Virus record (IMG/VR): IMGVR_UViG_2703718815_000003 | DNA: 64,000 nucleotides | Direction: 5' to 3' (one strand) | Source: a virus | Taxonomy: Duplodnaviria > Heunggongvirae > Uroviricota > Caudoviricetes | Part shown: in pieces, positions 1 through 64,000 of the stretch | How the letters are laid out: each line of letters begins with the position of its first letter | Position numbering within the stretch: position 1 is the first letter of the stretch | Notes under the pieces: generated by a model | What the model saw: the letters and a program-made list of their open reading frames with translations, nothing else | Database searches by the model: none | What the model was told of the DNA's origin: nothing | Translations under genes and position numbers: made by a program

Positions 1-174
1 AAGGATGGAGCGCCAGATGTCAGCCGCTCCATATCGTTCTTGCGACGCAATATCACACGGCTGAACTCAACCAGTTTCTCCGGGGATATATCCTCCTCCG
101 TAGCAAGCGCCTCTAATCGTTCGAGTATGTGGAAGGCTTTTTCCTGGGTAATTGCAGAATGCGATGTGGTCATC

Positions 175-777
175 TCACTCTCCTTTGATGCGAATGCCAG
201 CGGCGCGGGAATCATTCCATCGCTTTACTTCTTCACGAATTACGTCAATGCATTCTTTCGAATCCATTAGGTAATCTTCATCAAAAAGACGTTCCTGTTC
301 GTTTTCTATCGCAACAATGATTGCTTCAACTAACTTTTGTGCCTGAGAATCACTTTCTAACTCTGCTATGCGCTTACTCCCATCCGAGATAACACCTTCG
401 TAATATTCACGCTGTTCGTTGAGTTTTGATTTTGTCTCCTCAAGCTCAACACGCAGCTTCTCAAGCGTTAGGACCATCTCTACGTTCTCCTGCTCAAGAC
501 GTCGGATGTGTTGCTGTCTTTTATCCAGTTCGTCCAGCAGTGCAATCACATCGGGATCACTAGCATCAACTACTGTTACGCGTGATTTTTCATAATGTTC
601 GTCTGCAAAAGTACGCCCTATCTTAAAATATCCGTCATCACCCTCACCGGAACAGGCATAAACAACATGTGCTCCAGATATGCGCTGTATTGACATTTCC
701 TCGCCACAAACAGAGCATTTAGGCGCTGGTTTTGGTGAATAACGTTCACGTAACGTCAGGTAGTAAATCTCATTCAC
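175..777 (-). CDS. hypothetical protein, N-terminal Cys-rich (CxxC) segment and coiled-coil
   Basis: 200-aa ORF; CSVCGEE...YACSGEGDD cysteine pairs then heptad-like acidic region; no recognisable catalytic motif. Confidence 0.4.
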   Translation of the reverse strand: MNEIYYLTLRERYSPKPAPKCSVCGEEMSIQRISGAHVVYACSGEGDDGYFKIGRTFADEHYEKSRVTVVDASDPDVIALLDELDKRQQHIRRLEQENVEMVLTLEKLRVELEETKSKLNEQREYYEGVISDGSKRIAELESDSQAQKLVEAIIVAIENEQERLFDEDYLMDSKECIDVIREEVKRWNDSRAAGIRIKGE

Positions 778-1229
778 TGTTTATTTCCTTTGCGAAGCTC
801 AGCGGCGAAGGCTACTGCGTGATCATGATGTTCAAGTGTGTATGCGCACTCAGCAAACATCTCCACGCCCTGCGCACGTACTTCAGCCAGAAAAGCATCG
901 GTGGCTGGAGTCTCCGTTAATTCGCTAACCCAATTATCTCCGTGTTCCTCGGCACACATCGCATCGAATGCTCGCTCAGATTCTTTCAGGGCTGCATTCT
1001 CCGCCGCTAATGCGTCTCTTTGCGCCCGCAACTTCTCAATTTCGGCAGCCATGTAGTAACCAACCATAGCGAAGACGGCAAAAGAGTTGTCTGCCTCATC
1101 AGGCGACACTGAGGCCATTAGCAGGCCATCGTAAAAATCGTGACTCCCATTGGTGATCGCCACCGCATAGGAGTCGTGGTTCTCGCGCTTGTGAATGAGA
1201 ACTACGGGATTTTCGATTTTGTTACTCAT
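774..1229 (-). CDS. hypothetical protein
   Basis: 151-aa ORF tightly coupled (4-nt overlap) to downstream gene; coiled-coil-like central region. Confidence 0.4.
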   Translation of the reverse strand: MSNKIENPVVLIHKRENHDSYAVAITNGSHDFYDGLLMASVSPDEADNSFAVFAMVGYYMAAEIEKLRAQRDALAAENAALKESERAFDAMCAEEHGDNWVSELTETPATDAFLAEVRAQGVEMFAECAYTLEHHDHAVAFAAELRKGNKQ

Positions 1230-1367
1230 GTGTTTTTCTCTTCTTTGCTGTTACATAAGCACTACCAAGTGCTGGTTTATTTTCACAAATAAGAAAAGGT
1301 AGAAAACAATTTATTTAAGGCCATAAGTTATGGCCTTTATTTATTCATGCAGAAGGATTTGTAGCGC

Positions 1368-1748
1368 CTAATTGCCGGATAAAATGGGTTGAGGTGCTTG
1401 CCAGTAAGCTCCACCGTCCCATGTGAACCCCATGCGAATAAGAGTGTTTATTGCGGCTTTGGTAGACTCTGATTCGACACTGACTTTTCGAAACTCTTGA
1501 ACCTCTTTCGCCAACCTGTATGTAATTGTGCAGGGGACGATTGCAGCCCAGCCTTTCTCATGACTGTTAATGACCATCTGGATGTGACCATCCAGAATAG
1601 GTTGATTAGGCATGTTATTGAAAATGTCTGCCTGTTTTTGAATGTGAAGAAAAAGCCTTGCCAGTGCCATTTGCTCACTACGAGACAAGGGATTATCAAG
1701 AGGACTTTTTGCAAAAGCGGCTATACGCTGTGCATCAATGCCAAACAT
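1368..1748 (-). CDS. hypothetical protein
   Basis: 126-aa ORF, stop/start overlap with upstream gene at 1748. Confidence 0.35.
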   Translation of the reverse strand: MFGIDAQRIAAFAKSPLDNPLSRSEQMALARLFLHIQKQADIFNNMPNQPILDGHIQMVINSHEKGWAAIVPCTITYRLAKEVQEFRKVSVESESTKAAINTLIRMGFTWDGGAYWQAPQPILSGN

Positions 1749-2452
1749 CAGCGCACCTCACCATCTTTATGGCTGGAGTTAACTTCCGCCATTAAATGTC
1801 TGACGTAATCGACAAGAGAGCCACCTGGTGGAATCTGGCATTCCTCAACTAACTGGAAGTAGATATCCGCTGCATTACGTGTATTACTACCCTCGCATAT
1901 TCTTTCTTCCCGAAGTGCATGAAGCTCGCTGATCAAACGGTCACACTCTCCGTTACGCTGATCCACAACGGCCTCAAGCTCTGCGACGCGTTCACCTGGC
2001 GTCTTACCTTCTTTGCGTTGGATGGTAACGACGAAATCGCCAATTGCAGGGACGTTGTAATCCAGCTCAAGGTAGTTTTTGGCACCGCTGCGGACGAACT
2101 CACCCGCGAACATGGTGGCGAACATCGCAGAGGCCACTTCGCCGTTGAAAAGTGACTCCAGATCTAACGGAGTCCCGGCAGCAAGAGCCTCTTTTGCTGT
2201 ATCCATTGCATCCATGAACCGATCAAACTCACTAGCGCGCTTTTCCAGGTCTTTCCATTGCTCGCTCCAACGTTTGGCAACGAAGTCTATGAATGTTTTC
2301 GCGGATTCATCAAAATTCCCCTCAAACTTAACGATGCCTTTATCAATAATGATCTGGCCTACCGCATCCTCTGCATAACCTTTCAATGTAAACTTGAAAG
2401 GAAAATCAGAATGGCCTGTGACGTTAAAATGCTCTAACTGGAGGTTGTTCAT
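1748..2452 (-). CDS. hypothetical protein
   Basis: 234-aa ORF, start preceded by catgtgtttttc context shared by many genes in this window. Confidence 0.4.
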   Translation of the reverse strand: MNNLQLEHFNVTGHSDFPFKFTLKGYAEDAVGQIIIDKGIVKFEGNFDESAKTFIDFVAKRWSEQWKDLEKRASEFDRFMDAMDTAKEALAAGTPLDLESLFNGEVASAMFATMFAGEFVRSGAKNYLELDYNVPAIGDFVVTIQRKEGKTPGERVAELEAVVDQRNGECDRLISELHALREERICEGSNTRNAADIYFQLVEECQIPPGGSLVDYVRHLMAEVNSSHKDGEVR

Positions 2453-2513
2453 GTGTTTTTCTCTTATCGTTTAGTTACTACATTCTTACACAAATTAAGT
2501 AAGTATTTACCTA

Positions 2514-4199
2514 TCATTTAACGCATTTGAAAACGTATACGCTGACTGTGATCCCTGTGTCTTCAAACTCGTTGGTAAACGACTTCCCTCTGGCATAAAC
2601 GTAATTATCCATCGTCATCCAGTCCAGTATTGGCGCAGTGCCCGGCAATACTGCTACAAGACGCCCGCCGACTTTCAGATGCCCCAGCGCAGCCAGCGTG
2701 TGCTCTCTATGACGACCAAGCGAGTACGGCGGGTTCATAACGATTTTGTCGAACTGATAACCTGCGTTGTCCTCAGACCACTTTATGAAGTCGCAGCAAA
2801 TCGTGTTCGTATACCCTTTTCCAAGCAGGATATCAGCGAAGAGAGGTGCGATTTCTATGCAGGTAACATCTTCCAGATCGGCGTTAATATAGGCCAGAAG
2901 ATCCCCACGTCCGGCTTGAGGCTCCAGCAGCTTCTCACCAGGCTTCAATTCAGTGGCTCTGGCAACGTACTCAGCAATCAAGCGTGGGGTAGGGTAGAAC
3001 TGGTGTGATTTTGTATCCGGTATTAAACCGGTAGCCACAATCGTATTTAGCGTATGGCCGATGTCATACGGGAACTGCCAGTGCTTTTTCTCCTGCACGC
3101 CGCCAATGAAGCTCAGTGTGCGCTCAAGCTCTTCCACCTGCGACTTCTGGAGAGCTGAATCAGAGAAGTACCATACGCCTTTGTCTTTGCTCAATCGCCC
3201 GTCACGAAGCGCAGTGCGAACCGGCACGGAGATCGTCTTCTGGATTAACCCGAACTGCTTTGGTGCCCGTGTTTTTGGCGCAGTTCGGCATGGCGCGGGG
3301 ATTGCAGCAGGCATACTGTAAGCCAGCACCTCATTCAACTTCCAGGCCACGTCAGGATGTATTTCAAAGTGAACGTTGCCGTTCTTGAACATCTTCACGC
3401 GCATCAGATTTCCATCGACGTTCATCCAGTCACCGGTCTGGCAGTCGTTTGCTCGATACGCAGCTGATAGCACCTCAGCAGTGCGGTTGATGGTAATAAA
3501 TTCTTTGTGCGCGAAGAAATGAAGCAAGACACGCAGATCGTCGATGTAGTCCTCTTTGCGATAGTTCACGCTAACGCTGTCCCGCCAGAAATCAGAAATG
3601 CAGTCAGCGATTATCAGACGCTCGCTGAAACCGTTTGTCTTATTTGTCTTGTGCGCAGGACTCAGCGCCTTAAACAAGCCATACACGCGCTCAGAGAGAT
3701 ATTTGTGCCTGTCATTCAGCAAATTAAGCATCGTGGGTATGACCGTTTCTGCTTTGAACTCCGGTACACCAACGAACTCTTTAACCTTCATCTGGTAGCC
3801 GGTTCTGTCAGTTTTGATGACTTCCTGTTTGCCCTCTATAAACTGCTCGCGCCACTCATCTCGACGGGAAGCTGGCATGATCAGCAAAACGTTAGTCATG
3901 TCCGTGACCTTCCTCCAGTACTCGGCCCAAATATTCTGTTTCACCCATTCCAGATCGACTTTATCCAACCAACCTCGATTTAAACGCGAGCGATCTTCAT
4001 CTGGTCGATGGTTTAGTCTCAGCAGGCGATTAATCATGTTGTGGCGTTCGTCGCCATAAACGAAGTCGTGAACCTGATACATGAAGGCGATCTCTTTCTC
4101 GCACTCGGCCACAATTTCGTGGATGACGTTCATTTCCTGCCGATAGTCGATAGCAGTGTTTGAGTTGGCATCGTCGATGATGGAAAGGGCTGTATTCAT
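2514..4199 (-). CDS. DNA N6-adenine methyltransferase with large N-terminal domain of unknown function
   Basis: C-terminal ~190 aa carry FYPTP, LEPQAGRGDL (AdoMet-binding) and NPPY catalytic motifs; N-terminal ~370 aa unassigned. Confidence 0.6.
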   Translation of the reverse strand: MNTALSIIDDANSNTAIDYRQEMNVIHEIVAECEKEIAFMYQVHDFVYGDERHNMINRLLRLNHRPDEDRSRLNRGWLDKVDLEWVKQNIWAEYWRKVTDMTNVLLIMPASRRDEWREQFIEGKQEVIKTDRTGYQMKVKEFVGVPEFKAETVIPTMLNLLNDRHKYLSERVYGLFKALSPAHKTNKTNGFSERLIIADCISDFWRDSVSVNYRKEDYIDDLRVLLHFFAHKEFITINRTAEVLSAAYRANDCQTGDWMNVDGNLMRVKMFKNGNVHFEIHPDVAWKLNEVLAYSMPAAIPAPCRTAPKTRAPKQFGLIQKTISVPVRTALRDGRLSKDKGVWYFSDSALQKSQVEELERTLSFIGGVQEKKHWQFPYDIGHTLNTIVATGLIPDTKSHQFYPTPRLIAEYVARATELKPGEKLLEPQAGRGDLLAYINADLEDVTCIEIAPLFADILLGKGYTNTICCDFIKWSEDNAGYQFDKIVMNPPYSLGRHREHTLAALGHLKVGGRLVAVLPGTAPILDWMTMDNYVYARGKSFTNEFEDTGITVSVYVFKCVK

Positions 4200-4302
4200 A
4201 ATTGCACCATTAAGAAGTGATTTGTTTAATGGTGCAATTATTTCAAAAATGAAAAGGTACTAAATAGAAATAAACAGGCAATCCTTCAAATAAAGGCATT
4301 GG

Positions 4303-4974
4303 CTAATCATACTTGGAGGTATTTATCACCAGAATTTTGTTTGTATAAATCTTCTTAATATCCCATGTGACATTACCGGAATACCATTGACCGTTATATA
4401 CTTGGTTTCCAGTTGCACCTGTCATTGTTACATAGACAGGTCTGTCGTAATCGGTTCGTCTATAGTTATATACTCCAACCATAGCAGGCATTACCGCACA
4501 TGGATACCCCATATCTATTGTAAATTGAGGGTCAGAAATAGTGATAAGTTTCGCATCAAGGGGCATCATCTCACCGTGATACACCATTGCGCCTGCGCTG
4601 TTATACATGGCAATGCCATAGCCAGAATGTGGTAACACCATATCAGAAAAAGCATAAACTGTTATTGTTCCGGGGCTACCATTTACCTGATGCAATCTGA
4701 GAGCATTGTATCCGTTACTATGCTCATGAATAAACATCATGTTCGCCTTATTACTGCTTTTTATGAAAAAAAAACATGATTTGTTTGATGGGATTGATGT
4801 TTGAAAAACAGAACCTTTAGATGTAGACATTGTCCCTTTATTAATCAGATTTTGCGGAGTAAATTCTGGACTCATCCACAAACTTCCATCTGATTGAGTA
4901 ATTGACATCCCGAACATAATTATCCCCAGTATGTGTATATGTAAGAACCAAGCCCCGTATATAAATTTGACCAA
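4303..4974 (-). CDS. hypothetical protein (AT-rich gene; start uncertain, may begin at internal Met at 4917)
   Basis: 223-aa ORF, low GC, overlaps upstream ORF by 55 nt in another frame. Confidence 0.3.
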   Translation of the reverse strand: MVKFIYGAWFLHIHILGIIMFGMSITQSDGSLWMSPEFTPQNLINKGTMSTSKGSVFQTSIPSNKSCFFFIKSSNKANMMFIHEHSNGYNALRLHQVNGSPGTITVYAFSDMVLPHSGYGIAMYNSAGAMVYHGEMMPLDAKLITISDPQFTIDMGYPCAVMPAMVGVYNYRRTDYDRPVYVTMTGATGNQVYNGQWYSGNVTWDIKKIYTNKILVINTSKYD

Positions 4975-5201
4975 CTAACCGTATTTCCATTAATAGTAAC
5001 ATTTGGAACAGGTAAATTGATGTAGTTGTCGTTGTTAAGAGGCATTAATGACCACACGGCATGTAGTGATTTACCCGGTGGCGGATTAGAGTACGTCTTA
5101 GAGCCTGATGACGCCGTAAATCGATCAAGAAAAAAAATAGGTGTAAGGAAGCCAGTAACGTTAATTCCTTTATTGTTGTAAATCCCTGTACCGTATGACA
5201 T
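4920..5201 (-). CDS. hypothetical protein (AT-rich)
   Basis: 93-aa ORF; GGGTGA-like RBS upstream of ATG at 5201. Confidence 0.3.
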   Translation of the reverse strand: MSYGTGIYNNKGINVTGFLTPIFFLDRFTASSGSKTYSNPPPGKSLHAVWSLMPLNNDNYINLPVPNVTINGNTVSWSNLYTGLGSYIYTYWG

Positions 5202-5255
5202 TTTTCACCCTTGTTTTTATCAACACAATATGGCCGATCATGCGGCCATATCAGA

Positions 5256-5825
5256 TCAATTAGAGCTTTGAAAGACTTTGTGTGGTTGTGTTGCGAGGTT
5301 ATGTCGATGGCTTAACTCACGCATCATGTCTTCAAGCCGACTCTTTGTGTCGTCGAGTTGGTCGGCCATTGCTCCCAAAAGCTGACGAACGGCCATCGGA
5401 TCATCGCTGTTTAGTGATGGCATTTTATAACCCGCCTGAGAAGACATAAGATTGAACGCAGACATCAACATCGTTAGAGAGGATTTAAGCCCAGCAATTT
5501 CACGATCTTTGCTGGCAATAATCGCCTCACTCTTGTTAGTGTCATCAGTTCGTTGAGTCTCGCTCACCATATCCAAAGTCGCCTGCAACTTATCAGCGCG
5601 CTCTTTTTCAGCAAGATAATGAACACCGAAATGATGTGCTAAAGCTACAACCTGAGTTGGCTCTTCAAAGGTGGACTCAAAATTAAGTGCTGTAACCACT
5701 CTCTCAAATATGGAAACGTCTTCTATTCCTCGAAGAATGGCTAACATTTTGACCAGTTCATTAGCATCCATTTCTTCGAATAAGGCGTTTTGTTCATCAG
5801 CTATCGCTTTGCATTTCTTGCACAT
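5256..5825 (-). CDS. hypothetical protein
   Basis: 189-aa ORF; AAACAAGTTGTTT palindrome 20-30 nt upstream of start. Confidence 0.4.
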   Translation of the reverse strand: MCKKCKAIADEQNALFEEMDANELVKMLAILRGIEDVSIFERVVTALNFESTFEEPTQVVALAHHFGVHYLAEKERADKLQATLDMVSETQRTDDTNKSEAIIASKDREIAGLKSSLTMLMSAFNLMSSQAGYKMPSLNSDDPMAVRQLLGAMADQLDDTKSRLEDMMRELSHRHNLATQPHKVFQSSN

Positions 5826-6122
5826 GTGTTTTTCCTAATGCTTAAACAAGTTGTTTTCTTATTGGCTTTATTGTGATGTGGCATAAAAGGGGAGCAAGCT
5901 AAACGTAAAGGTGCAAACTCTCTATTTCGGTCAACGAAACACAAGGGCCATTTGGCCCTTGTCATTAACACGTTGCTTTACGGACTAGCGGATAAGCGAA
6001 GTAGATCGCCAGACCAATGAGGACGCCATCAGAAATGACAGACATCATCTTTCCCGTAAAATCCACCAACACCGCCATCACCAGAAGAGCAATGACGATC
6101 ACAAGCCGGAATCTCTCAAGCA

Positions 6123-6548
6123 TTAGAGATAAGCATCCAGTGACAACTGAAGCGCCTGGGCGATCTTTTTCAGTGCCTGCTCTTCTTGTTCACCAATGCC
6201 GTCCTGATCGGCAATATCAAGGCACAGACACAGAACATCGACCGCCTCTGGAGTACCCGCAATATCAGACAGCTCACGAATAGCCTGTGCATTAGCAGAA
6301 CGAGGGGACGCTTCGTAACGAGCACGGATATTGGCGCTCATTTGGGCAATTTCACCAGCAAACGGAGAAAACGCAGGCAGAGCTGCAATTGTCTTCTCAA
6401 GAATGGCAATTTCTTTTGCGTCACATGTGCCGTCGGCATAGGAGATCATGTACGCGCCCCACACGGTGGCCTCAACCGCATCACGGTTCTCCATTTTTTT
6501 GACTTCGATAACAGCTTTACGAGTTTTCTTTTTGAAGAAACCTAACAT
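6123..6548 (-). CDS. TerB-like domain protein
   Basis: 141-aa ORF; YADGTCDAKEIAILEK and C-terminal acidic helices resemble the TerB/DjlA-N fold; AGGAAA RBS. Confidence 0.45.
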   Translation of the reverse strand: MLGFFKKKTRKAVIEVKKMENRDAVEATVWGAYMISYADGTCDAKEIAILEKTIAALPAFSPFAGEIAQMSANIRARYEASPRSANAQAIRELSDIAGTPEAVDVLCLCLDIADQDGIGEQEEQALKKIAQALQLSLDAYL

Positions 6549-6641
6549 GTGCTTTCCTTTTATTATTTGTCAAAACAAGTTGTTTTCTAATTACATAAAT
6601 TGCTTACGCAGAGATGGTCAATGCATATGCACTAACAGCCG

Positions 6642-6830
6642 TCAGAAATAACCAAGTACCGAACCAACTGGAAAAACAAAAATCCCAACTACACGAGCCA
6701 AGGTCATGCCAGCCTGAAACTGGAGATCGCCAGAGCAAACAAGTTTTATAATGTTCGATACCCAACCGGCGGCCATAAGGGCAAGAATTGCCAGCCAAAT
6801 TTTTCCAAAGTGATTTGAAAACCAGTTCAT
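6642..6830 (-). CDS. small membrane protein
   Basis: 62-aa ORF with two hydrophobic helices. Confidence 0.3.
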   Translation of the reverse strand: MNWFSNHFGKIWLAILALMAAGWVSNIIKLVCSGDLQFQAGMTLARVVGIFVFPVGSVLGYF

Positions 6831-6839
6831 ACAACCGCC

Positions 6840-7334
6840 TTAGTCACAGCATGATCCTGAGTAACTGGATGAACTTGAGGTATCGCATCCACCGCCATCC
6901 CATCCAGAGTGACAGGACGCTCCACTGGAGTGGTGGTAATTGTCGTCGACGAAGGTGTGGTGATGGATGAATCCGGCATCAAAAGGCTCTGACCGGCTGG
7001 AACGGCTACCGTCGCCAGTGAAACTATAATGAGAACGTAGGCCATTGGTTTCAGCCTCTTTCTTTGAAAATTTTCCATTCGAACTGTCCTTGTTGTTTTT
7101 CTCCTTCACTAAAGGCCGTGCATTTTTCGCTTCGCGTGAAGAGCCAGAGGCAACAATCGCCCCCACGTTCGCAACAACTGACGCTTGATTATCTAAACGT
7201 TCATTCAGCAACCGAACGGTAGTCTCTAGTTCTTCAAGGCGTGACATAACACGACCGCTAAATAATTCGGCCAAAATTTGACGTAAAGAACGAGGGCGTT
7301 TAGTTACAGAAGTGAAATAGGTTTGACGTGCCAT
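6840..7334 (-). CDS. hypothetical protein (C-terminal half low-complexity; gene model uncertain)
   Basis: 164-aa ORF; N-terminal coiled-coil-like, C-terminal S/G/H/C-rich; overlapped by an alternative-frame ORF 6827..7078 that has a signal-peptide-like N-terminus. Confidence 0.3.
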   Translation of the reverse strand: MARQTYFTSVTKRPRSLRQILAELFSGRVMSRLEELETTVRLLNERLDNQASVVANVGAIVASGSSREAKNARPLVKEKNNKDSSNGKFSKKEAETNGLRSHYSFTGDGSRSSRSEPFDAGFIHHHTFVDDNYHHSSGASCHSGWDGGGCDTSSSSSYSGSCCD

Positions 7335-7354
7335 GTGGACTCCATCCAGTGTCA

Positions 7355-7385
7355 GAAAGAGTTGCGGCTGGCGATTGCCAGCCGC
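7355..7385 (-). terminator. stem-loop, candidate intrinsic terminator downstream of rnhA
   Basis: gcggctggc-gatt-gccagccgc 9-bp stem; flanked by T/A-rich sequence. Confidence 0.35.
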
Positions 7386-7482
7386 CTTTCTCGTTCCATC
7401 CTGGAACTGTGTCTTACCGACACATTGTCATCCTGACGCCGATAAGATACATGATTTAAAATGATAGGTAAACACTTACTTA

Positions 7483-8073
7483 CTATTTATTATAAACAAA
7501 ACCAATATCTTTCTTGTGAGGCATATCTGCTGCTGAAAAAGCTGCGATCTTCGCGAGTCGATCACATATTTCATTTTCACGATGCCCGGCGTGACCTTTA
7601 ACCCACTTCCAGCGAACATTATGTCGACTTGCGGCCTCATCCAGACGCTTCCACAGATCAACATTCTTTACCGGTTTTTTGTCAGAAGTCATCCATCCAT
7701 TGCGTTTCCACCATTTCATCCACTGTGTCATGCCGTTTTTCAGATACTGGCTATCAGAGTGCAAAATAACGTTGCATGGATATTTCAAACGCTCCAGCCC
7801 GATAAGTGCCCCCATCATCTCCATGCGGTTATTGGTGGTGCTATGAAAACCATCTGAGAACTCGCGTTCCTCACCACGATACTGGAGAACTATACCGTAA
7901 CCGCCCGGGCCACCCGGATTTTTAAGGCAAGAGCCATCACTGAAGATTTTCACGGTTTTAAGCTGGGGATTGAACTCTACGACAGGCGTTGTGGAATTGG
8001 TGCGGGGAGAATTTTTGTTTTTGGCTTTTTTGCGAGTTTTTTCTTGCGATCGGGCTGGTGTCTTCGTCGTCAT
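7483..8073 (-). CDS. rnhA: ribonuclease HI
   Basis: [47 protein letters not shown] motifs; start set at internal ATG 8073 with AGGAG RBS (ORF track extends to 8160). Confidence 0.85.
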
Positions 8074-8658
8074 ATAAACTCCTGAATCAAGCGCCGCGCC
8101 GATTTTTTTTCCTCGCGCGTGCGCACACGCGTGCGTGTTAATAATTATTAAAATAAACAAATTACTTCCCAGAACAGGTTTTTATAAACCTGAACTGAAC
8201 GAACGAAGTGAGTGAAGTTCACCTCGAACGAAGTGAGAGGTTGTCTTTTCAGGTAATACTCTCCCAGGGAGGTGAGTATAAAAATCCCTCACCAACCTGG
8301 TCGTTTCATAACCTGAAAAGTTATGGTCTAAGTCTACTGCCAGCTTAGACTTGGGAAGTTATGGATGACAGCACCCCAGAACCGAGATCTTCCCACACTT
8401 TATGAAGGGGAGTACTGGATTCAACCTCTCGAAACACCCCAGACTCGACAATCATAAAGTGACCCTTGTCTCCGCTCACTTTGGTTCCCCCTTCCCCGAC
8501 ACCTAAACGGCACCAGTTCTACGCTGGTAGTGAGCTTTTTTAAACCTGACGCCAGTGACGCTTACCCCCACCCATCAGGTCGAGTCTCCAGTCTACGACT
8601 GGAAACTATCAGATCTTAGCACTTACAATTCACTTTATGAATAGTTTGTACTTATCTA

Positions 8659-8913
8659 TCATTGTGATTGATTATTTTCTCTACCATGTAGTTGAACATT
8701 CAAGGCAAACACCTCATTGATCAACTCACCTAAAAGCTGTTCAACAAGTTCGCGATGCTCGCCAAGATGCAAGCACTTAATTGCCCATTCGTACAAGTTG
8801 AAAGCCTGCTCACGATCTTTCATCATTTCACGAGCCTGGGCCAGAAAATCGCTCTCTACGAGCGCAACGACATTAGTCGGGTATGACATGTTGGTTTCCT
8901 TAAAGTGGTTCAT
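8659..8913 (-). CDS. hypothetical protein
   Basis: 84-aa ORF. Confidence 0.35.
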   Translation of the reverse strand: MNHFKETNMSYPTNVVALVESDFLAQAREMMKDREQAFNLYEWAIKCLHLGEHRELVEQLLGELINEVFALNVQLHGRENNQSQ

Positions 8914-8994
8914 AAAATCGATTTTAAAGCGTCTGGGAAGGGGTTCTAGTGGATTCTGTAGTGATGTTCAGGTCTGGAGTCTCTGATACAAAAC

Positions 8995-9052
8995 AGCCTG
9001 CTTCCGTATATTAATAATTAATATGTAGTTATTTATATATACAGAAGCAGGC
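8995..9052. repeat. 57-bp palindromic element, copy 1 (cctgcttccgtatat / AT-rich spacer / atatacagaagcagg)
   Basis: 15-bp inverted repeat with one mismatch; near-identical element at 54318..54372. Confidence 0.6.
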
Positions 9053-9074
9053 TAATTACAGACGCCAGAACAAA

Positions 9075-9668
9075 CTAAGCAGCCTTCTTTGATGGTCTTT
9101 TTTTCCTGATCACATTCGCAGGATCATACCCTCCCAGACTTTTCATGACGTCCAAAGGGATCTTGCTTATAGAGTGCCCAGCGTCCTGACAGAATCCTCG
9201 AAAAACAACGAGCATACTGCCACCTGGGTTGATGTTTACTTCTACCTGACCCAGATTGACGTCAGGCTCGACAAACGCTACGCGGCCACCAGACAGAATA
9301 ATCGTCTCATTCGCACACTCTGTTGCACGCTCATACCACTTTGTATCTAGGGATTGAGGAATTAGCATCACTGTTGTAACTCCGCGAGCCTGCTCACGTA
9401 TAGCCGCATCAATCCAGGGGGAGATTTTGGAGTAGGGTGGATTGAGGAAGGCAATTGTACCTGGCTGTCCCCATTCAGATTTCAAAGCATCACGCTCAAC
9501 GCCTATGAAATTAGGCAGCTTTGCATTGTCCTTGTTGCAGGCAACGTCAACATCAAATGTCACTCCAAGATAACGTTGAATGGCAGAAAACAGCCAGTCA
9601 GGTGTTCTCCAGAGGTCACGAAGAGAGTTGTCGCGCTTTCGCTGTTTGATTTTTTCGGCTGCAATCAT
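9075..9668 (-). CDS. DNA N6-adenine methyltransferase, small phage type
   Basis: 197-aa ORF with NPPY catalytic tetrapeptide (AFLNPPYSK) in a small single-domain protein. Confidence 0.65.
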   Translation of the reverse strand: MIAAEKIKQRKRDNSLRDLWRTPDWLFSAIQRYLGVTFDVDVACNKDNAKLPNFIGVERDALKSEWGQPGTIAFLNPPYSKISPWIDAAIREQARGVTTVMLIPQSLDTKWYERATECANETIILSGGRVAFVEPDVNLGQVEVNINPGGSMLVVFRGFCQDAGHSISKIPLDVMKSLGGYDPANVIRKKRPSKKAA

Positions 9669-9733
9669 CTTCTTTCTCGATAGGTAAGTAAATACCTATT
9701 TTTGCATTTGATTTTATGTCTGGCAATCAAATA

Positions 9734-9778
9734 AAACGCGCCAGAAATGCAAACGAGAAGCTCTCTGGCGCGTTTTTG
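9734..9778. terminator. long hairpin with T-runs on both strands (candidate bidirectional terminator)
   Basis: aaacgcgccaga ... tctggcgcgttt 12-bp stem followed by TTTTT; second hairpin at about 9779..9812. Confidence 0.5.
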
Positions 9779-9851
9779 TGGTGCTGGGTATGTGATTGGC
9801 TTACCCAGCACTATAAAGCTCTCTATGGGCTTTATTTTCAGTAGGGGAACG

Positions 9852-10661
9852 TCATCCAATAGTGTACTCCGCGACAAACTTCTTAACGATCGGTGATTCT
9901 TCGTTCAATGTTAGATTTCCACCGTCTCTAACGGCAATTCCTGTCGCTGGAAATACAGCCATCATTTGCCCAGCCTGAGTTGACGCAGTGTTAAGCGGAT
10001 ACGGTTTTTCTGGATTGCTCATTAAAGCAATCTTAATACTATTACTTGTAGCCTTCTTTTCTGTGAGAAGGTGTCTCATGGAAATTACCGTGTAAACACT
10101 AATATCTGGACCTCCGCTAAACCAATTAAGAAGGTTTAATATCTTATCCTTTGCTTTGACAGGCGCGTTATCGTAAGCGTCTAAAAAAATATCTTTCTCT
10201 AAACCCGCTTTATTGAAAAACGCATCATCTTTATCACTTAGAGCAAAACGAGGACCTCTTGCAGTACGCGCTTTTTTATTTGTGTTGCTATCATTTGACT
10301 GTTGAACTTTTAATTCATCATTAATCTCAACACACCCTTCAACCTCGATGATCCCCAACTGTTCTGGTTCGTTTTCGGCAGCTTCACCACTTTCAGCGTT
10401 AATTACGTTTATAGGCTCATGCGCTAACTCCAACTCATTTAAAGCTGAGCTGAAATCACCTGCTTTTTCTTCATTGAACAGTTCTTCGGCAACATCATCA
10501 GAACTCATGGCTACGCCAGCATCTAGGCCGAGCAGCAGATCGTCAATATCATCAGTATTTTCAACCTGTGCAGCTTTTTTTACTGGTTCATCAAGTGATT
10601 GCAACATGGCTGCCAGCTCGTCCAGATCATCATTTGTCATTACATTTTCAACCGAACTCAT
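9852..10661 (-). CDS. acidic hypothetical protein
   Basis: 269-aa ORF, D/E-rich N-terminal half. Confidence 0.4.
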   Translation of the reverse strand: MSSVENVMTNDDLDELAAMLQSLDEPVKKAAQVENTDDIDDLLLGLDAGVAMSSDDVAEELFNEEKAGDFSSALNELELAHEPINVINAESGEAAENEPEQLGIIEVEGCVEINDELKVQQSNDSNTNKKARTARGPRFALSDKDDAFFNKAGLEKDIFLDAYDNAPVKAKDKILNLLNWFSGGPDISVYTVISMRHLLTEKKATSNSIKIALMSNPEKPYPLNTASTQAGQMMAVFPATGIAVRDGGNLTLNEESPIVKKFVAEYTIG

Positions 10662-10819
10662 GTAAGTCTCCTTCTGTTTGGTTACATTTGCGTTTCGATG
10701 GCTACATTTTGACTAAACCTATCAGGCGGAAAAGTATTAAATACAGGCAGGAAATGATTGAAAGGCGACTGTTCTTTAAAAGAAAGCCTACTTTAAACTT
10801 TTTAAAGTAGGCTTTTGTT

Positions 10820-11377
10820 TTACACAATTTCAGAGGGTAATTTAAAAAATCCGTACTTATTACGTGCCTTAAAGAAGCATTGCATCATTAAGTTTGTGTC
10901 ATATAAGGCACTATGTGCTTTGGCATGATCGTATATAAAGCCAAGAGAGAAGGCCAACTCTTCAAGGCGGGGACGTTTACCGTCTTCTGTGGCCCACAAT
11001 CCCGATAACATAGTATCTATAACAGGAACTTCTGGCAGTCTTACTCCATACCCTGAAAACTCGTGTCGAATAAATGGTATATCAAATGCTTCGCCGTTAT
11101 GAGCAACCCACACACTACATGCCCCCATATAAGCGCCAATTTCGCTGGCATGATTTGACAACAAAGGTTCAGCTGCGAGCTGTTCCAATGAAATGCCATG
11201 AACGGCTTGAGCTTTCGGATCTATGTTTCTGCGAGGGTTAAAACGCATCTCCAGACTATCAATATGTCTCTGTGTCTCCAGTTCATAGCGGGTAATTGCG
11301 ATTTCAATAATTTTATGACCAGCAAGGAAATCCAGTCCCGTAGACTCGATATCGATGCCTGCAACAATCGTTGTCAT
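10820..11377 (-). CDS. DnaQ-like DEDDh 3'-5' exonuclease
   Basis: GIDIESTGL (Exo I), HNGEAFDIPF (Exo II), HSALYDT (Exo III) motifs. Confidence 0.7.
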   Translation of the reverse strand: MTTIVAGIDIESTGLDFLAGHKIIEIAITRYELETQRHIDSLEMRFNPRRNIDPKAQAVHGISLEQLAAEPLLSNHASEIGAYMGACSVWVAHNGEAFDIPFIRHEFSGYGVRLPEVPVIDTMLSGLWATEDGKRPRLEELAFSLGFIYDHAKAHSALYDTNLMMQCFFKARNKYGFFKLPSEIV

Positions 11378-11386
11378 CAGAACTCC

Positions 11387-11806
11387 TTACAACTTCTTAG
11401 CGCCCTTAAGTAGTGCGCTACGTACAAATTGAGCCGCTTTTTTCAAAGTTTCTTCACTGGTTTCACAGACAATCGGATCTTTCCACTTACCTGACACAGT
11501 GTTGAGAATATTGATTTGGTTGCTATCCAGACAAACAGAGATATAAAGCACCGTGCCACCAGCCAGCATCAAATGCATAGGAAACAGAGGCTTTTTACTG
11601 CCTTCACTGAACTGAGACATGGCGATGTTAATGGCTTCACCCACTTGTGTACCAACAAGCCCCTGCGCAGTTTCGAATATGGCACGAATAGCCAGACGAG
11701 CCTCTCGATCGCTCATAAGCGACCGGGAATGTTCGTCCGCTACACGAATCAAAGCCTCTGTTGTTTTCCGATCCAGTTCATCTTCAAGCAACATTTCACT
11801 AAACAT
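11387..11806 (-). CDS. hypothetical protein
   Basis: 139-aa ORF. Confidence 0.4.
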   Translation of the reverse strand: MFSEMLLEDELDRKTTEALIRVADEHSRSLMSDREARLAIRAIFETAQGLVGTQVGEAINIAMSQFSEGSKKPLFPMHLMLAGGTVLYISVCLDSNQINILNTVSGKWKDPIVCETSEETLKKAAQFVRSALLKGAKKL

Positions 11807-11867
11807 TTTTTATCCTTAACCCATTTTGAGAGTTTTATTGTCGCAATGTCGAAGAGGCGAACAATTT

Positions 11868-12512
11868 CTAATGAACGGTCACTCGGCCACAGAACCGGTT
11901 TTCTATCTTTTCTACAGCGTTATCTAGCATTCTCATCACTGATCTGGCTCTTGCTTCAACCGTGCGATATCGGTTGGAAACGACGAAGGTTTGCAGATCT
12001 CCCCTTTGCGGATGCAGGTGAATTTTTGTCAGTTCCCCGCACATCAACGCATCAATACGAGCGACATACAGACGGTCTAATGATGCTCGTTGTGATCGCA
12101 AGTAATCTCGCTCTGAGAGAGCGACTCCCGGGCGTAAGCCAGCAATGGCGTTAAAGTTTGAAATAGCAGTTTTGTGGCAAAACTTTTCGATATCGAGGGC
12201 TAACTCAATACACCGATCTTCATTTGTATGGCCGACCAAATCCAACGTGTAGGCCATAACATCAGCAGGTGTGCGATCGATAACAAAGCCTTCAACACCA
12301 CGCGTAAGTAGCTCTATATGCTTTGCTATTTCCATTTGAATCTGAAGCCGCTCATATAGAGGCATAGAATCACCTACTCGAACACCGAGGCGGCTCATCA
12401 AACTTCCGACACCAGCATCCACGTAAGGGATTCCGTAATGTTTGTCGATATATTTAGCCAGGGTTGTTTTCCCACTGCCCTGAGCACCAGTGATCCCAAT
12501 CCGGTAATCCAT
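11868..12512 (-). CDS. P-loop nucleotide/nucleoside kinase-like protein
   Basis: Walker A GITGAQGSGKTT at N-terminus, small size typical of dNMP/nucleoside kinases. Confidence 0.5.
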   Translation of the reverse strand: MDYRIGITGAQGSGKTTLAKYIDKHYGIPYVDAGVGSLMSRLGVRVGDSMPLYERLQIQMEIAKHIELLTRGVEGFVIDRTPADVMAYTLDLVGHTNEDRCIELALDIEKFCHKTAISNFNAIAGLRPGVALSERDYLRSQRASLDRLYVARIDALMCGELTKIHLHPQRGDLQTFVVSNRYRTVEARARSVMRMLDNAVEKIENRFCGRVTVH

Positions 12513-12988
12513 TACGACCTTCTGTATACGATCTGCGAAAAGCCAGGCTCTTCCTCGCTGGCTCGTTGGGTATAAGCTGTTTCAACAGGCACAAAGCCTA
12601 AATTACGCATCATGCTTGCCGGGAAGAATGCATCGGCGTTTGGCACATCAACGCCGATGTGGGAGAGCCAAATCTCTTCAACATGCGGCATGAATAGCGA
12701 GTAAATTTGTTCCCCGCCAATCACCCACACAGGCTCTGGTAATCGCAACACATCATCCACACCAGCAGGGTAGAATCCATTTGGTACAAAGCCATGAGAG
12801 CGCGTCAAAACGAGGTTATGACGCTCTGGAAGAGGGCGTTTGAGACTTTCCATCGTTTTACGCCCCATAACGACAGTGGCGTTTTTGGTGAGTCTCTTAA
12901 ATAGCTTCAGATCGGTAGAACAACGCCAGGGGAGTTCATTCGCTATGCCGATCTCATAGTTACGGCCAACAGCAGCGATCATCTTCAT
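12512..12988 (-). CDS. folA: dihydrofolate reductase
   Basis: MIAAVGRNYEIG...LPW...VVMGRKT...PLPER...VIGGEQIY aligns with bacterial DHFR. Confidence 0.8.
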   Translation of the reverse strand: MKMIAAVGRNYEIGIANELPWRCSTDLKLFKRLTKNATVVMGRKTMESLKRPLPERHNLVLTRSHGFVPNGFYPAGVDDVLRLPEPVWVIGGEQIYSLFMPHVEEIWLSHIGVDVPNADAFFPASMMRNLGFVPVETAYTQRASEEEPGFSQIVYRRS

Positions 12989-13446
12989 TTGCTCACCTCA
13001 TAGATGACCGGTCGATGGTGAGAGTCGGCTAAAGCGGCACGGAGTCGAGGATCGTGCACCAGCGCAGCGATAAGCAGATCGCCTTTATGCTCCGCTAATG
13101 TGCGCTTAATATGCTTCTCATAACTGGTGCCATTCGGTACGAGATGAAGCCAGTCATAATCAACGCCAAAATCTTTCAGCCATCGTTTAGTTGGCGCTTC
13201 AAGAGTTTCAGAGCGGCTACTGATAAGCACCACTTCAGCCCCTGAGCGAGCAAAACCACGCAACATACGGCTGGTGGGGAAAATGAGTTCATCACCGGCA
13301 ATGAGCTGGCCTGCATCCGCGTCAGATACTGATTTACGATGGCTGGCATTTGCCAGCACACCTTCAATTTCGCATAAGACATACATACCTCTTGCCATAT
13401 CACACCGCCACTGGAACCTTGATCCACGATAGAGGGTCATAGCCAA
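12985..13446 (-). CDS. hypothetical protein
   Basis: 153-aa ORF overlapping thyA end by 46 nt. Confidence 0.35.
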   Translation of the reverse strand: MAMTLYRGSRFQWRCDMARGMYVLCEIEGVLANASHRKSVSDADAGQLIAGDELIFPTSRMLRGFARSGAEVVLISSRSETLEAPTKRWLKDFGVDYDWLHLVPNGTSYEKHIKRTLAEHKGDLLIAALVHDPRLRAALADSHHRPVIYEVSK

Positions 13447-14530
13447 GAATTAAAACCTCGTCCCATTTGAAATCATCCAACTCTGACCATTCATGAGGGA
13501 AAATAACGACCGGATCTGAATGCTCTGGAGCCTGTCGTTTCATTAGCTCACACACACCTTCCATGTGGTTGTTGTACAAATGCACGTCAAAGCCAAAATG
13601 CACAAATGCACCGGCCATGTGACCCGTAATCTTCGCGAGAAAATGAGTGAGAATGCCATAGCCAGCAATATTGAATGGCATACCAACAAAAGTGTCTACG
13701 CTACGCTGTACGAGGCAGGAGTTGAGGATGCGTTTGGGGATTCCAAGTTCATCCAGTTCAGCTTCAGTAACACTGCCGTCCATCTCCAGATCGTATAGCA
13801 TCTTGGTGTAGATAGACTCGTAACCGAGGCGACTGTGTTGAAGACCAATGTCAGTTGCCATCGTTAAACGGGTTTCAAAATCCAGCTCACGACTCCACAA
13901 AGAGAAGACAAAGTGGCAAGGTGGCAGTTTCATATCCTCAAGCTCGCCTACGTTCCATGCGTTAAGCATGATGCGACGATCGGTAGGGTTCGTGCGCAGT
14001 GTATCGACAATACGCTGTAGCTGATCGATTTCACGGGACAGCACTACGCGATCTTCACTGATACCCAGGTATCCCTCGACTTTGTACCCGCGTTCACGGA
14101 AAGTAGCGATCTTGCTCAGATATTCACTATGGCTCACGATGCGGGTATCTTCCCATCGACGCCACTGCTTACCGTAAACCGGCCCCAAATCGCCATTCTC
14201 ATCGGCCCATGCATCCCAAATCTTAACGCCGTTATCCTTGAGAAATTGGATGTTGCCCGTGCCTTTCAGATACCACTCAAGTTCGACAAGCAGTGGCTTA
14301 AGATTTACCGCCTTTCCAGAAATAAGCGGCACAGTCCCACCAGTAAGCATGTAGTAAGAGGGAACGTAGCAGGTGCTTAAAGTACCAGTGCCTGTGCGAT
14401 CATCAGCCTGCACGCCGCTTTTAAGCACCGTCTCAATAACTTTTGCATACGATGCGTTTGTTACCTGACCGTTCGTATGCTCACGATTCAAAAGGAGTGA
14501 CACAAAAACCTCACAAAGATAAGTAACCAC
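13400..14530 (-). CDS. thyA: thymidylate synthase (ThyA type, with insertion)
   Basis: DRTGTGT, WADENGDLGPVYGKQWR, RRIMLNAWNVGELEDMKLPPCH, HLYNNH, YDPLSWIKVPVAV match ThyA; ~45-aa insertion after catalytic Cys. Confidence 0.85.
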   Translation of the reverse strand: MVTYLCEVFVSLLLNREHTNGQVTNASYAKVIETVLKSGVQADDRTGTGTLSTCYVPSYYMLTGGTVPLISGKAVNLKPLLVELEWYLKGTGNIQFLKDNGVKIWDAWADENGDLGPVYGKQWRRWEDTRIVSHSEYLSKIATFRERGYKVEGYLGISEDRVVLSREIDQLQRIVDTLRTNPTDRRIMLNAWNVGELEDMKLPPCHFVFSLWSRELDFETRLTMATDIGLQHSRLGYESIYTKMLYDLEMDGSVTEAELDELGIPKRILNSCLVQRSVDTFVGMPFNIAGYGILTHFLAKITGHMAGAFVHFGFDVHLYNNHMEGVCELMKRQAPEHSDPVVIFPHEWSELDDFKWDEVLILGYDPLSWIKVPVAV

Positions 14531-14580
14531 TTATTAATTACGTGAGTTTACATTTATTGAGAGAACAAGACCAGACAGAT

Positions 14581-14606
14581 AAAAAAATGGTGGCCATAGG
14601 CCACCA
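14581..14606 (-). terminator. intrinsic terminator
   Basis: tggtggcc-ata-ggccacca hairpin preceded on plus strand by A7 (U-tract on minus strand). Confidence 0.6.
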
Positions 14607-14673
14607 AAACGAATAGTCATTCCAGAGTTTTATTACGCATGTTAAATATACACAGATAGATAACTACCTACAA

Positions 14674-15543
14674 TTATTTTTTGATCATTCCGTACATTGC
14701 TGAGGCTTTAGCTTGCTCAACAAAGGAGGATAAATCGACATCACTATAGGTTGGAGACTTCAGAATCTTTCCATCGGAAATTCGAAAACCGATCATCTTA
14801 TCGGTGCCATCAGCATGGCGGAATCCCAGATCTGAAGAGTCGTATTTGCAGTTGGCCACAGCCTGGCGACGTTCCTCAACATCAGCAGGCCATAATTTTG
14901 TCATGTTAGACCGATGAATTTCGCCAACCAGCTCGACGACATTGATACCGAGGAAATCAGCCAGTCGATAAGTCATCATGCACGCCACATAGATTTTGTT
15001 CATTACACGGCGCAGTTCCTGAATCAGCTCAGAATCCTTAACAGTCTTCTTCTCAAGTTTATCTGCCAGCTCTTCGAGCATACATGACGCCTCACGAGCT
15101 TCCTGAAATGGCATTGCCATATCATCGAAAACAGTGTTACCGGGCACAAAAATTGTCTGCATAAAGCGATCAATGCTCTGTTCCTGCGTGTAATAGGTCA
15201 TGCCGGTAGAAATACCACCTTTGATGGAGACCATCGTACCAACACCAACGTATAAAAAGTCGGCCATTGCATCCAGCAGTTGCTCAATATCCCCATTCAT
15301 TGCGGCTGGAATACCTTCCACTACAGCTTCTTCATGAATCAGGCTTGCACGGAGACGAAGCAGCTCTGGTGTCGGCATAACGCGTCTCGGATGCTGGAAG
15401 AGTTCATGAAACTGATCGACCATCTTGTAAATACTTTCAGTGGCTACACCATGGCCTTCATGCAACTCATATGGTTCTGGCTTAAATCCAATGAGTCGAT
15501 CGGTGGCAAGTTTCAGGTGGTCAGTCAGTTTGGTAAAGTTCAT
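14674..15543 (-). CDS. MazG-like nucleotide pyrophosphohydrolase (tentative)
   Basis: start moved to internal ATG 15543 to avoid overlap with nrdB; all-alpha sequence with EExxE / D-rich pairs (IHEEAVVEG...DIEQLLDAMAD). Confidence 0.4.
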   Translation of the reverse strand: MNFTKLTDHLKLATDRLIGFKPEPYELHEGHGVATESIYKMVDQFHELFQHPRRVMPTPELLRLRASLIHEEAVVEGIPAAMNGDIEQLLDAMADFLYVGVGTMVSIKGGISTGMTYYTQEQSIDRFMQTIFVPGNTVFDDMAMPFQEAREASCMLEELADKLEKKTVKDSELIQELRRVMNKIYVACMMTYRLADFLGINVVELVGEIHRSNMTKLWPADVEERRQAVANCKYDSSDLGFRHADGTDKMIGFRISDGKILKSPTYSDVDLSSFVEQAKASAMYGMIKK

Positions 15544-15620
15544 GCTAGTTTTGTTCCTTCTTAATTCTTGTGATCCATTGTGGCCCAGCGTTGCCAGGCC
15601 ACATAATGCTTTGTATCGGT

Positions 15621-16763
15621 TTACAGGTCTGCAAACTGGCTTAGAGAAGCCTTGTCCACGGTAGAATCGATCTGACCTACCAGATATGTGCTTTGCTCTG
15701 CCTCTTGTGGTGCAATTTGCAGTGTGTCGGTTAACAACCACTTGTTCATCCAGACCAGCGGATCTGTGGTAACTTCTGGAAATAAAGCCTTCAGGCCAAG
15801 ACGATTCATAGCCAGATTGGTGCGGTATTTTACATAGGTCTTCAGAATATCCGCGTTTAAACCAATCATCGAACCGTCTTTGAAGAGATAGTCTGCCCAG
15901 TTCATTTCTTGTTCGGCGACTGATTTCATGGTGTCGTAAATGACGTTTTCTTCATCAGCAGCAATCTCTTTCCACAATAAACCTTCGCGACCGGTACGCA
16001 TGAAGCGGATCATGCGTTCAGTTCCTTCGCAATGCAGAGCTTCATCACGGGCAATAAAGCGCATAATTTTGGTGTTACCCTCAAGCAACTTCCGTTCGCC
16101 AAAGGCAAACGTACATGCAAAACTTACATAGAAACGGATCGCCTCAAGCGCATTAATGGACACCAACGTGCGGAAAAGCTGACGGTGCAAAGGGTATGGC
16201 TCCCAGCCATATTCATTTACGTACAGACGTTCAAACTCTTTCTCACCTAACGACTGGCGCTCGCAGGTCATCCCATAAAGCCTGTCATATTCAGCAGAGA
16301 TACTGATCGCTCGGTTGATGATTTCTTCATCCGTAACAATACCGTCAAAAACAATGCTCGGATCGTCCACCATGCCACGAATAATGTGGGTGTAGCTGCG
16401 GCTATGGATAGTCTCAGAGAAAGACCATGTTTCAACCCACGTTTCCAGTTCAGGAATAGAGATAAGCGGCAGCAGCGTTGCATTTGGGCTACGTCCCTGA
16501 ACTGAATCGAGTAACGTTTGATAACGGAGATTGCTCAGAAAAATGTGACGTTCGTGGTCCCGCAGCTTCGTGTTGAAGTCGATACGATCGCTCGAAATAT
16601 CAACTTCTTCCGGCCGCCAGAAGAAAGACAATTGACGTTCAATCAACTTTTCAAAATCACGGTATTTTTGCTGATCGTAACGTGCCACGTTGACAGATTG
16701 TCCGAGGAACATAGGCTCTTTGGTTGCATCATTAGCACCCAAACGGAACGTTGAATATGACAT
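15621..16763 (-). CDS. nrdB: ribonucleotide reductase class Ia beta subunit
   Basis: 380-aa ferritin-like protein with diiron/tyrosyl-radical context (EALHCEG) directly downstream of nrdA. Confidence 0.8.
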
Positions 16764-16869
16764 GTGTTTTTCCTTTTTCTTTTTTGGTGCGTTTAAACAA
16801 GTTGTTATCTTATGTGTTTAAACAAGGCTTACAAATCAAAGAGAAGGTGGGGATATCCCCCACCATATG

Positions 16870-19185
16870 TCAGATTTTGCAGGCTCCGTCGCACTCATCT
16901 TCTGGCTCGACGGCTACAGCTTGCGTCAGTGGATTATGCGGTTCGTCGTCATCACGCTTTCCTGCCCCATCTCTGGTGTTGTGGTAGTAAAGCGTTTTAA
17001 CTCCCATCTTGTAGGCGAGAAGCAAATCTGACAGTAGCGTCATCATTGGGACTTTATCGCCTTCAAAGCGAGAAGGGTCATAGTTGGTATTGGCTGAAAT
17101 AGCCTGGTCAAAGAACTTCTGGATGATCGCCACCTTTGTCAGATAGCCGCGGTTGTCCGGCATATCCCACAGGTATTCATACTGTTCCTTCAGTTTTTCA
17201 AACTCAGGCACGACCATCTTAACGATGCCGTCCTTAGAAGATTTCACCGACACCAGGCCACGAGGCGGTTCGATGCCGTTGGTGGAATTAGTGATCTGGC
17301 TGGAAGTCTCGCATGGCATTTGTGCCGTCAGTGTGGAGTTGCGAAGGCCGTATTTTGCAATACGTTCACGCAGTTCTTCCCACGGCATCTTTAACTCAAA
17401 GTTGGTTTCGCCACTTTCGTCTAATGAAGAACGGTAATGGTCGATCGGCAACTGACCAATTGCGTACTTGGTCTGCTCAAACCAGTCACACTCACCTTTT
17501 GCTTCAGCAAGTCGGCAGCTGGCATCAAGAAGGTAATACTGGATAGCTTCGAACGTTTCATGCACCAGTTTATTGCCAGCGGTATCAGAATAACGAACGC
17601 CATTCTTTGCCAGGTAATAAGCAAAGTTGGTTACACCAATTCCCAAGCTACGACGAGCTTTGGCAGGCACTTCGGCTGCCTCCATCGGATAGTCTTGATA
17701 ATCCAGTAACGAATCCAGTGCAGCAACGGCATAGAACGCCACCTCTTTAAGAGACTCCAGTGAACGGATGGCTCCGAGGTTAAAAGCGGATAAAGTGCAT
17801 AGCGCGATCTCACCGTTCGGGTCGTCGGTAAATGCCAGTGGACGAGTGGGTAGAGTGATCTCCATGCACAGGTTTGACTGGCGAACAGGTGCAAGAGCAG
17901 GAATGAAAGCGCCATGCTCGTTAATATGATCTACGTTCGCAATATAAATTCGGCCCGTGGACGCTCGTTCCTGCATCAGAGATGAGAACAGCTCAATGGC
18001 AGGTACTGACTTCTTGCGAATTGAATCATCGGCTTCGTATTTATGGTACAGCTTTTCAAACAGCTCCTGGTCTGTGAAGAAGGCTTCGTACATATCAGGC
18101 ACATCATGCGGGCTGAACAGAGTGATGTTCTCGCTTCTGACGAGTCGACGGTACATTAGACGGTTACTCATGACGCCGTAATCAAGATGGCGAACGCGGT
18201 TTTCATCAATACCACGGTTATTTTTCACCACCAGCAGACTTTCAACTTCAAGATGCCAGATCGGGTAAAACGCTGTTGCTGCGCCACCACGAACACCACC
18301 TTGCGAACAAGATTTAACAGCCGTCTGGAAATGCTTCAGGAATGGAATAACTCCGGTATGGGTGGCTTCACCATTGCGGATCTCGCTGCCCAGCGCACGG
18401 ATACGGCCAAAACCAATACCAATTCCAGCACGACGTGAAACGTAGTCGATAATTGCGGCTGAAGCTGCACTAATCCCTTTCAGACTATCGCCAGACTCAA
18501 TCAGCACACAACTGGAGAACTGACGGGTTGGAGTACGGACGCCGGCCATGATTGGTGTGGGCAGAGACAGTTTGAACGTACTTGTAACGTCATAGAAACC
18601 TTTGACCATCTCCATACGTGTTTTGCCAGCGCAGTCGTCTTCCCAATTCTGGAACAGACACATGCCTACCAGCATATAGATATGTTGCGGCCCCTCATGA
18701 ATCTCACCAGTAACACGGTTTTGAACGAGGTATTTGCTTTGCAACTGCACCGTAGCTGCATAGCCAAAAAGATCGTCACGTTTCGGCTTAATGTAATTGC
18801 CGAGTTCTTCGATCTCTTCAAACGAATAATGTGTCAGCAAATCCTTGTCATAAACGCCCTTGTTAACGTTCTTGACAATGTGTTGGTAGAAGTTCGGATA
18901 GTCGTAACGACCGAAGGCATCTTTGCGGATTTTAAAAATGTTCAGGCGGGCAGCCACCTGTGAGTAATTTGGTGCTTCTGGTGAGATCAAATCAGCGGCA
19001 GATTTAACCAAAGCCTCATGCAACTGGCTGGTGGTAATCCCATCAAAAATGCTGGCCGCAGCTCCCATTGCTACAGCGGATGCGCTTACACCACGAATGC
19101 CTTCTACGCCATACATTACGACGCGGTTGTATTTTTCTTCGGATAACGGCTCTGTTTGGCCGTTACGTTTTACGATGCTTATCAT
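16870..19185 (-). CDS. nrdA: ribonucleotide reductase class Ia alpha subunit
   Basis: 771 aa; SNLCMEITLPT active-site loop, C-terminal DECDGACKI redox tail. Confidence 0.9.
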   Translation of the reverse strand: MISIVKRNGQTEPLSEEKYNRVVMYGVEGIRGVSASAVAMGAAASIFDGITTSQLHEALVKSAADLISPEAPNYSQVAARLNIFKIRKDAFGRYDYPNFYQHIVKNVNKGVYDKDLLTHYSFEEIEELGNYIKPKRDDLFGYAATVQLQSKYLVQNRVTGEIHEGPQHIYMLVGMCLFQNWEDDCAGKTRMEMVKGFYDVTSTFKLSLPTPIMAGVRTPTRQFSSCVLIESGDSLKGISAASAAIIDYVSRRAGIGIGFGRIRALGSEIRNGEATHTGVIPFLKHFQTAVKSCSQGGVRGGAATAFYPIWHLEVESLLVVKNNRGIDENRVRHLDYGVMSNRLMYRRLVRSENITLFSPHDVPDMYEAFFTDQELFEKLYHKYEADDSIRKKSVPAIELFSSLMQERASTGRIYIANVDHINEHGAFIPALAPVRQSNLCMEITLPTRPLAFTDDPNGEIALCTLSAFNLGAIRSLESLKEVAFYAVAALDSLLDYQDYPMEAAEVPAKARRSLGIGVTNFAYYLAKNGVRYSDTAGNKLVHETFEAIQYYLLDASCRLAEAKGECDWFEQTKYAIGQLPIDHYRSSLDESGETNFELKMPWEELRERIAKYGLRNSTLTAQMPCETSSQITNSTNGIEPPRGLVSVKSSKDGIVKMVVPEFEKLKEQYEYLWDMPDNRGYLTKVAIIQKFFDQAISANTNYDPSRFEGDKVPMMTLLSDLLLAYKMGVKTLYYHNTRDGAGKRDDDEPHNPLTQAVAVEPEDECDGACKI

Positions 19186-19191
19186 GTATCA

Positions 19192-19224
19192 CCAAATAAA
19201 GAGGGCCACTAAATATAGTGGCCC
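19192..19224 (-). terminator. intrinsic terminator
   Basis: gggccact-aaatat-agtggccc hairpin with T-rich tail on minus strand. Confidence 0.5.
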
Positions 19225-19258
19225 ATGTTAATAGATAAGCACTTACCTATCAATGAAA

Positions 19259-19828
19259 TCAAATGAGAGACTTAAGAACATCGCGCACCTGGCGGAACTG
19301 ATCTGTTTGCATACCGGTATGGATGGCAGCCACCGCATCAGCCAAATGTTCGTTTTTGTTCACGAGAACATCCTGTCCAGATTGCTTACGACGCAGCCAC
19401 GGTGCTTTAGGGTGTTTTTTCGTAGCCCACTGGATAATCTCTTCTTTCGATGTAGTAAGTTTATTGCCGACAAAATGCTTGATTTCGTTTGGAGTAACCT
19501 GGATCAATGGCTTATCCACACACGCAAGTACACCGATACAAATACCGTAAGACGTCTGCGAACGAGAGTTTTGGCTCCCAACCGGTAGCTCACAAAAAAC
19601 CATATTTGCCTTATCAATGATTGGCTTCGCAACACGCCATATTTCACTGGCGCGGCGCAGATCGTCACTGTTCACACGAACGGTCTTTTTGTTACTCCCC
19701 GCTTTAGTCTCAACAAGAGTAAGGCCGTGAATCTCAAGTTCGTCCGTCTCAAGGTCTAAAGTGCCCACAGCAAGCCCAAAGTTGCTCATTGAGGGATCAA
19801 CACCAACTACGCTGATTTTTTTACTCAT
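19259..19828 (-). CDS. RuvC-like Holliday junction resolvase (tentative)
   Basis: N-terminal VVGVDPSMSNFGLAV resembles the RuvC/YqgF first acidic motif. Confidence 0.45.
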   Translation of the reverse strand: MSKKISVVGVDPSMSNFGLAVGTLDLETDELEIHGLTLVETKAGSNKKTVRVNSDDLRRASEIWRVAKPIIDKANMVFCELPVGSQNSRSQTSYGICIGVLACVDKPLIQVTPNEIKHFVGNKLTTSKEEIIQWATKKHPKAPWLRRKQSGQDVLVNKNEHLADAVAAIHTGMQTDQFRQVRDVLKSLI

Positions 19829-19837
19829 ATAGTCTCC

Positions 19838-20581
19838 TTACCATGTTCCCCATATAGGGTTTTCCAATAATCTCGCCTCCAACGAATTGGCTACTATTGC
19901 CGTTTGCAACGTTGGTTGGGGATAGTTTGCAAAGTCTGAATACTCATTTTCCTGCGTGACACGTTTATCTGCGGCATGTTTAACACCACTTGCTATGAAA
20001 TGACGCATGATGCCCAATAGCCTCCGACTGTCTGCACTATCGTTTGCTAAAACATGAGGGAGCTGAAGTTCGATTTCTACCATTTCTCCATACTTACCAA
20101 CAAACTGTAGTTTGTCCGCACTGTACTTTTTATCCCTCCTTTGGATAAGGAAACCAGTAAAAGCATCACCTGGCGATGCCAAACTATCCACCCGCTTATT
20201 GGCAAGTCGAATAAGGTTCGTGAAAGCCATACAGTGATGCGCACCCATTCCCCCAAAGACCCCTTCGCTATTAATGTTAAGATCTTCAGTTTCATGGGAT
20301 GCAATAAACCCAGGCCCGACGTTGGGAAGATATCCCCCCTCAACAAAAGGATTAATCAGGATCGGCGCAATACATCCAGGTGGTAGTGATTTCAAACTTT
20401 GCATCAATGGCGTCTCGGATATTAGACCAAGCAACGCGGCGAATTGTACTCCGTCAATATTGTTGCTGCCCCACAGAATACGTGGAGCCGCACCATTGGA
20501 AGTATGCCCATTGATCAGTTTTATCGACTGCATCACTGCAAATACCTGCAAAAACTGCGAGCGGCTTAATTTAAACGACAT
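19838..20581 (-). CDS. hypothetical protein
   Basis: 247-aa ORF between resolvase-like gene and sbcC-like gene. Confidence 0.4.
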   Translation of the reverse strand: MSFKLSRSQFLQVFAVMQSIKLINGHTSNGAAPRILWGSNNIDGVQFAALLGLISETPLMQSLKSLPPGCIAPILINPFVEGGYLPNVGPGFIASHETEDLNINSEGVFGGMGAHHCMAFTNLIRLANKRVDSLASPGDAFTGFLIQRRDKKYSADKLQFVGKYGEMVEIELQLPHVLANDSADSRRLLGIMRHFIASGVKHAADKRVTQENEYSDFANYPQPTLQTAIVANSLEARLLENPIWGTW

Positions 20582-22487
20582 AGCTGCGCCCCTCTTTAAC
20601 TTCCAGCGTAATAGTTTCCCGGAACCATGACTTCATCTCTTTATGGGAGATAATCAGCACAGTACCTCGCTCGCGAGCTTTGGACTCCAGAATACCCATG
20701 AGGCGTTCAAGACCGGCTGTATCGAGTGCATCGTCAATTTCGTCGCCGATAAACAAATCGATGTTTTTACTCGCCCGGTTACTAACCAGATCCTGCAATG
20801 CCAAAGAACACGCAATGCGAACCTTCCGCTTCTCACCACCAGAGAGGGTCTGGAACGACTTACTTGAACCTTTCTTCTGCACACTAATGTTGAATTTGTC
20901 GCGATACTCACCTTTTTTAGTGACATCCATCGTCGACCACTCAGCAGTAATATTCCCGTCAGACAACGTATTGAGATACTCGGCAGTGCGTGTATTCAGG
21001 AAAGGCGTAACAGACGTCAAAATATGAGAACGCACCCCGGCAGGAGAGTAGACCTGACGAGCTTTTTCCAATAGCAACGTTTGTTCCTGAATAGCCTTCA
21101 ACTCATCTTTTAAGGACTTGAAGGTAGACTTACTGGATACCAAGTTATCTTCGTGTCTGGCGATAAGAGCAATAAACGGATTAATCTCTTTTGATATACG
21201 ATCGACCTCAGTACGAGCACGAGTCACAAGAGACTCAATAGCAACAACCTCCTTCTCACGATGACGCAAAGATGAGAGTTGTTTCGTAAGCTCTTCAATC
21301 CGGGCAATGATAGCCGTTACATCAGGTGTCGTTTTAACAAGGGCAGACTCAATGCTTAACGCTTTCTCAAGATTCGTTTTGTGTTTAGCCATTGCCTCTG
21401 CAAGTGTCTTCGCCTGACCAATTTCCTGACGTGCTTGTTCAATGAAATTCTCCTTCACCGTTGATAGATCTTCTTCGCAGTAGGCTTTGCCACAAGTAGG
21501 GCATGGTGATCCTACTTTAGTACCAACCTCTTCTGCTTTGGTCTTAAAATTGCGCGCGCGGCTCATTGCATCAGCCTGACTATTTTCTGTAGCTTTGATG
21601 CTTGCCCGAATATCAGTTATCGCACCACGAACTTTGAGCAACTTGGCGTCATGTTCTTCTTTTGAGGCTAACTTTTTGCGCTCACTTTCGATTGCCTTCT
21701 CGGTATCACGTATCTGTTCGGGAAGAGTGCGGATCTCAAGTTCAACTTCCGTTAACTCAACTTCGGCACTGGCCAGCCCAGCCAGGGCATCGTCATAACG
21801 TTTAGAACGCTCTTGCTCCCATGATTCAGAGGAGGCTTTCGCTGACTCAATTTCTGACTGTGTTGCCTCAATGGTCGAGATTGTCGACTCCAATTTGGTT
21901 TTAACCACATCCATACGTGCGGCAGCTGCATTAGCTCGCTCACGAGCAATAGCGTAGGCGCGTGTCAGTCTGTCAACGCCAGCGGCTTCTTCTACGATGG
22001 TTTTGAGGTTTTTGTCGGACATTCCAGGTAAATCTGGCATAGCTTCTTGGCTCGCATAGATGGAAGCCATGAAAACCTCTTTAGATGCACCGATCAGACG
22101 CTCGACGAACTCCTGCGTCAGCGCATCTTTGCCTTTCGTCATATCGCCATCTTCACCACGAACGATAAGACGATTTTTGAACTCTTTGTGTTTACGGTGA
22201 CGAATGATTGCGTATCTCTTGCCTTCATCCTCGATGGTTACTGCAACACGACAGTTCTTTTCATGGTCGGTAGACAACACATCGTCACCCTTCACACCAT
22301 GAGCTGTTTCGCCATAAAGACACCACATCAGGCTATTCATTAGAGTTGACTTTCCAGAGCCATTACTTGATGCGGAACTATCATCACTATTAACACCCTG
22401 AATAAGCACTAAACCACGCTGATCTAACTCGACCTCCGCGCTGGCGATAGCCATAAAATTCTCAACCTGGAGCTTTAAAAACTTCAT
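20571..22487 (-). CDS. SbcC/Rad50-like recombination ATPase
   Basis: N-terminal Walker A NGSGKST, long coiled-coil with central CPTCG zinc hook, C-terminal ABC signature region. Confidence 0.75.
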   Translation of the reverse strand: MKFLKLQVENFMAIASAEVELDQRGLVLIQGVNSDDSSASSNGSGKSTLMNSLMWCLYGETAHGVKGDDVLSTDHEKNCRVAVTIEDEGKRYAIIRHRKHKEFKNRLIVRGEDGDMTKGKDALTQEFVERLIGASKEVFMASIYASQEAMPDLPGMSDKNLKTIVEEAAGVDRLTRAYAIARERANAAAARMDVVKTKLESTISTIEATQSEIESAKASSESWEQERSKRYDDALAGLASAEVELTEVELEIRTLPEQIRDTEKAIESERKKLASKEEHDAKLLKVRGAITDIRASIKATENSQADAMSRARNFKTKAEEVGTKVGSPCPTCGKAYCEEDLSTVKENFIEQARQEIGQAKTLAEAMAKHKTNLEKALSIESALVKTTPDVTAIIARIEELTKQLSSLRHREKEVVAIESLVTRARTEVDRISKEINPFIALIARHEDNLVSSKSTFKSLKDELKAIQEQTLLLEKARQVYSPAGVRSHILTSVTPFLNTRTAEYLNTLSDGNITAEWSTMDVTKKGEYRDKFNISVQKKGSSKSFQTLSGGEKRKVRIACSLALQDLVSNRASKNIDLFIGDEIDDALDTAGLERLMGILESKARERGTVLIISHKEMKSWFRETITLEVKEGRSYVV

Positions 22488-22716
22488 ATAACACCTCTGA
22501 TACCGTGTGTTAGCTTTTGGCCTTCTTTCAATCTGAACTCCGTATGCGCCGGGAAGGATCTGCGCCTCAATACGCCTTTTCTTGTTAACCTTCCAAGATA
22601 AAACGCTACGGGATTTCCTTGTGGCGGGTAGGGCTTGTGAAACATCACCGTCTGGCCTCGTTCAAGTCTTTTCATCGTGATGGCAAAGTCTCGAAAGCTC
22701 CCATAACGACTTTGCT

Positions 22717-23802
22717 TCACACAGCCTCCGAACTCTCCGCTTCGGTGAGGATTTCCTGACACAAAATATCCAATTTGCTCAGATCAAATCCGCCGTCAGT
22801 ATCGTGGACAATCTTGCAATAAGCAGATACCGACTCTCCCAGGCTATCGATTTTGCTGGTTTCAGTTGTGCTGGCTGTCCCTTCCATCATTGATGACTTA
22901 CGGATGAAGTTGCACACGACACCTTTTGCACCCATTGTTTTGAGGATGTTCTGGTACTTAATGCCTTCTTCATCGTTCTCAATTACGGCGCGGAAACGCA
23001 CGTAGTTGCCGCGAATTTGGTCATCAGCAACATCATCTTCCAGGTTAATGAATTTAGGCGCACTGGTTTCGTAGTGACTGAAACTGCCGTCCGGGTTTAC
23101 GATCATGTAGCCAGCCAGAGATCCAACATCTCCCCAATTTTGATGAGTCAGTGCACCGACACTGATAACTCCAGGAATGACCTCTTTGTGGTTGTGGTAA
23201 TGCCCACTAAGCACGAGACGAAAGCCGATATCCTTTAACTCCTGCGCATCGATACCGACGTCAGGCATTGTTGGAATGGCTTTGTTAATGGATGTATGGA
23301 TAACAACGTCATGATTATCACCTTCTACGCTCTTACGTAATGCTTTCAGATCGCTGATAAGCTCCGCATGATTGTTACGCCAGCTAATCAGGTGGACAGT
23401 CACATCACCAATTTTTATTGAGTGTGGGCGCTTGCCACATACGATTACCACGCCGATAGAACTCAGCGATGCTGCTGCGTTGGCGCTATATACTGAATCG
23501 TTGGTTTCAAGATCGTGATTACCGGCCAGCATTACTACTGTCAGATCAAGCTCGTTGATAATCCACTTGTACGTTTCAGTTACGTAATGCAAAACAGAAG
23601 GGGACACAGTTCCTCGGACGTGAAATGTATCACCGGCAACCAACATGTACTTACAACCGGCCTTCTTCATGGCGATGGCTGCTTCTTTCGTTGCTTCCAA
23701 CTGTATTTCAAGTCTGGAGTTAAGCCCCTCAGCGTTCGTCGTGGAGAACGCATCCCATTTGTGGTAGTGGCAGTCAGAAATGACGCCGTATGGCAAAGTC
23801 AT
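22717..23802 (-). CDS. SbcD/Mre11-like nuclease
   Basis: calcineurin-like phosphoesterase motifs AGDTFH, GNHD, SGHYHNH. Confidence 0.8.
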   Translation of the reverse strand: MTLPYGVISDCHYHKWDAFSTTNAEGLNSRLEIQLEATKEAAIAMKKAGCKYMLVAGDTFHVRGTVSPSVLHYVTETYKWIINELDLTVVMLAGNHDLETNDSVYSANAAASLSSIGVVIVCGKRPHSIKIGDVTVHLISWRNNHAELISDLKALRKSVEGDNHDVVIHTSINKAIPTMPDVGIDAQELKDIGFRLVLSGHYHNHKEVIPGVISVGALTHQNWGDVGSLAGYMIVNPDGSFSHYETSAPKFINLEDDVADDQIRGNYVRFRAVIENDEEGIKYQNILKTMGAKGVVCNFIRKSSMMEGTASTTETSKIDSLGESVSAYCKIVHDTDGGFDLSKLDILCQEILTEAESSEAV

Positions 23803-24056
23803 GTATTTTTCCTTTGTGGTTATTTTGATACAAATTCTAAGAGCAATGAGGAGGTAAACAACTATGCATAACGGTATGTTAGGAATGAAACGAGCGCCTT
23901 AATATACAAAATTTATAAGTAAGTATATACCTATTTATCGTGGCGCAACTTTGCTTGTCTGTATGACTAAAAATAAGACAGGATCACTGTAGAACGCTAT
24001 GAGAGCTATTTTGAGGGGACGTAGATTCTATCTACGCCAATATACGATCTGGAGGG

Positions 24057-24701
24057 TTACAGCGCGTCAGTGGGCTTTTTACGCGCTGCGTTTATGCTTA
24101 TGACGCCAGCTTTTGGACGTGGGTCAACAAGGTTAAGCTCTTCTTCGCTGTGGTATTCGAGGTCGAACTCACGTTTTACATGTCTGATGTAGATTGCGGT
24201 GAGCAGGCTATCTTTGGTCAGAAAGTGTCCGTAGGATTTGCGGATCACTTCTTCTACTTTCTCGATTTTCTCACCACCCATACAGAGATGATTAAACCGG
24301 CTGTGTTTCCGCAACATTTCGTCTACTGGGCCTGAGTAAACCTTGTCTACTTTCCCAAAACGGATGATTTTCCCTGTGTCTGCGGATACGAGGCAAATCA
24401 GCTTGTCTGGTGATAAACGATCTCGCCACGTCACACCTGAACGGAGTGTGTTGAAGTAGGGAGCATCCAATCCGATGATCGGTTTACGAAATGCGAGTAA
24501 TGGAACGTACCTGATGCAACTGTTTAAATGAAAATTCACACCAGCCTTATCAAGTTTAATTCTGGTTTCGTAGATCGGGCACTTCGCCGCTATACCGCAG
24601 ATGTCACAAAGCAACTTCTGCTTATTCAGGTTGGAATTTGATTCGATAGTGTAGGAGCCGTCTTCAAGACGACGAACCCAGCGCGTGCGTTTTAGATCCA
24701 T
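24057..24701 (-). CDS. hypothetical protein
   Basis: 214-aa ORF. Confidence 0.4.
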   Translation of the reverse strand: MDLKRTRWVRRLEDGSYTIESNSNLNKQKLLCDICGIAAKCPIYETRIKLDKAGVNFHLNSCIRYVPLLAFRKPIIGLDAPYFNTLRSGVTWRDRLSPDKLICLVSADTGKIIRFGKVDKVYSGPVDEMLRKHSRFNHLCMGGEKIEKVEEVIRKSYGHFLTKDSLLTAIYIRHVKREFDLEYHSEEELNLVDPRPKAGVISINAARKKPTDAL

Positions 24702-24787
24702 ATGTCATTTTTCTGTGATTGTTAGCCGAGGCAACGATAACCCACCAGGTGCGCCGAAGGTAGTAAATGCCTGTTTTAATTATTCAC

Positions 24788-24861
24788 ATATCCACAGGAT
24801 AGATCCTAATAAAGAGATCCATAGATAGATCCTTGTATAGATCAAATAAGATCCCCGATCG
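24788..24861. promoter_or_regulatory. origin-like region: DnaA-box-like ATATCCACA followed by six GATC sites
   Basis: ATATCCACA at 24788..24796; GATC at 24802, 24817, 24829, 24841, 24851, 24858, five in AGATCC context at roughly helical spacing. Confidence 0.55.
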
Positions 24862-24900
24862 CTGTAAGCCGCGCCACGACTGGTCTGAAGCCATGTTCAT

Positions 24901-25002
24901 GTATGCTGTCAGCGGTAATTGATAGTCTGTCAGCGGTTCACCGTATGCTGCCAACTGTTTTTGGTATTCTGTCAGCGGCAAATCAAGTATGCTGTCAGCG
25001 GT
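24901..25002 (+). repeat. iteron array upstream of repA (5 direct repeats of GTATGCTGTCAGCGGT)
   Basis: copies at 24901, 24925, 24943, 24966, 24987, spaced 18-24 bp. Confidence 0.8.
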
Positions 25003-25022
25003 TGAATGACAAAGGTGTCCAC

Positions 25023-26117
25023 ATGTCCACAAAAAATAAAAAAGGTAAAAATAACAAAGAAGTAGAAGATAATCTCGACAACTTTGAAGAAGGTTCCCTT
25101 GAATTGTACACAGGGGAACTTGTCCCTAATAGCAACAATACAGTCCAACCAATTGCGTTGATGCGGCTGGGATTGTTCGTGCCCACGCTCAAGGGGACAA
25201 AATACAGCAAGCGTAACAAGCCAAATGAGATCGATGCTTCAAAGGAGCTTGTTCAGCTCGAAGTAGCCCGTTCTGAAGGCTATTCCGATATCAAGATAAC
25301 CGGTCCTCGTCTCGACATGGATCATGATTTCAAAACGTGGGTGGGCGTTGTGCGTTCGCTGGCAGAATACGGCGAACCTAACGGTCGTGTCGAGTTAAGC
25401 ATCACGAAATTTGCGAAGTTTTGTGGCTATCCATCGTCACAGATCCGCAAAACACTCCGCGACCGGCTTACAAACAGTCTTTTGAAGATCATGCGTACAA
25501 CTCTGTCTTTCCAGAGAACGTATGAAGAAAAGAACGTCGACGGCTCTAACAAGATCTCGCTTCTGATGGTGCACCTCATCAATAGCGTGGACTACAACGA
25601 GCAGAAAGATACGGTGGTGTTCTATGCAGAACCGAAGCTGGCCGAACTATATCGCTTTGACCATAAGGTTCTTTTGCAGTTAAAGGTTATCAATAAGCTA
25701 CCACGCAAAGAAACAGCACAGGCTCTGTACACCTTCATCGAAAGTCTTCCAACCAAGCCTGCGCCGGTATCGCTTGCTCGATTGCGTGCGCGACTCAATT
25801 TGAGTAGCAGGAATGTCAGCTCGCAGAATCAGACTATACGCAACGGCTTAAAAGCTCTCCAAGATTTGGGTTATCTCGAATACAGCGAGATTAAGCGAGG
25901 GCGGTCGATCTATATCCAGATTCACAGCCGCAATCCAAAACTCAAAGTCGCACCGCCAAAACCTGAAGACATCGAACCCAAAAAACTAGATGAGAAAGCT
26001 GGGGAAATTGATGCCAAACAGAACATTATCAACAAGATAACCGAACTTTCGCAGAATTTGACGCCTGAAAATATCAAGATGATTGAGATCCTTTCCAATA
26101 GTCTCAAACTGCTTTGA
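25023..26117 (+). CDS. repA: iteron-binding replication initiator RepA-like protein
   Basis: only long plus-strand ORF here; bracketed by direct-repeat arrays; start placed at ATG 25023 after last upstream iteron (ORF track starts at 24903 inside the iterons). Confidence 0.65.
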   Translation: MSTKNKKGKNNKEVEDNLDNFEEGSLELYTGELVPNSNNTVQPIALMRLGLFVPTLKGTKYSKRNKPNEIDASKELVQLEVARSEGYSDIKITGPRLDMDHDFKTWVGVVRSLAEYGEPNGRVELSITKFAKFCGYPSSQIRKTLRDRLTNSLLKIMRTTLSFQRTYEEKNVDGSNKISLLMVHLINSVDYNEQKDTVVFYAEPKLAELYRFDHKVLLQLKVINKLPRKETAQALYTFIESLPTKPAPVSLARLRARLNLSSRNVSSQNQTIRNGLKALQDLGYLEYSEIKRGRSIYIQIHSRNPKLKVAPPKPEDIEPKKLDEKAGEIDAKQNIINKITELSQNLTPENIKMIEILSNSLKLL

Positions 26118-26649
26118 TATGCTGTCAGCGGTGAAATGTATGCTATCAGCGGCTATTTTTCTGAAAAGTATGCTGTAAACGGTTAAATATATGCTACCAG
26201 CGGTATAGTGAGATGAACGTATGCTGTGGGCGGTAAATCATCTATCACCACTCAATGCTCTGTCATACCTCCCCAGTGGTTACTAACCTCGAAGAGTGCA
26301 TTCCATATAGGTTTGCGCTCACTAACATTCTATTGCTATTGCGCTGATTGCTTGTAGTGAAAGGCATTTATTGCCTGCTGCTCCCTGATAGAACGTATGC
26401 TGTCAGCGGTGTTTTATTGAGGAATTTTTGTTTGGATATGCTATCAGCGGTAATTAATGGTATATGTCAGACCTTCGTATGCTGCCAGCGGTAATTTTGT
26501 TCTGGTTATACCCATACCGGTACACATTATTCATGCAATGTCTTAAGTATGCTGTCAGCGGTAAAAAATCGAGTAAAGTATGCTGTGAGCGGTGAGATAG
26601 ACTCTCGATATGCTATCAGCGGTAGTTGATTGTGTATGCTGTCAGCGGT
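26118..26649 (+). repeat. iteron arrays downstream of repA (12 direct repeats in two clusters)
   Basis: copies at 26118, 26138, 26169, 26189, 26219 and 26395, 26436, 26477, 26547, 26578, 26608, 26634. Confidence 0.8.
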
Positions 26650-26696
26650 GACGACTATGAAATATGACTGCGGAACGTGCCGCAGTCAGTTTGCAT

Positions 26697-26909
26697 TTAG
26701 TGTATTTTCTTTAACAGACCCCAAAGTGTTCCGGCTTTTGTAGTCAGTTTTCCTGTTTCTGGATCGTACATACGCCATTCACGCCGCTGGTGGACGATAT
26801 ACCCATCTTCACGTTCCAGACGCTCAAGAATGCCAGGCTGCTTGAAACCCTTAGCACGCCAGTAGCCGCTTGTTTTCTCGATTTCCAGACCTGCCAGTGT
26901 TAATGCCAT
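26697..26909 (-). CDS. hypothetical protein
   Basis: 70-aa ORF. Confidence 0.3.
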   Translation of the reverse strand: MALTLAGLEIEKTSGYWRAKGFKQPGILERLEREDGYIVHQRREWRMYDPETGKLTTKAGTLWGLLKKIH

Positions 26910-27244
26910 TATCCAACCTCCTTGCAGTCATCGAAAAGGTAGCTTTGCTGAGAAGCGTGAACACCATAGAAGCCCTTGTATTTGTTGTATACGAAGTGGT
27001 CTTCTCCGACGCCGGTTAATTTGCCATTACGATTTGTGAGATATGGGGATGACAACACTCGATCGTCACGCACAACATAGAACTGGTCGCCGCTGTCTAC
27101 GACCATCGCTCCATATGGTGCTTTTATGACGTCGGTAAGAGCGCCATTCTTAACGTCGGCTACAGACATTTCACACTGATAAACAGTGGTGTCGGCCACA
27201 ACGATCGAAGAAAGGAACAACAGCGCGAATGGGATGGTCTTCAT
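26909..27244 (-). CDS. secreted protein (signal peptide)
   Basis: N-terminal MKTIPFALLFLSSIVVA signal-like sequence. Confidence 0.4.
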   Translation of the reverse strand: MKTIPFALLFLSSIVVADTTVYQCEMSVADVKNGALTDVIKAPYGAMVVDSGDQFYVVRDDRVLSSPYLTNRNGKLTGVGEDHFVYNKYKGFYGVHASQQSYLFDDCKEVG

Positions 27245-27459
27245 GCTGCCACCTCTTTGATTACATCAAATGCTGAATTAAATACGAGCACGATAGCCAA
27301 AGCGTTTATGACTACGTCGTGCACCGGGGAAAAGACTTTACGAATGACACCAGTGAAAATGCAGTCGATGACAAAAGCTATTGAAACGATGAGTAACAAG
27401 TATTCAATAAAAATCTTCATGATAGGTAGATACTAACTTATATAAATTTTACTGTAAAC

Positions 27460-27735
27460 TCACTCAAAAGTGCTGATGCTTAAAATACGCTCAAGATGTT
27501 CGGCATCTTCATCACTGATTTGTTGAGTCTCTTCTACGTACCAACAGTTGCCGTTATGCCAACAAACACCATCATCATCAACCATCACTGAATCAGCGTC
27601 ATGACCTGTATATTCAACGAGAATACGCTGGATCAGCGCGTCAGTTTCTTCGTCGTTAAGGCCATCGGCTTTGACCATAAAAAGCGGAAACACGTCATAG
27701 ACAGTGCTGGTAACGATTCGAACTAAAACTCTCAT
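27460..27735 (-). CDS. hypothetical protein
   Basis: 91-aa acidic ORF. Confidence 0.35.
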   Translation of the reverse strand: MRVLVRIVTSTVYDVFPLFMVKADGLNDEETDALIQRILVEYTGHDADSVMVDDDGVCWHNGNCWYVEETQQISDEDAEHLERILSISTFE

Positions 27736-27790
27736 GTGTTTTTCCTTTTGTGGTTAGTGTTTACTTATTTTGTTAGTTATGAATAGGCGA

Positions 27791-28216
27791 TCAATCTTCT
27801 TGTTTAGGGAAAAACTGTTCAATAACTCTGTCAACGGCTGTGTCTATATGGAGTAGATGCCACACAACCATATCTTTGCTTCCCATGCCTTGTGTGAATA
27901 TCACGTCATACTTACGCCATGCGCAGTGGAACCAATATGCTGAGTCATCAATTGGTAAATCCTCTCCCGCCTCTTTGAAGTATTTCAGCAGCATTGCCTG
28001 CTCTGCCGTTGGCGTTGGACCTATTTCCTGAGCGTACATACGGATGAATCGCTGCCAGTCTGTCTCCTCGGGGGTTGGATCTGGTGGGGTCATTTCTGCG
28101 ATAGCGTTTCGTAGTTGATGCGCCCAATCAGGTTCAGGAAAGCCTTTTGCTGCTTCATCATCAATAACATCCAGAGCCACGTTTGCGGCATCGTAGAGTT
28201 TCTTAATAGCTGTCAT
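27791..28216 (-). CDS. hypothetical protein
   Basis: 141-aa ORF; AAACAAATTATTT palindrome-like motif upstream. Confidence 0.4.
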   Translation of the reverse strand: MTAIKKLYDAANVALDVIDDEAAKGFPEPDWAHQLRNAIAEMTPPDPTPEETDWQRFIRMYAQEIGPTPTAEQAMLLKYFKEAGEDLPIDDSAYWFHCAWRKYDVIFTQGMGSKDMVVWHLLHIDTAVDRVIEQFFPKQED

Positions 28217-28265
28217 GTTTTCTTATCCTTTTAAACAAATTATTTTCTTAATAAGATAATTGCGA

Positions 28266-28291
28266 TAAAAAAGGCGTCCAACTGGACGCCT
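28266..28291 (-). terminator. intrinsic terminator
   Basis: aggcgtcc-aact-ggacgcct hairpin with A6 on plus strand (U6 on minus). Confidence 0.65.
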
Positions 28292-28307
28292 GAACTTTTT
28301 AGGGGAG

Positions 28308-29138
28308 TTATTTCACTGTAATGAAAGGAGTGTTAGCCCCTTGAGTCATGTACTGCGGTAACTGGCCATTCCATTTATTGATGGCTTCCAGTTCCATAAC
28401 GTTCGGGTTTTGACGCAGAGCTTCACCGCGCAGACGAATGGCGTCTGCTTCTGCTTGCGCACGAGCACGGATAGCATCAGCTTCACCATTAGCCTGTTCA
28501 CGTAGCATATTCGCCTCAGCTTTACGTTGTTCAACTTCCTGCTGACGTTGCAGAGTACGCTGGTTAGCCGTTACTTTGGCGTTAATAGATTCAATGACGG
28601 TTTTTGGGTAATCAGGCTTTCCAACCCATGACAGGCTCAGTACCTCAATACCAACCGGAGACATCTCTTTCTGAATATCTTTCAGTGCGTTGTCCAGCAA
28701 TTGTGCCTTACCACCGTCGATAAATGAGTCAGTGGTCATACGGCTGGCCAAACGGTTTAGAGAGTCGGCAATTTTCTGACGCAGATCTGATTCGGTGATA
28801 TCGTCTACGCCTTTGCGATAGGTCTGGAACACCGTCGTTACCTTGTCACGATTAACCAGATACGCAACGCCAATTTTGTGACCAATAGCAGTACCGTCAC
28901 TCATCTGGAATGTGAACGGCTCGTCGTAGGTCTTCATTTGTTTGAAGGTCGGGAATACGTAAAGTTCGGTGTTAAGACCTGTCCATTGGCGACCAACGCC
29001 AACTACTTCACCAATCCCTTTGTCTTCACCTAATTTGTTTACTTTGATGCCAACGTATCCAGGCTCCACGCGATCACAGCCAGTAAGACCCATTGTGCAA
29101 ACAGCGGCCACGATCACTGCCAGTAAACCTTTCTTCAT
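28308..29138 (-). CDS. SPFH/band-7 domain lipoprotein
   Basis: lipobox LTGC after signal peptide; SPFH-like core followed by Ala/Glu/Arg-rich coiled-coil. Confidence 0.6.
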   Translation of the reverse strand: MKKGLLAVIVAAVCTMGLTGCDRVEPGYVGIKVNKLGEDKGIGEVVGVGRQWTGLNTELYVFPTFKQMKTYDEPFTFQMSDGTAIGHKIGVAYLVNRDKVTTVFQTYRKGVDDITESDLRQKIADSLNRLASRMTTDSFIDGGKAQLLDNALKDIQKEMSPVGIEVLSLSWVGKPDYPKTVIESINAKVTANQRTLQRQQEVEQRKAEANMLREQANGEADAIRARAQAEADAIRLRGEALRQNPNVMELEAINKWNGQLPQYMTQGANTPFITVK

Positions 29139-29141
29139 TAC

Positions 29142-29342
29142 TTACTTCTCCTTCGAATTGATGAGTGACTTTAGAAACTTACGACCTGCAATAAACCCGA
29201 TCACAGGAGCGCCAAAAGCAACGATGATTCCAAGCATTACGGCAATGTCGCTTTTAGTAGAGATCAGCGACGGAACCAGCAAACAGTAGATGAAAACTAC
29301 AGATAGACCTGTAACTACTGCCATAAGATAGAGTTTGATCAT
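29142..29342 (-). CDS. small two-helix membrane protein (operon partner of SPFH gene)
   Basis: 66-aa ORF, two hydrophobic segments, 3-nt gap to SPFH gene. Confidence 0.4.
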   Translation of the reverse strand: MIKLYLMAVVTGLSVVFIYCLLVPSLISTKSDIAVMLGIIVAFGAPVIGFIAGRKFLKSLINSKEK

Positions 29343-29403
29343 GTGTTTTCCTATGTGGTTATTGTGTGCTAATGATAAGTAAGTGCTTATACATTTTCAA
29401 TAT

Positions 29404-29429
29404 ACAAAAAAGGCGTCCGTTTGGACGCC
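29404..29429 (-). terminator. intrinsic terminator
   Basis: ggcgtcc-gttt-ggacgcc hairpin preceded by A7 on plus strand. Confidence 0.65.
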
Positions 29430-29435
29430 TGATAA

Positions 29436-31775
29436 TTAATCTTCTAGTTCTTCTGTTGGTGATGTCTTCTCTCGTCGGTCATCTATCGTCTGTAAAGCCG
29501 CAATGATTTCAGCTAGTGGCTTCTCCCGATACATCTCGACGATCTGTGATTTGGTGTATTTCTTGTCACCAATTTCAACTCGCCCGCTGGCGTTCTTTGG
29601 CAGGTATCCTTCTTCCAGCATGTACTCGACGAGCGACTCGATAACGTCGAGGCCACGAGTAGGATCGAAGTAGAATTTCCAGGTGCATTTGCCATACGGT
29701 GGTGCAACTTTGTTTTTGATGCACTCTGCGCCTACGTCCTGACCGATCTTCTCTTTCCCATCCTTCATCACCGATGCACCGAGACGGATGCGCACAGAAG
29801 CGTAAAACTTCGGTGAATCGCCGCCTGGCGACGTAGTAGGGTCGCCAAACATTACACCGATTTTTGTGCGAACCTGATTCAAGAAGATGATGCAGGCGTT
29901 GTATTTGCGTGCCCACAAAGCCAGAGTAGGGAAGTTCGCACTCGTCGCACGAGCCAGTGCCGTATTGTCGTTCATGTTCAGCTGATCTTTGTCTTTGGCA
30001 GTGCCTTCAGCCATCTTTTCGAACTTCTCGGCTTTGGAGTTCGGAACCATAGACGCAAGTGAGTCAGCCACGATACAGATAGGTGCTGATTCAGGAATAA
30101 GCTCTTCATCACGTACCAATTTAAGAATTGTGCCGATCAACTCTACAGAGTCTTCGAAGGTATCAGGCTGCTTGTATACCCACTGACCGTCATCCTCATC
30201 TGCGTTCAGACCATTGGCGACAGCCAGGCCAACGTCAAAACTGTTTTCATGATCGAGGAATACCGCCAGACCATCTTGTTTTTGAGCGGAGATCATCGCT
30301 GCTGTTGCAAGGAATGTGTTGTGGCTGATAATCCCGTTAGACCAGAAAGAGTGTGTTTCCGGCATCGCTACGTCGAACGTTGGTGCTTCACCTTCCTCAA
30401 TAGCCACGACTTCGTCGTAGAACAAGTTAGAGCCAATTACCGCTGCCAGTTGTGCAAACAGATGCTCGTTAAAACGATTCTTTCTGCCAATGAAGGAGAC
30501 ATAGATTTCTCGCAGTTTGTCTATTCCGACACGATCGCCGCGGCCAATAACGTGGTCTACCAGAGCGTAGTCTTCACGGGTGGTCTTGGTGAGCGACTCG
30601 TAGAGTGATTTCACTAAGCCGCTGATGTGCGGAACATAGCCTGAGTAAGTGCGGTCAAAACCAATGTCCCGTTTGGTTGCCACTGATAAACGTGCCGGAG
30701 ATTCGAAACCAATCGTTGACAGAAAAAGGTCGTAATTAGAGCCACTGAATGACAGCCGGTAATATGTATTTTCATAACCCGCGACGTGTTTTTCAGAGAT
30801 AGTTGACGTAATCCCCAGATTCAGGAGCATGAGGCGAATTTGCTGTAGCAGCAGCCCACTCGCGCTCACAACCTCAATGCAGCGACCATCATTGACGTGG
30901 CATTCCAGCTCAAAGTAGCCGCGAAGGAATGCAATTTGAGCCTCGCTATTGGCGCGACGCACACTCAACGGAACCTGCTTGCCAGCAGCTTTCTCATACT
31001 CCAGACCATATTCTTTAAAAAGCAGCGAACGCACCTCTTTGCTAAACAGCACATGGTCTTCCGAGCCGTTATGTTTTCTCGTAACTGGCATCTTGTCTGA
31101 TACCAGCGAAATGAGGCGGTAGTACTCATCCTTGATGAAAGGATCTGTGTTAGAAAAATTCACTGAATTTTCAGAGGCCACGTATCCGTCAGCAATTAAA
31201 TAGCCCATCAGTTTTGCGATATTGGCATCCAGGTGCTGATCGCCGAATTGATGTGTGCCAACCATTGAAGGAATCGTGTCGCCTACACTGATTTTTTCAG
31301 CATGTCGCCAGACGACATTACCTAAGTCGTCAACCACACGGATTGGGTGACGGAACGTAGCCTCGATATAACCGCCTGATGCCAGCTTAATACGCTTGAA
31401 TTTGCGACGGTTGTTCCATGTCAGGTGTGAGGTCTTCTCTATCACGCCATTTTCATTGATGAGTCCAACGTTATGCTCTACATCGCGAGTAGTGCATGTC
31501 GCTTTGTACCCTTCAATCTCAAACAACTCTTTCACTGTTACCATTCCACGCTCCGTCAGCAGCATGGTGTCTGCGGTAACACATTTCCCTGCACTTGGAG
31601 GACCGAATACTTCGACGATACGACCACATGGGAAGCCGCCATCGTAACGACCGGAAATAGCTTTGTTTAACGGTGGAAAGCCTGTATCAATCCAATGAGT
31701 TACTTTCTGAATTTCGTCGTTGCTACCGATTTTCTTTTTCAGAGCAAGTGCCAGTGCGGATTTTCCTTTTGCCAT
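29436..31775 (-). CDS. RecA-like recombinase interrupted by an intein
   Basis: extein: Walker A GPPSAGK|T split by insert, plus NQVRTKIGVMFGDPTTSPGGDSPKFYASVR RecA core; extein about 357 aa. Confidence 0.8.
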   Translation of the reverse strand: MAKGKSALALALKKKIGSNDEIQKVTHWIDTGFPPLNKAISGRYDGGFPCGRIVEVFGPPSAGKCVTADTMLLTERGMVTVKELFEIEGYKATCTTRDVEHNVGLINENGVIEKTSHLTWNNRRKFKRIKLASGGYIEATFRHPIRVVDDLGNVVWRHAEKISVGDTIPSMVGTHQFGDQHLDANIAKLMGYLIADGYVASENSVNFSNTDPFIKDEYYRLISLVSDKMPVTRKHNGSEDHVLFSKEVRSLLFKEYGLEYEKAAGKQVPLSVRRANSEAQIAFLRGYFELECHVNDGRCIEVVSASGLLLQQIRLMLLNLGITSTISEKHVAGYENTYYRLSFSGSNYDLFLSTIGFESPARLSVATKRDIGFDRTYSGYVPHISGLVKSLYESLTKTTREDYALVDHVIGRGDRVGIDKLREIYVSFIGRKNRFNEHLFAQLAAVIGSNLFYDEVVAIEEGEAPTFDVAMPETHSFWSNGIISHNTFLATAAMISAQKQDGLAVFLDHENSFDVGLAVANGLNADEDDGQWVYKQPDTFEDSVELIGTILKLVRDEELIPESAPICIVADSLASMVPNSKAEKFEKMAEGTAKDKDQLNMNDNTALARATSANFPTLALWARKYNACIIFLNQVRTKIGVMFGDPTTSPGGDSPKFYASVRIRLGASVMKDGKEKIGQDVGAECIKNKVAPPYGKCTWKFYFDPTRGLDVIESLVEYMLEEGYLPKNASGRVEIGDKKYTKSQIVEMYREKPLAEIIAALQTIDDRREKTSPTEELED
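30318..31583 (-). mobile_element. intein with LAGLIDADG homing-endonuclease domain inside the recombinase P-loop
   Basis: begins with Cys after GPPSAGK, block B TFRHP, LAGLIDADG-like LMGYLIADGY and LRGYFELE, ends ...IISHN followed by Thr (+1 nucleophile). Confidence 0.7.
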
Positions 31776-31777
31776 GA

Positions 31778-32050
31778 TCAGGCTCCTTTTGTTTCGTTGA
31801 TTCGTTTTAAAGCGGCGGATTCATCGAATACAATCGCATCGTGGTTAAGGAGTCTGGATACACGAGCGAGGATTTTTACGACCTGCTCGCTGACTAATCC
31901 AAACTCGCGATCTGTCGCTTTCATTCCGGCAGCGCCTAGAATTGACGGCAGTGCGATGACAGCGTACTCACCGTGATAAAAGACAATCTCTTTTGCCAGT
32001 TGGGTGGGGGTGGTTGTAGCGCCATTAATAATCGATTTAAGCATTAGCAA
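31778..32050 (-). CDS. hypothetical protein
   Basis: 90-aa ORF. Confidence 0.3.
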   Translation of the reverse strand: MLMLKSIINGATTTPTQLAKEIVFYHGEYAVIALPSILGAAGMKATDREFGLVSEQVVKILARVSRLLNHDAIVFDESAALKRINETKGA

Positions 32051-32988
32051 TACCTTTCGAATGGAAGAACAAACACTTCAAGGTCTTCAAGGAACGAACG
32101 GAAATTCAGCTCGTAGCACAGTTGCTCGAATGCTTTCACGTCACGATTGCCTTTGATTGTTTCGATTTCGGTAGGCGGAAACTTCGTCTCAATCAGGTTC
32201 ATTAGCGTGATGTTTCTCTTGAACGCTTCGAGCATTCGACAGCCTGTTTTCTCGTTGAAGGCATTCTTCGCTAGTTTGTTGAAGGCGGTCTTATGACGTC
32301 CTTTGTCAACCACGATTGAGCCGTCGTTGATGCCGCGTACCATCGTTGCGACACTTCCCCATTCATGCAGCAGCTCTTTCGCACCGCCAGCACCAATGCC
32401 ACCAACACCGCTAATGTTGTCCGATTTATCGCCTTGTAATGCTTTTGCTTCCAAAAATGCGCGAGGAGTAGCGAATCCTGTCAGCTCCGCAAATTGCTCA
32501 AAATTAACCTGCTTGTTTTTGGCGTCTTCACGCAGGCTTACCCAGCTTACGTTTTCACGAACTAACTGAAGCCAGTCGCTATCGCCTGTTAACAGATAGA
32601 TGTGTTCAACGGTTGGCTGCGGTGCCATGCGGGATACCAGCAGCCCGGCCAGATCATCCGCTTCTGCATCTTTTGCAATGAGTTGGGTAACTCCAAGCGC
32701 GGTCATCATTTTGAGGATGTATGGCTTCTGGATAGCAAAGCCTTCCTTCATCTTTTTCATATCAGGATCGTCGTCGCGATTTGCTTTGTAGTCCGGGTAA
32801 AAGTCGCGACGCTTGTCACTAAATCCATCCCAAAGAATCATAGGCCGGGCATGGAGGATGGAGGCATAACGACGGACGTTCTTAACAAAGCCGAAAGCAG
32901 CCTGTACTTCCATTTCGCCGTTGTGCAATTTGTCAGATTGTTGGTGGTAATAGCCCAGGCTATTGCCATCTACGAAGAGATAATTCAC
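32044..32988 (-). CDS. 5'-3' exonuclease / flap endonuclease
   Basis: LFVDGNSLGYY, AKDAEADD, LLTGDSDWLQL, QGDKSDNISGVGGIG motifs; start moved to GTG 32988 with GGAAGGA RBS because the longer ORF would include the upstream terminator hairpin. Confidence 0.8.
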   Translation of the reverse strand: MNYLFVDGNSLGYYHQQSDKLHNGEMEVQAAFGFVKNVRRYASILHARPMILWDGFSDKRRDFYPDYKANRDDDPDMKKMKEGFAIQKPYILKMMTALGVTQLIAKDAEADDLAGLLVSRMAPQPTVEHIYLLTGDSDWLQLVRENVSWVSLREDAKNKQVNFEQFAELTGFATPRAFLEAKALQGDKSDNISGVGGIGAGGAKELLHEWGSVATMVRGINDGSIVVDKGRHKTAFNKLAKNAFNEKTGCRMLEAFKRNITLMNLIETKFPPTEIETIKGNRDVKAFEQLCYELNFRSFLEDLEVFVLPFERYC

Positions 32989-33004
32989 CGGTACATTCCT
33001 TCCA

Positions 33005-33035
33005 AAAAGTAAGGCGTCCGTAGACGCCTTACTGG
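33005..33035 (-). terminator. intrinsic terminator
   Basis: taaggcgtc-cgta-gacgcctta hairpin with T-run on minus strand. Confidence 0.55.
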
Positions 33036-33048
33036 TCACGTAATGGGA

Positions 33049-34077
33049 TTACAGAGAGTCCAGCTCTCTCAGTAGGTCATCCAGACCTTCATCTTCCGTC
33101 GCAGATGCGGTTGCTACAGATGTCGCTGCGACTGCTTCAGACTCTTTGACTGATACGGCAACGGCAGCGGAACTTGCCTCTGGTTTAAATTCAGTTTCAA
33201 CGGCACGGAGGATTTCTTCATCAACCAGACTGGTTGGTTCAGAAGCCGGTGTGTGCGCGGTTGCTACAGCCGTCGCTCCTTCTGTATGACCAGTGACAGA
33301 GCCAAATCCAGGTAGTGCCGCAGCCGATGTTTTCGCGGTTGAGGAAATTGCTGGTGCAGATGCTGCGGCAGTTGGTGCAGCGATGCCAATCAGACGACCC
33401 ATAGTGCGAACTGTCGACAGAAGACGAGTTTCATCAGCCTGATTTGCGTATGCGATCAGATCATGCTGGGTGTTCCAGAATTTATCTTCGATATCGCCTT
33501 TGTAGACTTTACGCTTAGGCGAGACGTCATATTTGGTATCGCGACCAGAGCCAGTACGTTTAATCAGGAATGCGTAGCCTTCCTCTTTGCTCAGTGGATT
33601 GCCGATATCATCAGCGATGTCTTCGGTGATTGCTTTGCAGATATCATCGAATACAGTAGACGGCAGCTCGATTAATTGGCATTTCTCAGCATCTGCGAAA
33701 TCCTCACGAGCTGAAAGAATGCCGTTGACCAGGTAGCGAGGAGTGGCACGCATTTGACCGATGCGTTCTTCCATTGCTTTGTTACCCTTGTGACGAGCGC
33801 GACCTTCCATCACCATTTCGCATAGCTGACAAGCGCGACCGTGAGTATGTTGCTCACAAATATAAGCGTTGGTTGCTTCTTTACCGTCCTCGTTCTGATA
33901 CTTAACGTAGTGCATACCGAAAGTCTGGAAGAACTTACCGTTTGGGTCGTCCTTATTCGGGAAGATACGGATATAGTTGACGCCATCTTTTAAGCGAGTC
34001 AGATCAACGTTGTTACCACGTTTGGCGGCAATGTCTTCACGAGTTTTGTTAAGCAAATCAAGTAATGTCTTAGACAT
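33049..34077 (-). CDS. single-stranded DNA-binding protein (tentative)
   Basis: Cys/His cluster (CEQHTHGRACQLC), Ala/Ser/Thr-rich linker and acidic C-terminal tail DEGLDDLLRELDSL. Confidence 0.5.
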   Translation of the reverse strand: MSKTLLDLLNKTREDIAAKRGNNVDLTRLKDGVNYIRIFPNKDDPNGKFFQTFGMHYVKYQNEDGKEATNAYICEQHTHGRACQLCEMVMEGRARHKGNKAMEERIGQMRATPRYLVNGILSAREDFADAEKCQLIELPSTVFDDICKAITEDIADDIGNPLSKEEGYAFLIKRTGSGRDTKYDVSPKRKVYKGDIEDKFWNTQHDLIAYANQADETRLLSTVRTMGRLIGIAAPTAAASAPAISSTAKTSAAALPGFGSVTGHTEGATAVATAHTPASEPTSLVDEEILRAVETEFKPEASSAAVAVSVKESEAVAATSVATASATEDEGLDDLLRELDSL

Positions 34078-34194
34078 GTGTTTCTCCTTGTTGTGATTTG
34101 GCCGATGGCGCTATGCGCGTTGGGCTTTCGTTCATTCGTGGCTCTTTCGAGCTGTTCAATGATAGATCAGTACTTACTTATTATCTATCAAAAA

Positions 34195-34626
34195 TCAACG
34201 GGGAGTAATAAAGCGTTCGGAGCCTAATCGCTCCAATTCAACAATGGCCATCTTCGACGCCTGAACGATCATGTCTCGGCGATGCGAAAAGGCGGCGACA
34301 GCATGTTTGTATATGTCTGCGATGTGCCGTGCTTCATCCAACTTCTGCCGTTTAGACAGATACTGTGGGTTTGTTTTAACCTTAGCGTCCAGTACAGATT
34401 CGTTGAACTTAATGCCGTTCATACTCAAGTTCTTACGCTCTGTGTCGTATAGCTTTGCTTCAACAGCTTCAAGGTTAAGTTTTGCCTCTGCGACACTTCT
34501 TTCTGCATGAGCGAGTTTTGAGCCATATTCCATCAACAGGCGGGGTTGTCTACGCCAGACTTCTTCCAGATTGTCTCGGTCAAACTCGAGATCAGACATT
34601 ATTTTCTCGTAAATATCGGTGATCAT
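34195..34626 (-). CDS. hypothetical protein
   Basis: 143-aa ORF. Confidence 0.4.
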   Translation of the reverse strand: MITDIYEKIMSDLEFDRDNLEEVWRRQPRLLMEYGSKLAHAERSVAEAKLNLEAVEAKLYDTERKNLSMNGIKFNESVLDAKVKTNPQYLSKRQKLDEARHIADIYKHAVAAFSHRRDMIVQASKMAIVELERLGSERFITPR

Positions 34627-34713
34627 GTGCTTTCCTTTTTACTTATCATCTTATATTGATTATATCATTGTGATGATAAGGCAAGGAGTTCGAGGATAGG
34701 GGATATGAGGGGA

Positions 34714-34743
34714 TAAGAGAAAACATGGCCATAGAGGCCATGT
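34714..34743 (-). terminator. intrinsic terminator
   Basis: acatggcc-ataga-ggccatgt hairpin followed on minus strand by TTTTCTCTTAT. Confidence 0.6.
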
Positions 34744-34751
34744 TTATTGGA

Positions 34752-37700
34752 TCACGACTTAATAGTTTCTGCTACGTCGGCTAATATCGCTTCTAGTCGT
34801 TCTCCCTCTTCAGGTCTGAAGTAAAGAATGTTGGGGTTAAACCCGTAAAAGACTGTAACGTCAAGGTCTGGAAGATACTCCTTCCTACCGACTAAATCGG
34901 ATGGCTTGTTTTTGTTGTTAAACAATGCCGTTGCCCGACTGCCACACGTCAGCACATAGGTCGGACGTACCAGATTGATCTCTTCACGCATAAAGTCGGT
35001 GAACTGGCCGATCTCGTCTTTGGTGTAGTCCTTTTCTTTGTCTTTCACCTTTTTGCAAACGCCTGTGACATAGAGATCGCCCATGCGCAAATCTCCAGCC
35101 GTCAACAGCTTGGCCTTAAAATCGTCGTATCCGTTCTCCATGAAGTAACCGGTTCGAGCATCATTGCCGTTTGCATTGTCCAGAATGATCATGATTTTCG
35201 GCTTAATACCAATGCTGGGGCGGATTAGTTCATCACCTAAGCCCATTTCAGCCGCCATCCGTGTCATGAGTGCGTTAATTTCAGCCGATCGTTTGGGGTT
35301 CATCTCAAACGGACGTGAGGCTTTAACTGCGTCTATGACAAGGTTTCCCATCAATTCTGCCTGGTCGCGGAGACGCTCTGGATCAGTTGCTGGCAGACTG
35401 CCAGGCTCGATGGCTGCAAATGCCCCTACTTTTTGCAGCGATTCGCGAACTCGACTATTACAGGCACGTTTCTCGACAGCTTCTTCGAATTGCGCAAGTG
35501 ACTCGAATTTGCCGCCAACCTTTTCTCGCGCTCTCATGATGGCCTGGCAGCCATTCTCAGAACACCCCTTCACAGCAGAGAAGGGCGCATACAGCACCTG
35601 GCTGCCATCTTCAAGCGTGCGGATCTCGATTCGGTTTGATGACACGTTAACGTCTGGTGGCAATACGCGAATACCATAGGTCAGCGCATCTTTAACCAGC
35701 CCCTGGTGTTTATCTTCGCCAAGAATAGTGAGAGCAGCAGCGAAAAACTCTGCGGGGTAATGAGTTTTCAACCACATAGATTGATAACTGATTAAGGAGT
35801 AAGCAACAGAGTGTGATTTGTTGAACTGGTAGGCACCATTTTTTTCGAATGCGGTCCAGATCTCCTTCGCTTTCATCTCTGATAGCCCTGGATGTGACGC
35901 TGTAACACGTACTGCGTTTATAGGTAGTGTTGCTCCGTGCTCAAGTGCCTCTTCGACAGTTTTCAGAGTTCCGTCTTCGCATTTAAAATGTTCCGCACGG
36001 TGAATGCGCTGCGTAGTGCCATCTTCCAGTTCAACGTCTATCCAGCCAGCTTGAGCCTGAACGATGAACTTCTCGCCCATGCTCTTCATTTTTTCCATGT
36101 CCTTTTTGCCGATCGCTTTACGAACACCGTCAGCTTCAGCCATTGTGAAGCCAGCAAGCAATCGAGTCGCGTTCATCGTCTGTTCCTGATAGAGAATCAC
36201 GCCATTTGTTTCTGCGGTAAGTTCATCAAGAACGGGGTGTAATGATTCCGGCGTCATAAAGCCTTTGGCGACAGAAACATAATCATCCAACATGCCTGAC
36301 TGAATTGGTCCCGGCCGGAAGAGCGCAGTCGTAGCAACAACCGTTTTAAAGCTCATTGGCTCAATTCCACCACCTAAATCTTTAAGCAGCTTGCGCATTG
36401 GGCCTGATTCAAGCTGGAAAACACCTTGAGTGTACCCAGCAGCAAAACCATCCAGCACCTTGCGATCTTCAAGAGAAATGGCATCAAGATTGATATCTTC
36501 ACCTGTGTTCTCTTTTATGTAGCGTTTTGCACTATCGAGCAAATCGAGAGTTGCCAGACCGAGTACGTCCAGCTTAATTAGGCCCATAGCCTCGCAGTAA
36601 CGCTTGTCAAATGCGATACAACGCGCGTCACCACGGCGTTCAACCGGTGTACGTTCTGTCAGAGGAACACCTGCTACGATCATCCCTGCCGCATGTCTAC
36701 CAAAGCCACGCATAAGGCTTTGTAACTTGCAGGCTGCATTGAATGCATCAGGATATTTTGTTGCGTATTTGTCGAGACTTGCCAGTTGTTCGCGCAGTTC
36801 TTCCAATGGAAGGCTATCATCCTCGACGTTCTTCAGTTCTTTTGATACCGCCATATCTGCGGACTCCACACCATAAATACGAGCGGTGTCACGTAGTGCA
36901 GAGGCTGCGCCCAGATATGTGAAGTTCGGAATACCCGCAACGTAATCTTCGCCGTAGCGTTCATTCAGATACTCGATCACTTCATGGCGACGTGCCTGGC
37001 TGAAGTCCAAATCCGCATCCGGCAAGTCGAGACGCTCAGGGTTGATGAAACGTTCAAACAGAAGACCGTGACGGATTGGGTCGACGTTGGTTATGCCTAT
37101 GCACCATGCCACCAAAGAGCCAGCAGAGGAACCACGACCAGGCCCAACGGGAATGCCAGTTTCACGACTATGATTCATCAGATCGCGCACCATCAGGAAG
37201 TAACCACAGAATCCCAGGCGAGTCAGCGTGTCCATTTCGTACTTTAGCCGCTCAACATAAACCCTGTTCTCAGAAGCCGGTGGTGTGTAGCCAAACTCTT
37301 TTGTGGTAAGACGTTTACGCAGCCCAGCAACGGCCAGTTTCATCAGAGTTGCAGGCTCGTCGTCTGCCATCTTTGGCAGTGCTGGTGGCAATTCATGCCA
37401 GCGCCATGTGCAGGCATCGATAATGGTATCCTGCGTTGTTGAGGCCATTGCAGCTGTTACCGGCACATCCATGCGAACGGAGAAGGCTTTAAGCGCCTCA
37501 AGGAGATGGCGGCGACCATTGACGGCGTTATCTCGCTGGTGGGGGATACGCAGACGATGCGGCTGGTCGATTTTGATGTTGTTCGTAACCATGTGCGCAA
37601 TGTCTTTAATGTCTGCATCGTCGATCGATTCGTAATAAGCGGGATAGAACGCCACTGGCTCTATTTTCAATGCGCTGGCGACTTTCATCGCCCGGACGTT

Positions 37701-38270
37701 AATCTGGTCGTAGAATGGGGTAGGATGCGGATAAACCACACTATAGAAGTTGTCTTTTCCACCCGCTGTAATCAGTGTGCTTATAATTTTTGCAAAATCG
37801 TTGCGTTGGAACACGCTACCGATGTCGGAAGTAAGCAGGATGATGTTGCCTTTGGCATATGTAGAAACCAACTGTTCGAGCGAGAGACGCGGTACAAAGT
37901 AGAACTGTTCTCGTGTGTTGGCCGCCGTCATTAGTTCGCAGATGTCGCGATATCCTTGCTCATTTTTAATTAGAGCGGTAAACGAGTAGTTACGTCCCCG
38001 CTCTAATGATTCCATACATCTCATAGATTCTTTAGCAAGTTTAGCCCGGTGCTCGTATGTGGGATCATCAACAATGTTTAGTTTCACACCACAAATAACC
38101 GCCATGTCGTCACCAGCGGCACGTTGTAGTGGAATAACACTTGCAATATTCATGCTATCTGCTGAAATTACAGCGGTGTAGCCAGCTTCTCTGGCAATCT
38201 TCACCGCGTTTTCTGCTTTTAGAGCCGACTCCCCAAGTGAGAAGTCAGTTCGAACCATCAGTGCCTTCAT
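34752..38270 (-). CDS. dnaE: DNA polymerase III alpha-type (DnaE-like) replicative polymerase
   Basis: 1172 aa; N-terminal PHP-like domain; GPGRGSSAGSLVAWCIGITNVDPIRHGLLFERFINPER core motif. Confidence 0.85.
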   Translation of the reverse strand: MKALMVRTDFSLGESALKAENAVKIAREAGYTAVISADSMNIASVIPLQRAAGDDMAVICGVKLNIVDDPTYEHRAKLAKESMRCMESLERGRNYSFTALIKNEQGYRDICELMTAANTREQFYFVPRLSLEQLVSTYAKGNIILLTSDIGSVFQRNDFAKIISTLITAGGKDNFYSVVYPHPTPFYDQINVRAMKVASALKIEPVAFYPAYYESIDDADIKDIAHMVTNNIKIDQPHRLRIPHQRDNAVNGRRHLLEALKAFSVRMDVPVTAAMASTTQDTIIDACTWRWHELPPALPKMADDEPATLMKLAVAGLRKRLTTKEFGYTPPASENRVYVERLKYEMDTLTRLGFCGYFLMVRDLMNHSRETGIPVGPGRGSSAGSLVAWCIGITNVDPIRHGLLFERFINPERLDLPDADLDFSQARRHEVIEYLNERYGEDYVAGIPNFTYLGAASALRDTARIYGVESADMAVSKELKNVEDDSLPLEELREQLASLDKYATKYPDAFNAACKLQSLMRGFGRHAAGMIVAGVPLTERTPVERRGDARCIAFDKRYCEAMGLIKLDVLGLATLDLLDSAKRYIKENTGEDINLDAISLEDRKVLDGFAAGYTQGVFQLESGPMRKLLKDLGGGIEPMSFKTVVATTALFRPGPIQSGMLDDYVSVAKGFMTPESLHPVLDELTAETNGVILYQEQTMNATRLLAGFTMAEADGVRKAIGKKDMEKMKSMGEKFIVQAQAGWIDVELEDGTTQRIHRAEHFKCEDGTLKTVEEALEHGATLPINAVRVTASHPGLSEMKAKEIWTAFEKNGAYQFNKSHSVAYSLISYQSMWLKTHYPAEFFAAALTILGEDKHQGLVKDALTYGIRVLPPDVNVSSNRIEIRTLEDGSQVLYAPFSAVKGCSENGCQAIMRAREKVGGKFESLAQFEEAVEKRACNSRVRESLQKVGAFAAIEPGSLPATDPERLRDQAELMGNLVIDAVKASRPFEMNPKRSAEINALMTRMAAEMGLGDELIRPSIGIKPKIMIILDNANGNDARTGYFMENGYDDFKAKLLTAGDLRMGDLYVTGVCKKVKDKEKDYTKDEIGQFTDFMREEINLVRPTYVLTCGSRATALFNNKNKPSDLVGRKEYLPDLDVTVFYGFNPNILYFRPEEGERLEAILADVAETIKS

Positions 38271-38450
38271 GTGTTTTTACCTTTCTGGTTTTTTTGATTT
38301 TGTCATTGGGGAAGCCTACGAACTTCCCATACATCGAAATCGCAACTTCTTTTGCTGATTGGTGACAATCGGGCTTGTCTGGACACCCCAGACAAGTCTT
38401 GCCAGTTTCAGAAGCAGCGATAAGAGAGCCGAAACATCCTTTACGCACGA

Positions 38451-39686
38451 TTAACCAAATATTTTTTGAACAACTTCACGAGCCGCTTGCGCAGAAGCTG
38501 AAGGGAGTTTGTTAATGAAAGAACGCTCAATACCTGTCACAAAGTCGCCTCGCATCATTCCAATCTTGGCCGACAACAAAAGCTCACGAGGCCCAATTGG
38601 CTGGCTGATAAGGTGTTCTTCATATCCATCGCGAACGATACCGGCAAACTTAACCATCTTTTCAGCGTATTCATCCACGATGCCGGCATTTATCAACATG
38701 TTGATCTCTGCCTCTTTGCTCATGTATTTCACATTCGAAACGATGCCAAAACGTGAAAAGTTCGCGGCGTTCTGGATGTTTGTACCCTGGTACAAGCCGG
38801 TTTCATCACCAGAACCGTTTGTGTTGCCAGTGCCAATGAAAGCAAACCGTTCATGCGGAGTAATGCGACGCCATTCTGGAGTCGCCTCTTTGATGACCAA
38901 CGCTTCACCTTCCAGCACTGGCTGATACACGCCAAGAATCTGTGGAAACGCAAAGTCGTATTCATCCGCGAGGTAAACCCAGCCATGCTTCATTGCGAGC
39001 GCAAGCAAGCCAGGCTCGAAATACGTAGAGCCATCACGCGCCAGAATTTGTCCCGTAACATGAGCCTCTTCCATTGATGCTGTATGTTGGGCACGGATTA
39101 ACGGACGATTGAGCAAAGCACATAGTTGTGTAGGCAATGAAGATTTGCCTGTTCCTGCATGACCCCACAAATAGCCAGGTATGCCAAGTTCAAGCATCAT
39201 GAAAATGTCTTTGATCAGTTCGAAGTCGCCATATACGTATCCCTTCTTCACTTCTGGAACGAACTCTGGAAACGGCGTATTGACGTTGACGCTAACCATG
39301 AGCGGCGTCCCACGTTTTGTTCCGAGTTCTTTCACCGTTACATTTAGCAGTTCGTGAGCTGCGACCAGATCTGTCTTGTACTCAACTGTGCCTGTGTAGC
39401 CTGGGCTACTGGTCACGCCAGATGATTTGGCCATTTCGCTTTTTTGCTCGGCACGTTTAGCTTGAATTGCATCAAGTGCCTTTTTCGATAGCGTTGGCTC
39501 ATCTGGAAACTGTGTTGTGTACATTTTCAGTACGGTGTCAGGATCGGCATCTTTTACTGACTCAGGAATGCCCTCGCAATTACCATTGGCTACATGGGAC
39601 TTAAAATAGTGAAATGATTTTCCGCACCACTTGCAAACAAGGTAATCAGAAGGATTTTTTTCATTTTGCAGTGCAGTAGTAGTCAT
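38451..39686 (-). CDS. AAA+ ATPase, CobS/MoxR-like
   Basis: Walker A GHAGTGKSS, Walker B VYLADEYDF. Confidence 0.7.
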   Translation of the reverse strand: MTTTALQNEKNPSDYLVCKWCGKSFHYFKSHVANGNCEGIPESVKDADPDTVLKMYTTQFPDEPTLSKKALDAIQAKRAEQKSEMAKSSGVTSSPGYTGTVEYKTDLVAAHELLNVTVKELGTKRGTPLMVSVNVNTPFPEFVPEVKKGYVYGDFELIKDIFMMLELGIPGYLWGHAGTGKSSLPTQLCALLNRPLIRAQHTASMEEAHVTGQILARDGSTYFEPGLLALAMKHGWVYLADEYDFAFPQILGVYQPVLEGEALVIKEATPEWRRITPHERFAFIGTGNTNGSGDETGLYQGTNIQNAANFSRFGIVSNVKYMSKEAEINMLINAGIVDEYAEKMVKFAGIVRDGYEEHLISQPIGPRELLLSAKIGMMRGDFVTGIERSFINKLPSASAQAAREVVQKIFG

Positions 39687-39781
39687 GCGTTTTTCCTTTG
39701 TTTTCTAATGAGCGTTCAACTTCTTATATAAATATATCATTATCTATCGTAAGTGGTTACTTATCGTTAAGGCTGTTTTGT

Positions 39782-41890
39782 TCACTTTAAAATGATACGA
39801 GATAGTTCAGTAACTACAGATGAACCAAGACTATCAACGCTCGTTACCAGGGCATGATTTGAGTAAAATCTCTCCGGTGCATCAGTCATGATGCCAATTG
39901 CCATCAAATCAATGTCAGTCTGCGTTTCAATTTGCTTCGCAACTGAACGCAAATGAGCGTCAAAACCTCTCCCAACAGCCCACGGCGCGCCATCACTCAG
40001 AACAAGCATGATCTTCCTGTCCTCCAAGCGACCGGAAAATAACGATGCAAGGCTGGCTATGCTTTCACCATCCACGTTATTAAGAAGTGGGAATGTGTAG
40101 CCTACGCACCCCATACGTGAGCGAACTTCGCGAGAATTTGCTTTTTCATTCCAATTTTTGATGATAGGTAGCATTAAAGATTCAAAGCGAGAGAACTCAT
40201 ATTTGATAGCCTTAAGTTCTCCTGCTGCCATATGACTGCCAAATGTAGTGAAGCCGGTGATAATGTTGGGAACATTTATTCGATCAAGTGCATCGGCGAT
40301 GGTATATGCACTTGCAAGAGCTAGTTTTATCGTTTCGCCACTCATTGAACCCGATAAATCAATCACTTGTTGAACACAGGCGTTAACGGCTTTAGATTCT
40401 TCTTTTTTACGAAACACGCGATCATCATTCATTGTTAATCTGTAGATACTTGAACCATGAATGCGCCCCCGACGCTGGCCAGGTATAAACTGAACTCTGT
40501 TTCTGCTTGCTATTGCACGTTCCAGGTCTTTTGCCAGCGTCGACGAAACACCTGACGAAAGGTGCTTTTCAATATATTTGTCGAAGAGTTGGTTGCCTTC
40601 AGGAACGATGCGATAACGGCTGATTGGATATCCACCTAAATCAATATCGGAGAATGTTTTAATAAGCCGTTTGATATGGGCTTCTGCCTGATCAATCGAG
40701 CCGATGAAGTCGTATGAGCGATTGTATGGCCTGTATTCGCTTTTCGAGCTTTCTGTTAACTCGCTTTTAATCGTTTCGGATAGCGCATCTTCTGTCATGC
40801 CTCCGACTTCATCTTCCATGCTATCCAACTCCTCTAAAGCCTCTTCCAGACTCATTTTTGACGGAGTTGGAATGTCTGAAGAGCCGTCTTCTGTCGTTTT
40901 TCTTTTTTCGTGGTCAGCGGTTAATGATTCTGACGCCGCGTTATCAGAAGCATCAGAATCTGATACCGCTTTATCATTTTCTGTATCATCGAATATTGTT
41001 TCTGATGATTCAGGATTATCTGAATCATCACTGTCGTTATTATCATTTTTGTGCTTACTATGTGACTCTGATTTAATAGATTTGTGATTATCTAACGATG
41101 AGGGTGTCTCATGATCTTCGTTGTCTTCATTGTTTTCTCCAGAGGCATCCGTCTGGTCAGCGTCTGAAGGATCGGAAGTTTTTCCCGGAGCTGACTCCTT
41201 ACCTTTGCTTTCACTTTCAGTGTCTTTGAGGATCTTAGCTATGGTCGCAGCCACCTTTACACAATCCTCGGTGCAAGACATGTTACGCACGGCCACATCG
41301 ATACCATGTTCTTTTAATAATGAAATTGGTTTCTCAATGACAGGCCAATATTCATCCATGAAATCTACGAACGGTGCTTGGCCATCCCAGGCTCTTACAA
41401 CCGGACAGAGAAAGAAGTTTAGAACAAGCGCGCGCTGATCTTTGCCACAATAAGCAATAGCCTCTGAAGCCTTTGGTTTAAAGACTTTTTCGATTATAAG
41501 GCGCTGAGTTGCCATCAGATTACGTCCTGTTCCGTTAAAGACCTGACCCATTTTTCGCTCGATGAACACGTCTTCTAAGGCATTCCATAGCGACCAGGAA
41601 GGAACGCGTCCTTTTTCTCTCATTTTGTTGGACACACGAATATCGGTAAACAAAATGTGAGCAACCTCATGATCGAGAAATCCGCGCACAGCATTCATCA
41701 ATGCCGGTGTTGCGTTATCCGGGATTGATGGGATGTTTACGAGAATTGGCTCTCCATCATCGTTATAGCGTACATAAGCGTCGTCCCCTCGTTCTGCAAC
41801 AGGGATGTTTTTACCTGAAAGGAGAGCGACTACTCGTTTTACACTGTCACGGAAGTCCTGAACCTCTTTGATGGAACGTTTTTTAGACAT
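39782..41890 (-). CDS. von Willebrand factor A domain protein, CobT-like
   Basis: central acidic low-complexity region; C-terminal vWA with MIDAS motif DLSGSMSGE. Confidence 0.65.
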   Translation of the reverse strand: MSKKRSIKEVQDFRDSVKRVVALLSGKNIPVAERGDDAYVRYNDDGEPILVNIPSIPDNATPALMNAVRGFLDHEVAHILFTDIRVSNKMREKGRVPSWSLWNALEDVFIERKMGQVFNGTGRNLMATQRLIIEKVFKPKASEAIAYCGKDQRALVLNFFLCPVVRAWDGQAPFVDFMDEYWPVIEKPISLLKEHGIDVAVRNMSCTEDCVKVAATIAKILKDTESESKGKESAPGKTSDPSDADQTDASGENNEDNEDHETPSSLDNHKSIKSESHSKHKNDNNDSDDSDNPESSETIFDDTENDKAVSDSDASDNAASESLTADHEKRKTTEDGSSDIPTPSKMSLEEALEELDSMEDEVGGMTEDALSETIKSELTESSKSEYRPYNRSYDFIGSIDQAEAHIKRLIKTFSDIDLGGYPISRYRIVPEGNQLFDKYIEKHLSSGVSSTLAKDLERAIASRNRVQFIPGQRRGRIHGSSIYRLTMNDDRVFRKKEESKAVNACVQQVIDLSGSMSGETIKLALASAYTIADALDRINVPNIITGFTTFGSHMAAGELKAIKYEFSRFESLMLPIIKNWNEKANSREVRSRMGCVGYTFPLLNNVDGESIASLASLFSGRLEDRKIMLVLSDGAPWAVGRGFDAHLRSVAKQIETQTDIDLMAIGIMTDAPERFYSNHALVTSVDSLGSSVVTELSRIILK

Positions 41891-41988
41891 GGCTAATCCT
41901 TTGTTATGAAAACAAATTATTTACTAGTGTGTTTAATGTAGCACTGCGCGAACAGGGAACTAAGCCATTCGCGCAGGGAGAAGAGGGG

Positions 41989-42201
41989 TTAACAGATTCT
42001 GACGGCTAAAGACCCGGAGCCGGTATTGAGAAGCGTGAAGCGTTTGTTGTTAAGTTCGAATATAAATCCAGTTGTGTCATTCACACCAACCTGAATCTGC
42101 TCATTCGGTAGATCGGTGAGGATGTCAGCTACACACTCATCAGCTAATTTCTGTACGTGTCCGATCTCAAGAGCGATTAGGCTGGAAATAGTGGTGTTCA
42201 T
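41989..42201 (-). CDS. hypothetical protein
   Basis: 70-aa ORF. Confidence 0.3.
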   Translation of the reverse strand: MNTTISSLIALEIGHVQKLADECVADILTDLPNEQIQVGVNDTTGFIFELNNKRFTLLNTGSGSLAVRIC

Positions 42202-42377
42202 TCAATCAATCCATTCTAACTTATACTATGGTAAGGAATACTACTAAAATTTGTATCAATACTGAATACATTCATATCATATGCAAGTTGATTTTCTTAC
42301 CTGTTTTGGGCTAATTTTTCTCCGTGCAATGGCCTTTAAACGGTCTTTTAAGTGCCTATCGAAAAAATGATAATAGC

Positions 42378-42405
42378 TTTACAACCCTAACCTTTGATGT
42401 AATAT
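42378..42405 (+). promoter_or_regulatory. candidate sigma70 promoter for the XRE regulator gene
   Basis: TTTACA - 16 nt - TAATAT, followed by palindrome GGTAAGCACTTACC before the start codon. Confidence 0.4.
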
Positions 42406-42451
42406 CGGTAAGCACTTACCAGAGAGAATTGAACGCGCAAAGGTTGTAACC

Positions 42452-42838
42452 ATGTCTGATAACAAGATTGAATTTATAGAAAGTCGCTACGCTGCTTTTA
42501 TCGCAGGGTTGATTGAATCCTCACCTATGAGCCAGGCCCAGATAGCCAAAACAATTGGGTATAAAAACGCCAACAACCTTTCTTTAATTAAAAGCGGCAA
42601 AATTCCTTTGCCTATCGATAAGGTTCGTCCGCTGGCGCTGGCACTGGGCATTGAGCCAAGTCGTCTTATGATGATGGTGCTGGAAGAACGCCAACCCGAA
42701 CTCGCAGCATTTTTATACAAAGAAGGCACTGCTCCTCTTAACGAGGACGAAAAACAGGTTCTTGCTGCATATAACGAGCGATTCGGTAAAGAGAAAGGCG
42801 CATCACAAAAGGTTGTTGAGGCCATAAAGTCTCTATGA
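42452..42838 (+). CDS. XRE-family helix-turn-helix transcriptional regulator
   Basis: HTH SQAQIAKTIGYKNANNLSLIKSGK; plus-strand gene convergent with recombinase. Confidence 0.65.
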   Translation: MSDNKIEFIESRYAAFIAGLIESSPMSQAQIAKTIGYKNANNLSLIKSGKIPLPIDKVRPLALALGIEPSRLMMMVLEERQPELAAFLYKEGTAPLNEDEKQVLAAYNERFGKEKGASQKVVEAIKSL

Positions 42839-43936
42839 AAAATTTACACGAATAAGCTCTGTTGATAGACGATCTCCCTTAAATTTGTGGTCAATTTCGT
42901 CTAAATCCGGTTGCTCTACGATTGATGCGATGTACGTCGAGAAACTTTCTAAGGCGTCTCGCATCTCGTCCATATAATCGTGACGGTCGTAGACCCGATC
43001 TATCCCCTCAAGACTGTGGTTCATGATTTTACGTGATACCTCCTGGCTTATGCCTAATGCTGGGAAGTAACTACGCGCAGTACGGCGCAAATCTCGGGGT
43101 GTAAATGGCTCAAGCTCCATCAGTTCTGGTCGTTCCAGAATACGACGTAATGCCTGGGCTATTGCCACTTTAGACATAGGAAGGTCTTTCCCGATTTTTT
43201 TATTCGAAGGCACGAGCCACTGGCTGTCTTTACCATATTCGAACAACTCTTCAATACAAGTGCGCATTAATGAGCTTAAAGGCAGAGAATGCTCACGGGC
43301 AGATTTGTTCCTCTTGCCTTGATTCCAAACCCCACGCTTAAGATTGAACTCACTTTTTTTAGCCCGCAGTACTTCGTCAGGTCGTCTTGCTGATACAAGA
43401 CACAGTCTGGCCGCCCATTTTGTACCAGCGCACACATTGAAGTAGTCCCATATATTCCAGAACACCCATACCTCTGCGTCAGTCAGCTTCCGCTCGCGGG
43501 GCGTGGGCTTTGCGCCACCGGCAACTTTGTTAAGTGACATATCGTTTAACGGTGACACGTCTATCATCCCCTGGAAGGCGCACCAGCTAAGGAACTGCTT
43601 CATCAGAGAGAAAACGCGGCGGCCCATAACAATTTTGCCATCCAGTATTAGTGGGTTGACCAGTTGGTTCACCATGAACCTATTAATATCACTTACTTTT
43701 ACATCGGCAATGTGCGGCAAAACATGTATCAAAATACAATGAACAGCGATCTCTGGCCGACGTCTGGTTATCAGCAGAGATAAGCGAGTGAATAACATGA
43801 ATGCGTCCGAGAATCTCATGTCATTGCTAACCTGGGAGATCATAACGGCCTGCATTTGAGATGCTCTTTCGAGATACTCAATCGCCTCTTTTGAGGTGTT
43901 CTCCGCAGCGCGTGCTCTGTCAAAGCTATTTTTCAT
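42833..43936 (-). CDS. tyrosine recombinase / integrase
   Basis: C-terminal catalytic region with ...RRPDEV..., TPRDLRRTARSY and HSLEGIDRVYDRHDY (R-K-H-R-H-Y-type arrangement). Confidence 0.75.
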   Translation of the reverse strand: MKNSFDRARAAENTSKEAIEYLERASQMQAVMISQVSNDMRFSDAFMLFTRLSLLITRRRPEIAVHCILIHVLPHIADVKVSDINRFMVNQLVNPLILDGKIVMGRRVFSLMKQFLSWCAFQGMIDVSPLNDMSLNKVAGGAKPTPRERKLTDAEVWVFWNIWDYFNVCAGTKWAARLCLVSARRPDEVLRAKKSEFNLKRGVWNQGKRNKSAREHSLPLSSLMRTCIEELFEYGKDSQWLVPSNKKIGKDLPMSKVAIAQALRRILERPELMELEPFTPRDLRRTARSYFPALGISQEVSRKIMNHSLEGIDRVYDRHDYMDEMRDALESFSTYIASIVEQPDLDEIDHKFKGDRLSTELIRVNFS

Positions 43937-44032
43937 ATGACAATCACCGAGTTACGCCGATGTACTGTATAAGTAAACAGTATATTAGGCATAGATTCTT
44001 ATAGGATCAAGAGTAAAAGTAACTCATTTTTA

Positions 44033-44071
44033 CTAATGATTCCATACATAGTAGGTATGGAATCATTTAGA
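44033..44071. promoter_or_regulatory. palindromic operator-like site upstream of recombinase gene
   Basis: AATGATTCCATAC-ATAGTAG-GTATGGAATCATT perfect 13-bp inverted repeat. Confidence 0.5.
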
Positions 44072-44148
44072 CGTCGTTTTTTAAATTTTAAGGTAAACAG
44101 GAGTGAGTTTGGTGGGGAATAAAAAACGGCTCCTGTGAGCCGTTAAAA

Positions 44149-44397
44149 TCAGAGGGTGCTGACGTATGCAGCCAGTTCTGTGTATCCGCCAATCGGCTGG
44201 CCATCGATCAGCACCTGGGGGATAGTCTCTACCGGTTTATCAACAATTTCACTTAGTTTTTCCTTGTCGATACCGGCAGTGGTGATGTCGATGTACTCAT
44301 AATCACCGTAGCCATGTCCCTTTAGTTGCTTCGCCAGCTCAACCGCACGTTTGCAGTATGAGCAGTTATCTCGTCCGTAGATAACGACTTTCATCAC
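44149..44397 (-). CDS. glutaredoxin
   Basis: 82 aa; CSYC active site, TIPQVLIDGQPIGGYTEL glutathione-site motif. Confidence 0.8.
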   Translation of the reverse strand: MMKVVIYGRDNCSYCKRAVELAKQLKGHGYGDYEYIDITTAGIDKEKLSEIVDKPVETIPQVLIDGQPIGGYTELAAYVSTL

Positions 44398-44668
44398 TTC
44401 ACCTCGTGCAACTGCTGTTCATTAACGATGATTGTGTCAATTTCGTAGCCGTGGATGCGTGGCTTTGGCTTCACTGCCTGACGAGCTGCGCGACGCGCCT
44501 GTTTACGTTTGTTTCCCATATAGAGTCCTTTCAAGTGAGTAAGTGTCGTGACTATAGCTAAAATGAATAGGTGAGTCATTACCTATTTAATGTGTTTGGT
44601 TACTAAGCAGAAATGGCTTTGTGAGGTTGACACATTAGAAACGGCAAGACAGCTTTAAACTAGCTGAA

Positions 44669-45790
44669 ATGGTATGGTCGATTAGGTATCATTCAGTTTC
44701 AAAATTAACCAAAGACACTGATAAAATGCCTGTTTTGTTAATCCTCATACTTGGGACAGTGATGATTATTTTCTGGGATACCGTCAAGGAAAACGTAGAG
44801 GTCATAGGTACACTTGCCACTTCACTTGCATTTTTCGCCACAGCATGGGCCGCTTACGAGGCAAGGCATAGTGCAAAGGCAGCAATGAGGGCCACTAGGC
44901 TGACGGCAGCTTCACTCCTTGAAATGAAAAAAGCCTCTTTTAAGGAATGGTACGGCATATTACTTGAACAGCATAATAGATTACTTGAGGATGTTAACAA
45001 GACCTTGCAGGATGATAGGGAACTTAATGCAAAACTGGGAACGAATCTCATCAAGGCTATTTATTACCATGTAACCAAAAACTCCGTTTACATTAAATAT
45101 ATTAACCACATAGTTTTAATTCTTGATTATTTAGATAAAGACTTCTATTCGCCGTCATCAGCCGATTATGAAAAGAGAGCTTACATAGAACAGCTGCGCA
45201 ACAGCATTAGTCCTAATGTAAGCCTGCTGATAGCTACATTCGGCCTTAATATTGACACTAATAAAACCTATGACGCAAAGAGGCTTTACAGCCTGCTAAG
45301 CAAGTATAACTTCTTCGAAGGCCAACTTTTTTTTGAAGAAGCAATATCGAAAGTTCATTATTTGGACTCTTATGCTGCTGTGATATTTGATAACGAATAC
45401 CGAAAAGATGTAGAGTTTTATGTTGAAGAAATGGTTCGAGGTCGTGAGACCCCTAAAATCGATTCAAGATATCGTCATTTAAGGGCTACGTTCGCAATTC
45501 TGTGGTCTTACAACAACCCCTGCCGACAACATTTGCTTCAAAGATTTAATGACCTACCTATGCATATGCGAAACAGCATTGAGCTGAGGATGGAAAATGC
45601 AGCCGATAAAGTAGCTGAGTTCAACTCTTTGTTACTTGGTTTTATAGGCTGGGAGCTTAGAATCGCAGGTAATAAAGTGAGGGTGATCAAGGATGAAAAA
45701 CATTTAAAGAGGCTAATAAAACTCAACGATAAGTATCCTATTCCCCCCCCGAGAGAAAGGTATTCTGTTAACCAATGGTTTCACCAATAG
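44669..45790 (+). CDS. membrane-anchored hypothetical protein (plus-strand moron; 3' end may be frameshifted at a C8 tract)
   Basis: 373-aa ORF, N-terminal hydrophobic helices; C8 run at 45743..45750; +1 frame stays open to 45957. Confidence 0.45.
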   Translation: MVWSIRYHSVSKLTKDTDKMPVLLILILGTVMIIFWDTVKENVEVIGTLATSLAFFATAWAAYEARHSAKAAMRATRLTAASLLEMKKASFKEWYGILLEQHNRLLEDVNKTLQDDRELNAKLGTNLIKAIYYHVTKNSVYIKYINHIVLILDYLDKDFYSPSSADYEKRAYIEQLRNSISPNVSLLIATFGLNIDTNKTYDAKRLYSLLSKYNFFEGQLFFEEAISKVHYLDSYAAVIFDNEYRKDVEFYVEEMVRGRETPKIDSRYRHLRATFAILWSYNNPCRQHLLQRFNDLPMHMRNSIELRMENAADKVAEFNSLLLGFIGWELRIAGNKVRVIKDEKHLKRLIKLNDKYPIPPPRERYSVNQWFHQ

Positions 45791-45961
45791 ATTCGCTGAT
45801 GAGATTAAAAATAGTCTGTCTATGTATAAGTTAGAAAATGCCTATTTAGCACTCAACTCTAATCAACACAAAGAAAAGGTGATTGATGAAATTGTTGTTG
45901 AAGTTGAGAAAATTGTCGATAAATTTAAAGCAGAACTTGATTCTTTGGATTTCAACTAAGC

Positions 45962-45990
45962 AAAAAGGGGCCGAAGCCCCTTTAATTATT
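45962..45990. terminator. bidirectional intrinsic terminator
   Basis: aggggc-cgaa-gcccct hairpin with TTAATTATTT on plus strand and TTTTT on minus strand. Confidence 0.65.
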
Positions 45991-46069
45991 TGCGCTGAAA
46001 AAAGTGTTGCTAGGATGTTAGCAAGCTATGGTTAAGAACGTCTGCCGCAATTGTCTATCACAGCGTTGA

Positions 46070-46135
46070 GCGGTCTGGTTTATGTTAGCGGAGTCTTAAT
46101 CTGGGTGATTAAAAGGCCAAACCGCTCAACGCTGT
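46070..46135. repeat. perfect 16-bp inverted repeat (long stem-loop) downstream of tRNA cluster
   Basis: cacagcgttgagcggt ... accgctcaacgctgtg with a ~34-nt loop. Confidence 0.6.
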
Positions 46136-46138
46136 GTC

Positions 46139-46225
46139 TGGCGGAGAGTAATGGAATCGAACCATCATCGCTTGCGCAATGGGACGGTTTTCAAGACCGC
46201 TTGAGCACCATGCTCCCTACTCTCC
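46139..46225 (-). tRNA. tRNA-Ser (anticodon UGA), CCA encoded
   Basis: manual fold: acceptor GGAGAGT/ACTCTCC, anticodon loop CTTGAAA, long variable arm, T-loop TTCGATT. Confidence 0.75.
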
Positions 46226-46438
46226 AGTTGTTGTGGTGCCGGGGGCTTCCCGGTGTCCTTTGGCTGGTTATCCACCGTGGACGGAGCCAATAGTCATCAC
46301 AAAGGATCAATATAACCATTTCCCCGCGTGCGCTTAGCCGCATTCACCACAACGAAAAGAGCACTGTATGACGTTTGCACGGACTTACGCTTAAAACAGG
46401 GCAGTCTCGGCGGTTCTCAATGCTCTTTCCTGTTGTGT

Positions 46439-46514
46439 TGGTGCCGGTTAACGGATTCGAACCGCCGACCATTCGCTTACAAGGCGACTGCTCTACCAAC
46501 TGAGCTAAACCGGC
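46439..46514 (-). tRNA. tRNA-Thr (anticodon UGU), CCA encoded
   Basis: manual fold: acceptor GCCGGTT/AACCGGC, D-arm GCTCAGTTGGTAGAGC, anticodon loop CTTGTAA, T-loop TTCGAAT. Confidence 0.75.
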
Positions 46515-46518
46515 AATT

Positions 46519-46605
46519 TGGTGGGGAGTGATGGAGTCGAACCACCCGAGTCGCAATGACAGTAGATTTACAGTCTACACCGCTACCTCTACGGACTAAC
46601 TCCCC
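46519..46605 (-). tRNA. tRNA-Tyr (anticodon GUA), CCA encoded
   Basis: manual fold: acceptor GGGGAGT/ACTCCCC, anticodon stem GTAGA/TCTAC with loop CTGTAAA, long variable arm. Confidence 0.75.
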
Positions 46606-46610
46606 TAAAT

Positions 46611-46685
46611 TGGCGATGGTGGGTGGATTCGAACCACCGACCAGTTGGTTAACAGCCAACTGCTCTACCGCTGAGCTACACCATC
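46611..46685 (-). tRNA. tRNA-Asn (anticodon GUU), CCA encoded
   Basis: manual fold: acceptor GATGGTG/CACCATC, anticodon stem GTTGG/CCAAC with loop CTGTTAA, T-loop TTCGAAT. Confidence 0.75.
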
Positions 46686-47463
46686 AATTCGGCACTGCCA
46701 GTATTTATTACTCAACAGTGCCAATCGCGACGGTTTAGTTTCTGCCAGGAAACGCACCGCTACTTGCACTTTTCGTTAGTGCCAGACGCTTTCGACTTCG
46801 CTCAATAGTAGAAGGCAAAATCTTTAAGTAGATGATGTTTCTGAGGACAGCACCTACTTTGTAATTTATACAATGTGATGTATGGAATCATTTGTTGTGA
46901 AAACAGGCACCAATGGCAACAGTGGTTAAACCTACACAACAATCCTGTCTTCACAACGTTGAGGCCACTACTCCGATTGAATGTTTGCCCAACATGTTAC
47001 ATATCAACGCTCGCCGGTATCTCTGTGAATAGAACCTTAGAATTGATAAAAATGTAATGGCCTCAACGTTGTGTGCTGGCTAACCATACCAGCCGGGCTA
47101 CGTCGCCGCTTTTTAACCCAGTATAAACGACATAATTGAACAAAATGACGTAACAGGATGGGCGGTCAGAGGCTAAGAATCCGGGAGTCATATGGAGTTG
47201 AAAATATACCGACCGCCCATTCTGTTACTTCATCGGAGGGAACACTCATGTTCCCTCCTGCGTTCTGCAATCACACTCGCTCAGTGTGTCCCATTTCGGT
47301 AACGAGGCTGGAAACTGACCTCGCTGGTGTTTGGCTTATTAGGCTACTGCCAGATAGACTTCTTCGTTTGCACTTGTATTTAAGTTCAAACAGTCGCGTC
47401 TCAACGAAAACAAAGTCATCTTATACATAAAAGATAAGTAAGTAAATACTTATTATTGTGTTT

Positions 47464-47754
47464 TTATTCGGTTGTGACTTTTTTGATCAAGGCCACTCTA
47501 CGACTAGGTGTTCTTGTGATGGTGGCAGTGAATCGTTTCGCTTGGATAGTAATGGTTTCGTTCTCCTTAAGTTGCCCGTAGCGAGTTTCCACCAGGGTGC
47601 CAAGACGCCACAGACCATCATCGATACGTTTATGACTAGCAAATTTAATCAGCAACAGTTTTACGACTAACTGACCTACGTAAAAGGCGAATGCGACTCC
47701 GGCCGCTAAGCAATAGGTGGCCAACCACCAGTCCCAAGAAGTTAAATTGCTCAT
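47464..47754 (-). CDS. small membrane protein
   Basis: 96-aa ORF with N-terminal hydrophobic helix. Confidence 0.35.
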   Translation of the reverse strand: MSNLTSWDWWLATYCLAAGVAFAFYVGQLVVKLLLIKFASHKRIDDGLWRLGTLVETRYGQLKENETITIQAKRFTATITRTPSRRVALIKKVTTE

Positions 47755-47899
47755 TTTCTAACCTTTGTTTCATGAACTACCCGATACACACGCTTTCCGA
47801 TGCACAGTGTTTTGGTTTTAAGTTCCTGCTTAATTAAATCACGACAGATGCCGAAGCCGATAAGGAAGCCACCCATAAAAGCTAATGAGATGTATGGAA

Positions 47900-48115
47900 T
47901 CATTTTAACGCTCCTGATTCTACTAATTGCTGTAGCAATAATTTCCCTTTATCAGTTAACTGGTAGTTGGCCGAGCACCACGTTTCAGAAACGTTTGCAA
48001 CCAACCCTAAACGCTCTAACTTAGCTCGCGTTTTAGGCTTCCAGTACTCAGGGAACTCCGGCCACTTACTGATTTCATGAAGCGTTTCTTTCTCCCTTTT
48101 ACTTAATACGATCAT
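47900..48115 (-). CDS. hypothetical protein
   Basis: 71-aa ORF overlapping ligase gene end by 4 nt. Confidence 0.3.
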   Translation of the reverse strand: MIVLSKREKETLHEISKWPEFPEYWKPKTRAKLERLGLVANVSETWCSANYQLTDKGKLLLQQLVESGALK

Positions 48116-49434
48116 TCTTTATCTCCGATTCGATCTTCGGTATCGCGTAAGCAACGCGGCCATTTCAGTCGTGGGTGGCGTAAGCTGCCATCAGGTGTTT
48201 TCTCGTGACAATGAACCTCGACAATACGACCACGGTACTTCTCTTTGTTGTTCCAGATCTCGTCCAGATATTTATGCTTAATGCCACTCGCACGAACGAT
48301 GACGCCGTTTTCAAGACGAATAACAATTTTTCCAAGCGTGTTGGCAAAACCAGAGTCCGGGTCGCCCGGCTCAAAATCGATAATTTCACCATCTTCTGAA
48401 TCTTCGTCTTTTAACTTCCACCAGCTGCGGGTACGTTTAAACTCGTAAACAGAGTTCGGATCTTTGCCCATCTCCCCTTCTTCGTTATCGTCCAGGCGTT
48501 TCATGAAGCGTTCGATGAAGTCTTCGTGGCTATGGATGATGTAGAACGGATGTAGGTGAATGTCTTGCGCGTAGTCTTCACTGCGATCGTTTTTGAACAA
48601 CGCCACGAGAATAGCCAGGCGCTCTTTCAGCTTCATACCTGTCTTTGCATACTCTTTGGATTTAGCCTGTGCCCGCCATTCCGGTAGGAAGAAGTCGAAA
48701 ACATGATAAATAGCGCCAATTGCCTGCACGTTCTTTTTGCGCAATGCAGATACGGACTGGTTAAATGAACCGGCTGTTCCTTCACCATCGAAGAAGATGT
48801 GTTTGTGGCCTGAAAGTTTGCCTAATTCGAGCATGGCTGGCTTTAGGTGATCGAGAGACGTGATTGGATTACCAGTACGAGAAAGGAAGTTCACCTCTTC
48901 CTCGTCAACAATAACCTCGCAAATTACTCGCAAACCATCGAGCTTAAGGCTGCCAATCATCGGCCATTTTGCTTTAGGATTTGGCTTGAAGGGGTATTTG
49001 TCGCCTTTTTCTTTATACGGTGACGCCAGCTGCACCTCAAATTTCGGAATGGGATTTTCAAAAACCTTGTTGCATAGGCTAATCCCAACACCCGCTTTCG
49101 GGTCTTTTAAGAGGAAACGACGGAACACGTCCTGCCCATCGGCGCACATTGACGCCACGATAGACTCAACAGCAGCTATTGCTGCGTTCCCCGTCAGCTC
49201 GCGAGAGGCCAGCTTATTCAGTATATCAATGGCTTTTTCGTCACTTGGGACGGACTCACTAAGCGGCTCTGCCACTTTGTATTTCTTTACCCCAAAACGG
49301 ATGAAAGGGTTGAGCATCAATGAAACCATGCTTTGCTCGAAGTCATCCATGTTGGCCAATGCCTCTTTTTTTGCATTGGTTCCCATAGCTTTCATTTCGT
49401 CCAGCTTATGCTTAAGTGCGATCAACTTTTTCAT
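48112..49434 (-). CDS. ATP-dependent DNA ligase
   Basis: nucleotidyltransferase motif I KLDGLR, later FFDGEGTAG, EGEMGKD and WWKLK motifs. Confidence 0.7.
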   Translation of the reverse strand: MKKLIALKHKLDEMKAMGTNAKKEALANMDDFEQSMVSLMLNPFIRFGVKKYKVAEPLSESVPSDEKAIDILNKLASRELTGNAAIAAVESIVASMCADGQDVFRRFLLKDPKAGVGISLCNKVFENPIPKFEVQLASPYKEKGDKYPFKPNPKAKWPMIGSLKLDGLRVICEVIVDEEEVNFLSRTGNPITSLDHLKPAMLELGKLSGHKHIFFDGEGTAGSFNQSVSALRKKNVQAIGAIYHVFDFFLPEWRAQAKSKEYAKTGMKLKERLAILVALFKNDRSEDYAQDIHLHPFYIIHSHEDFIERFMKRLDDNEEGEMGKDPNSVYEFKRTRSWWKLKDEDSEDGEIIDFEPGDPDSGFANTLGKIVIRLENGVIVRASGIKHKYLDEIWNNKEKYRGRIVEVHCHEKTPDGSLRHPRLKWPRCLRDTEDRIGDKE

Positions 49435-49913
49435 TGTTGTTTTGCCTCCATATGTTGATCGATTTGCTCATGTGTTTCTTTTGTTGTTTCTTCAAGCAAC
49501 GCCGCATACACGTCAGTGATCGCTGTTTGTGATGTGGTGCTCTTCTTAACCATGCTATTAATCGTTACACTGTCACGTTTTCGTTTTATAGTTCTGGCTT
49601 GTTTATTCCGTTCTTCAACCTCCTTAATGAGCGCGGTCATATCTTCGAAATACAGAGATTCTCCTTTACGAATCTCTTCAACCATCATTTTTAACGCCTT
49701 GCATTTGCCTGCTTTGATAGCGGTTGCGCACGACTGGAATGAAGTTCGAGGAAGACGATTTTCTTTGAAGGCAAGAATGGTGTGCTGGCAAACGGAGTAG
49801 CTGCAATATGCCGACTCACCGTTTATCTTTACTTCCTCACAACGAAGTGAATAACCATTATTTCCTGAAATAGAAGGGATTTTTGACAAATCAGCTTTCA
49901 CAACTACCGCCAT
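49431..49913 (-). CDS. hypothetical protein
   Basis: 160-aa ORF, Cys-containing N-terminal half and basic C-terminal half. Confidence 0.4.
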   Translation of the reverse strand: MAVVVKADLSKIPSISGNNGYSLRCEEVKINGESAYCSYSVCQHTILAFKENRLPRTSFQSCATAIKAGKCKALKMMVEEIRKGESLYFEDMTALIKEVEERNKQARTIKRKRDSVTINSMVKKSTTSQTAITDVYAALLEETTKETHEQIDQHMEAKQQ

Positions 49914-49968
49914 AAATAATCTTGTACTTACCTATCGTTATTTGCGTAAAAAACGACGCGCGGAGAGA

Positions 49969-50745
49969 TTACCAACTTCCCCAGCTAACCATCTTGCGCT
50001 GATTGCTTTCTAAGCGATAGGGGACAAGAAGCTCTGTGACATGATTGGTGGCGTATGATTTGGCCTCTTGCTCTATCATCGGTAATTCGTTAGCAATCCT
50101 GACCACCTTCCAAGCAAATTCCGCCATTACGCCATCACATGCCTTCCCAGCATCAATAACGATATGCACCAGATCCAACTGGCTTTTGCACATGTCGCAA
50201 AGAGACGCATACTCACTCTCTCTGATTACATTTACGGCATCATTAGCCCCTTTATTAAGCAAGACTTCCAACAGGTTTTTCGGGGTAACGAAATCTGCTT
50301 TCAGAGATAATGTCTTTTCACCACTTATCGAACGCAAGTACTCTTCGTAGTTATTCTTCATCAAACCGCTGCTGCGCATTGCTAGAACTGCTTCTTGAAT
50401 GGCCGCTTCAATAGTTTCGTCGTTTGAAAGACAAAAAACGGTATTTGTGTAGATCACTTTGCCATCCATCCATGCACCAACCTGCACTTTAAGACTGAGC
50501 GGGTTTTCTTTGCTAATAAAAACAACTAATGCAGAACGCCGTGCACAAGAAGGTTCACCCCATACGTGTAACTCAACTTTCAGATAAGGTAGCCCTGGTA
50601 GCGGGATCTCAACCAAACGAGTGGCGATATGATCCATTGCTGTTTTTACCGCTTTTTCAATGATGTCTAGTCGATTGCTCTCGCTGATTTCTAAACCAGT
50701 TTTATCAATGATGTCGCAGGCTAATTTCTGAATTTCGTCTTTCAT
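49969..50745 (-). CDS. hypothetical protein
   Basis: 258-aa ORF. Confidence 0.4.
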   Translation of the reverse strand: MKDEIQKLACDIIDKTGLEISESNRLDIIEKAVKTAMDHIATRLVEIPLPGLPYLKVELHVWGEPSCARRSALVVFISKENPLSLKVQVGAWMDGKVIYTNTVFCLSNDETIEAAIQEAVLAMRSSGLMKNNYEEYLRSISGEKTLSLKADFVTPKNLLEVLLNKGANDAVNVIRESEYASLCDMCKSQLDLVHIVIDAGKACDGVMAEFAWKVVRIANELPMIEQEAKSYATNHVTELLVPYRLESNQRKMVSWGSW

Positions 50746-50820
50746 ACCAACTCCTAGCTAACAGATGAAAGTATTCTTACAGAAAGATAAGTAATCATCT
50801 ACTTATTTTAGCGGCACTTG

Positions 50821-52074
50821 TTACGATAGCGCCTTAATGCCCAAAACCTTGCTTTGCAACTCCAACTGTTTGGTATACGGTTTTGCCCGATAATAGGCTT
50901 TGATAATTTGTTCTGGCGTTGCATCGCCTGGGTCGAGTCCTTCCTCGCCCAAACATGCTACTTTGACATTAAGACCAATACTGGTCAGTCGCCTGGCTGC
51001 GGCCATAGTGTTGCGTATAGCTTGCTTTTCACTATCCCACATCATGATCACATTACGTAATCCACGCGCCTTGAGCGTCAGGAACGCGCCCAACTGATCT
51101 TCTGCATCCTGAGTGGTGTTACCAGATAGATGCATCCCGAACGTTCCTATCGGTTCCACGTAATCACGTAATGTTTCTTCATCAAAAATAGCTCGTTTAA
51201 CTCCCATAACATCGAACGCCCCCTCACAGACAACTACAGTCTGTTTGCCGACCGCATTATGGCCGTTGTAGAGAAACTTACCTGAAGCTGGAAGCTGCAT
51301 AGGAAAGAGGTAGCGACGTTCAGCTGTACCGGTAATGTCTCGCCCCTGAAATGTCTTCATTACCCCATCCAGATCGTAAACCGGTATCAGTATTCGCATA
51401 TCGAATATCTGTCCTTTAACCTGATCTGTATACGGATCTACATAAGCGTGCTTGCCTTCGACGCAGTATCGTAGGTCAAAATACTTTGCCATTTCAGGTG
51501 ATATGTTTCGTTCAACCAGATAGTCTGGAAGACGGCCATCTATAGGAAGCTCGTAATGACGAGGGAGTGCAACTGGCCCCTCTAACTCGACTGTGCTTGC
51601 AAGCACTAGCTCTTCTTTCTTTGGTGCCCACCCCTGGGAAAGAAGGGCGTTCTGCACATATTCCTCGAACTGTCGTCGTGATTTGCCGCTGTAGTGCTTG
51701 AGGAAGACCAGCTTATTGAACTGAATCTCTTCGGGATGATCACCAGCGAAGCATTTACCGACGCCACTGGTCAGATTGAAATATACCTTCCAGTTGGAGC
51801 TGCCGCATACCGGACACTCTTTGATATTCACTTCACGACCGCGAGCACTCACGCCTCCACGTCGATAAACGATACCTTCAGTATCCAACCATTGTTCAAA
51901 ATCTAATTCGGCAATTAGCTCTTTCAGCTCGCTCACGATAATTCCACTTTTAACAGGCAATATTGTGACCAACCTAAATGTTGATATAACATAAAGGCTC
52001 ATGTGTTTTTCTTTTGTGGTTTGGCAAAAGAAAAGTTGTTTCACCAATGAATCAAGCGTGGAGGTGTTCTCCAC
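50821..52074 (-). CDS. DNA primase (zinc-ribbon + TOPRIM)
   Basis: CPVCGSS...GKCFAGDH zinc-binding segment; TOPRIM VVVCEGAFDVMGV and later IMMWDSE. Confidence 0.7.
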   Translation of the reverse strand: MENTSTLDSLVKQLFFCQTTKEKHMSLYVISTFRLVTILPVKSGIIVSELKELIAELDFEQWLDTEGIVYRRGGVSARGREVNIKECPVCGSSNWKVYFNLTSGVGKCFAGDHPEEIQFNKLVFLKHYSGKSRRQFEEYVQNALLSQGWAPKKEELVLASTVELEGPVALPRHYELPIDGRLPDYLVERNISPEMAKYFDLRYCVEGKHAYVDPYTDQVKGQIFDMRILIPVYDLDGVMKTFQGRDITGTAERRYLFPMQLPASGKFLYNGHNAVGKQTVVVCEGAFDVMGVKRAIFDEETLRDYVEPIGTFGMHLSGNTTQDAEDQLGAFLTLKARGLRNVIMMWDSEKQAIRNTMAAARRLTSIGLNVKVACLGEEGLDPGDATPEQIIKAYYRAKPYTKQLELQSKVLGIKALS

Positions 52075-52083
52075 GCTTATTTT

Positions 52084-53424
52084 TTAGGTAACGTCTAAGA
52101 TTCGCTCAATGAAGCGCATTTGTTCGAGGTTTTGTTTAACGCGAATGCTGATCCCTCCCTGCTGGTTACGCGAACCAGCAAAGTAGAGACGAGCCTCTCC
52201 TTTCGCTTCTTCTTCTTCGGTTTTGTTGATCGTTATTACCAGGTCAGCAATACGTACTTTTTCGATGTTGTCGGCAGCGTGCATCATTGTGGCAACTTCT
52301 GACGCGCCACCTTCACGGTTTGTTTGCGATGCTGTGATACCAGCAACGTTGTGTTTGTCATAAAGAGCACGTAAATCGGTGTAGATACTACGAATGTTGG
52401 CGCGATCATCACGAAGGTCATAACTGGCACGCATCAAATCTGCGTAGTCGACAACAAGCATGTCAGGCACCATGCCATTGGCTTTCATGCTGTTAAGCAT
52501 ACGGTCCAGATCTGCCGGTGACATACTTCCTGACGGACGCTCAACAACCCACAAACTACCAATCCCCTTAGTGGCTCCCAACTCTGCCAACTTACGATGA
52601 ACTTCATCGCGCCGTTCCACCAGCTTGGACATTTCCGTCTCCGACAATCTTGCATCAAAGCGGTCGGACAAAATGTTGGTGTGAACCTCCAGCGAGAGAT
52701 ACAGAACATTGTAGCCAGCAAGCGTTGCGTTTATGGAAAACTCACCCATTGCGGTCGATTTACCGGATTTAGCGAACCCCATGAAAAGCACCATTTCGCG
52801 CTTTGCCCAGCCTTTTTGGTACAGCAACCTATCGAGAAGAGGGAGTCCTGTTGTAATACTGTTTGGTACATACTCCTCTGAAGCCTCATATTCACGCGCT
52901 TTCAATCGCTCACTTGCGGAGGTGTAGTAGTCATAGATTCCGGTCGCTTCGTTCGATCCAATCTGCTGAACCTTGGCCATGATTGCCATCGCCCCCTGAA
53001 AGTCGCCTTTCTCTTTCAGTTCAGCAGCCTTAATCAGAGCATCATCAAACGCTACGCTTTTTGCGAAGGTTGATACCTGGTCAACCATGTACGAGGTATC
53101 GGACAATTTTTCTGCAAGGATGCGCTTAAACGCAGCAACAACATCGGCGAATAGTTCCTCACGGATAGTCTTATCGCGTTTCGCACGCTTAAGCATATCC
53201 AGAATTGCAGATGAAGAGGGCGCGCTCTTGTACATACGGTAATAGCCCGAAACCATATTAACCAATATGGCATTGGCCGCATTGGCAAATTGGCTAGGCA
53301 CAACCAGATCTCCCGCACGAGTAAGAAACTCGTGATCACGACAAAAATATGCCGTCAGTCTGTTCTGGAAATCTTCATCAAACTCTTCGGACAGCCCGCG
53401 TCCTGTATGGCAAAGTTCGGTCAT
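52084..53424 (-). CDS. replicative DNA helicase, DnaB family
   Basis: Walker A GFAKSGKST in C-terminal RecA-like domain, N-terminal helical domain; adjacent to primase. Confidence 0.7.
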   Translation of the reverse strand: MTELCHTGRGLSEEFDEDFQNRLTAYFCRDHEFLTRAGDLVVPSQFANAANAILVNMVSGYYRMYKSAPSSSAILDMLKRAKRDKTIREELFADVVAAFKRILAEKLSDTSYMVDQVSTFAKSVAFDDALIKAAELKEKGDFQGAMAIMAKVQQIGSNEATGIYDYYTSASERLKAREYEASEEYVPNSITTGLPLLDRLLYQKGWAKREMVLFMGFAKSGKSTAMGEFSINATLAGYNVLYLSLEVHTNILSDRFDARLSETEMSKLVERRDEVHRKLAELGATKGIGSLWVVERPSGSMSPADLDRMLNSMKANGMVPDMLVVDYADLMRASYDLRDDRANIRSIYTDLRALYDKHNVAGITASQTNREGGASEVATMMHAADNIEKVRIADLVITINKTEEEEAKGEARLYFAGSRNQQGGISIRVKQNLEQMRFIERILDVT

Positions 53425-53467
53425 GTGCTTTCCTTTGTTTTTTAAACAAATTGTTTTCTAGTATTAG

Positions 53468-54217
53468 TTAATTAGATAGGGGATCAATAAACCGCCGTGC
53501 TTCTTCCAGTTCTTCTGGAAAGTGGGCGGAAATAAGGCGCTCTGGAACGATTTCCATTAGCCAGATAGCGGAGAAAATTGCGCGTATGCGCTTGCTGCGG
53601 GGGATGGTGCGTAAACGCTCCAGAATCCACTCAAAATAGCTTTCCTGGATCGGGTTGAACTGCATGTCTCCTATATGCTTAAAGCTAACCAGAGAGTCAT
53701 CCAGACGGGTTGTTGCGCGTCTGGCTAATTTCTCTTCAAATATCTCAATCAGTTCTGGCTGCCACAAATGCTGTGGGCGAGGCAGCTTGTCCCACAGACG
53801 TCGTGCAGCTGCGGAAAGAACGGTGGAGATAAAGTAGTCGTATGAGCAGCAATAGCGGTCAGCAAACTGGCGTGCTTTCCATAGCGACGTTTTATTGGCA
53901 GTCGACAACTCCTGATAAGGCAGGCGTTTTAACCCGGTGGTGAACGGAGCTGTTTCAAAGTGTTCGCGACCGTGCGTCAGCATGATATTTGAGTACTGAC
54001 GTTTGTATGCCTCCGTAAACAGACAGGTGGCCATAAGAGGATGCATGTCGCGGTAATCAAACCACTTCGTATCGAAGAGTTCAGCCTCGTCTTTGCAGCG
54101 CGACAAACCAATGTTTTCAGCAACCCACTTATCCATAACAGCGGTATTCCACTCTGTCATGAAGTCGTACTGGTCGTTGTCGATGGTGTCGAAAAAGATT
54201 TGGCTCATGTGGCTCAC
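53468..54217 (-). CDS. hypothetical protein (position suggests helicase-associated function)
   Basis: 249-aa ORF immediately upstream of the helicase gene. Confidence 0.35.
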   Translation of the reverse strand: MSHMSQIFFDTIDNDQYDFMTEWNTAVMDKWVAENIGLSRCKDEAELFDTKWFDYRDMHPLMATCLFTEAYKRQYSNIMLTHGREHFETAPFTTGLKRLPYQELSTANKTSLWKARQFADRYCCSYDYFISTVLSAAARRLWDKLPRPQHLWQPELIEIFEEKLARRATTRLDDSLVSFKHIGDMQFNPIQESYFEWILERLRTIPRSKRIRAIFSAIWLMEIVPERLISAHFPEELEEARRFIDPLSN

Positions 54218-54317
54218 CTGGTAGGTAGTTACTTACTTATCACAATGAGCTGATGATAGCGATTGGTGGCAGTTTTTGGAAGTGGAAACGGAAGGGAGTT
54301 GTTCTGGTGGGTATCTT

Positions 54318-54372
54318 TTGAAAGACCTGCTTCCGTATATTTAATAAGTTACTTATTATTTATATACAGAAA
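54318..54372. repeat. 57-bp palindromic element, copy 2
   Basis: cctgcttccgtatat ... atatacagaaacagg; near-identical to 8995..9052. Confidence 0.6.
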
Positions 54373-54386
54373 CAGGTCATGAATAC

Positions 54387-56090
54387 TTAATTATTAAGCA
54401 ATCTGCTCACACGTAGTTTGTTAAGACTTGATCTAGAGGCCAGTTTCGTTAATGCACCTATTGCTTTATTCGTGATTTTTTGCTGTTCTTCTGTTAGTTC
54501 TTGCATACTTTTGAATCTGAGCAACCCCTTTCTCACTAAATCCAAAGCATCCTGATTGCGGGATAATATCCACTTTAAATAATCATCTTCAGAGAAACTG
54601 TTAAGATATGCTATGTCACTATGATTAAATTTGCCTTCAATTATTTTGTATAAAACATTCTCTAAATTAGTCTCTTCAGGCTTCTTATTCATCAATTTTT
54701 TTTGAATTAGCAGACCTAACTTTTCGTTACCAAATATCTCTACATACAAATTCCGAAAAGCAGTATAAGCATCATCTTGGCTAACAAAGGCATCTGCATA
54801 TGCCTCTATATAACTATCACAATCAATCTCCAATCTATTTAAGATATCAATCAAGCCTATGAAGTGAGCAACAGGTATGTGTGAAAGATTGTCGTTAATT
54901 ACACATTTTATCTTAGAAATAAACTCAGATTCATTGTCCTTGAATGAGTCACTAAAAATATCCCAAACATTGTTAACCTCACATAAAGCCTTGTGTTCTT
55001 TATATTGTTTATTTTTTTCTTCTATTATACCTCGAATATTGCTTTCAGTAGAAAGATAACCATTCTTGAGATAAAAATCTATGTCATCATCGAAAGCAAT
55101 TTCCGCTCGTTCATAAATAATATCAAGACTATTAATAAATGAATATACAGAATCATCCTTTTTATCATCTAACATGTAATCAAATACATGTATGTTTTTA
55201 ATTGATTCTTTAAACAAGGCATAATCAACACCTGGAACACCAGAATAGTAAACCACTGAAAACAGAACCAATCTATTGATAAAACTTTCTCTAACCTTAT
55301 CCTCTGCCAAGCTTAGCTCATTCCTAAGATTAACCAGAGATGTTTTTATTTTATTTAATATACGGATATTTTTAATGCCTAAGTCATTTGCTAAGACTTT
55401 TAACAAAAGAAAATCAGAATCAGTTTCATAAAAAACTTTACGTAAGTTCTTCTCAGGCGTAGGATCGTATTTTATTTCGACATCAATTACTTTTTCTCTG
55501 TACTCTAAAAACTGTTTTTTTGCAGTTTCATCATGTAAATTATCTTCATTTAAAATTAGAACAACTTTGCAGCCTTTTCTTCTTGCCAATTCATCAATTA
55601 CCCCCATAATTTCTTTAACTTCTAGCGAATTACCTTTTCTTTCAACATCATCAATACAAACCAAATAATTATTAACAAATTTATACTCAAGAGATGACAG
55701 CAGGTTATCTGTTTTGAACCCAAAAAAATCGTTCTTTCCGAAATGTATTAAAAATTTTGACAAGGAGTTGTATTTCAACCATCCCAAAAACCCATTTCTA
55801 TAACGAATCATAGTTCGATCCGTTTCAGATAAAATTAGTTCTTTATATTTCTTTTCATTAATTGGTGTGGCACAATGATAAAGAGCTTTTTTAATATCAC
55901 CAATAGAGTTAACCCCAAACAAAGAAACATACGAATATGCATTAAAATCTAATCCTTCAGAATGCTTAGTATAAAAACTATTCCAATAATGAGTTTTACC
56001 AACGCCCCAATCTCCTTTTATGACGGCAACCCGATGATCTGAAACTAGAAAATTTTTTAGAAATGATTCTATCGATTCCATTAGTATCAA
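54387..56090 (-). CDS. KAP-family P-loop NTPase
   Basis: KAP-type Walker A GDWGVGKT and Walker B-like LVCIDDVER; gene markedly more AT-rich than neighbours. Confidence 0.6.
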   Translation of the reverse strand: MILMESIESFLKNFLVSDHRVAVIKGDWGVGKTHYWNSFYTKHSEGLDFNAYSYVSLFGVNSIGDIKKALYHCATPINEKKYKELILSETDRTMIRYRNGFLGWLKYNSLSKFLIHFGKNDFFGFKTDNLLSSLEYKFVNNYLVCIDDVERKGNSLEVKEIMGVIDELARRKGCKVVLILNEDNLHDETAKKQFLEYREKVIDVEIKYDPTPEKNLRKVFYETDSDFLLLKVLANDLGIKNIRILNKIKTSLVNLRNELSLAEDKVRESFINRLVLFSVVYYSGVPGVDYALFKESIKNIHVFDYMLDDKKDDSVYSFINSLDIIYERAEIAFDDDIDFYLKNGYLSTESNIRGIIEEKNKQYKEHKALCEVNNVWDIFSDSFKDNESEFISKIKCVINDNLSHIPVAHFIGLIDILNRLEIDCDSYIEAYADAFVSQDDAYTAFRNLYVEIFGNEKLGLLIQKKLMNKKPEETNLENVLYKIIEGKFNHSDIAYLNSFSEDDYLKWILSRNQDALDLVRKGLLRFKSMQELTEEQQKITNKAIGALTKLASRSSLNKLRVSRLLNN

Positions 56091-56102
56091 TCCTTTAATT
56101 CA

Positions 56103-56129
56103 TATATTGGGCGTAACAAACGCCCAATA
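56103..56129. repeat. hairpin/palindrome between parG-like gene and KAP NTPase gene
   Basis: atattgggcg-taacaaa-cgcccaatat 10-bp inverted repeat. Confidence 0.5.
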
Positions 56130-56132
56130 TAA

Positions 56133-56492
56133 TCAACCTTTCTTCATCAACTCTCGTTTAATTTCATCGGTACGCATCGTAACGTCGGCAGCTGTGATCG
56201 CCTCGTTAAGCTTCACGATGTCCTCGATTTCCTGCGGTGACTTCTCTGCCAGATGGAAAATGGCTGCTCGAATCACGTCAGAACGAGTGAACTTCTCGAA
56301 GCGAGGGATGAACTTCATCATCTCCAGCAGTTCGAAGTATTCGTCCTCCAGTGACATTGTGCGGCTTTTAATTTTCTCTTTGCCACGAGTCGGGCGTCCC
56401 TGTGGTCTGACTGGTTGGCGCAAAGGAGTTGTGTTCTTAGCCGGTGCATCAGGCTCTTTGCGCTTTGCTAGGTCACCCATTTTCATGGACAT
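56133..56492 (-). CDS. ParG/ParB-like small partition protein (RHH-type, tentative)
   Basis: 119 aa; basic disordered N-terminus, C-terminal strand-helix-helix-like segment; start overlaps parA stop. Confidence 0.45.
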   Translation of the reverse strand: MSMKMGDLAKRKEPDAPAKNTTPLRQPVRPQGRPTRGKEKIKSRTMSLEDEYFELLEMMKFIPRFEKFTRSDVIRAAIFHLAEKSPQEIEDIVKLNEAITAADVTMRTDEIKRELMKKG

Positions 56493-57160
56493 TATTCTTC
56501 TTCCTCCAGACTCAACAGATAATCTACAAATTCTTCAAACTCGGCTTCCGCCTTTTTGTCGCGCTCGCTACCGGTCATTTCAAAGATAGAACGACCAGAC
56601 TCTTCCGCATCATCATAGACGTTGCGGTTATATAGATTGACTGGCGCAGACTCGATTCCAAACGTCTCAACAATCTCTTTAGCCGCCAGAATGCGAGACA
56701 CTTGTGATGGCAAAGCCGGGCACTGGTTCATGACCGCGCGGACCTTCACTTTATCGTTTACATTGCGAACATTGTCGATAATAGGATCGATGTCACGTAA
56801 AGATTTCAAATCACGACGCTTAGGACGCAGCGGGATAATGATAACGTCAGCCATCAGCATCGCTTGTCGCTGAATTTCGGAGTCGAAGCCACCAGCATCT
56901 ACCACTACAAACTCAGCTCTACCCTGAAGCGATTTTAGGTGCTTAATGATGTCATCCTGAACGTATGCAAAAGGAATCAGCTCAAGGTCTTCGTTCTGTC
57001 GACGGTCTTCACACCAGCTCGTTGTCGTGCGCTGAATATCTATATCGGTAATATAAACCTTCTTCTTCTTTTTGACTTTCAGGCAAACGGCAATTTGCTG
57101 GGCAACGGTGGATTTGCCAGGCCCGCCCTTTGTGCCGCCAACCACAAAGATCTTGGTCAT
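56492..57160 (-). CDS. parA: ParA-family partition ATPase (small type Ib)
   Basis: deviant Walker A VVGGTKGGPGKST, Walker B FVVVDAGG. Confidence 0.8.
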   Translation of the reverse strand: MTKIFVVGGTKGGPGKSTVAQQIAVCLKVKKKKKVYITDIDIQRTTTSWCEDRRQNEDLELIPFAYVQDDIIKHLKSLQGRAEFVVVDAGGFDSEIQRQAMLMADVIIIPLRPKRRDLKSLRDIDPIIDNVRNVNDKVKVRAVMNQCPALPSQVSRILAAKEIVETFGIESAPVNLYNRNVYDDAEESGRSIFEMTGSERDKKAEAEFEEFVDYLLSLEEEE

Positions 57161-57478
57161 TGGAGAGTTCCCTTTGCGTATATAATTATCGTCTGAAACA
57201 ACTTGTTTTCTTATATGTGATATAGCCTAAATGCCTACGGCTGCGGTGTAAAGGTTAAATGGTAGGTTGTGATTAACAATTGGCAATCATAGCTTGTATT
57301 TGTCTGTTGAAAAAAGTAACAATGACCTCTATATTACAAGTACGGTGATATGCCGTACACAATTTGATAATGCACACGTAATGGGCTATAGCCTTTTAAA
57401 GTAATTTTTGAGTCGAAAACTCAGTTTGAACAGAGGAGATTGATGGCCTTCCTACATCACGGCCATCAGGAGGAATAC

Positions 57479-57748
57479 ATGTCAGCACTAAAAAAGCAGC
57501 GCATCGATTTGAGATTAACCGATGACGATAAAAGCATCATCGAGGAAGCTGCCGCAATGTCTAACCAGAGCATTACTCAGTTTATGGTTAGCAGTGCATC
57601 TGAACGTGCCGTGAAAGTTATAGAGCAACACCGTAGACTAGTTCTGAATGAAGAATCCTGGAATCTGGTTATGGACGCTATAAGCAATCCTCCGGCACCG
57701 AACGACAAGCTGAAACGAGCTGCTGATCGTCTGAAAAGCATGGAGTAG
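57479..57748 (+). CDS. TacA-like RHH antitoxin
   Basis: 89 aa from internal ATG 57479 with AGGAGG RBS; MSALKKQRIDLRLTDDDKSIIEEAA... matches GNAT-associated antitoxins. Confidence 0.65.
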   Translation: MSALKKQRIDLRLTDDDKSIIEEAAAMSNQSITQFMVSSASERAVKVIEQHRRLVLNEESWNLVMDAISNPPAPNDKLKRAADRLKSME

Positions 57749-57755
57749 TTTACTC

Positions 57756-58277
57756 GTGAGCAATACAACGATAGAGATTTTCTCTGGAGAGAAAGATTAT
57801 GATCTAAACGGTTTTGATTGCGGCGAAGAGTCACTAAACGCCTTTTTAGCCAACCACTTAAAAAGGCAGCATGAGGGAAAAATTCTTCGTGCTTATGTGC
57901 TTTGCACTCAAGAAGAAAGGCCAAAAGTGTTAGGATATTACACTTTGTCAGGTAGTTGTTTTGAAAAGGAGTCCTTACCTTCAAGAAGCAAACAAAAGAA
58001 GGTTCCTTATCGGAATGTTCCAAGTGTTACTTTGGGTAGGCTGGCTTTGGACAAGTCCCTTCAAGGTCAAGGATTTGGCTCAATGCTTGTAACACATGCA
58101 ATGCGCGTTGTGTACAATGCATCTCTTGCTGTAGGCATTCATGGACTTTTCGTTGAGGCGTTAAATGACAAAGCCAAGGCGTTTTATAAAAGTTTAGGCT
58201 TTATCCAGCTGGTTGGTAACAACGAGCGTTCTTTGTTCTATCCTACAAAATCTATCGAAAAATTGTTCGAAGAATAA
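57756..58277 (+). CDS. GNAT-family acetyltransferase toxin (TacT-like)
   Basis: 173 aa, GTG start 8 nt after antitoxin stop; acetyl-CoA motif QGQGFGSMLV. Confidence 0.7.
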   Translation: MSNTTIEIFSGEKDYDLNGFDCGEESLNAFLANHLKRQHEGKILRAYVLCTQEERPKVLGYYTLSGSCFEKESLPSRSKQKKVPYRNVPSVTLGRLALDKSLQGQGFGSMLVTHAMRVVYNASLAVGIHGLFVEALNDKAKAFYKSLGFIQLVGNNERSLFYPTKSIEKLFEE

Positions 58278-58445
58278 TGTGTTCCCCTCATTTGAGGGGA
58301 ACTTCGACATCACCAACCACAAACCCTCTCTCCCATCGTATTGTGAAAAAGGATTTGGCGTTCGGTTTCTTCAGTCATTACATCATTATTGCTGATATAG
58401 ATAGGCTCAGCCCCATCGCAGAACAACACGCTGGCTGTTTGTGGT

Positions 58446-58697
58446 TTAATGACGCACCCACTTATCATACAACTCACGATGAACGGCAGAAGCATCTTTC
58501 TGACGTATTTTACTGCTCGTCTCATTCACCACTTTCACTGTGTTTTGAAGTCGTTTTCTGTCTTCCTGTTTTGCCTTCTCTTCCATTGCTCGTCGCGCCG
58601 CATTCCCGCCCATCGTGTAAGCGCCGACAAGAACGAAAAGAACGGCAGCCAGCGTAATCAAAGCAACTTTTAGCTTTGTCATCAGGCTGCCTAGCAT
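58446..58697 (-). CDS. small membrane protein with coiled-coil (spanin- or holin-associated candidate)
   Basis: 83 aa, N-terminal TM helix then charged helix. Confidence 0.3.
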   Translation of the reverse strand: MLGSLMTKLKVALITLAAVLFVLVGAYTMGGNAARRAMEEKAKQEDRKRLQNTVKVVNETSSKIRQKDASAVHRELYDKWVRH

Positions 58698-58698
58698 A

Positions 58699-59418
58699 TT
58701 AGACCATCCCTTTCTGGTGTTTTCTTACCTGCGACCAGGCAATGAATCCTGCCACAACAATAGTGGCAATACCGAAGATGATGCGTACTGTATCCCCGCT
58801 AGAGATATGACCTTGTGCTTTATCCATAGCAGCGGAAACCTGCGGCATAACATCGGCCAGCTGCGCCAGACCAATACCTGCTGTAACAGTTGCGCCTGCG
58901 GTTTCTTTAGTTACAGGAACAGCCTTCACGGTTTTCACCGGCTTAACAACGCCAGCTCGACGCAGACCTTCCTCAATAACTTCTGCCGCATACCAGGTGT
59001 TCAGCGTTTTTAGCGGGCCTCGGCCATTCTCGTGGCGAATGATTGCCTCAACCAAAGGTCGAAGGATGTCGTAATCATGCAGATCGATGATCATGTCTGC
59101 GGTTACACCAACGGCTTTAGACACCTCATTAATGTAGGCGTCAGTATTGTTTTCATTCGGCGGTGCCCAGCGTTCAATAACTTCACGAATGGTATCGATA
59201 CTTGTGCCGTCTTTTGCGCGACGTTTATCGTGGTAGGTAATTAGAGTCACCGCCAGCGCACGAATCCCCCAAACAGGGTCTTTAAACGTGCAAAAGCGCG
59301 GTTCGTCTGGATTCGCAACCAGACCTTGCCACGGTGATCCTTTATCAAGATTACCGGGGTTATTATTACGAATGCCTCTCGGAGTCTTCATCCTTGATCT
59401 CCTGTTATTGCAGTCCAC
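58699..59418 (-). CDS. hypothetical protein with C-terminal transmembrane anchor (possible cell-wall-acting protein)
   Basis: 239 aa; conserved-looking GIRNNNPGNL motif; C-terminal hydrophobic helix. Confidence 0.3.
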   Translation of the reverse strand: MDCNNRRSRMKTPRGIRNNNPGNLDKGSPWQGLVANPDEPRFCTFKDPVWGIRALAVTLITYHDKRRAKDGTSIDTIREVIERWAPPNENNTDAYINEVSKAVGVTADMIIDLHDYDILRPLVEAIIRHENGRGPLKTLNTWYAAEVIEEGLRRAGVVKPVKTVKAVPVTKETAGATVTAGIGLAQLADVMPQVSAAMDKAQGHISSGDTVRIIFGIATIVVAGFIAWSQVRKHQKGMV

Positions 59419-59740
59419 TTTTTACGCCATACGCGGCTAACCCCAAAAGCAGTGCGGTAATAATGAACGACGTTATTTTAGAAACAATGCCGCCAAAGAA
59501 CCCACTTGAGATGGAATCTAACCGGTTAAGGAGTTTGTCCAGATTGGAGTGTTGAATACTATGTTGCGCCGGGGTCATATCACCAAAGTAGGTTTTCAGC
59601 TGATCATTGACCTCCTGGCCAATTTCTTCACGTAGCTCTTTACCTAATTTGCCGACAACTTCACGCGCAACGATAGCGGCAATGCGCTCTACCTGCTCTG
59701 GCGTTACGCCTGCCATCTCGTTCGACATTATTTCCTCCAT
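59405..59740 (-). CDS. tail-anchored small membrane protein
   Basis: 111 aa, single C-terminal TM helix. Confidence 0.3.
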   Translation of the reverse strand: MEEIMSNEMAGVTPEQVERIAAIVAREVVGKLGKELREEIGQEVNDQLKTYFGDMTPAQHSIQHSNLDKLLNRLDSISSGFFGGIVSKITSFIITALLLGLAAYGVKSGLQ

Positions 59741-59802
59741 GAATCGTCAAATCGGGATGGCGGTTTTATATCATAAAACGCCCACACTTGGTAGGTAAGT
59801 AC

Positions 59803-60642
59803 TTACACATGAGCGCCGTAAATTGCCCCAACTTTAGTCCAAGTTGGAGCATTACCAGTAACAGCTTTACCAGCTGCTCCGCCGTTATATTCTGTACCGT
59901 TACCTTGAGTATTACATCTTCCTCCAGCAGCACCGACATTACCACCCGAACCGCCTGTATATGCACTAAGAGACCCCTCACCAACAGATCCTTTACCAGG
60001 AGCGGAAATAGTACCAGCAGTTGCACCGGAACTCATATGAGAGGAAGACCCACCAGCACCGAATGGGCGACCACCGCCACCACCAAATATTAGTTTACCC
60101 CTGTTACCGCCGCCACCGCCGCCGCCACCTCCAGCGATTGCACCATTATTCGTAATACGCAAGCGTGTACCGATGCCATTATTAATTGCGTTACCACCAG
60201 CAGCACCGGCAGCGTTACTACCACCATTGCCACCGCGTCCATAGACAGTCACACCTGCGTTGATTACAAGGCTGATATAAGAGTTGGTAAGTGAACTCGG
60301 GAAATCTAAACATGGCACGCCGCTACTGGACGACACCAGATCCCCTGTAATGGTAACAACGACTGGCGTCGCCCCCTGGGATTTTAAATAGTTGATCAGT
60401 GTGTCTTTGTTGTAGTTATGATTCGCACCGATGCTGTACTGAACTTCTTTAGATCGCCCGGCCATTTGAGACATTGAACCAGCCGCTGGCAGTTGCACCG
60501 CCGTTCGAGCCGCACTCATCCATCTCTGGCCTGTCACACTGACAGCCGAAGACCCAATCCAACCGGGAACACCGACAATTGGCACATCTAATCTCCTTTT
60601 TGATGTGAATATCCTGAATTGGTGAGGGTGGCCCCTCACCAT
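59803..60642 (-). CDS. glycine-rich protein, possible tail-fibre adhesin/accessory protein
   Basis: 279 aa with poly-Gly stretches (GGGGGGGGGN, GGGGGRPFGAGG) immediately downstream of tail fibre gene. Confidence 0.4.
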   Translation of the reverse strand: MVRGHPHQFRIFTSKRRLDVPIVGVPGWIGSSAVSVTGQRWMSAARTAVQLPAAGSMSQMAGRSKEVQYSIGANHNYNKDTLINYLKSQGATPVVVTITGDLVSSSSGVPCLDFPSSLTNSYISLVINAGVTVYGRGGNGGSNAAGAAGGNAINNGIGTRLRITNNGAIAGGGGGGGGGNRGKLIFGGGGGRPFGAGGSSSHMSSGATAGTISAPGKGSVGEGSLSAYTGGSGGNVGAAGGRCNTQGNGTEYNGGAAGKAVTGNAPTWTKVGAIYGAHV

Positions 60643-60651
60643 TCACCTTGA

Positions 60652-63600
60652 TTACATTTTTGCCTTCAGTTCGCGCACTTCCTCGCGCAGCTCTTTGACA
60701 GCCTCGACCAACATGCCGATAACGCCGTTGTAGTTAAGACGCAGACGAGGCTCTCCTGACTGATCGTTATGGTCAACCGTTACCAGTTCAGGCTGAACAT
60801 TCTGGACGTCCTGAGCGATGAGGCCGCCAGACTGCTCATACCGGTCACAGACCTGAATCTCGTACAGAACACCTTCGATCCGATCCAGCTTGTCGAGCGC
60901 TCGTTCAATCTTGCGAATATTGCGTTTGCTACGACGGTCAGAGCGGATATAAACGTCATTAAAGCTGCCATTACCGCCACAAACCCAAGTACCATCATTC
61001 TGGAGGTATGCGTTCGCATCCGTGCCGTTTGCGGTACGTGAGTTGTTGATCATGTAAAAACCAAACTGACTGTTTCCCAAGCCACCCAAGAAGAATTTGC
61101 GATCCGCGTGGTCTTGTCTCAACAACGCTTGTGCAGAGCTTGTACTTACAGCGTTCCTCCCGAAGATGACGTTCTGGTTACGCATATCTATCCACGCGCC
61201 AGAGCCGCTGTTGATGGAAAAACGGTTGGCGTAAACCCACGCACTTGACGTGATGTCACCCGTTACACTCAACGGCTTAAGGCTTTGCAGCGTGCTATTA
61301 ACGAACCTAAAAACATGGGCGCTATTGGCGTAAACATCCAGAATGCCATCTCCGTTCTGTTTAAAGCCGGTGTCATTGTCACCCAGAACAATGGAATTAC
61401 CGCCAAGACCATTGACCACACCCAGCCCAAGACCACCGTTAACAACAGCACCATTGCCCATTGTTACTCTGCCATTAGTGAGATCTACATAAAATGGACG
61501 AAGCGAACCTATATCACCATTTTCTCCCTGGTCTTTTGCTGTCGGGATAAGGTAAAAATTATTTTCGGAACGGCGAAAAATCATCCCGTATGCCGCATCG
61601 TAAATGCGTAACCCATCCGTAGAGCGGATCTTAAGCTGTCCGGACATCGTACCGCCGCTGTTTTTCATAAATAGCGCATCAATCCAGCCTGCAAATCCCG
61701 ACTTATTAATGTATAAATTTCCATCATTTGCCAGAATGCCTCCACCTTGCGTCTTGAGGGGCTGACTCACATTTTGCAGCGTCAGCACACCAGTCATTGT
61801 TCCGCCAGAAATCGGTAACGCACCGACATCAGCCGCAGTGGGTTTGAGAGCAGTGTTGTAATCTCTGCGCCAGGCAGGGGCATACGCGCTACCGTGATTA
61901 ATATAGGTGAACTGAGCACTGGCAATACCACCTCCGGTTGTCGTTGTAGGCGTAGTAACTCGGATGGTCATTGCGCCTTCGTGACCTAAAACCTCGATAA
62001 CCGCACCAGCAAGACAAATATTGCCGACACCTGTATCAGTGATAATTTTATTGTCGGCATATGACCAAGAGCCTTTCATCATCCAATACGGTACGGCGAA
62101 AGCACCACGCTCCTTCAGCCATGCGATAAATTCAGCGGTAGTCCAGTTGCCAGCCCCAGTACTGTATGACGCGCTAAACGTCTGTGCAGCCCCAACATCT
62201 TTCGCTGTGGGTTTATGAGCAGTGGTATAGACCTGCGCCCAACCAGACCAATTCGCTGTCGAAGTATCACGGCGTGAACGAACATAAACCGGTGCATGAG
62301 CACCATCCGTTCCGCTCCAGCCAACAAGCATCTCGCCCTCACCAGAAGCACTCGCACCTTTCATGTGCAATACGTTGCCATACATGGTCGGGTAGCTATT
62401 GTTGTACGCCTCATACATTTGAATGCCAGCAGTGCCTTGAGTAGAGCCGCTTAACGCCGTAACTCGGCCACGAGATACCAATGTATTAATATTGATATCG
62501 CCTGAACCATCAAACTTAACACCATTGATGTTTCTCGCTGTTTGCAACTTCGTAGCCGTTGAAGCATTGCCATTCAAGCTACCATTTACGCCACCAGTAA
62601 CATTGAGTCCATTAGCGATCGTAACAGCACCATTGGCATTGTTAATGATAAGCGGCCTTAAACTATTATAGGTTCCCAGGCTGTTACCCGAATTGGTCAA
62701 CATGAAATATGTGTTTGAACCATCGTTTCGGATAAAGAATCCGTAGCTTCCGTAGGCAATGCGCAGACCATTCGCCGATTTTGAAATGATCTCACCAGTA
62801 GCCGTTAAACCGCCGTTGAGATTTCCTCCGGTTATTGGTAATGCGCCGACATCCGTGGCGGTCGGTTTAATGTGCGAACTGTAAATGACATATACCGTTC
62901 CATCAGTAAGACCAGTTGGTTTATTCGCTGTATAAGTTGGTGATGTATGAATCGTTACGCTGGCGTTACTGGTATAATCCCACTGAATATTAACACCTGT
63001 GGCGTAATTACCTATTTCAACATAAACATCATAGGTATCACCGGATGTATTCACCCATGCAAAATTAGTAAATCCAACCGATGTCCGTCGCCATAATGCA
63101 CCAGTAATACCCTTTGGATTTCCATTTCCGGCACGCAGAACCAGCTCAGAGATGCCTGCTTGATGCGGGGAGCCAACGTTATACCCTGCACCACCAATCA
63201 GGCTTATGTAAACCACGGAACTGGCCTGTGGCATGGTTACAGTTGCCAGCTTGAACCATCCGGCACCACCACTAAAAGATATTGTTGCTGAGTTGATCGT
63301 GCCTATAGACCTTGGAGTTAGCTCAATGTTTTTAGAACCGTCAAACGACACCCCATTAATAGTACGCGCAGTCTGCAACTTCGTAGCAGTAGCCGCATTA
63401 CCTGTTGTATTCTGATTACCAGTCGTATTAACACCTGGCAAATTAATATTTGCAGTACCATCAAAGCTCACGCCGCCGATAGTTCTTGCCGTCTGTAGTT
63501 TTGTAGCAGTTGCGGCATTACCAGTGGTGTTCTGATTACCCGTAGTATTTACACCTGGAAGGTTGATATTTGCAGAACCGTCGAAACCAACTCCACCGAT

Positions 63601-63966
63601 AGATCTTGCCGTCTGCAATTTCGTTGCTGTACTTGCATTACCATTTAATGTTCCGGTGATACCACCAGTAACAGACAACGGACCTGAAACTGTTCCTCCG
63701 GTTGTTGGCAGTGCTCCAATATCTAACGGCGTCGGTTTCTGATGTGTGCTATACATCGTATAAACAACACCATAGGTAACGCTGGAAGGCTTACTCGCTG
63801 AATATGTTGGCGATGTATAAATAGAAACTGACGCATTTGCAGTACAATCCCAATGGATATTTACACTCGTCGCATAATTGCCAATTTCAACGTAAATATC
63901 ATATGTATCGCCGGATGTGTTGATCCAGGCGAAATTCGCTAATCCGACAGCTGTACGCTTCCACAA
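60652..63966 (-). CDS. tail fibre protein with C-terminal intramolecular chaperone domain (5' end beyond window)
   Basis: repeated NINLPGVNTTGNQNTTGNAATATKLQTARTIGGVSFDG modules; C-terminal ...YIRSDRRSKRNI... Ser-Lys motif; ORF open to the window edge. Confidence 0.75.
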   Translation of the reverse strand: MWKRTAVGLANFAWINTSGDTYDIYVEIGNYATSVNIHWDCTANASVSIYTSPTYSASKPSSVTYGVVYTMYSTHQKPTPLDIGALPTTGGTVSGPLSVTGGITGTLNGNASTATKLQTARSIGGVGFDGSANINLPGVNTTGNQNTTGNAATATKLQTARTIGGVSFDGTANINLPGVNTTGNQNTTGNAATATKLQTARTINGVSFDGSKNIELTPRSIGTINSATISFSGGAGWFKLATVTMPQASSVVYISLIGGAGYNVGSPHQAGISELVLRAGNGNPKGITGALWRRTSVGFTNFAWVNTSGDTYDVYVEIGNYATGVNIQWDYTSNASVTIHTSPTYTANKPTGLTDGTVYVIYSSHIKPTATDVGALPITGGNLNGGLTATGEIISKSANGLRIAYGSYGFFIRNDGSNTYFMLTNSGNSLGTYNSLRPLIINNANGAVTIANGLNVTGGVNGSLNGNASTATKLQTARNINGVKFDGSGDININTLVSRGRVTALSGSTQGTAGIQMYEAYNNSYPTMYGNVLHMKGASASGEGEMLVGWSGTDGAHAPVYVRSRRDTSTANWSGWAQVYTTAHKPTAKDVGAAQTFSASYSTGAGNWTTAEFIAWLKERGAFAVPYWMMKGSWSYADNKIITDTGVGNICLAGAVIEVLGHEGAMTIRVTTPTTTTGGGIASAQFTYINHGSAYAPAWRRDYNTALKPTAADVGALPISGGTMTGVLTLQNVSQPLKTQGGGILANDGNLYINKSGFAGWIDALFMKNSGGTMSGQLKIRSTDGLRIYDAAYGMIFRRSENNFYLIPTAKDQGENGDIGSLRPFYVDLTNGRVTMGNGAVVNGGLGLGVVNGLGGNSIVLGDNDTGFKQNGDGILDVYANSAHVFRFVNSTLQSLKPLSVTGDITSSAWVYANRFSINSGSGAWIDMRNQNVIFGRNAVSTSSAQALLRQDHADRKFFLGGLGNSQFGFYMINNSRTANGTDANAYLQNDGTWVCGGNGSFNDVYIRSDRRSKRNIRKIERALDKLDRIEGVLYEIQVCDRYEQSGGLIAQDVQNVQPELVTVDHNDQSGEPRLRLNYNGVIGMLVEAVKELREEVRELKAKM

Positions 63967-64000
63967 AGCACCTGTAATTCCTTTGGGGTTTCCATTGCCT

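Follow-up and report, generated by a model that had tools for sequence, protein, structure and literature searches.

Palindromic sites dispersed between the genes of an SSU5-like phage-plasmid, putative operators of a plasmid-encoded repressor

The repeated element and its place between genes

The window, a 64,000-nucleotide stretch of DNA, represents an SSU5-like phage-plasmid (SSU5/pMT1/pHCM2 family) and is 97-99% identical to the E. coli phage Cyrano. Among genes such as those for RNase H, ThyX, RuvC, NrdA, SbcD, UvsY and an XRE-family regulator, we identified a repeated element whose consensus is a 22-bp perfect palindrome, formed by the half-sites GATAGGTAAGT and ACTTACCTATC, with AT-rich flanks (aAT...ATt). 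Counting as good any copy with at most 7/22 mismatches or a PWM score of at least 16, the window holds 17-18 strong copies and three weak ones (Table 1).

Table 1. Copies of the palindromic element in the window, with the XRE gene and its predicted promoter.
Feature	Position	Strand	Observations
Motif copy	2494..2515	.	4/22 mismatches, PWM 29.7; overlaps DUF4942 gene stop; 41 bp upstream of Ead/Ea22-like start
Motif copy	7463..7484	.	5/22 mismatches, PWM 30.8; overlaps RNase H stop; hairpin then at 7364-7385
Motif copy	8639..8660	.	6/22 mismatches, PWM 22.5; right half best kept
Motif copy	9679..9700	.	3/22 mismatches; Dam methyltransferase start 10 bp downstream; overlapped by predicted promoter TTGCCA-17-AAAAAT
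Motif copy	14518..14539	.	7/22 mismatches, PWM 22.5; ThyX start 14 bp downstream
Weaker motif copy	14655..14676	.	7/22 mismatches; overlaps MazG stop
Motif copy	19230..19251	.	3/22 mismatches; RuvC/NrdA gap; exactly in spacer of predicted TTGATA-17-TAACAT, promoter score 12.4
Motif copy	23914..23935	.	5/22 mismatches, PWM 28.8; upstream of SbcD
Motif copy	27421..27442	.	5/22 mismatches, PWM 24.0; adjoins annotated start of 59-aa gene
Motif copy	29374..29395	.	6/22 mismatches; downstream of terminator of RecA-like gene; core in spacer of best predicted promoter, TTGAAA-17-TATCAT (score 14.2)
Motif copy	34161..34182	.	4/22 mismatches; UvsY / gp32-like SSB gap; predicted promoter TAGATA-17-TATCAT
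Weak/partial copy	39744..39765	.	8/22 mismatches, PWM 9-13; CobT / CobS-like gap
Core-only copy GGTAAGCACTTACC (14 bp)	42407..42420	.	XRE start codon 31 bp downstream; at about +1 of predicted XRE promoter
Predicted XRE promoter	42378..42405	+	-35 TTTACA 42378-42383, 16-nt spacer, -10 TAATAT 42400-42405; read from sequence
XRE-family HTH regulator, 128 aa	42452..42838	+	100% identical to Cyrano CYRAN_45, 'putative repressor'
Motif copy	44566..44587	.	5/22 mismatches, PWM 20.0; start of 61-aa ORF; divergent gap beside plus-strand 373-aa ORF
Motif copy	47433..47454	.	5/22 mismatches; top PWM in window, 32.8; just past three-gene cluster, 747 bp upstream of tRNA cluster
Motif copy	49915..49936	.	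6/22 mismatches, PWM 20.1; one half perfect; 1 bp from annotated start of 160-aa gene
Motif copy	50786..50807	.	7/22 mismatches, PWM 26.1; gap between primase gene and next gene
Motif copy	54220..54241	.	4/22 mismatches; directly upstream of ribosome-binding site of 246-aa gene preceding helicase gene
Weak AT-rich copy, doubtful significance	54336..54357	.	8/22 mismatches, PWM 10-13
Motif copy	59790..59811	.	4/22 mismatches; perfect 12-bp core GTAAGTACTTAC; holin gene 61 bp downstream; overlaps Gp38-like adhesin stop

The element is far more frequent than expected by chance. The 12-mer GATAGGTAAGTA, allowing up to two mismatches, occurs 20 times in the window against 3.2 +/- 1.6 expected, a count reached in none of 100 shuffles, and the full 22-bp element with up to 8/22 mismatches is matched in 35 sequence windows against about 7 in Markov shuffles. 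The recurrent quasi-palindromic motif of about 20 copies that a sequence-only reading of this DNA had described is thus real and has a common 22-bp consensus. Sixteen of the 19 positions named in that reading hold a good copy, and their exact starts are those in Table 1; the other three (39744, 42403 and 54336) are weak or partial. We also found two copies that it lacked: the one at 14518 is good, the one at 9016 AT-rich and doubtful. Its remark that orientation varies is meaningless for a palindrome; the apparent difference comes only from one half being better kept than the other. Between the copies at 14518 and 14655 lies a hairpin resembling a terminator (14588-14606).

Strong copies lie almost entirely between genes: 16 of 18 are intergenic, although intergenic DNA makes up 12.2% of the window (binomial p=3e-13). 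The intergenic bias had been claimed earlier, with enrichment in intergenic against coding sequence named as the check on which the claim could fail, and it holds. A placement 10-120 bp upstream of a minus-strand start was roughly right, but the actual distances run from 0 to about 160 bp and in one case, the copy ahead of the tRNA cluster, to 747 bp. Many copies instead adjoin the end of the gene before them, between -9 and +17 bp from its stop codon. Of the window's 47 gaps that measure 20 bp or more, 16 contain a strong copy, so that the sites occupy about one third of the intergenic gaps and not every gap.

Conservation and lineage-specific variants

The whole genomes of Cyrano and SSU5 carry 24 and 25 strong sites, respectively, in orthologous gaps. 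Over the whole genome, about 25-30 copies, 17-20 of them within the window, are spread across an 85-kb lytic array transcribed in one direction, structural genes included, and sites are nearly absent from the region of mixed orientation at 87-108 kb. The sites thus reach beyond the window into structural genes that were out of view of the earlier reading. When the window is compared with SSU5, motif columns show 85.8% identity, whereas other intergenic columns reach 78.1% and coding columns 77.1%; in the comparison with Klebsiella, the motif columns show 80.7% identity against 73.6%. The lytic phage SSU5 is without a 4.6-kb segment that holds the XRE and integrase genes and has kept the sites.

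Relatives from Klebsiella, Aeromonas and Acinetobacter show the same layout with lineage-specific half-sites, and the layout persists in distant relatives whose portal proteins are 52-72% identical. Two plasmids of A. baumannii carry different variants, ATTAGTAAGC and ATCAGTCAGT; their XRE proteins are only 30% identical, whereas the adjacent integrases are 98% identical. Since the variants differ between two plasmids of one host species, the protein that binds them across the family is likely plasmid-encoded and not a host factor.

This bears on SlmA, the nucleoid-occlusion factor of the host, whose sites resemble the core of the motif. If the palindromes were SlmA-binding sites that the plasmid had accumulated, plasmid copy number or lytic replication could be tied to division inhibition, or SlmA could itself act as the repressor. 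Under the published SlmA rule, half-site positions 1, 2, 4 and 5 must be G, T, A and G, position 3 a purine and position 6 a pyrimidine (PMC3020112), and the consensus core, with halves GTAAGT and ACTTAC, satisfies this rule (PMC3020112); position 6 of the phage sites is T in 40 and C in 7. An A at position 3 is tolerated by SlmA, as the G3A variant binds with a Kd of ~60 nM (PMC3020112). In addition, reporter expression is repressed when an SlmA site stands between the -35 and the -10, and cell division is blocked by a multicopy plasmid with SlmA sites (PMC3573117); the phage-plasmid is present at 5.5 copies per cell (PMC9928086). However, the motif is neither constant within one host nor obedient to the rule in all lineages, as seen in A. 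baumannii, where the two plasmids differ and GTCAGT breaks the purine rule at position 3. Position 3 is A in 44/48 sites and never G, which is the base in SlmA's selected consensus, and the strongly conserved outer arms (ATA/TAT) fall outside the 12-bp SlmA site. Only two copies in the window fit GTRAGY-RCTYAC exactly and five with one mismatch; natural SlmA sites, SBS17 for example, do not always follow the rule either. On the chromosome, SlmA sites lie outside promoters and only 2/24 are intergenic, a constitutive host repressor would not account for SOS induction, and we looked for an SlmA-like or TetR-like gene on the plasmids and found none. We therefore regard SlmA as quite an improbable binder, and the fit of the core to its rule is probably coincidental.

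Symmetry, predicted promoters and the candidate repressor

A palindrome between genes may also act as a hairpin, either in RNA or in DNA, that is, as an intercistronic processing or stabilising stem-loop, a terminator or a cruciform. The copies are indeed palindromic and intercistronic, they often follow directly after stop codons, and some adjoin terminator-like hairpins. Nevertheless, there was no compensatory covariation: in three genomes, complementary pairs (of 14) numbered 7.94, 8.0 and 8.6, compared with 8.37, 8.26 and 8.56 for shuffled partners, so that pairing equals or falls below the shuffled-partner expectation. What is conserved is the sequence and not the pairing. The stems would be AT-rich and loopless with no T-tract after them, and an Rfam match was sought but no family was found, leaving a hairpin function hardly credible. 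Because the half-sites match the consensus independently, without covariation, the motif is better read as a site for a protein dimer on double-stranded DNA.

The sites also tend to coincide with promoter-like sequences. Sigma-70-like scores in the direction of the genes have a mean of 8.0 at the sites, compared with 6.2 antisense, 5.2 in other intergenic DNA and 3.5 in coding sequence (p=8e-5). The copies at 19230, 29374 and 34161 are clearly placed in the spacer of a predicted promoter; at about half of the sites the predicted promoters are weak. Measured against the predicted starts, the centre of the palindrome varies in position from about -43 to +16, and the flanks are symmetric with an information content below 0.3 bit. 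A fixed or directional -10/-35 signal was looked for in the motif flanks and none was found, nor does the motif form the arrangement of P1 late (Lpa-type) promoters, in which an inverted repeat stands at a fixed distance upstream of a -10 hexamer. A variable offset to predicted starts together with symmetric flanks is what operators typically show, in contrast to an activator-dependent promoter. Of the two readings offered earlier from the sequence, an operator family and a phage-specific promoter, the symmetric, non-covarying halves and the lack of a fixed -10/-35 thus favour the former and disfavour the latter. The operator reading is further favoured by the lineage-specific variants, by the silence in lysogens of genes downstream of the motif and by the conserved copy at the XRE promoter.

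The best candidate for the motif-binding protein is the XRE regulator, which the earlier reading had also named. The XRE gene and integrase are present in essentially all SSU5-like plasmids, with per-genus counts that match those of the portal. In LF82 lysogens, CYRAN_45, identical to the XRE protein of the window, is expressed 10-fold above background, whereas most other Cyrano genes are at background and genes after the motif are silent (PMC9928086). Treatment with ciprofloxacin brings about a 39-fold induction of the Cyrano prophage in LF82 (PMC9928086). Ahead of the XRE gene, a block consisting of TTTACA-16-TAATAT and then GGTAAGyACTTACC is kept in E. coli, Yersinia pMT1 and Klebsiella while the surroundings diverge, and the core copy that it contains in the window is a putative autoregulatory operator. 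In the corresponding region, the second Acinetobacter plasmid carries three sites that follow its own variant (3, 5 and 5 mismatches); upstream of XRE in the first Acinetobacter plasmid, the match was at chance level only.

On balance, and with modest confidence, we favour the view that the palindromes are operators at which a DNA-binding protein encoded by the plasmid would bind as a dimer. This protein is most likely the prophage repressor of the XRE family, which would silence the lytic array. The sites lie in intergenic gaps on or beside predicted sigma-70-type promoters, and bound protein would cover the -35, the spacer or the transcription start. In the plasmid-prophage state, we infer, repressor bound to these sites would prevent transcription from starting and might also stop read-through from units further upstream. 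Many separate units, with functions in replication, nucleotide metabolism, recombination, lysis and structure, would in this way be silenced jointly. Through the weaker core-only copy at +1 of the XRE promoter, the repressor may negatively regulate its own gene. On SOS induction the repressor would be lost, and all units would be freed simultaneously.

Several observations weigh against the XRE protein as the binder, and its link to the motif is circumstantial. One would look for the strongest operators between XRE and the 70-aa gene divergent to it, but that gap is without a full consensus site, and the copy at the XRE promoter amounts to the 14-bp core. The recognition helix reads KNANNLSLIKSGK in E. 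coli and KNPNILSLIKKGR in Klebsiella, yet the motif is the same. Some copies stand in gaps too small for a separate promoter, for example the 26-bp TerL-portal gap in Cyrano, and a single repressor acting on early and structural genes alike would not account for temporal control. Moreover, since all proteins differ between lineages, covariation does not separate XRE from the other conserved DNA-binding candidates, namely two ParB-like proteins, an 88-aa phrog_900 protein and TerS.

The sites could instead be bound by another conserved, plasmid-encoded protein of lytic growth, either an activator like Lpa of P1 or a ParB-like protein acting in the manner of KorB/parS. With an activator, each gap would become a middle or late promoter; two ParB-like genes stand at the head of the array. 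Structural genes are preceded by sites, as are early genes, and the ParB-like, phrog_900 and TerS proteins are conserved across lineages. In those of E. coli, Klebsiella and Acinetobacter, the first ParB-like gene has a site immediately ahead of it. SSU5 grows lytically with its sites intact and its XRE gene gone, and the outer arm of the motif makes a -10-like TATCAT. However, there is neither fixed -10 spacing nor flank asymmetry, and a symmetric promoter element would fire both ways. It would also be surprising to find an activator site at +1 of the XRE promoter, which drives a gene expressed in lysogeny. The ParB-like genes are not among the lysogen-expressed genes and hence cannot encode the prophage silencer. 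We consider such a protein unlikely, and the XRE repressor is retained as the favoured binder.

Comparison with known systems

The dispersed-operator design that we propose for the XRE repressor is already known from phage P1 and from mycobacteriophages. The P1 operators are about 17 asymmetric 17-mers, each fronting a separate lytic operon, and the c1 repressor gene is itself in the regulon. Lobocka et al., in 2004, reportedly described P1 as a plasmid prophage whose master repressor, C1, governs many operators dispersed around the genome. As in P1, we find a plasmid prophage in which one sequence recurs far above chance (20 against 3.2 in the window, and the sites of Cyrano and SSU5), one proposed master repressor for scattered operators that would each front a separate lytic operon, and a site, here as a core-only copy, at the promoter of the candidate repressor gene, which would place it in its own regulon. 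Unlike those of P1, the sites are 20-22-bp palindromes, number about 25-30 and also punctuate structural genes, and the candidate repressor is a small XRE-type HTH protein unrelated to C1.

Cluster A mycobacteriophages such as L5, D29 and TipsytheTRex carry more than 20 stoperators, mostly in short intergenic spaces in early and late operons; these are 13-bp asymmetric sites, recognised by a monomeric protein that has two DNA-binding domains, and they function in only one orientation relative to transcription (PMC9283540, PMC5712189, PMC6550527). The number of sites, their position in short intergenic spaces throughout early and late operons and a consensus that varies between lineages are shared with the SSU5-like plasmids. 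D29, a lytic mycobacteriophage, retains its stoperators but no longer has its repressor (PMC5712189), and SSU5 is likewise a lytic deletion derivative that lost the repressor candidate and kept the sites. In contrast to stoperators, the sites here are symmetric 20-22-bp palindromes with symmetric flanks. Copies in very small gaps or over stop codons are compatible with a stoperator-like block of elongation.

The E. coli SlmA sites (PMC3020112) share the 12-bp palindromic core, and the E. coli-lineage consensus GTAAGTACTTAC meets SlmA specificity. The element here is longer, with conserved outer arms, is nearly always intergenic, never has G at position 3 and varies among plasmid lineages within one host species. 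Palindromic operators at many promoters, under one or two global repressors, also occur as the inverted repeats of the phiC31 repressor and in the KorA/KorB networks of RK2/RP4. KorB acts at a distance as a ParB-type clamp. The structure of the KorA operator has been reported (PMC2665229). As in these systems, the palindromic sites described here are dispersed over many predicted promoters of one mobile element; the protein families and hosts are different and, unlike KorB, the ParB-like genes of the SSU5-like plasmids are apparently not expressed in the lysogen.

The palindrome and its placement

The window shares 97-99% identity with the E. coli phage-plasmids CMS-2020a, PhiR41_1 and Cyrano (pLF82); for Salmonella phage SSU5 and Klebsiella phage-plasmids the figure is about 78-80%. 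Gene identities were transferred by mapping from the annotation of Cyrano. Of the window, 87.8% is coding, and nearly all genes lie on the minus strand. It takes in a module for replication, recombination and nucleotide metabolism, an immunity/integrase cassette, a cluster of tRNAs, genes for partition, toxin-antitoxin and lysis functions, and the last part of the tail-fibre genes.

Aligned, the repeated element is a 22-bp palindrome with left half GATAGGTAAGT and right half ACTTACCTATC (consensus GATAGGTAAGTACTTACCTATC), set in AT-rich flanks. The 12-mer GATAGGTAAGTA, with up to two mismatches, occurs 20 times in the window against 3.2 expected. A good copy is present at 16 of the 19 positions listed in the sequence-only reading, the other three being weak or partial (39744, 42403 and 54336), and the list had overlooked a good copy at 14518. 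Its claim of an intergenic bias is borne out, since 16 of 18 strong copies are intergenic against an expected 12.2% (p=3e-13); of the 47 gaps that measure 20 bp or more, 16 hold a strong copy. The distance of 10-120 bp upstream of a start was too narrow: the real range is 0 to ~160 bp, and many copies adjoin the preceding stop codon. GC-rich terminator-like hairpins adjoin some operator copies (Table). Three of these hairpins come after the stop codon and the palindrome and before the next gene; the one behind the RecA-like gene lies between stop codon and palindrome.

We derived the anatomy of the element from 48 pooled sites of Cyrano and SSU5. The most conserved positions are A-10, T-9, A-8, G-6, T-5, A-4, A-3, G-2 and T-1 with their mirror images, and flanks outside +/-13 hold less than 0.3 bit. 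Each site has 7.9-8.6 complementary pairs of 14, the same as after random reassignment of the right halves among sites. There is thus no covariation between the halves, and the palindrome consists of two independent half-sites. Such independence is the signature expected where a protein binds double-stranded DNA as a symmetric dimer. An RNA or DNA hairpin was ruled out by the lack of covariation and of any Rfam family match, tRNAs being the sole matches in the Rfam scan of the window.

The element had also been proposed as a phage-specific promoter. Using consensus matches only as promoter calls, we found sigma-70 matches depleted on both strands of window 1-20000 (16 versus 30.8 +/- 5.8 in shuffles); the few on the minus strand there cluster at palindromes. 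Around the sites, the mean of the best gene-direction promoter scores is 8.0; it is 6.2 for the antisense direction, 5.2 in other intergenic DNA and 3.5 in coding DNA (p=8e-5). At some sites the core lies exactly within the 17-bp spacer of a predicted promoter (Table); at others the predicted start falls within the site, or the right half, as TTTACC or TTTACT, is itself -35-like. The offset of the palindrome from the predicted promoter varies, and the flanks of the 48 pooled sites lack any directional signal of the -35 or -10 kind. With symmetric, uninformative flanks and variable offsets, a fixed-architecture promoter read by a phage factor or sigma was rejected as the main reading. Every placement seen relative to the predicted promoters would repress, and no fixed-position activator is indicated. 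An annotated sigma-70 family sigma factor is encoded by A. baumannii plasmid CP116441.1 (L049 3078-3743), between a MoxR/CobS-like gene and dnaE. As a reader of the motif it was discarded because the E. coli lineage lacks a homologue; none of the loci examined from E. coli, Salmonella, Aeromonas and Klebsiella has one.

Features of the window (promoters are predicted; operator copies are copies of the palindrome)
Position	Strand	Feature	Observation
7364-7385	-	GC-rich terminator-like hairpin	Adjoins operator copy
14588-14606	-	GC-rich terminator-like hairpin	Adjoins operator copy
19203-19224	-	GC-rich terminator-like hairpin	Adjoins operator copy
~29405-29428	-	GC-rich terminator-like hairpin	Adjoins operator copy
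19230		Core exactly in 17-bp spacer	TTGATA-17-TAACAT
29374		Core exactly in 17-bp spacer	TTGAAA-17-TATCAT
34161		Core exactly in 17-bp spacer	TAGATA-17-TATCAT
24903-26117	+	Replication initiator, Rep3_N domain	Only ~52% identity to Cyrano RepA; flanking genes 98-100%
26118-26696		579-bp gap	Directly after the replication initiator
42230		Isolated half-site GGTAAG	Flanks block 42236-42272
42236-42272		Block GAATACTACTAAAATTTGTATCAATACTGAATACAT in the gap between XRE and the divergent 70-aa gene	Common to E. coli and Yersinia pMT1; not the palindrome
42296		Isolated half-site CTTACC	Flanks block 42236-42272
42452-42838	+	XRE-family regulator	100% identity to Cyrano CYRAN_45
44669-45790	+	373-aa ORF amid minus-strand genes	Divergent to operator copy 44566; no Pfam match, no counterpart in Cyrano
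46139-46685	-	Four tRNA genes by ARAGORN (Ser, Thr, Tyr, Asn)	Three reach the Rfam threshold
54387-56090	-	567-aa ORF	None in Cyrano; weak KAP family P-loop NTPase match (E=1e-4)
59803-60642	-	Gp38-type tail-fibre adhesin	Pfam GP38, E=2e-70
60652-63966	-	Tail-fibre gene	Merely 68% identity to Cyrano's

Other features of the window were noted alongside. The replicon cassette looks like a swap relative to Cyrano, and the adhesin and tail-fibre genes form a host-range module unlike that of the closest relative. Lying between the helicase module and the ParA/RelE genes, the 567-aa ORF may be an insertion with an accessory or defence role. Three tRNAs are annotated in Cyrano and one in SSU5.

Spread of the motif and lineage-specific half-sites

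The genome of Cyrano, reassembled from L001-L004, contains 24 strong sites between 2.0 and 84.6 kb, in an 85-kb one-directional array. This array opens with ParB-like and terminase genes, continues with those for head, tail and lysis, and goes on to replication and nucleotide metabolism. Sites occur there in tiny gaps such as those between the TerL and portal genes and between the MCP gene and the next gene. The region at 87-108 kb, of mixed orientation and carrying regulatory and plasmid-maintenance genes, has almost none. SSU5 has 25 sites, in orthologous gaps. Between the window and SSU5, motif columns are 85.8% identical, compared with 78.1% for other intergenic sequence and 77.1% for coding sequence; against Klebsiella the values are 80.7% for motif columns and 73.6% for their surroundings.

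The portal gene was found in 966 PLSDB plasmids from Klebsiella, Escherichia, Acinetobacter, Enterobacter, Yersinia (pMT1), Salmonella and Aeromonas. The layout is common to all lineages examined and the half-sites differ by lineage. Read from the outer edge to the centre, the half-site is ATA(G/A)GTAAGT in E. coli, Salmonella and the main Klebsiella group, ATCAGTAA(a/g)T in Aeromonas, ATTAGTAAGC in A. baumannii p37662RM2d21 and ATCAGTCAGT in the A. baumannii 2024CK-00546 plasmid. The perfect extended motif occurs in IMG/VR in SSU5-like contigs only, and a general enterobacterial signal was therefore ruled out.

One host protein could in principle read such sites. SlmA, the nucleoid-occlusion protein, binds 12-bp palindromes in whose half-sites G, T, A and G are required at positions 1, 2, 4 and 5, while position 3 may be either purine and position 6 either pyrimidine (PMC3020112). 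The motif core GTAAGT/ACTTAC satisfies this specificity. Only two copies in the window obey the rule exactly, half-site position 3 is never G in the 48 enterobacterial sites, the conserved outer arms fall outside the SlmA site, and the Acinetobacter variant ATCAGTCAGT violates the rule. Chromosomal SlmA sites lie away from promoters and mostly within genes. SlmA was demoted once two motif variants were found in one host species, A. baumannii, a finding that excludes binding by a host factor across the whole family; the literature yielded nothing usable on whether Acinetobacter has SlmA. The likeness of the motif to the SlmA site is probably coincidental, and we consider it improbable that the enterobacterial core doubles as a functional SlmA site. 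If it did, the candidate sites on the plasmids of a lysogen, about 5.5 copies of ~30 sites each, would outnumber the 24-52 on the chromosome, and the prophage could be an SlmA hub or sink. Lytic replication would then multiply DNA-activated SlmA and block division without a phage-encoded FtsZ inhibitor; alternatively, SlmA could compete with the repressor for the operators. A crude local profile and phmmer search found no plasmid-encoded SlmA-like or TetR-like protein, a weak negative given its approximate seed sequences. It is likely that the sites are bound by a plasmid-encoded dimeric regulator.

The XRE regulator as candidate repressor

Proteins that may bind DNA and are conserved between the E. 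coli and Acinetobacter lineages are the XRE-family regulator, TerS, a phrog_900 protein of 88 aa and two ParB-like proteins. CYRAN_98, whose only domain is Peptidase_S24, is not an obvious candidate, nor is CYRAN_114. The latter (L004 13781-14302, outside the window) carries the annotation 'transcriptional regulator'; it is an FljA-like protein of full length, a repressor of phase-1 flagellin (Pfam Flag1_repress, E=1e-80), and may interfere with host flagellin expression.

XRE and the adjacent integrase are present in essentially every SSU5-like plasmid, with per-genus counts matching those of the portal gene. In LF82 lysogens CYRAN_45 is expressed 10-fold over the prophage background, most post-motif genes are at background, and the ParB-like genes are missing from the list of lysogen-expressed genes; the prophage has 5.5 copies per cell and is induced 39-fold by ciprofloxacin (PMC9928086). 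A predicted promoter (TTTACA-16-TAATAT) lies 5' of the XRE gene, directly followed by the core GGTAAGyACTTACC. E. coli, Yersinia pMT1 and Klebsiella all keep this block against a background of diverging neighbouring DNA. Upstream of XRE in the second Acinetobacter plasmid are three sites of its own variant (3, 5 and 5 mismatches versus a shuffled mean of 8.3); in the first, the own-variant match upstream of XRE is at chance level. The block in the gap between XRE and the divergent 70-aa gene (Table) may act as an early promoter directed leftward, or as another kind of operator. A search of the PDB with the XRE protein sequence gave no match.

Between the two A. baumannii plasmids (L053 and L049) the XRE proteins are 30% identical, the adjacent integrases 98% and the backbones 45-75%. 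Judging from these identities, recombination must have occurred recently with a boundary between the XRE and integrase genes, and the pattern is typical of what a swapped immunity gene would leave. The other candidates differ as well (36-65% identity), so covariation fails to single out XRE.

SSU5, which retains the sites, lacks XRE: 63 bp (SSU5 42600-42663, loci L005/L006) replace ~41988-46610 of the window (4.6 kb), and with it XRE, the integrase, the divergent 70-aa gene, glutaredoxin, the 373-aa plus-strand ORF and three of the four tRNAs. We dropped the argument that XRE cannot be the binder on this account because the cassette is present in essentially all plasmid forms; given this near-universality, SSU5 is better read as a deletion derivative. 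It probably descends from a plasmid prophage that lost the repressor, became obligately lytic and kept its operators, the same situation as mycobacteriophage D29 relative to L5 (PMC5712189). Such an origin matters for the proposed biocontrol use of SSU5.

As to the identity of the regulator, we lean slightly towards the XRE repressor, acting negatively. An XRE-type repressor dimer would occupy ~25-30 operators scattered at or next to the promoters of lytic units, with a weaker site at its own promoter, and would silence the whole lytic array in the plasmid state; SOS induction would lead to loss of the repressor and release of the lytic units. Bound repressor may also block read-through in the way of stoperators, a role that the stop-codon-overlapping copies in tiny gaps would suit.

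Comparison with known systems

SSU5-like phage-plasmids are common, with hosts including Yersinia pestis (pMT1), Salmonella, many Klebsiella, E. coli and Enterobacter as well as Acinetobacter plasmids, and according to the literature some bear resistance genes. The motif provides a concrete regulon map with about 25-30 control points, a candidate repressor and a putative autoregulatory site, and the lineage-specific operator variants should define immunity groups. No published description of the motif was found in the literature searched, which left most subscription journals outside its reach, nor was any found there of silencing as a plasmid and the lytic switch of SSU5-like elements.

The suggestion of an operator family for one global regulator agrees with these results, as symmetric independent half-sites and variable promoter offsets fit the general class of dispersed repressor operators. 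The element does not belong with stoperators (it is not asymmetric), SlmA sites (it is not constant within a host), Lpa-type promoters (it has no fixed spacing) or hairpin repeats (it lacks covariation). The closest known systems include the C1 operator network of P1, also a phage-plasmid, although its operators are asymmetric and its repressor is unrelated to XRE; the conserved inverted repeats of phiC31 and the KorA/KorB networks are others. The operators and stoperators of Cluster A mycobacteriophages share the dispersal, lineage variation and survival in a lytic deletion derivative, but are asymmetric, orientation-dependent and monomer-bound (PMC9283540). Overall, the proposed network is useful and directly testable but only moderately surprising, and introduces no new principle, dispersed operator networks being known from P1, L5-like mycobacteriophages and phiC31.

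Follow-up and report, generated by a model that had tools for sequence, protein, structure and literature searches.

Two predicted orphan DNA adenine methyltransferases of a common SSU5-type phage-plasmid of Escherichia coli

Does a phage that carries two adenine methyltransferase genes use them to control its own replication or to protect its DNA from host restriction? The question is raised by IMG/VR virus record IMGVR_UViG_2703718815_000003, of which we analysed a 64,000-nt stretch (hereafter, the window). The initial annotation had recognised two proteins with NPPY motifs (197 and 561 aa) and a GATC-rich, origin-like region, and had offered both roles as candidates.

The element and the setting of the two genes

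The window corresponds to an SSU5-like phage-plasmid, with 99% identity to Escherichia phage CMS-2020a and to Cyrano, and a sequence search returned 704 matching plasmid records. SSU5-type phage-plasmids are common in E. coli, Salmonella and Klebsiella and are able to carry resistance genes (PMC9600943). Both methyltransferase genes (561 aa, 2514..4199; 197 aa, 9075..9668; both minus strand) are kept in SSU5-like elements of all three hosts, and both already carry annotation in CMS-2020a/Cyrano-type relatives. In the window they sit in a leftward DNA-metabolism operon with DHFR, exonuclease, RNase H and TerB genes. Judged by their sequences, they are real, already catalogued genes for putative orphan DNA adenine methyltransferases. 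Pfam and PADLOC scans of the flanking ORFs returned no nuclease, specificity-subunit, helicase or defence match, and the two ORFs on either side of the 197-aa gene (8659–8913 and 9852–10661) had no Pfam or PADLOC match of any kind. Our literature search on SSU5/pHCM2 methylation and T1 Dam turned up no experimental work on the two proteins of this element.

A T1-Dam-family enzyme and a P1-type origin

The 197-aa protein belongs to the T1-Dam family of phage N6-adenine methyltransferases, matching PF05869 (E value 2.5e-38, 131.8 bits, cutoff 28.1), the TIGR01712 equivalog model (113.9 bits, cutoff 97.05) and, in a profile search, PHROG 111. It is identical (100%) to its CMS-2020a counterpart and shares 39% identity with Stx-phage dam and 30% with each of Tls dam and M.Phi93DAM; a PDB sequence search returned nothing. 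Its intact NPPY motif (residues 76–79 of 197; nt 9432–9443, minus strand) aligns with that of M.Phi93DAM, and the protein is small, with no separate recognition domain. Other T1-Dam enzymes (M.EcoT1Dam, Stx-phage Dam, M.Phi93DAM and M.Btr190III) are likewise small, single-domain, orphan and phage-borne, and share with it both NPPY and an N-terminal D-x-W-x-TP motif. However, the 197-aa enzyme is just 27–39% identical to characterised members of the family and extends approximately 40–55 residues further at its C-terminus than the 140-aa M.Phi93DAM. Family membership, the intact motif and the lack of a restriction partner in the flanks all support the original description of this protein as a solo phage adenine methylase.

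Within PF05869, M.Phi93DAM has been shown to produce G6mATC (PMC4190342), and M.EcoT1Dam and M.Btr190III are further GATC enzymes, the latter with relaxed fidelity (PMC4996451). By comparison with these characterised relatives, GATC is most likely the target of the 197-aa enzyme, which may also share the relaxed fidelity of M.Btr190III. Neither methyltransferase of the window matched PF02086, the family of the alpha-class enzymes EcoDam, T4Dam and P1 Dmt, at E ≤ 0.01. Membership of the non-specific methylases Hia5 and Hin1523 in PF05869 would weaken the GATC prediction, but this placing was rejected, as they are instead EcoDam/T4Dam-like (PMC3299994); as the Hia5 family belongs to PF02086, which is unmatched here, Hia5 is not related to either enzyme. 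The window shows no avoidance of GATC (267 sites, observed/expected 0.85), which fits methylated DNA rather than DNA selected to lose its sites. Among the palindromes tested, only CTAG was depleted (observed/expected 0.37), as is usual in enterobacterial DNA, and palindrome avoidance was consequently rejected as a footprint of restriction. A promoter-like site (TTGCCA-17-AAAAAT with TG; 9698..9726, minus strand) immediately precedes the dam start and follows a hairpin and T-run that lie downstream of the preceding gene; it comes from a consensus scan whose result was no higher than shuffle expectation.

The GATC-rich, origin-like region proved to be real, and is a homologue of the P1 oriR (24780..25002, plus strand). 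Alignment to the annotated P1 oriR revealed a collinear core, near-identical in stretches. The region comprises a DnaA box (24780), six GATC sites (24802–24857), a GC-rich spacer and five iterons spaced approximately 21 bp apart (24897–25002), and is followed by a repA initiator gene (Rep3_N; 25023..26117, plus strand) whose product is 43.5% identical to P1/P7 RepA. The GATC cluster is statistically unusual and recurs at the Klebsiella, SSU5 and Cyrano origins, and the five GATC sites of the P1 oriR carry annotation as Dam sites. P1 is likewise a phage-plasmid whose iteron origin combines a DnaA box, clustered GATC heptamers, iterons and repA, and it encodes a GATC methylase, dmt, as the window encodes a presumed one. 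In both elements, the methylase genes have tciA/tciB-like genes close by. The two differ in their iteron sequences and in their methylases, in that the candidate Dam of the window is a minimal enzyme of PF05869 that does not match PF02086, whereas P1 Dmt is reportedly a large EcoDam-like fusion protein. In 1987, Abeles and Austin are said to have found that P1 replication needs GATC methylation, and SeqA sequestration is reportedly also known for P1; this methylation dependence belongs to P1, to which the SSU5-type origin is likened by sequence.

By analogy, then, it is plausible that the phage Dam is linked to replication, and such a link would parallel P1 without amounting to a new principle. 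A stronger form of the idea holds that the enzyme serves mainly in the control of replication or establishment, keeping the origin GATC cluster (and possibly packaging sites) fully methylated such that origin firing and SeqA sequestration become independent of the host Dam level. The conserved cluster, the shared origin architecture and the possession of a methylase by P1 itself all favour this form; however, E. coli, Salmonella and Klebsiella have a Dam of their own, which would methylate the plasmid origin in any case, and P1 dmt is dispensable in a dam+ host. In addition, the dam gene belongs to the DNA-metabolism operon, at a distance of 15 kb from the origin and outside the rep/par module, and PF05869 Dam genes are often found in phages lacking a plasmid origin, among them T1-like, Stx and lactococcal phages. 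We therefore regard replication control as possible but rather unlikely to be the main role, while noting that it is compatible with one in anti-restriction.

The DUF4942 methyltransferase

In the 561-aa protein, motif X (FYPTP, nt 2985–2999), motif I (EPQAGRGD, nt 2901–2924) and motif IV (NPPY, nt 2724–2735; all minus strand) fall within the last ~165 residues in the order X-I-IV, and residues 396–561 (2514..3014, minus strand) form a Rossmann-fold methyltransferase domain. The preceding residues 1–395 (3015..4199, minus strand) are non-catalytic and consist of a helical bundle (residues 20–121), a conserved core and a small, variable alpha/beta domain (residues ~320–390). The fusion of an FYPTP/NPPY catalytic domain to a large N-terminal region, as initially proposed, is thus confirmed, but that region is not unassigned: an HMM search identified its core as the catalogued Pfam domain DUF4942 (PF13708, residues 140–295; 3315..3782, minus strand; E value 1.7e-20, 74 bits, cutoff 25). 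A Pfam scan of the N-terminal region gave no other match. The protein also matches PHROG 6263 end to end (residues 1–561 against profile positions 1–548, E value 1.8e-298) and is 99% identical to a database cluster of 1384 member sequences named 'DUF4942 domain-containing protein' (P0001).

The fusion is the norm for its family, which is large (at least 612 clusters at 50% identity), has been annotated before and is distributed in phages and prophages only, with no restriction enzyme close by. Among the best 150 matches to the N-terminal region, 135 have a length of 480 aa or more, and NPP[YFW] is present in 132 of these 135. Phages of Aeromonas and Pseudomonas carry full-length homologues, while more distant ones lie in the early regions of lambdoid prophages, beside other orphan methylases (PF01555, PF00145) and with no nucleases. 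In the literature, DUF4942 appeared in annotation tables only, and we found no characterised member. The start codon of the 561-aa gene directly adjoins a perfect inverted repeat of 14 bp; as SSU5 and Klebsiella keep only the right arm of this repeat, a conserved regulatory function is improbable.

The structural matches of the catalytic domain include the DNA m6A enzymes M.TaqI, M.BseCI and CamA, in each of which the target-recognition domain follows the catalytic one. The 561-aa enzyme differs from all three in that the catalytic domain is itself the C-terminus and the ~395-residue DUF4942-containing region precedes it. Since no target-recognition domain follows, DNA binding and target recognition would have to come from these N-terminal residues, including DUF4942.

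The conservation of DUF4942 sits uneasily with this assignment. Mean pairwise identity is 0.545 in the DUF4942 core and 0.526 in the methyltransferase core, an atypical degree of conservation for a target-recognition domain that could point to another role, and many polar residues of the DUF4942 core are invariant (H183, T185, N186, D221, R223, D262, H277 and H281 among the invariant positions). The model of the N-terminal region is confident, and a structural search found no relative among solved structures. The region might accordingly provide a separate activity or interaction (for example, a second enzymatic function, oligomerisation, or docking to a replisome, packaging or host factor), leaving the catalytic domain with relaxed or no specificity. 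Consistent with this, the methyltransferase domain of the 561-aa enzyme is reused within giant phage proteins of 1,200–3,900 aa, and DUF4942 proteins are listed, by annotation alone, in pathogenicity islands (L0010/orf56, SRL island). Nevertheless, the catalytic domain is C-terminal and lacks its own recognition domain, which leaves the N-terminal part to hold the DNA, and inspection of the invariant N-terminal residues by eye revealed no convincing PD-(D/E)xK or HNH/beta-beta-alpha-metal pattern. Specificity could also reside in the variable segments of the protein (residues 306–395 and 526–561), with DUF4942 as a scaffold. On balance, we consider it unlikely that DUF4942 is something other than part of the target-recognition module. 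A more ambitious proposal, for which we see only a slim chance, is that DUF4942 represents a new DNA-engaging module for gamma-class adenine methyltransferases, perhaps conferring methylation that is unusually broad or varies with context (as on phage DNA that is replicating or single-stranded) or a second activity, and protecting against many restriction systems.

Substrate, partners and self-protection

We infer that DNA is the substrate of both enzymes. For the 561-aa protein, the PDB sequence search was marginal (M.TaqI, E value 0.11). The best structural match of its catalytic domain is METTL5, an rRNA m6A enzyme, raising the alternative that the protein modifies RNA or protein in the manner of METTL5, RsmD or HemK. 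We judge this very unlikely, however, as the Q-F-Y-P-T-P motif X ahead of motif I is a signature of HsdM, Type IIG and TaqI enzymes, PF02384 (N6_Mtase) is the commonest weak match in the family (23/26 members), PADLOC Type II methyltransferase and mad2 models match the catalytic domain, prophage homologues adjoin other DNA methylases, and the family is restricted to phages and prophages.

That one of the enzymes serves as the modification component of a restriction-modification system or of a defence based on methylation (Type I, Type IIG or MADS-like) is highly improbable, as the PADLOC matches that suggest it (mad2 at E value 2e-15, and the Type II models) are confined to the methyltransferase domain, the PF02384 score is below cutoff (13.3 against 20.4 bits), the flanks hold no partner and distant homologues share the orphan setting, although one phage homologue (H96) is annotated 'RE endonuclease'. 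Type I HsdM and Type IIG enzymes (PF02384) have a partner specificity or nuclease function, whereas no HsdS, HsdR or nuclease domain was found here. Mad2 (PADLOC PDLC04134) resembles the 561-aa enzyme in carrying its methyltransferase domain after an N-terminal region (~265 aa in Mad2), but only the catalytic domains align and the other MADS genes are absent.

The reading that we favour, and hold to be probable, is that the two orphan N6-adenine methyltransferases methylate the DNA of the phage-plasmid itself, which would allow it to survive restriction on entering a new cell. Protection from host restriction is the best-supported role and most likely the selective benefit of the pair. The 197-aa enzyme would make G(m6A)TC, topping up host Dam activity during rapid lytic replication and, as a side benefit, keeping the P1-type origin core fully methylated; as the hosts methylate GATC already, it may be redundant. 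The 561-aa enzyme would act through a gamma-class (TaqI/HsdM-like) catalytic domain at its extreme C-terminus, with DNA recognised by the N-terminal region.

The function of DUF4942 is the sole question of wider interest here, and a methylome could give a specificity to hundreds of annotated proteins. If DUF4942 does confer broad protection, one enzyme would shield these phage-plasmids and many prophages from many restriction systems. For the SSU5-type phage-plasmids themselves, the orphan methylases probably help them to cross restriction barriers between strains.

An SSU5-type element and its methylase gene block

The 8 kb around the methylase genes shares 99.2 % identity with Escherichia phage CMS-2020a and 98.7 % with Cyrano, and ~83 % identity across 60 % of its length with Salmonella phage SSU5; the region was also matched in 704 plasmid records, mostly non-mobilizable and ~105–113 kb, from Escherichia, Klebsiella, Salmonella and Enterobacter. 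Given the near-identity to CMS-2020a and Cyrano and the plasmid matches, the window is a phage-plasmid of the SSU5 type. Two methyltransferase ORFs with NPPY motifs are present exactly as the initial annotation described, encoding proteins of 561 aa (2514–4199, minus strand) and 197 aa (9075–9668, minus strand). Public records label the former 'DUF4942 domain-containing protein' or 'DNA methyltransferase' and the latter 'phage N-6-adenine-methyltransferase'. Both genes lie in one long leftward block, which also encodes a dihydrofolate reductase, a DnaQ-like exonuclease, RNase HI, one TerB/TciA-like protein and Ead/Ea22-like proteins.

Between the methylase genes, TciA/TciB-like genes (5965–6548) are reminiscent of the dmt-tciABC neighbourhood of phage-plasmid P1, and two ORFs (4303–5201, minus strand) share ~78 % DNA identity with 'membrane-associated / outer membrane protein' genes of the unrelated coliphages JenP1 and BRET. 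These ORFs look like a mobile moron, since the stretch has a lower GC content (0.41). A perfect 14-bp inverted repeat (4200–4239; AATTGCACCATTAA-N12-TTAATGGTGCAATT) runs right up to the ATG of the gene for the 561-aa methylase; its right arm (ATGGTGCAAT) alone is kept in SSU5 and a Klebsiella phage, making a conserved regulatory hairpin unlikely. Elsewhere, the window carries four clustered tRNA genes (46139–46685, minus strand; Ser-TGA, Thr-TGT, Tyr-GTA, Asn-GTT) and a low-GC island (54387–57160, minus strand; GC 0.33 over 54–56 kb vs ~0.46 elsewhere). The island codes for a 567-aa protein that weakly matches KAP-family P-loop NTPases and is adjoined by a ParA/MipZ-like ATPase gene; it may represent cargo gained by horizontal transfer, or a defence gene.

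The two methyltransferases

The 197-aa protein (NPPY at residues 76–79) scored 131.8 bits against PF05869 (Dam), well past the curated cutoff, and 113.9 bits against the NCBIfam equivalog TIGR01712 (phage_N6A_met; cutoff 97.05), with no match to the EcoDam-type family in the Pfam scan. Related genes were found by tblastn in 1,979 phage records, with identities of 39 % to dam of Stx-converting phages and ~30 % to dam of the T1-like phage Tls. Lactococcus phage phi93 encodes a further PF05869 member by profile check, Phi93_04 (30 % identity, E value 3e-17). Known as M.Phi93DAM, Phi93_04 makes G6mATC, as established through SMRT sequencing, digestion with DpnI/DpnII and heterologous expression (PMC4190342); M.EcoT1Dam likewise makes G6mATC, and M.Btr190III, a 35 %-identical relative, has GATC as its methylation target and shows some off-target activity (PMC4996451). 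Because these tested relatives methylate GATC, the same target would be expected for the small enzyme. The non-specific Hia5 enzymes, considered as PF05869 relatives, were dropped; the paper concerned places Hia5 as EcoDam-like, and it therefore has no bearing on the GATC prediction.

The 561-aa protein matches PHROG 6263 ('DNA methyltransferase') over its full length. Its motifs FYPTP (residues 401–405), EPQAGRGD (426–433) and NPPY (489–492) follow the order X-I-IV, which, together with the QFYPTP signature, places the predicted catalytic domain in the gamma class. Among weak matches in the family, PF02384 (N6_Mtase) is the most frequent (23 of 26 members); for the 561-aa protein itself it falls under the cutoff. 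In an AlphaFold model from a 26-sequence alignment (pLDDT 81), the C-terminal ~165 residues superpose on Rossmann-fold methyltransferases. Whereas TaqI-like enzymes have a C-terminal recognition domain, the 561-aa protein has none, because its catalytic domain closes the protein. The methyltransferase domain (residues ~397–520; window 2514–3014) recurs within giant phage proteins of 1,200–3,900 aa (PHROGs 9133, 15406, 11358 and 10691), including Pseudomonas phage products listed as virion proteins, structural or internal, a situation reminiscent of P1 DarB and other injected anti-restriction proteins.

The initial annotation correctly described an FYPTP/NPPY domain fused to a large N-terminal region, but that region is not unassigned: HMM search identified residues 140–295 as Pfam DUF4942 (E value 1.7e-20). 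When residues 1–395 alone were searched against 1.84 billion representative proteins, 612 clusters were returned; among the best 150 matches, 135 were at least 480 aa long, and NPP[YFW] lay near the C terminus in 132 of those 135, so the fusion is the usual architecture of the family and not peculiar to this element. Within the family, conservation of the DUF4942 core equals that of the catalytic core (mean pairwise identity 0.545 vs 0.526), with variable segments at residues 1–80, 306–395 and 526–561. Such conservation is unusual for a classical, fast-diverging recognition domain. DUF4942 may be a conserved scaffold that clamps DNA, with specificity residing in the variable segments, or it may have a wholly different role.

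A P1-like origin and a possible coupling of methylation to replication

The GATC-rich, origin-like region noted initially is borne out. Six GATC sites fall inside 56 bp (24802–24857), a density reached by random placement in 32 of 20,000 trials; a consensus DnaA box lies upstream (24780), and five iterons with ~21-bp spacing (24897–25002) and a Rep3_N initiator gene, repA (25023–26117), follow. RepA is 43.5 % identical to P1/P7 RepA, and the origin core can be aligned to the oriR annotated in P1, the two being identical in long runs across the DnaA boxes, GATC heptamers and GC-rich spacer (GCCGCGCCACG; replicon module 24765–26117). The iteron sequence is not that of P1. The Klebsiella, SSU5 and Cyrano relatives likewise have GATC clusters at their origins. 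Directly left of the origin (20571–23802, minus strand) are paired genes for an SbcC/Rad50-like ATPase (638 aa) and an SbcD-like metallophosphoesterase (361 aa).

The methylase region is near-identical or closely related in Cyrano and SSU5, yet their RepA differs (48 % identity) and their iterons are different, so the replicon module has been swapped among members of this phage-plasmid group. A second cluster of five GATC sites, with the 12-12-10-7 spacing of the window origin core, lies ~590–630 bp upstream of repA in the Cyrano (L009, 9–50) and SSU5 (L010, 7–48) sequences, well upstream of the iteron-adjacent core, in which several heptamers have decayed to GAACC/GACCC. This second cluster may be vestigial, or it may be an origin core in its own right.

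The initial suggestion that methylation is coupled to replication control has good precedent in P1, given the P1-like origin. The GATC sites of the aligned oriR core are annotated as Dam methylation sites in the P1 record, and methylated DNA is reportedly needed for P1 plasmid replication, a finding attributed to Abeles and Austin in 1987. P1 likewise has a GATC methylase gene of its own, dmt, that it can do without in dam+ hosts (PMC10695390). By this precedent, coupling of the phage Dam to plasmid replication might be a secondary benefit, although we consider it rather unlikely. Against coupling as the main role, the hosts of the phage-plasmid have Dam of their own, the phage dam gene belongs to the DNA-metabolism operon and is 15 kb away from the origin, and phages that lack plasmid origins commonly carry members of its family.

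Orphan status and a probable protective role

Searches of the ORFs flanking either methylase gene with Pfam and PADLOC gave no match to nuclease, specificity-subunit or defence-system models; the PADLOC matches were to methyltransferase domains only (mad2, Type II methyltransferase and 'orphan methyltransferase' models). With its profile scores past cutoff and no flanking nuclease, the 197-aa protein is the solo phage adenine methylase originally proposed. Full-length homologues of the 561-aa protein are carried by Aeromonas and Pseudomonas phages, and two distant homologues, in Variovorax and an Enterobacterales genome, lie within lambdoid prophage early regions, where they adjoin other orphan methylases (PF01555, PF00145) with no nucleases beside them. 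Methylases without nuclease neighbours in a phage or prophage setting are the usual signature of self-protective phage methylases. The best explanation is that both proteins are orphan DNA adenine methylases that would shield the phage-plasmid from restriction, the small enzyme being predicted to act at GATC.

The initial observation is confirmed, and its interpretation is supported in part. Each protein falls in a known family of phage methyltransferases and is already catalogued there, the phage-plasmid that carries them is of a well-known type, and near-identical sequences of both are already annotated publicly. In the literature searched, mentions of DUF4942 were confined to annotation tables, and the domain poses a legitimate yet conventional domain-of-unknown-function problem.

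Follow-up and report, generated by a model that had tools for sequence, protein, structure and literature searches.

The 64-kb stretch of DNA analysed here (referred to as the window) represents an SSU5/pHCM2-like phage-plasmid and contains six ORF-free gaps of at least 250 bp (70-aa cut-off). One of these lies between rnhA and a small gene in the replication and nucleotide-metabolism module. A preliminary description had noted an ORF-free, hairpin-dense interval here and had offered two readings, a structured non-coding RNA or a cis-acting site such as a lytic origin or packaging signal; it gave neither the strand (minus) nor the extent (about 8163-8607) of the element. According to the ORF list, only ORFs of 25-46 aa are located inside 8161-8658, and several ORFs of 20-46 aa are present in the sequence of the interval in the window. 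No ORF of at least 15 aa remains intact across lineages: each is frameshifted, interrupted or without a start in at least one lineage, and the lineage groups are separated by indels of 1, 2 and 7 nt. The interval is without a conserved ORF.

Comparative folding of 28 non-redundant homologues with RNAalifold indicates that the interval probably encodes a large, intricately folded RNA that was previously unannotated. The minus-strand consensus has an energy of -103.2 kcal/mol (covariation term -10.8, 100 pairs), the plus-strand consensus one of -63.7 kcal/mol (covariation term -4.5); in single-sequence folding, both strands are more stable than their dinucleotide shuffles (z = -3.5 for the plus strand and -3.95 for the minus strand). 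Altogether, 99.3% of 2798 cells are paired. Compensatory changes are found at 32 of the 100 pairs, whereas the shuffles gave 16 +/- 2.5 such pairs and the slid controls 2-5; most of them stem from one deep split (four Cronobacter-like sequences), with few independent events per pair. The observed values were reached by none of 500 shuffles, and the covariation score is 0.240 (controls at most 0.061). Compensations independent of the Cronobacter split occur at pairs 269:291 (CG21/UA7), 82:142 (UA16/CG7/UG5) and 34:68 (CG19/GC4/UA4).

The strand was deduced from the wobble pairs: 338 G-U cells stand against 6 A-C cells. As the minus strand was the one used to predict the structure, this test involves some circularity. 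Many G-U/G-C/A-U alternations become A-C mismatches on the plus strand; pair 268:292 (GU13/GC8/AU7) is mismatched if read there, and a U-G pair in the 5' hairpin corresponds to a C-A mismatch. The sense of the RNA is also that of all neighbouring genes, and its base counts are 123 G and 91 C. Covariation, strand-specific G-U pairs, a conserved promoter and the lack of a conserved ORF strongly support the first of the two earlier readings, and we put the probability of a functional structured RNA on the minus strand at roughly 90%. Comparative alignment revealed a structure conserved in the 28 homologues and no conserved protein gene.

Coordinates of the structured RNA, its parts and its neighbours in the window
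Feature	Positions	Strand	Remarks
rnhA	7483-8073	-	RNase HI, 196 aa, basic N-terminal extension; Pfam RNase_H E=8.6e-45; phrog_531
Alternating purine-pyrimidine GC tract with conserved CGCGCGAGG, then A8 run	8100-8135	-	tract length polymorphic
AT-rich spacer	8136-8162	-	95% A+T at 8140-8159; sequence and length (27-50 nt) vary between lineages
Structured RNA core	8163-8607	-	about 445 nt, read 8607 to 8163; conserved, covarying, ORF-free
3' hairpin CAGGUUUAUAAAAACCUG	8176-8193	-	stem sequence varies between lineages, pairing kept
Inverted repeat cAGGTTTTTATAAACCTg	8176-8193		
Hairpin H17, UGAACU-..UCACUUCGUUCG..-AGUUCA	8191-8221	-	loop carries second direct-repeat copy; 3/6 pairs compensatory
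Hairpin H16, CCUC-UCACUUCGUUC-GAGG	8222-8240	-	loop carries one direct-repeat copy
Central multi-helix domain	8251-8466	-	closing helix H7 encloses H8-H10, H11/H12, H13, H14, H15; six-way junction
Inverted repeat GTCTAAG...CTTAGAC	8327-8350		
Inverted repeat GGGAAG...CTTCCC	8352-8358 and 8389-8395		
Branched domain H3-H6	8475-8534	-	H3: 3/6 pairs compensatory
Helix H2, 13 pairs, with conserved GAUGGGUGGRGG	8544-8580	-	100% of cells paired, 4 pairs compensatory
5' terminal hairpin, AGUUUCCAGUC-GUA-GACUGGAGACU	8583-8607	-	predicted start about 8605-8607 at hairpin base
Inverted repeat CCAGTC-tac-GACTGG	inside 8583-8607		
Extended -10, TGcTAAGAT (-10 at 8613-8618)	8613-8621	-	TAnnnT in 44/47 distinct upstream sequences
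-35-like hexamer TTCATA	8636-8641	-	TTnAnn exactly 17 nt before -10 in 44/47 distinct upstream sequences
GATAGATAAGTAC box (GATAGrTAAGTAC), partly palindromic	8642-8662	-	overlaps small-gene stop codon, abuts -35; candidate operator
Small gene	8659-8889	-	76-aa acidic three-helix protein, phrog_5343; upstream, right neighbour

The predicted fold comprises about 16-18 helices. Every inverted repeat listed in the preliminary description is present and belongs to helices with covariation support in the 28 homologues. The 5' hairpin begins 5-6 nt past the -10 element in every lineage (-4 to -16 kcal/mol); its sequence is lineage-specific and its pairing is kept. The H3-H6 domain contains the purine tract GGGGAAGGGGGAACC (8483-8497), which is conserved, mostly unpaired and unique in the window. 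Compensatory pairs of the central domain are found in H7 (2/3), H8 (3/9), H11 (3/7) and H13 (5/10); with a covariance model built for the domain, the window reaches 273 bits. H16 is the most conserved segment and is invariant, the Cronobacter group included, except for one loop base. The loop UCACUUCGUUC is displayed by both neighbouring hairpins, H16 and H17, and the H17 loop UCACAUUCGUUCG is retained in the Cronobacter group. The direct repeat CGAACGAAGTGAG of the preliminary description is indeed present, at 8200-8212 and 8225-8237, one base away from the positions reported. The 3' hairpin is directly followed by a conserved UUCUGGGAAGUAA (8163-8175); it is not a canonical terminator, because an adjacent U-tract is missing.

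An unrelated viral contig also contains the 23-nt H16 motif, within an ORF that resembles a replication organiser. A genome-wide scan for this motif returned mostly an unrelated short motif family.

Upstream of the RNA we identified a predicted sigma-70-type promoter with an extended -10 element, which, judged by consensus and conservation, would be the RNA's own promoter. Its overall pattern is TTnAnn-17 nt-TGnTAnnAT. Of the 47 distinct upstream sequences, 35 have the TG at -15/-14, and every lineage, also the Cronobacter group, is represented among them; the spacer between -35 and -10, 17 nt long in 44 of the 47, varies in sequence. The predicted promoter is located 18 nt past the stop codon of the small gene and would fire directly into the 5' hairpin; a generic promoter and terminator scan scored it below threshold (8/12 matches) and detected no terminator. 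The box next to the -35 element is a candidate operator. Its core RTAAGTAC occurs eight times in the window (2.35 expected), four of these copies being located in short gaps right after stop codons, and in SSU5 the box is a perfect palindrome, GGTAAGTACTTACC.

On its other side the RNA is followed by rnhA, which starts with ATG at 8073 on the same strand. For the GC tract and A8 run, folding gives a GC hairpin whose loop is A-rich, about 10 nt ahead of the Shine-Dalgarno sequence of rnhA. The A8 run (8103-8110), which is preceded by CGCGCGAGG, is about 500 nt away from the predicted start near 8606. CGCGCGAG and the A-rich sequence are retained in all lineages, even in those without rnhA. That they are kept where rnhA is replaced suggests that the functional unit reaches toward the following sequence. 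Between the core and the rnhA start, a hairpin followed by a U-tract is absent in most lineages, and one Cronobacter plasmid, L003, has a terminator some 190 nt beyond. If rnhA had a promoter of its own in the AT-rich spacer, which is conceivable, the RNA would constitute a discrete gene.

The RNA is more conserved than the adjacent protein genes. The core (8163-8583) is 94.8% identical in SSU5, 94.8% in pHCM2 and 89.8% in Klebsiella, whereas identity to the same relatives is only 72-78% for rnhA and the small gene on either side. No other non-coding segment of the replication module is conserved as well as this RNA, and it is annotated by no pipeline; a literature search found nothing on the locus. 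A blastn search (word size 11) with the region against the 72,556 plasmids of PLSDB yielded 687 records; the matches listed are mostly about 100-125 kb long and SSU5/pHCM2-like, and IncFIB where replicon-typed. The element is present in 232 of 5426 complete E. coli genomes, in which it occurs at only two chromosomal places and otherwise as full-length copies on phage-plasmids. It is also found in Salmonella Typhi pHCM2 and in many Klebsiella plasmids. Where rnhA is replaced by betT (p3804_3) the RNA is 95% conserved, and in the Cronobacter group, a 60%-identical lineage, genes other than rnhA occupy the downstream position. Since the RNA is kept without rnhA, it does not depend on regulating rnhA specifically.

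The upstream 76-aa gene is linked to the structured RNA in every case. An AlphaFold model of its product (pLDDT 79) is three-helical; a fold search of the PDB gave no match better than E=7, and no Pfam family matched. A Rop-like or RNA-binding role was considered and rejected, as the fold and Pfam searches were uninformative.

In Klebsiella relatives, the corresponding slot ahead of RNase H is occupied by another RNA, unrelated in sequence but structured to the same degree, which we call type B, the RNA described above being type A. The type B RNA has its own promoter, a 5' hairpin and a terminator or attenuator, and purine-rich GCGAAAC repeats lie between it and RNase H. Linkage to an RNase H gene is thus seen in two RNA types. 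Neither a 28-sequence nhmmer profile nor the covariance model of the central domain (R1) revealed similarity of type A to the type B loci or to Moellerella. The Klebsiella plasmid pCRKP18622-1 (type B) carries an Ant- or Rha-type gene further down on the same strand, as does SSU5, in which ant is located three genes downstream of the RNA. An ant gene is absent downstream in this E. coli window, where TerB and DUF3927 are found instead, and an immI-like leader RNA controlling an anti-repressor was therefore rejected.

Known RNA classes were searched with the 4227 covariance models of Rfam 15 at gathering thresholds. No family matched the interval, and a permissive scan of 7900-9100 gave only chance-level miRNA-type matches far below threshold; in the whole window, only three tRNAs (46.4-46.7 kb) scored above threshold. 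The type B RNA and the Cronobacter homologue were likewise without an Rfam match. ARAGORN and Rfam found no tRNA, tmRNA or group I or II intron at the interval, ARAGORN reporting only a distant tRNA cluster. The covariance model of the c4/CI-type immunity RNA (RF01695) did not match. As a c4-type partner of the duplicated motif, AAAGUGAG (8475-8482) was rejected: it belongs to helix H3, and the Cronobacter group lacks the complementarity.

What the RNA does can be stated only tentatively. The reading we lean towards is a cis-acting leader or scaffold RNA at the head of the rnhA operon. It would act in cis, leading a transcript that continues into rnhA and the genes behind it; the fold and the duplicated loop motif would recruit a protein or RNA partner, which would set the fate of the downstream transcript through read-through or attenuation, processing, or translation. 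The promoter would probably be under phage control through the adjacent GATAGrTAAGTAC box. Against a cis-acting leader speak the size of 445 nt and about 16 helices, which would suit a ribonucleoprotein RNA acting in trans or a role of the RNA II type better, and the persistence of the RNA where rnhA is replaced; to our knowledge, no known bacterial cis-regulatory leader matches it in size and complexity. Somewhat less probable is a large structured RNA that acts away from its own transcript, as a ribonucleoprotein scaffold, decoy or ribozyme-like RNA. Such an RNA would arise from its own promoter or by cleavage of the leader, be stabilised by the 5' hairpin, and have a phage or host partner. 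In size, number of helices, multi-way junction and unpaired segments that are nearly invariant, the element is like orphan large non-coding RNAs and not like leaders, the terminal 5' hairpin is common to all lineages, the RNA is kept at 95% identity despite a different downstream gene, and the duplicated loop motif resembles a docking site; the Klebsiella analogue has a canonical terminator and is therefore a discrete RNA. However, type A has a predicted promoter of its own but no intrinsic terminator or defined 3' end, the conserved loops and the G-tract lack a complementary target in the 64-kb window, and the matches in E. coli genomes are only full-length copies of the element. Action in trans is further disfavoured by the missing Rfam family and by the linked 76-aa protein, which as a partner is acidic and without an informative fold match.

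The layout of the locus can also be compared with that of ColE1, in which the RNA II promoter lies about 500-555 nt before the RNA-to-DNA switch in an A-run after GC-rich sequence. An RNA II-like pre-primer of a transcription-primed (R-loop) origin for lytic or run-away replication is, in our view, unlikely. The RNA would hybridise to its template at the GC-rich/A8 region about 500 nt past the start, the RNase HI encoded downstream would cut the hybridised RNA, and DNA polymerase would extend it. Such an RNase H-processed pre-primer might switch SSU5/pHCM2 phage-plasmids from low-copy RepA/iteron to run-away replication, and the Klebsiella type B RNA would then be a second specificity or incompatibility type. 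Scale and layout would agree with ColE1/pMB1 RNA II: both are plasmid-borne RNAs of Enterobacteriaceae, about 450-550 nt long, with many conserved stem-loops, a constitutive-type promoter of their own (here a predicted one), no terminator before the downstream functional site (here a putative one), and a GC-rich segment with an A-run about 500 nt from the start, which in the present RNA is a predicted start. In line with this are the G-clusters GGGUGGGGG and GGGGAAGGGGG in the 5' third of the RNA, the 95% A+T stretch followed by GC tract and homopurine run, the GCGAAAC repeats after the Klebsiella analogue, the RNase H linkage of both types and the location in a replication module whose known plasmid origin is elsewhere. 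RNA I/RNA II specificity determinants are near-identical within a type and dissimilar between types, as are the RNAs here. Nevertheless, there is no sequence or covariance-model similarity to RNA II, no Rop and no antisense RNA I-like gene (no RF00106 match at E<=10), nor a conserved plus-strand promoter or terminator in 8480-8620. Among the PLSDB matches listed are only large plasmids and no ColE1-type plasmid; the replicon that carries the RNA is a phage-plasmid of 110 kb whose IncFIB RepA/iteron origin is located elsewhere. GC-skew is unchanged at the site, the G-runs of H2 are taken up by base pairs of a helix that covariation supports, and the RNA persists where the phage rnhA is lost. 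RNase H is linked to the RNA by genetic adjacency, whereas in ColE1 it is a biochemical requirement; since RNase HI is expected in any phage replication module for Okazaki primer removal, adjacency is weak evidence, and priming here is putative. A site acting as DNA is very improbable, be it an origin or pac site bound by protein in double-stranded form or a structured signal in single-stranded DNA for primosome assembly or single-strand initiation, although nucleotide conservation is very high, the hairpins would form in single-stranded DNA too with G-T wobble tolerated, an AT-rich and a Z-DNA-prone tract are adjacent, and the H16 motif recurs in the replication-organiser-like ORF. Compensatory changes keep pairing over about 16 helices, which double-stranded binding sites do not need, the pairs are asymmetric between the strands and the conserved promoter points into the element. 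The lytic origin or packaging signal proposed earlier found no positive support: there is no DnaA box with up to one mismatch in 7500-9300, the only iteron-like repeat in the interval is the two-copy 13-mer seated in two RNA hairpin loops, and neither GATC clustering nor a GC-skew inflection is seen at the element. The plasmid's iteron origin is an array of at least 11 iterons at 26.1-26.7 kb (26116-26664); iterons adjoin repA, which in a near-identical plasmid is annotated about 18 kb from the RNA element. Hardly credible is that small proteins or a decaying pseudogene, with no function at the RNA level, account for the interval. The short ORFs in the window and the hypothetical proteins annotated at the locus in the phage record Cyrano would fit; however, each ORF of at least 15 aa is broken in some lineage, substitutions track base-pairing and not codon positions, and conservation above that of real genes is the opposite of decay.

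Compared with other RNAs, the element shares with GOLLD, ROOL, OLE and raiA a length of several hundred nucleotides, many covarying helices, multi-way junctions and a mobile element or phage context. It differs from them in that no covariance model matches, it is not near tRNA genes and has no terminator, and it is found in Enterobacteriaceae phage-plasmids, whereas those RNAs occur in Firmicutes or other prophages. Like the P1/P7 c4, P4 CI and N15 CB-dependent RNAs, it heads an operon, has a probably repressor-controlled promoter and a duplicated short motif, and shows type-specific replacement between related elements; the Ant/Rha-type gene downstream is shared by SSU5 and pCRKP18622-1 and not by this window. 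The c4-type RNAs are only about 70-90 nt long, and the duplicated motif has no conserved complementary partner here. With HK022 put and EAR the element would have in common a cis-acting folded RNA after a phage promoter that could modify downstream transcription, and paired similar hairpins; put and EAR are 70-120 nt long, match neither in sequence nor in structure, and no downstream terminators to overcome were identified here. Few large bacterial RNAs have more than 15 covarying helices, and those that do have repeatedly pointed to sophisticated biochemistry. Members of this phage-plasmid family, which is common in clinical Enterobacteriaceae, have been reported to carry resistance genes. 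The RNA, its promoter and its Klebsiella counterpart offer a testable handle on control of the early/replication operon and on the switch of the phage-plasmid from plasmid to lytic replication.

Within the RNA, a long-range pairing of ACUUCCCA with UGGGAAGU that mimics a terminator was rejected, as it is not conserved in the Cronobacter group. By eye, a possible pseudoknot between the G-tract at 8483-8497 and UCCCCUUC (8405-8412) was noted, with 7 bp in the main group and five of the seven in the Cronobacter group.

A region without ORFs of 60 aa or more had been described at 8160-8650; within the interval 8161-8658 the ORFs measure just 25-46 aa, and the window has six ORF-free gaps of at least 250 bp, this one included. 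All four inverted repeats of the preliminary description were found, as was its 13-nt direct repeat, which lies at 8200 and 8225, one base from where it had been placed. On either strand the interval has a more stable fold than shuffled sequences do (z = -3.5 and -3.95). The alignment of 28 homologues revealed a conserved structure on the minus strand, here called the element (approximately 445 nt, 8163-8607). Of the two interpretations offered earlier, the structured RNA is upheld by minus-strand covariation, whereas the cis-acting site, such as a lytic origin or packaging signal, has no positive support; the element is not a classical origin, since iteron array, DnaA boxes, GATC clustering and skew inflection are all lacking at it. 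Small conserved ORFs, also envisaged there, were not found: every ORF of at least 15 aa, on either strand, is broken in some lineage. The lineage groups differ in the element by 1-, 2- and 7-nt indels.

RNAalifold was run on each strand of the 28 non-redundant homologues. The plus-strand consensus has an energy of -63.7 kcal/mol with a covariation term of -4.5, and 16 of its 81 pairs show compensatory changes; for the minus-strand consensus the energy is -103.2 kcal/mol, the covariation term is -10.8, and compensatory changes occur in 32 of 100 pairs. In the minus-strand structure 99.3% of 2798 cells are paired versus 94.1 +/- 0.2% in shuffles, 32 pairs are changed on both sides versus 16 +/- 2.5, and the covariation score is 0.240 versus 0.135; 0 of 500 shuffles matched the observed paired-cell share, double-change count or covariation score. 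When the 3′ partners were slid by 1-3 columns, 32-49% of the cells paired and 2-5 compensatory pairs were left. The majority of the double changes track the deep split to a divergent Cronobacter group, and the depth of the covariation comes largely from this one clade. Independent of that split are the changes at alignment columns 269:291 (CG in 21 sequences, UA in 7), 82:142 (UA16/CG7/UG5) and 34:68 (CG19/GC4/UA4), as well as 38:64 and 159:220 (two sequences each). The structure contains 338 G-U cells and only 6 A-C cells, a strand test that is partly biased as the structure was predicted on the minus strand; pairs 268:292 (GU13/GC8/AU7), 102:118, 180:199 and 244:253 pass through G-U, which is a mismatch on the plus strand. 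We predict the element to be an RNA of the minus strand because energy, covariation and promoter all agree.

Features of the element, its surroundings and related loci (window coordinates unless a comparison locus, L, is named; H, consensus helix)
Feature	Position	Strand	Remarks
rnhA, left neighbour	7483-8073	minus	true RNase HI, Pfam E=8.6e-45
small gene, right neighbour	8659-8889	minus	76 aa, phrog_5343 (unknown function)
-35 TTCATA	8641-8636	minus	conserved predicted promoter
extended -10 TGcTAAGAT	8621-8613	minus	conserved predicted promoter
5′ terminal hairpin	8607-8583	minus	
H2	8580-8544	minus	13 pairs; carries GAUGGGUGGRGG
A6 linker	directly after H2	minus	
branched domain H3-H6	8534-8475	minus	bears conserved, largely unpaired GGGGAAGGGGGAACC
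H7	8466-8464 with 8253-8251	minus	closes central domain
central domain	inside H7	minus	H8-H10, H11/H12, H13, H14, H15; six-way junction
H16	8240-8222	minus	CCUC-UCACUUCGUUC-GAGG
H17	8221-8191	minus	directly after H16
3′ hairpin	8193-8176	minus	stem sequence varies among lineages, pairing kept
conserved UUCUGGGAAGUAA	ends at 8163	minus	
RTAAGTAC box copies	8648-8655, 34170-34177, 49924-49931, 59795-59806; also 10853, 23647, 61142		
iteron array	26116-26664		at least 11 copies of (G/A)TATGCTGTCAGCGGT, in 579-bp ORF-free gap
type B structured RNA	L087:2760-3200, L088:2760-3205		approximately 430-480 nt; pCAV1099-111 / pCRKP18622-1 type plasmids
H16-core copies	L095, L097, L098, L100, L102-L106, L108-L110; L024:6307-6329		

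The loops of H16 and H17 are the two copies of the direct repeat, and the RNA therefore presents one 11-12-nt loop in two copies. This double-loop arrangement is also retained in the Cronobacter group, as UCACUnCGUUC and UCACAUUCGUUC.

For the promoter, 47 distinct upstream sequences were aligned on the invariant H2. TTnAnn, exactly 17 nt and TAnnnT occur at the same position in 44 of the 47, and 35 of the upstream sequences have TG at -15/-14 (extended -10). Between these fixed hexamers the spacer sequence varies freely, the textbook mark of a genuine promoter. In every lineage a lineage-specific 5′ hairpin with conserved pairing (-4 to -16 kcal/mol) begins 5-6 nt past the -10, so that the predicted start (approximately 8605-8607) is the base of a protective 5′ stem-loop. 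Directly upstream of the promoter, GATAGATAAGTAC overlaps the stop codon of the small gene; the version of this box in SSU5 is a perfect palindrome, GGTAAGTACTTACC. RTAAGTAC is present in 8 copies in the window versus 2.35 expected, four of them in short gaps right after minus-strand stop codons. The box often reads GATAGrTAAGTAC and is partly palindromic, with a perfect GTAAGTACTTAC at 59795; by inference only, it may serve as an operator or as a promoter element specific to the phage. Between dam and the small gene (8990-9055, minus strand) lies a long hairpin, AGCCTGCTTC...(AT-rich top)...GAAGCAGGCT, followed by GTTTTGT, which is probably the dam terminator and is the source of weak miRNA-like Rfam hits.

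Conservation of the element ends at 8163. Beyond it lies an AT-rich spacer (95% A+T at 8140-8159) of variable sequence and length (27-50 nt), then a GC tract, the conserved CGCGCGAGG, an A8 run, the rnhA Shine-Dalgarno sequence and the ATG. The segment 8100-8137 is an alternating purine-pyrimidine (CG/CA)n tract, Z-DNA-prone and length-polymorphic among lineages, ahead of the A8 run; it folds into a GC hairpin, A-rich in its loop, approximately 10 nt ahead of the rnhA Shine-Dalgarno sequence. Because no canonical intrinsic terminator was found between the core and rnhA, the RNA would in most lineages physically head the rnhA transcript, barring processing or another mode of termination. Lineages that lack rnhA still retain CGCGCGAG and the A-rich element.

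The core (8163-8583) is 94.8% identical in SSU5, 94.8% in pHCM2 and 89.8% in a Klebsiella plasmid, and several of its 50-nt windows are 100% identical. In the same alignments rnhA is 72-76%, the small gene 74-78% and other intergenic stretches 46-67% identical. That non-coding DNA is far more conserved than the adjoining genes argues for direct selection on the element at the nucleotide level. The depth for the covariation analysis came from the Cronobacter group, consisting of the Cronobacter sp. JZ38 plasmid (L003) and the IMG/VR contigs L009, L022 and L081; L003 is 60% identical to the window over the core, and in blastn all four have 68-70% identity across an aligned block of 305 nt.

A 586-bp stretch around the element has matches of 88-99% identity in 12 phage records (Escherichia phages CMS-2020a, PhiR41_1 and Cyrano, Salmonella phage SSU5 and several Klebsiella phages) and matches in 687 PLSDB plasmids from Klebsiella, Escherichia, Enterobacter, Salmonella (including S. 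Typhi pHCM2), Citrobacter and Cronobacter. The plasmids are nearly all non-mobilizable and, among the matches listed, mostly approximately 100-125 kb. By these phage and plasmid matches the window is an SSU5/pHCM2-type phage-plasmid, a group that is clinically widespread. Among 5426 complete E. coli genomes 232 carry the element, almost always on a plasmid and always full-length. No record examined has an RNA annotation at the element; annotation pipelines leave the interval blank, extend rnhA into it or make spurious hypothetical proteins. A covariance-model scan, which the preliminary description had put forward, gave no family for the element in Rfam 15, no tRNA or tmRNA was found in it, and it was not found in the searchable literature. 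The element is a new family of large structured RNA, and we class it with the orphan large structured RNAs or the leader RNAs of mobile elements.

The element is linked to the small gene and not to rnhA: its left flank in E. hormaechei p3804_3 is betT, and other genes follow it in the Cronobacter group. p3804_3 (L006:~1440-1500) and a Buttiauxella gaviniae contig (L096:~4750-4840) have a common breakpoint right after the A-run, where rnhA is replaced (..AAAAATCGCCCAT(C/T)GTAATGTCTTCAATGTGCCA); the breakpoint resembles a recombination junction at the 3′ boundary of the element. In Buttiauxella the 5′-terminal third of the RNA is missing, and a metallophosphoesterase-like ORF upstream extends into what remains.

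The small protein has more distant relatives, 44-51% identical, that are encoded on the Klebsiella phage-plasmids pCAV1099-111 and pCRKP18622-1 and on one Moellerella plasmid. Both Klebsiella plasmids keep the order dam, small gene, 570-650-nt gap, RNase H. Neither an nhmmer profile nor a central-domain covariance model detected similarity of this gap to the window RNA (type A). The gap is nevertheless predicted to hold a structured RNA in its own right (type B), with 142 consensus pairs, 96.7% of cells paired in six sequences and 16 compensatory pairs versus 0-3 in slid controls; an Rfam search gave no match. A palindrome related to the RTAAGTAC box (TAAGTAA-N3-TTACTTA) precedes a promoter-like TTTACT-17-TATGAT, the 5′ hairpin follows immediately, and approximately 95-150 nt ahead of the start of RNase H there is a canonical terminator, with purine-rich GCGAAAC repeats behind it. 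The two RNAs are either homologues diverged beyond recognition or analogues; under either reading the small gene/RNase H locus consistently holds a large structured RNA. In Moellerella wisconsensis pNX2019-MW3 (L089), which has no RNase H here, a 113-aa ORF comes after the small gene, and an unannotated gap of 970 nt (L089:3182-4151) separates that ORF from a type I restriction gene; this gap has no similarity to either RNA type.

On the computational evidence, the element is predicted to be a highly structured RNA of the minus strand that is made from its own promoter and would continue into rnhA. Its possible mechanisms are taken here in order of preference. We favour, with a probability of roughly 0.4, a cis-acting leader controlling the downstream replication-module operon: the fold and its duplicated loop would recruit a factor, which would control read-through, processing or translation of that operon. 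Three points support it: a terminator is absent, the conserved downstream CGCGCGAG/A-rich element accompanies the RNA, and a terminator/attenuator is present in the Klebsiella analogue. A trans-acting RNA of the ribonucleoprotein type is possible but less likely; in its favour are the size and complexity of the RNA, the hairpin at its 5′ end and the fact that it persists when the downstream genes differ.

A pre-primer for an R-loop origin, as in ColE1 RNA II, would considerably increase the novelty of the element, and the scale of approximately 500 nt from start to A-run, the G-clusters, the AT-rich segment followed by GC/homopurine segments, the RNase H linkage of both RNA types and an all-or-none similarity pattern typical of specificity determinants are consistent with it. 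It is improbable, however, as neither an RNA I-like antisense gene nor an origin signature is present, the RNA is retained where the phage rnhA is missing, and RNase HI is a usual component of a replication module. There is no clue to a Rop-like role of the small protein, an acidic three-helix protein without an informative structural neighbour. The plasmid-type (IncFIB) origin of the phage-plasmid is the array at 26116-26664; in a near-identical plasmid repA is annotated approximately 18 kb from the element, that is, beside this array. The covariation and ORF analyses make a site acting purely at the DNA level very unlikely, and small proteins or a pseudogene even more so, to the point of being negligible.

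The 20-23-nt core of H16 (8223-8242; CTCGAACGAAGTGAGAGGTT / CTCGAACGNAGTGAGAGGTT in plus orientation) is also found, in isolation, in 13 unrelated genomes of distant phyla (Acidobacteria, Saccharibacteria, Gammaproteobacteria, Bacillota, Daviesbacteria and archaeal MAGs), with approximately four hits expected by chance. The flanks AAGGTT...CTTAT(G) are common to many of them, and a start codon often follows closely, for example that of a uvrA-like and of an anti-sigma gene; the motif occurs, in addition, inside a 442-aa replication-organiser-like ORF of a viral contig. The recurrence is commoner than chance. Elsewhere in the window, four tRNA genes (Ser-TGA, Thr-TGT, Tyr-GTA and Asn-GTT) are clustered at 46139-46685 on the minus strand.

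Follow-up and report, generated by a model that had tools for sequence, protein, structure and literature searches.

Two copies of a long palindrome in the window (the whole stretch of 64,000 nucleotides that was analysed), designated S1 and S2, belong with a third copy, S3, to a real, conserved and undescribed family of cis-elements that is confined to SSU5-like phage-plasmids. In full genomes the three copies are syntenic, with S1 and S2 falling in the window and S3 lying outside it, upstream of terS. We lean, with some reserve, towards the interpretation that the copies are hairpins with a terminator/insulator function, which divide a genome of nearly uniform gene direction into three modules. 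This interpretation is the best supported because of the RNA drop at S2 together with the structure of the element, its position and the covariation within its arms.

The window is an SSU5-like E. coli phage-plasmid. It shows 97-99% identity to the Escherichia phage-plasmids CMS-2020a, Cyrano (pLF82) and PhiR41_1, all of them related to Salmonella phage SSU5. The circular genome of about 108 kb has nearly all of its genes in one direction, and the genes neighbouring both window hairpins are all on the minus strand. The window also carries four tRNA genes and a Rep_3 initiator (25023-26117) flanked by TATGCTGTCAGCGGT iteron arrays at 24.9-26.6 kb. SSU5-like phage-plasmids are common in clinical Enterobacterales, and the family takes in relatives of Y. 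pestis pMT1 as well as carriers of resistance genes, yet its cis-regulatory architecture is essentially undescribed.

The element and its distribution

The features around the two window copies are as follows.

8659..8889, minus strand: 76-aa gene (phrog_5343), the first gene after S1, with its start about 105 nt from the hairpin
8971..8979, minus strand: box CTCCAGACC, reading away from S1 on the transcript-downstream side
8995..9053, minus strand: S1 (copy 1), 59 nt, with arms at 8997-9011 and 9037-9051
9065..9071, plus strand: box CCAGAAC, between S1 and the stop codon of the methylase, reading away from S1
9075..9668, minus strand: Dam-family N6-adenine methyltransferase (PF05869, 2.5e-38), the last gene before S1
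52084-53424: DnaB-like helicase, following the 249-aa gene
53468..54217, minus strand: 249-aa gene (phrog_2500), the first gene after S2
54301..54310, minus strand: box CCACCAGAAC, reading away from S2 on the transcript-downstream side
54324..54378, minus strand: S2 (copy 2), 55 nt, with arms at 54326-54340 and 54362-54376
54387..56090, minus strand: KAP-family P-loop NTPase (PF07693; PADLOC PDC-S49, 2.3e-22), a cassette in the variable slot upstream of S2
56104..56130: small G+C hairpin ATATTGGGCG-TAACAAA-CGCCCAATAT, which belongs to the cassette and lies between the stop of the parG-like gene and the start of the KAP gene
56133-56492, minus strand: 119-aa parG-like gene, in the same operon as parA (56133..57160)
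56492-57160, minus strand: parA, in an operon with the parG-like gene, whose transcripts run into S2

The original prediction of two distant palindromic copies was confirmed by their sequence, by the arm statistics and by the folding z-scores. The position given for copy 1 was borne out (8995-9053), whereas that for copy 2 was about 6 nt off (54324-54378 and not 54318-54372). The copies do lie at the 3′ ends of genes, as had been noted, with the hairpins 21 nt from the methylase stop codon and 8 nt from the KAP NTPase stop codon. S1 has the layout AG-CCTGCTTCCGTATAT-(25 nt A+T)-ATATACAGAAGCAGG-CT and S2 the layout GA-CCTGCTTCCGTATAT-(21 nt)-ATATACAGAAACAGG-TC, the two right arms being different at one base. 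When the arm pattern was sought in the window with up to three mismatches, five matches were obtained against 1.15 expected, a number that was reached in 0 of 100 shuffles. The fifth match (9389), a chance match with three mismatches, lies within the methylase gene.

The minus-strand RNA of S1 folds with an energy of -27.8 kcal/mol (z = -5.4), and that of S2 with -28.7 kcal/mol (z = -7.7), compared with -19.2 kcal/mol (z = -2.4) for the plus-strand RNA of S2. S2 folds better as minus-strand RNA because its two arm differences form G-U pairs on the minus strand only and are C-A mismatches on the plus strand; in S1 the single arm difference likewise pairs as G-U on the minus strand. In the predicted RNA, a lower stem of 17 bp is topped by a small internal loop and an upper stem of 5-7 bp, so that about 24 bp are stacked. 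The stem totals 24-27 bp, of which the base of about 10 bp contains G+C (CCUGCUUCYG/CRGAAGCAGG) and the upper part is A+U only. The sense-strand tails, GUUUUGUAU for S1 and UUUCAAAAG for S2, hold a weak and short U-run, and an A-rich run often precedes the hairpin.

The whole-genome search for further copies that had been suggested revealed the third copy, S3. It follows the gene of an 88-aa wHTH protein by 25 nt and precedes terS-terL by 117 nt. The copies of CP054387 are at 30,712 (S2), 61,734 (S3) and 93,248 (S1), and the distances between copies are about 31, 31.5 and 47 kb round the circle. S1 is syntenic in SSU5, Cyrano and Klebsiella relatives. The element was found in 644 PLSDB plasmids from at least eight enterobacterial genera (Escherichia, Klebsiella, Enterobacter, Yersinia, Salmonella, Citrobacter, Cronobacter and Shigella), including pMT1 of Y. 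pestis CO92, in which S3 is identical to the S3 of SSU5. A pattern scan of IMG/VR gave at least 120 matches, with at least 47 distinct sequences among those listed. Among 5,426 complete E. coli genomes, 259 carry the element, at 514 places, none of which is chromosomal and none of which is annotated; RefSeq likewise has no annotation at the element sites. An Rfam scan of both loci gave no family match, only sub-threshold generic (miRNA-like) hairpins, the best with 27.8 bits against a gathering score of 100. A text search with the arm sequences matched no paper in the library that was searched, and a search for repeats, origins and termini of SSU5/pHCM2 returned nothing relevant. The three-copy signature at module boundaries should be a useful marker for typing these genomes and for dividing them into modules.

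Transcription across the hairpins

Genes that point into the element (the Dam methylase, the parG-like gene in a genome with an empty slot, the KAP NTPase and the 88-aa gene) have their stop codon 8-30 nt away, and genes that point away from it (the 76-aa gene, the 249-aa gene, terS and a GIY-YIG gene) start 106-127 nt off. In many relatives the genes on either side of S2 are divergent and start 112 nt and 108 nt from it. With regard to what is expected of a terminator, we found a stable sense-strand hairpin, a position downstream of a co-directional gene at three sites and, for S2, a fall in RNA.

The supplementary table of a published LF82 RNA-seq study includes Cyrano/pLF82 (PMC9928086). 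The normalised levels of the Cyrano genes before S2, all of which are co-directional, are 49.8 for parA, 89.1 for the parG-like gene and 54.6 for the slot gene CYRAN_30, and after S2 the level of CYRAN_31 is 6.2, which is below the background of 9.8 (PMC9928086). CYRAN_30 ends 21 nt before S2. In a second condition, log2(5+FPKM) goes from 10.42 to 2.56 across S2 (PMC9928086). The RNA drop across S2 is about 9-fold to about 1000-fold (PMC9928086), in data that are gene-level, represent the lysogenic state, are informative for one copy only and make termination look the same as RNase III cleavage followed by decay. The drop across S3 is 3-4-fold, and at S1 expression is at background upstream and higher downstream (PMC9928086), which implies a promoter after the hairpin.

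We infer that the S2 drop reflects termination rather than processing, and we propose the following scheme. The gene-strand transcript of each copy would fold into a 24-27-bp hairpin followed by a short U-rich run, and host RNA polymerase would stop there, probably at S1 and S3 as well as at S2 and possibly in both directions. Such termination would insulate each block from read-through. S3 stands at the start of the block for packaging, structural, lysis and par genes, S2 at the start of the replication block and S1 at the start of the remaining block, and a putative promoter in the conserved 106-127-nt leader would restart transcription. Defence genes such as the KAP NTPase have been inserted between the last gene of the par operon and S2, its proposed terminator. 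The element may offer a way to learn how the replication and late genes are shielded from par-operon transcription in the lysogen.

Averaged over relatives, the leading 9 nt of the tail contain 4.9 U in the sense and 3.2 U in the antisense direction at S1, 4.6 and 4.0 at S2, and only 2.9 in the sense direction at S3. A consensus terminator scan called neither window copy. Ordinary short G+C terminators are also present in the same genome. The short or poor U-tracts, the unusually long stems, the missing sense bias of G-U pairs at S1 (see below) and the divergent genes around S2 in many relatives are features that speak against a terminator.

One alternative, which we consider improbable, is that the element serves RNA processing or stability: a long stem in polycistronic RNA would be cut by RNase III or would protect 3′ ends, and would in this way separate the upstream and downstream messages and set their half-lives. 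RNase III needs about 20 bp or more of double-stranded RNA, a size that the stacked stem of about 24 bp matches. A sequence-similar hairpin repeated between cistrons of co-directional genes would be in keeping with such a role, as would the weak U-tract, especially that of S3, and the RNA drop at S2 is equally compatible with cleavage and subsequent decay of the downstream RNA. However, the downstream leaders appear to have promoters of their own, with expression higher after S1 than before it, no Rfam family was matched, and processing leaves the symmetric DNA boxes on both flanks, described below, unexplained.

Conserved arms, flanking boxes and recognition of the DNA

Nine of the 15 arm positions (1-4, 7 and 11-14) are invariant among 52 distinct copies. 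Position 9 shows true covariation between C-G and T-A, with intermediates. The copies compared are phylogenetically related and hence not independent, and among them position 9 is C-G in 13, T-A in 7, T-G in 22 and C-A in 10, one double change was seen at position 6 and one at position 8, and G-U pairs in the sense and antisense directions number 17:1 at S2, 7:1 at S3 and 7:12 at S1, the last of which shows no sense bias. In a diverged Klebsiella S2, pairing is kept by means of four sense-strand G-U pairs. A contig search with the 249-aa protein yielded six loci, one of which was usefully diverged; in this lineage, whose 249-aa protein is 64% identical, the CCTGCTTCT-N-TATA arms are kept and the loop and flanks differ. 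TerS relatives in IMG/VR are all at least 86% identical and are, therefore, uninformative as a divergent comparison.

These data bear on several parts of the original prediction. The suggested selection on the arms is upheld by the nine invariant positions in 52 distinct copies and by the persistence of the arms where loop and flanks diverge. That spacers differ while arms are conserved is true within the window, but across relatives the spacers are also conserved and partly self-complementary, with the typical consensus CCTGCTTCYGTATATATAAATAATAAGTNACTTATTAAATATATACRGAAGCAGG and a second loop class at S1. The proposed alignment of copies across relatives revealed a repeated conserved cis-element rather than a one-off terminator. 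The prediction had been set against an ordinary terminator lacking conservation; terminator-like behaviour is indeed seen at S2 in the published RNA-seq data, but conservation is strong.

In most of 44 non-redundant flanks, CCAGA occurs at a distance of 13-22 nt from the arm and reads outwards, as part of a (C)CCAGAC/CCAGAA box. The boxes are present on both sides, in at least six unrelated flank classes and irrespective of the direction of transcription, and extra copies often occur further out; the KAP side of S2 has no box. CCAGA has a background of 0.0018 per nt, and in two full genomes no cluster of at least four CCAGA boxes was found outside the element, for example at promoters. The boxes of Klebsiella S1 are spaced by about 11, 20 and 23 nt, and in the diverged lineage boxes are weak or absent. 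The palindrome is bordered by the outer inverted repeats GGTCTGGGAG ... CTCCCAGACC, and S3 forms an extended imperfect dyad of about 130 bp (flank-shuffle z of about -3 to -6 on both strands). Support for an outer RNA stem built from the CCAGAC boxes is present at S3, partial or moderate at S1 and mostly lacking at S2. A change in a box on one side has no compensating change on the other, and thus pairing alone fails to explain the boxes.

The linear SSU5 record ends with ...GTGACTTATTA and starts with AATATATACGGAAGCAGG, inside the S3 loop. A candidate terminus point in S3 lies between ...ACTTATTA and AATATATAC. The Cyrano record ends and starts in S3 likewise, with a 1-nt offset; because Cyrano is a re-annotated pLF82 that its authors compared with SSU5, the two records were probably co-linearised and are non-independent. 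No contig that starts inside S3 was found in the IMG/VR scans, nor does PhiR41_1 start there. S1 and S2 are not near terminase genes, and S3 is 117 nt upstream of terS.

Judged from sequence features, the invariant arms, the inverted CCAGAC boxes, the S3 dyad and the SSU5 record end in S3 suggest a second layer of protein recognition. Invariant arms and inverted boxes would be superfluous for simple termination, which implies an added recognition step. The persistence of the arm sequence itself, beyond pairing, in diverged lineages and the symmetry of the boxes are further observations that speak against a terminator.

One could, therefore, envision a site that acts at the DNA level, an explanation that we regard as unlikely but deserving of weight. 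A phage or plasmid protein, for which TerS, the 88-aa wHTH protein and the 119-aa parG-like protein are candidates, would bind the inverted arms, which are invariant, together with the CCAGAC boxes on either flank, and the A+T-rich centre would melt or be extruded as a cruciform. Such a site could function in packaging (pac-like, with S3 next to terS), initiation of lytic replication at three spaced origins, or partition/silencing. The nine invariant arm positions, the arms kept where loop and flanks diverge, the outward CCAGA boxes on both sides in at least six unrelated flank classes with no cluster of four or more elsewhere in two genomes, the spacings of about 11, 20 and 23 nt in Klebsiella S1, the extended dyad of S3 and the SSU5 record that ends and starts inside the S3 loop would all fit such a site. 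So would the location of S2, which in the empty-slot genome is 30 nt after the parA/parG-like operon (the parG-like protein is probably of ribbon-helix-helix character, judging by its primary structure) and just before the helicase and primase genes. Nevertheless, position 9 covaries and G-U pairs at S2 and S3 favour the sense strand, both of which are signs of pairing in a transcript, and the diverged lineage has weak boxes or none. A role in replication is made less likely by the lack of a GC skew switch at any copy and by the location of the plasmid replicon elsewhere, at the Rep_3 initiator (25023-26117) and its iteron arrays. With respect to packaging, the nearest solved relatives of TerL are P74-26 TerL and T4 gp17. 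T4 packages its DNA by a headful mechanism, and kinship of TerL with T4 gp17 argues against a precise cos site; moreover, the matching start of the Cyrano record was probably copied from SSU5, neither PhiR41_1 nor any contig of the IMG/VR scans starts inside S3, and a genome with three equivalent pac or cos sites would be cut into fragments. An iteron-type plasmid origin at S1-S3 was rejected, the initiator and iterons being located at 24.9-26.6 kb and no GC skew switch being present; a lytic origin would still be conceivable.

The DNA-level and terminator functions might also be joined in one element. The hairpin would then be a DNA landmark for a phage-plasmid protein (at three lytic origins, at a terminase site in S3 with two cognate copies, or in partition/silencing) that doubles as a terminator, and the replication, packaging and transcription of the three modules would be coordinated from the same points. 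We view this combination as rather doubtful. If the arms and boxes do bind a protein, the origin, packaging or antitermination logic of this family would be revealed.

The S2 slot and comparison with known systems

The window resembles CP053388 and a Klebsiella genome up to 54376, the end of the arm, and again from 56132-56135, the parG-like stop. The break exactly at the arm end and the resumption at the stop codon indicate a swappable gene slot that is bounded by the hairpin. The slot has at least five alternative contents. It is empty in L034, with 30 nt from the parG-like stop to S2, holds a DUF2971-like gene of 262-267 aa in a variant of 824 nt, a divergent GIY-YIG gene in one of 931 nt, a 351-374-aa gene in those of 1195 and 1981 nt (with a DUF2971-like gene in addition in the larger) and the KAP NTPase in that of 1756 nt, which is the variant of the window. 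Among four close relatives, the KAP cassette is found in CP054387 only. The cassettes match the PADLOC models PDC-S49 (KAP), PD-T4-3 (GIY-YIG) and PDC-S31 (DUF2971-like), which makes the slot a defence-gene hotspot. As a conserved landmark, S2 bounds this operon-tail insertion slot and probably acts as a homology arm; it provides the precise downstream landmark of a hotspot carrying homologues of PD-T4-3, PDC-S49 and PDC-S31.

Pairwise mosaic analysis gave discordant pairs across the element in 0 of 528 comparisons at S1 (0%) and 16 of 861 at S3 (1.9%), compared with 68 of 903 (7.5%) at a neighbouring control. At S2, 100 of 231 pairs were discordant, a high value that is due to the cassette slot. 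A module-shuffling hotspot at S1 and S3 was rejected, as mosaic junctions are not in excess of the control there, and this result indicates that the element is not a general recombination or mobile element. Of the recombination site put forward in the original prediction, what stands is S2 as the boundary of a gene slot, S1 and S3 being without mosaic excess. The miniature mobile element that it also raised is contradicted by three fixed syntenic sites, by the lack of any chromosomal copy and by the lack of presence/absence polymorphism.

We think it very improbable that the element is MITE-like or serves as a site-specific recombination site through which gene cassettes are moved or captured. 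Its imperfect palindrome and outer inverted repeats, the break in homology at the S2 arm end and a slot with at least five contents would all suit such an element. Nonetheless, copies occur only at three fixed, syntenic positions, none of the 514 places in 259 E. coli genomes is chromosomal, no site without the element was seen, target duplication is not evident, and S1 and S3 lack mosaic excess. The other slot boundary is the parG-like stop codon, as would be seen for homologous exchange between conserved flanks, and the arms, read from the sequence, have no attC core (RYYYAAC/GTTRRRY). An integron attC site was rejected on the grounds that the arms CCTGCTTCCGTATAT/ATATACRGAAGCAGG lack this core and that the copies are single and not arrayed.

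Several known repeats invite comparison. REP/BIME, ERIC and the Correia elements of Neisseria are chromosomal, number tens to hundreds of copies and are variably present. Like the element described here, they are imperfect palindromes in transcribed intergenic regions and can be terminators, stabilisers or RNase III targets; unlike them, our element has no copy on E. coli chromosomes and keeps to three fixed sites in a single replicon family. The PeSL (promoter-early stem-loop) cassettes of T4-type phages, reportedly described by Arbiol et al. in 2010, are said to be numerous and to mediate general shuffling. They too are a repeated stem-loop at gene boundaries next to a promoter (here putative), and they flank variable non-essential ORFs, as S2 does, whereas here there are three copies, two of which show no excess mosaicism. 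The S2 slot resembles the defence-gene hotspots of P2-like phages and P4-like satellites, reportedly described by Rousset et al. in 2022, in that alternative anti-phage genes (here PD-T4-3, PDC-S49 and PDC-S31) occupy one fixed position, with conserved landmarks of a temperate element on either side. It differs in belonging to another element family and in being bounded by the stop codon of a par operon and the S2 hairpin.

At the DNA level, the phage-plasmid N15 has four dispersed SopB sites, and pSM19035 has omega sites that serve as centromere and operator. The resemblance lies in a few palindromic copies scattered round a phage-plasmid near operon starts, one of them adjoining the par operon. 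Known parS sites, in contrast, are short contiguous palindromes or heptad arrays and not 15-bp arms split by 21-27 bp, and protein binding is only putative here. At the RNA level, phage T7 has RNase III sites (R0.3 ... R18.5) with a characteristic internal bubble at the cut site, and phage lambda has sib. The shared features are a family of long similar hairpins between co-directional phage cistrons and an adequate stem length; the differences are that T7 has no counterpart of the DNA-symmetric flanking boxes and that its sites carry the internal bubble.

The terminator/insulator interpretation, which we favour, places the element closest to the intrinsic (Rho-independent) bidirectional terminators of enterobacteria and their phages. 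In common with these, it has a stable hairpin after a stop codon, an A-run before and a U-run after it, an abrupt downstream fall in RNA (here at S2) and a proposed insulation of adjacent operons. It departs from them in its stem, which is 24-27 bp and mostly A+U compared with the usual 5-14 bp of G+C, in its short and poor U-run, in a sequence that is nearly invariant over three sites and at least eight genera, and in its symmetric CCAGAC boxes.

A variable slot beside S2

The stretch of variable gene content between S2, the second of the three syntenic copies (S1 to S3) of the hairpin element, and the stop codon of the parG-like gene of the par operon is a hotspot for defence genes.

Window 54379-56132: slot, from the S2 hairpin to the parG-like stop
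L006:28861-29793 and L150:3587-4390: slot loci in relatives (L-numbers label sequence stretches from related genomes)

The slot is occupied in the window by a KAP NTPase (PADLOC PDC-S49), in CP053388 and many IMG/VR contigs by a GIY-YIG nuclease (PADLOC PD-T4-3), and in Cyrano, E. coli LF82's phage-plasmid, and others by DUF2971-like proteins (PADLOC PDC-S31). Further slot content is a 351-374-aa protein without a PADLOC match, and in the L034 genome the slot is empty (30 nt).

Next to some copies of the element are octamers that match E. coli Chi exactly (GCTGGTGG/CCACCAGC), as in the left flanks of S1 in a diverged lineage (L143-L145) and at L004 ~12020, at the end of an 88-aa gene; the S2 box CCACCAGA of the window matches Chi at 7/8. 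The presence of Chi octamers beside the element may be a coincidence.

Replicon and other repeats of the window

Window 24900-25009 and 26109-26638: arrays of a ~15-nt unit, TATGCTGTCAGCGGT
Window 25023-26117 (+): Rep_3-family initiator ORF (PF01051, 3.9e-9)
Window 46139-46685 (-): four clustered tRNA genes (Ser-TGA, Thr-TGT, Tyr-GTA, Asn-GTT)
Window 62504-63992: 120-nt and 300-nt repeats, tandem and dispersed, of 68-75% identity

The two TATGCTGTCAGCGGT arrays lie on either side of the Rep_3 gene, and together they evidently constitute an iteron-type plasmid replicon. The gene that holds the 120-nt and 300-nt repeats is probably a tail-fibre gene.

Boxes upstream of genes

Window 5842, 6571, 16793, 28231, 53442 and 57194: near-palindromic box TTAAACAAGTTGTTTTCT, ~21 nt each
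Window 2483-2522, 7459-7495, 14512-14539, 23908-23942, 34154-34193, 47427-47461, 54226-54250 and others: box GATAAGTAAGTA-N-TACCTATC

The TTAAACAAGTTGTTTTCT box is repeated immediately 5' of gene starts, including those of parA and dnaB, and two more are found in the terS leader (L004:11830-11900). It seems to be a global regulator's operator or promoter element. The second box is an imperfect inverted repeat that precedes many start codons at 15-35 nt, among them that of the 249-aa gene, the first after S2, and may represent a promoter or operator class.

Surroundings of S3

L004:11830-11850: G+C hairpin and U-run in the terS leader, sense strand GAGCGCATGGACGCGCTC then TGTGTGTTTT
NC_018843.1 positions 1 and 103299 (L132:1-20, L133:7260-7300): ends of the SSU5 record
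OV696614.1 (L134, L135): ends of the Cyrano record

A canonical G+C hairpin with a U-run lies in the leader behind S3, the copy upstream of terS, at ~10 nt 5' of the ribosome-binding site of terS; such a structure may serve as an attenuator governing entry into the late operon. Both linear database records, SSU5 and Cyrano, are cut in the S3 loop, 8-9 nt off the dyad centre; the cut either reflects a genuine virion terminus or is an artefact of assembly or co-linearisation. The virulence plasmid pMT1 of Yersinia pestis CO92 has S3 in a form identical to SSU5's (NC_003134.1 28565-28634; L235:3001-3070); this copy, upstream of terminase-like genes, bears no annotation.
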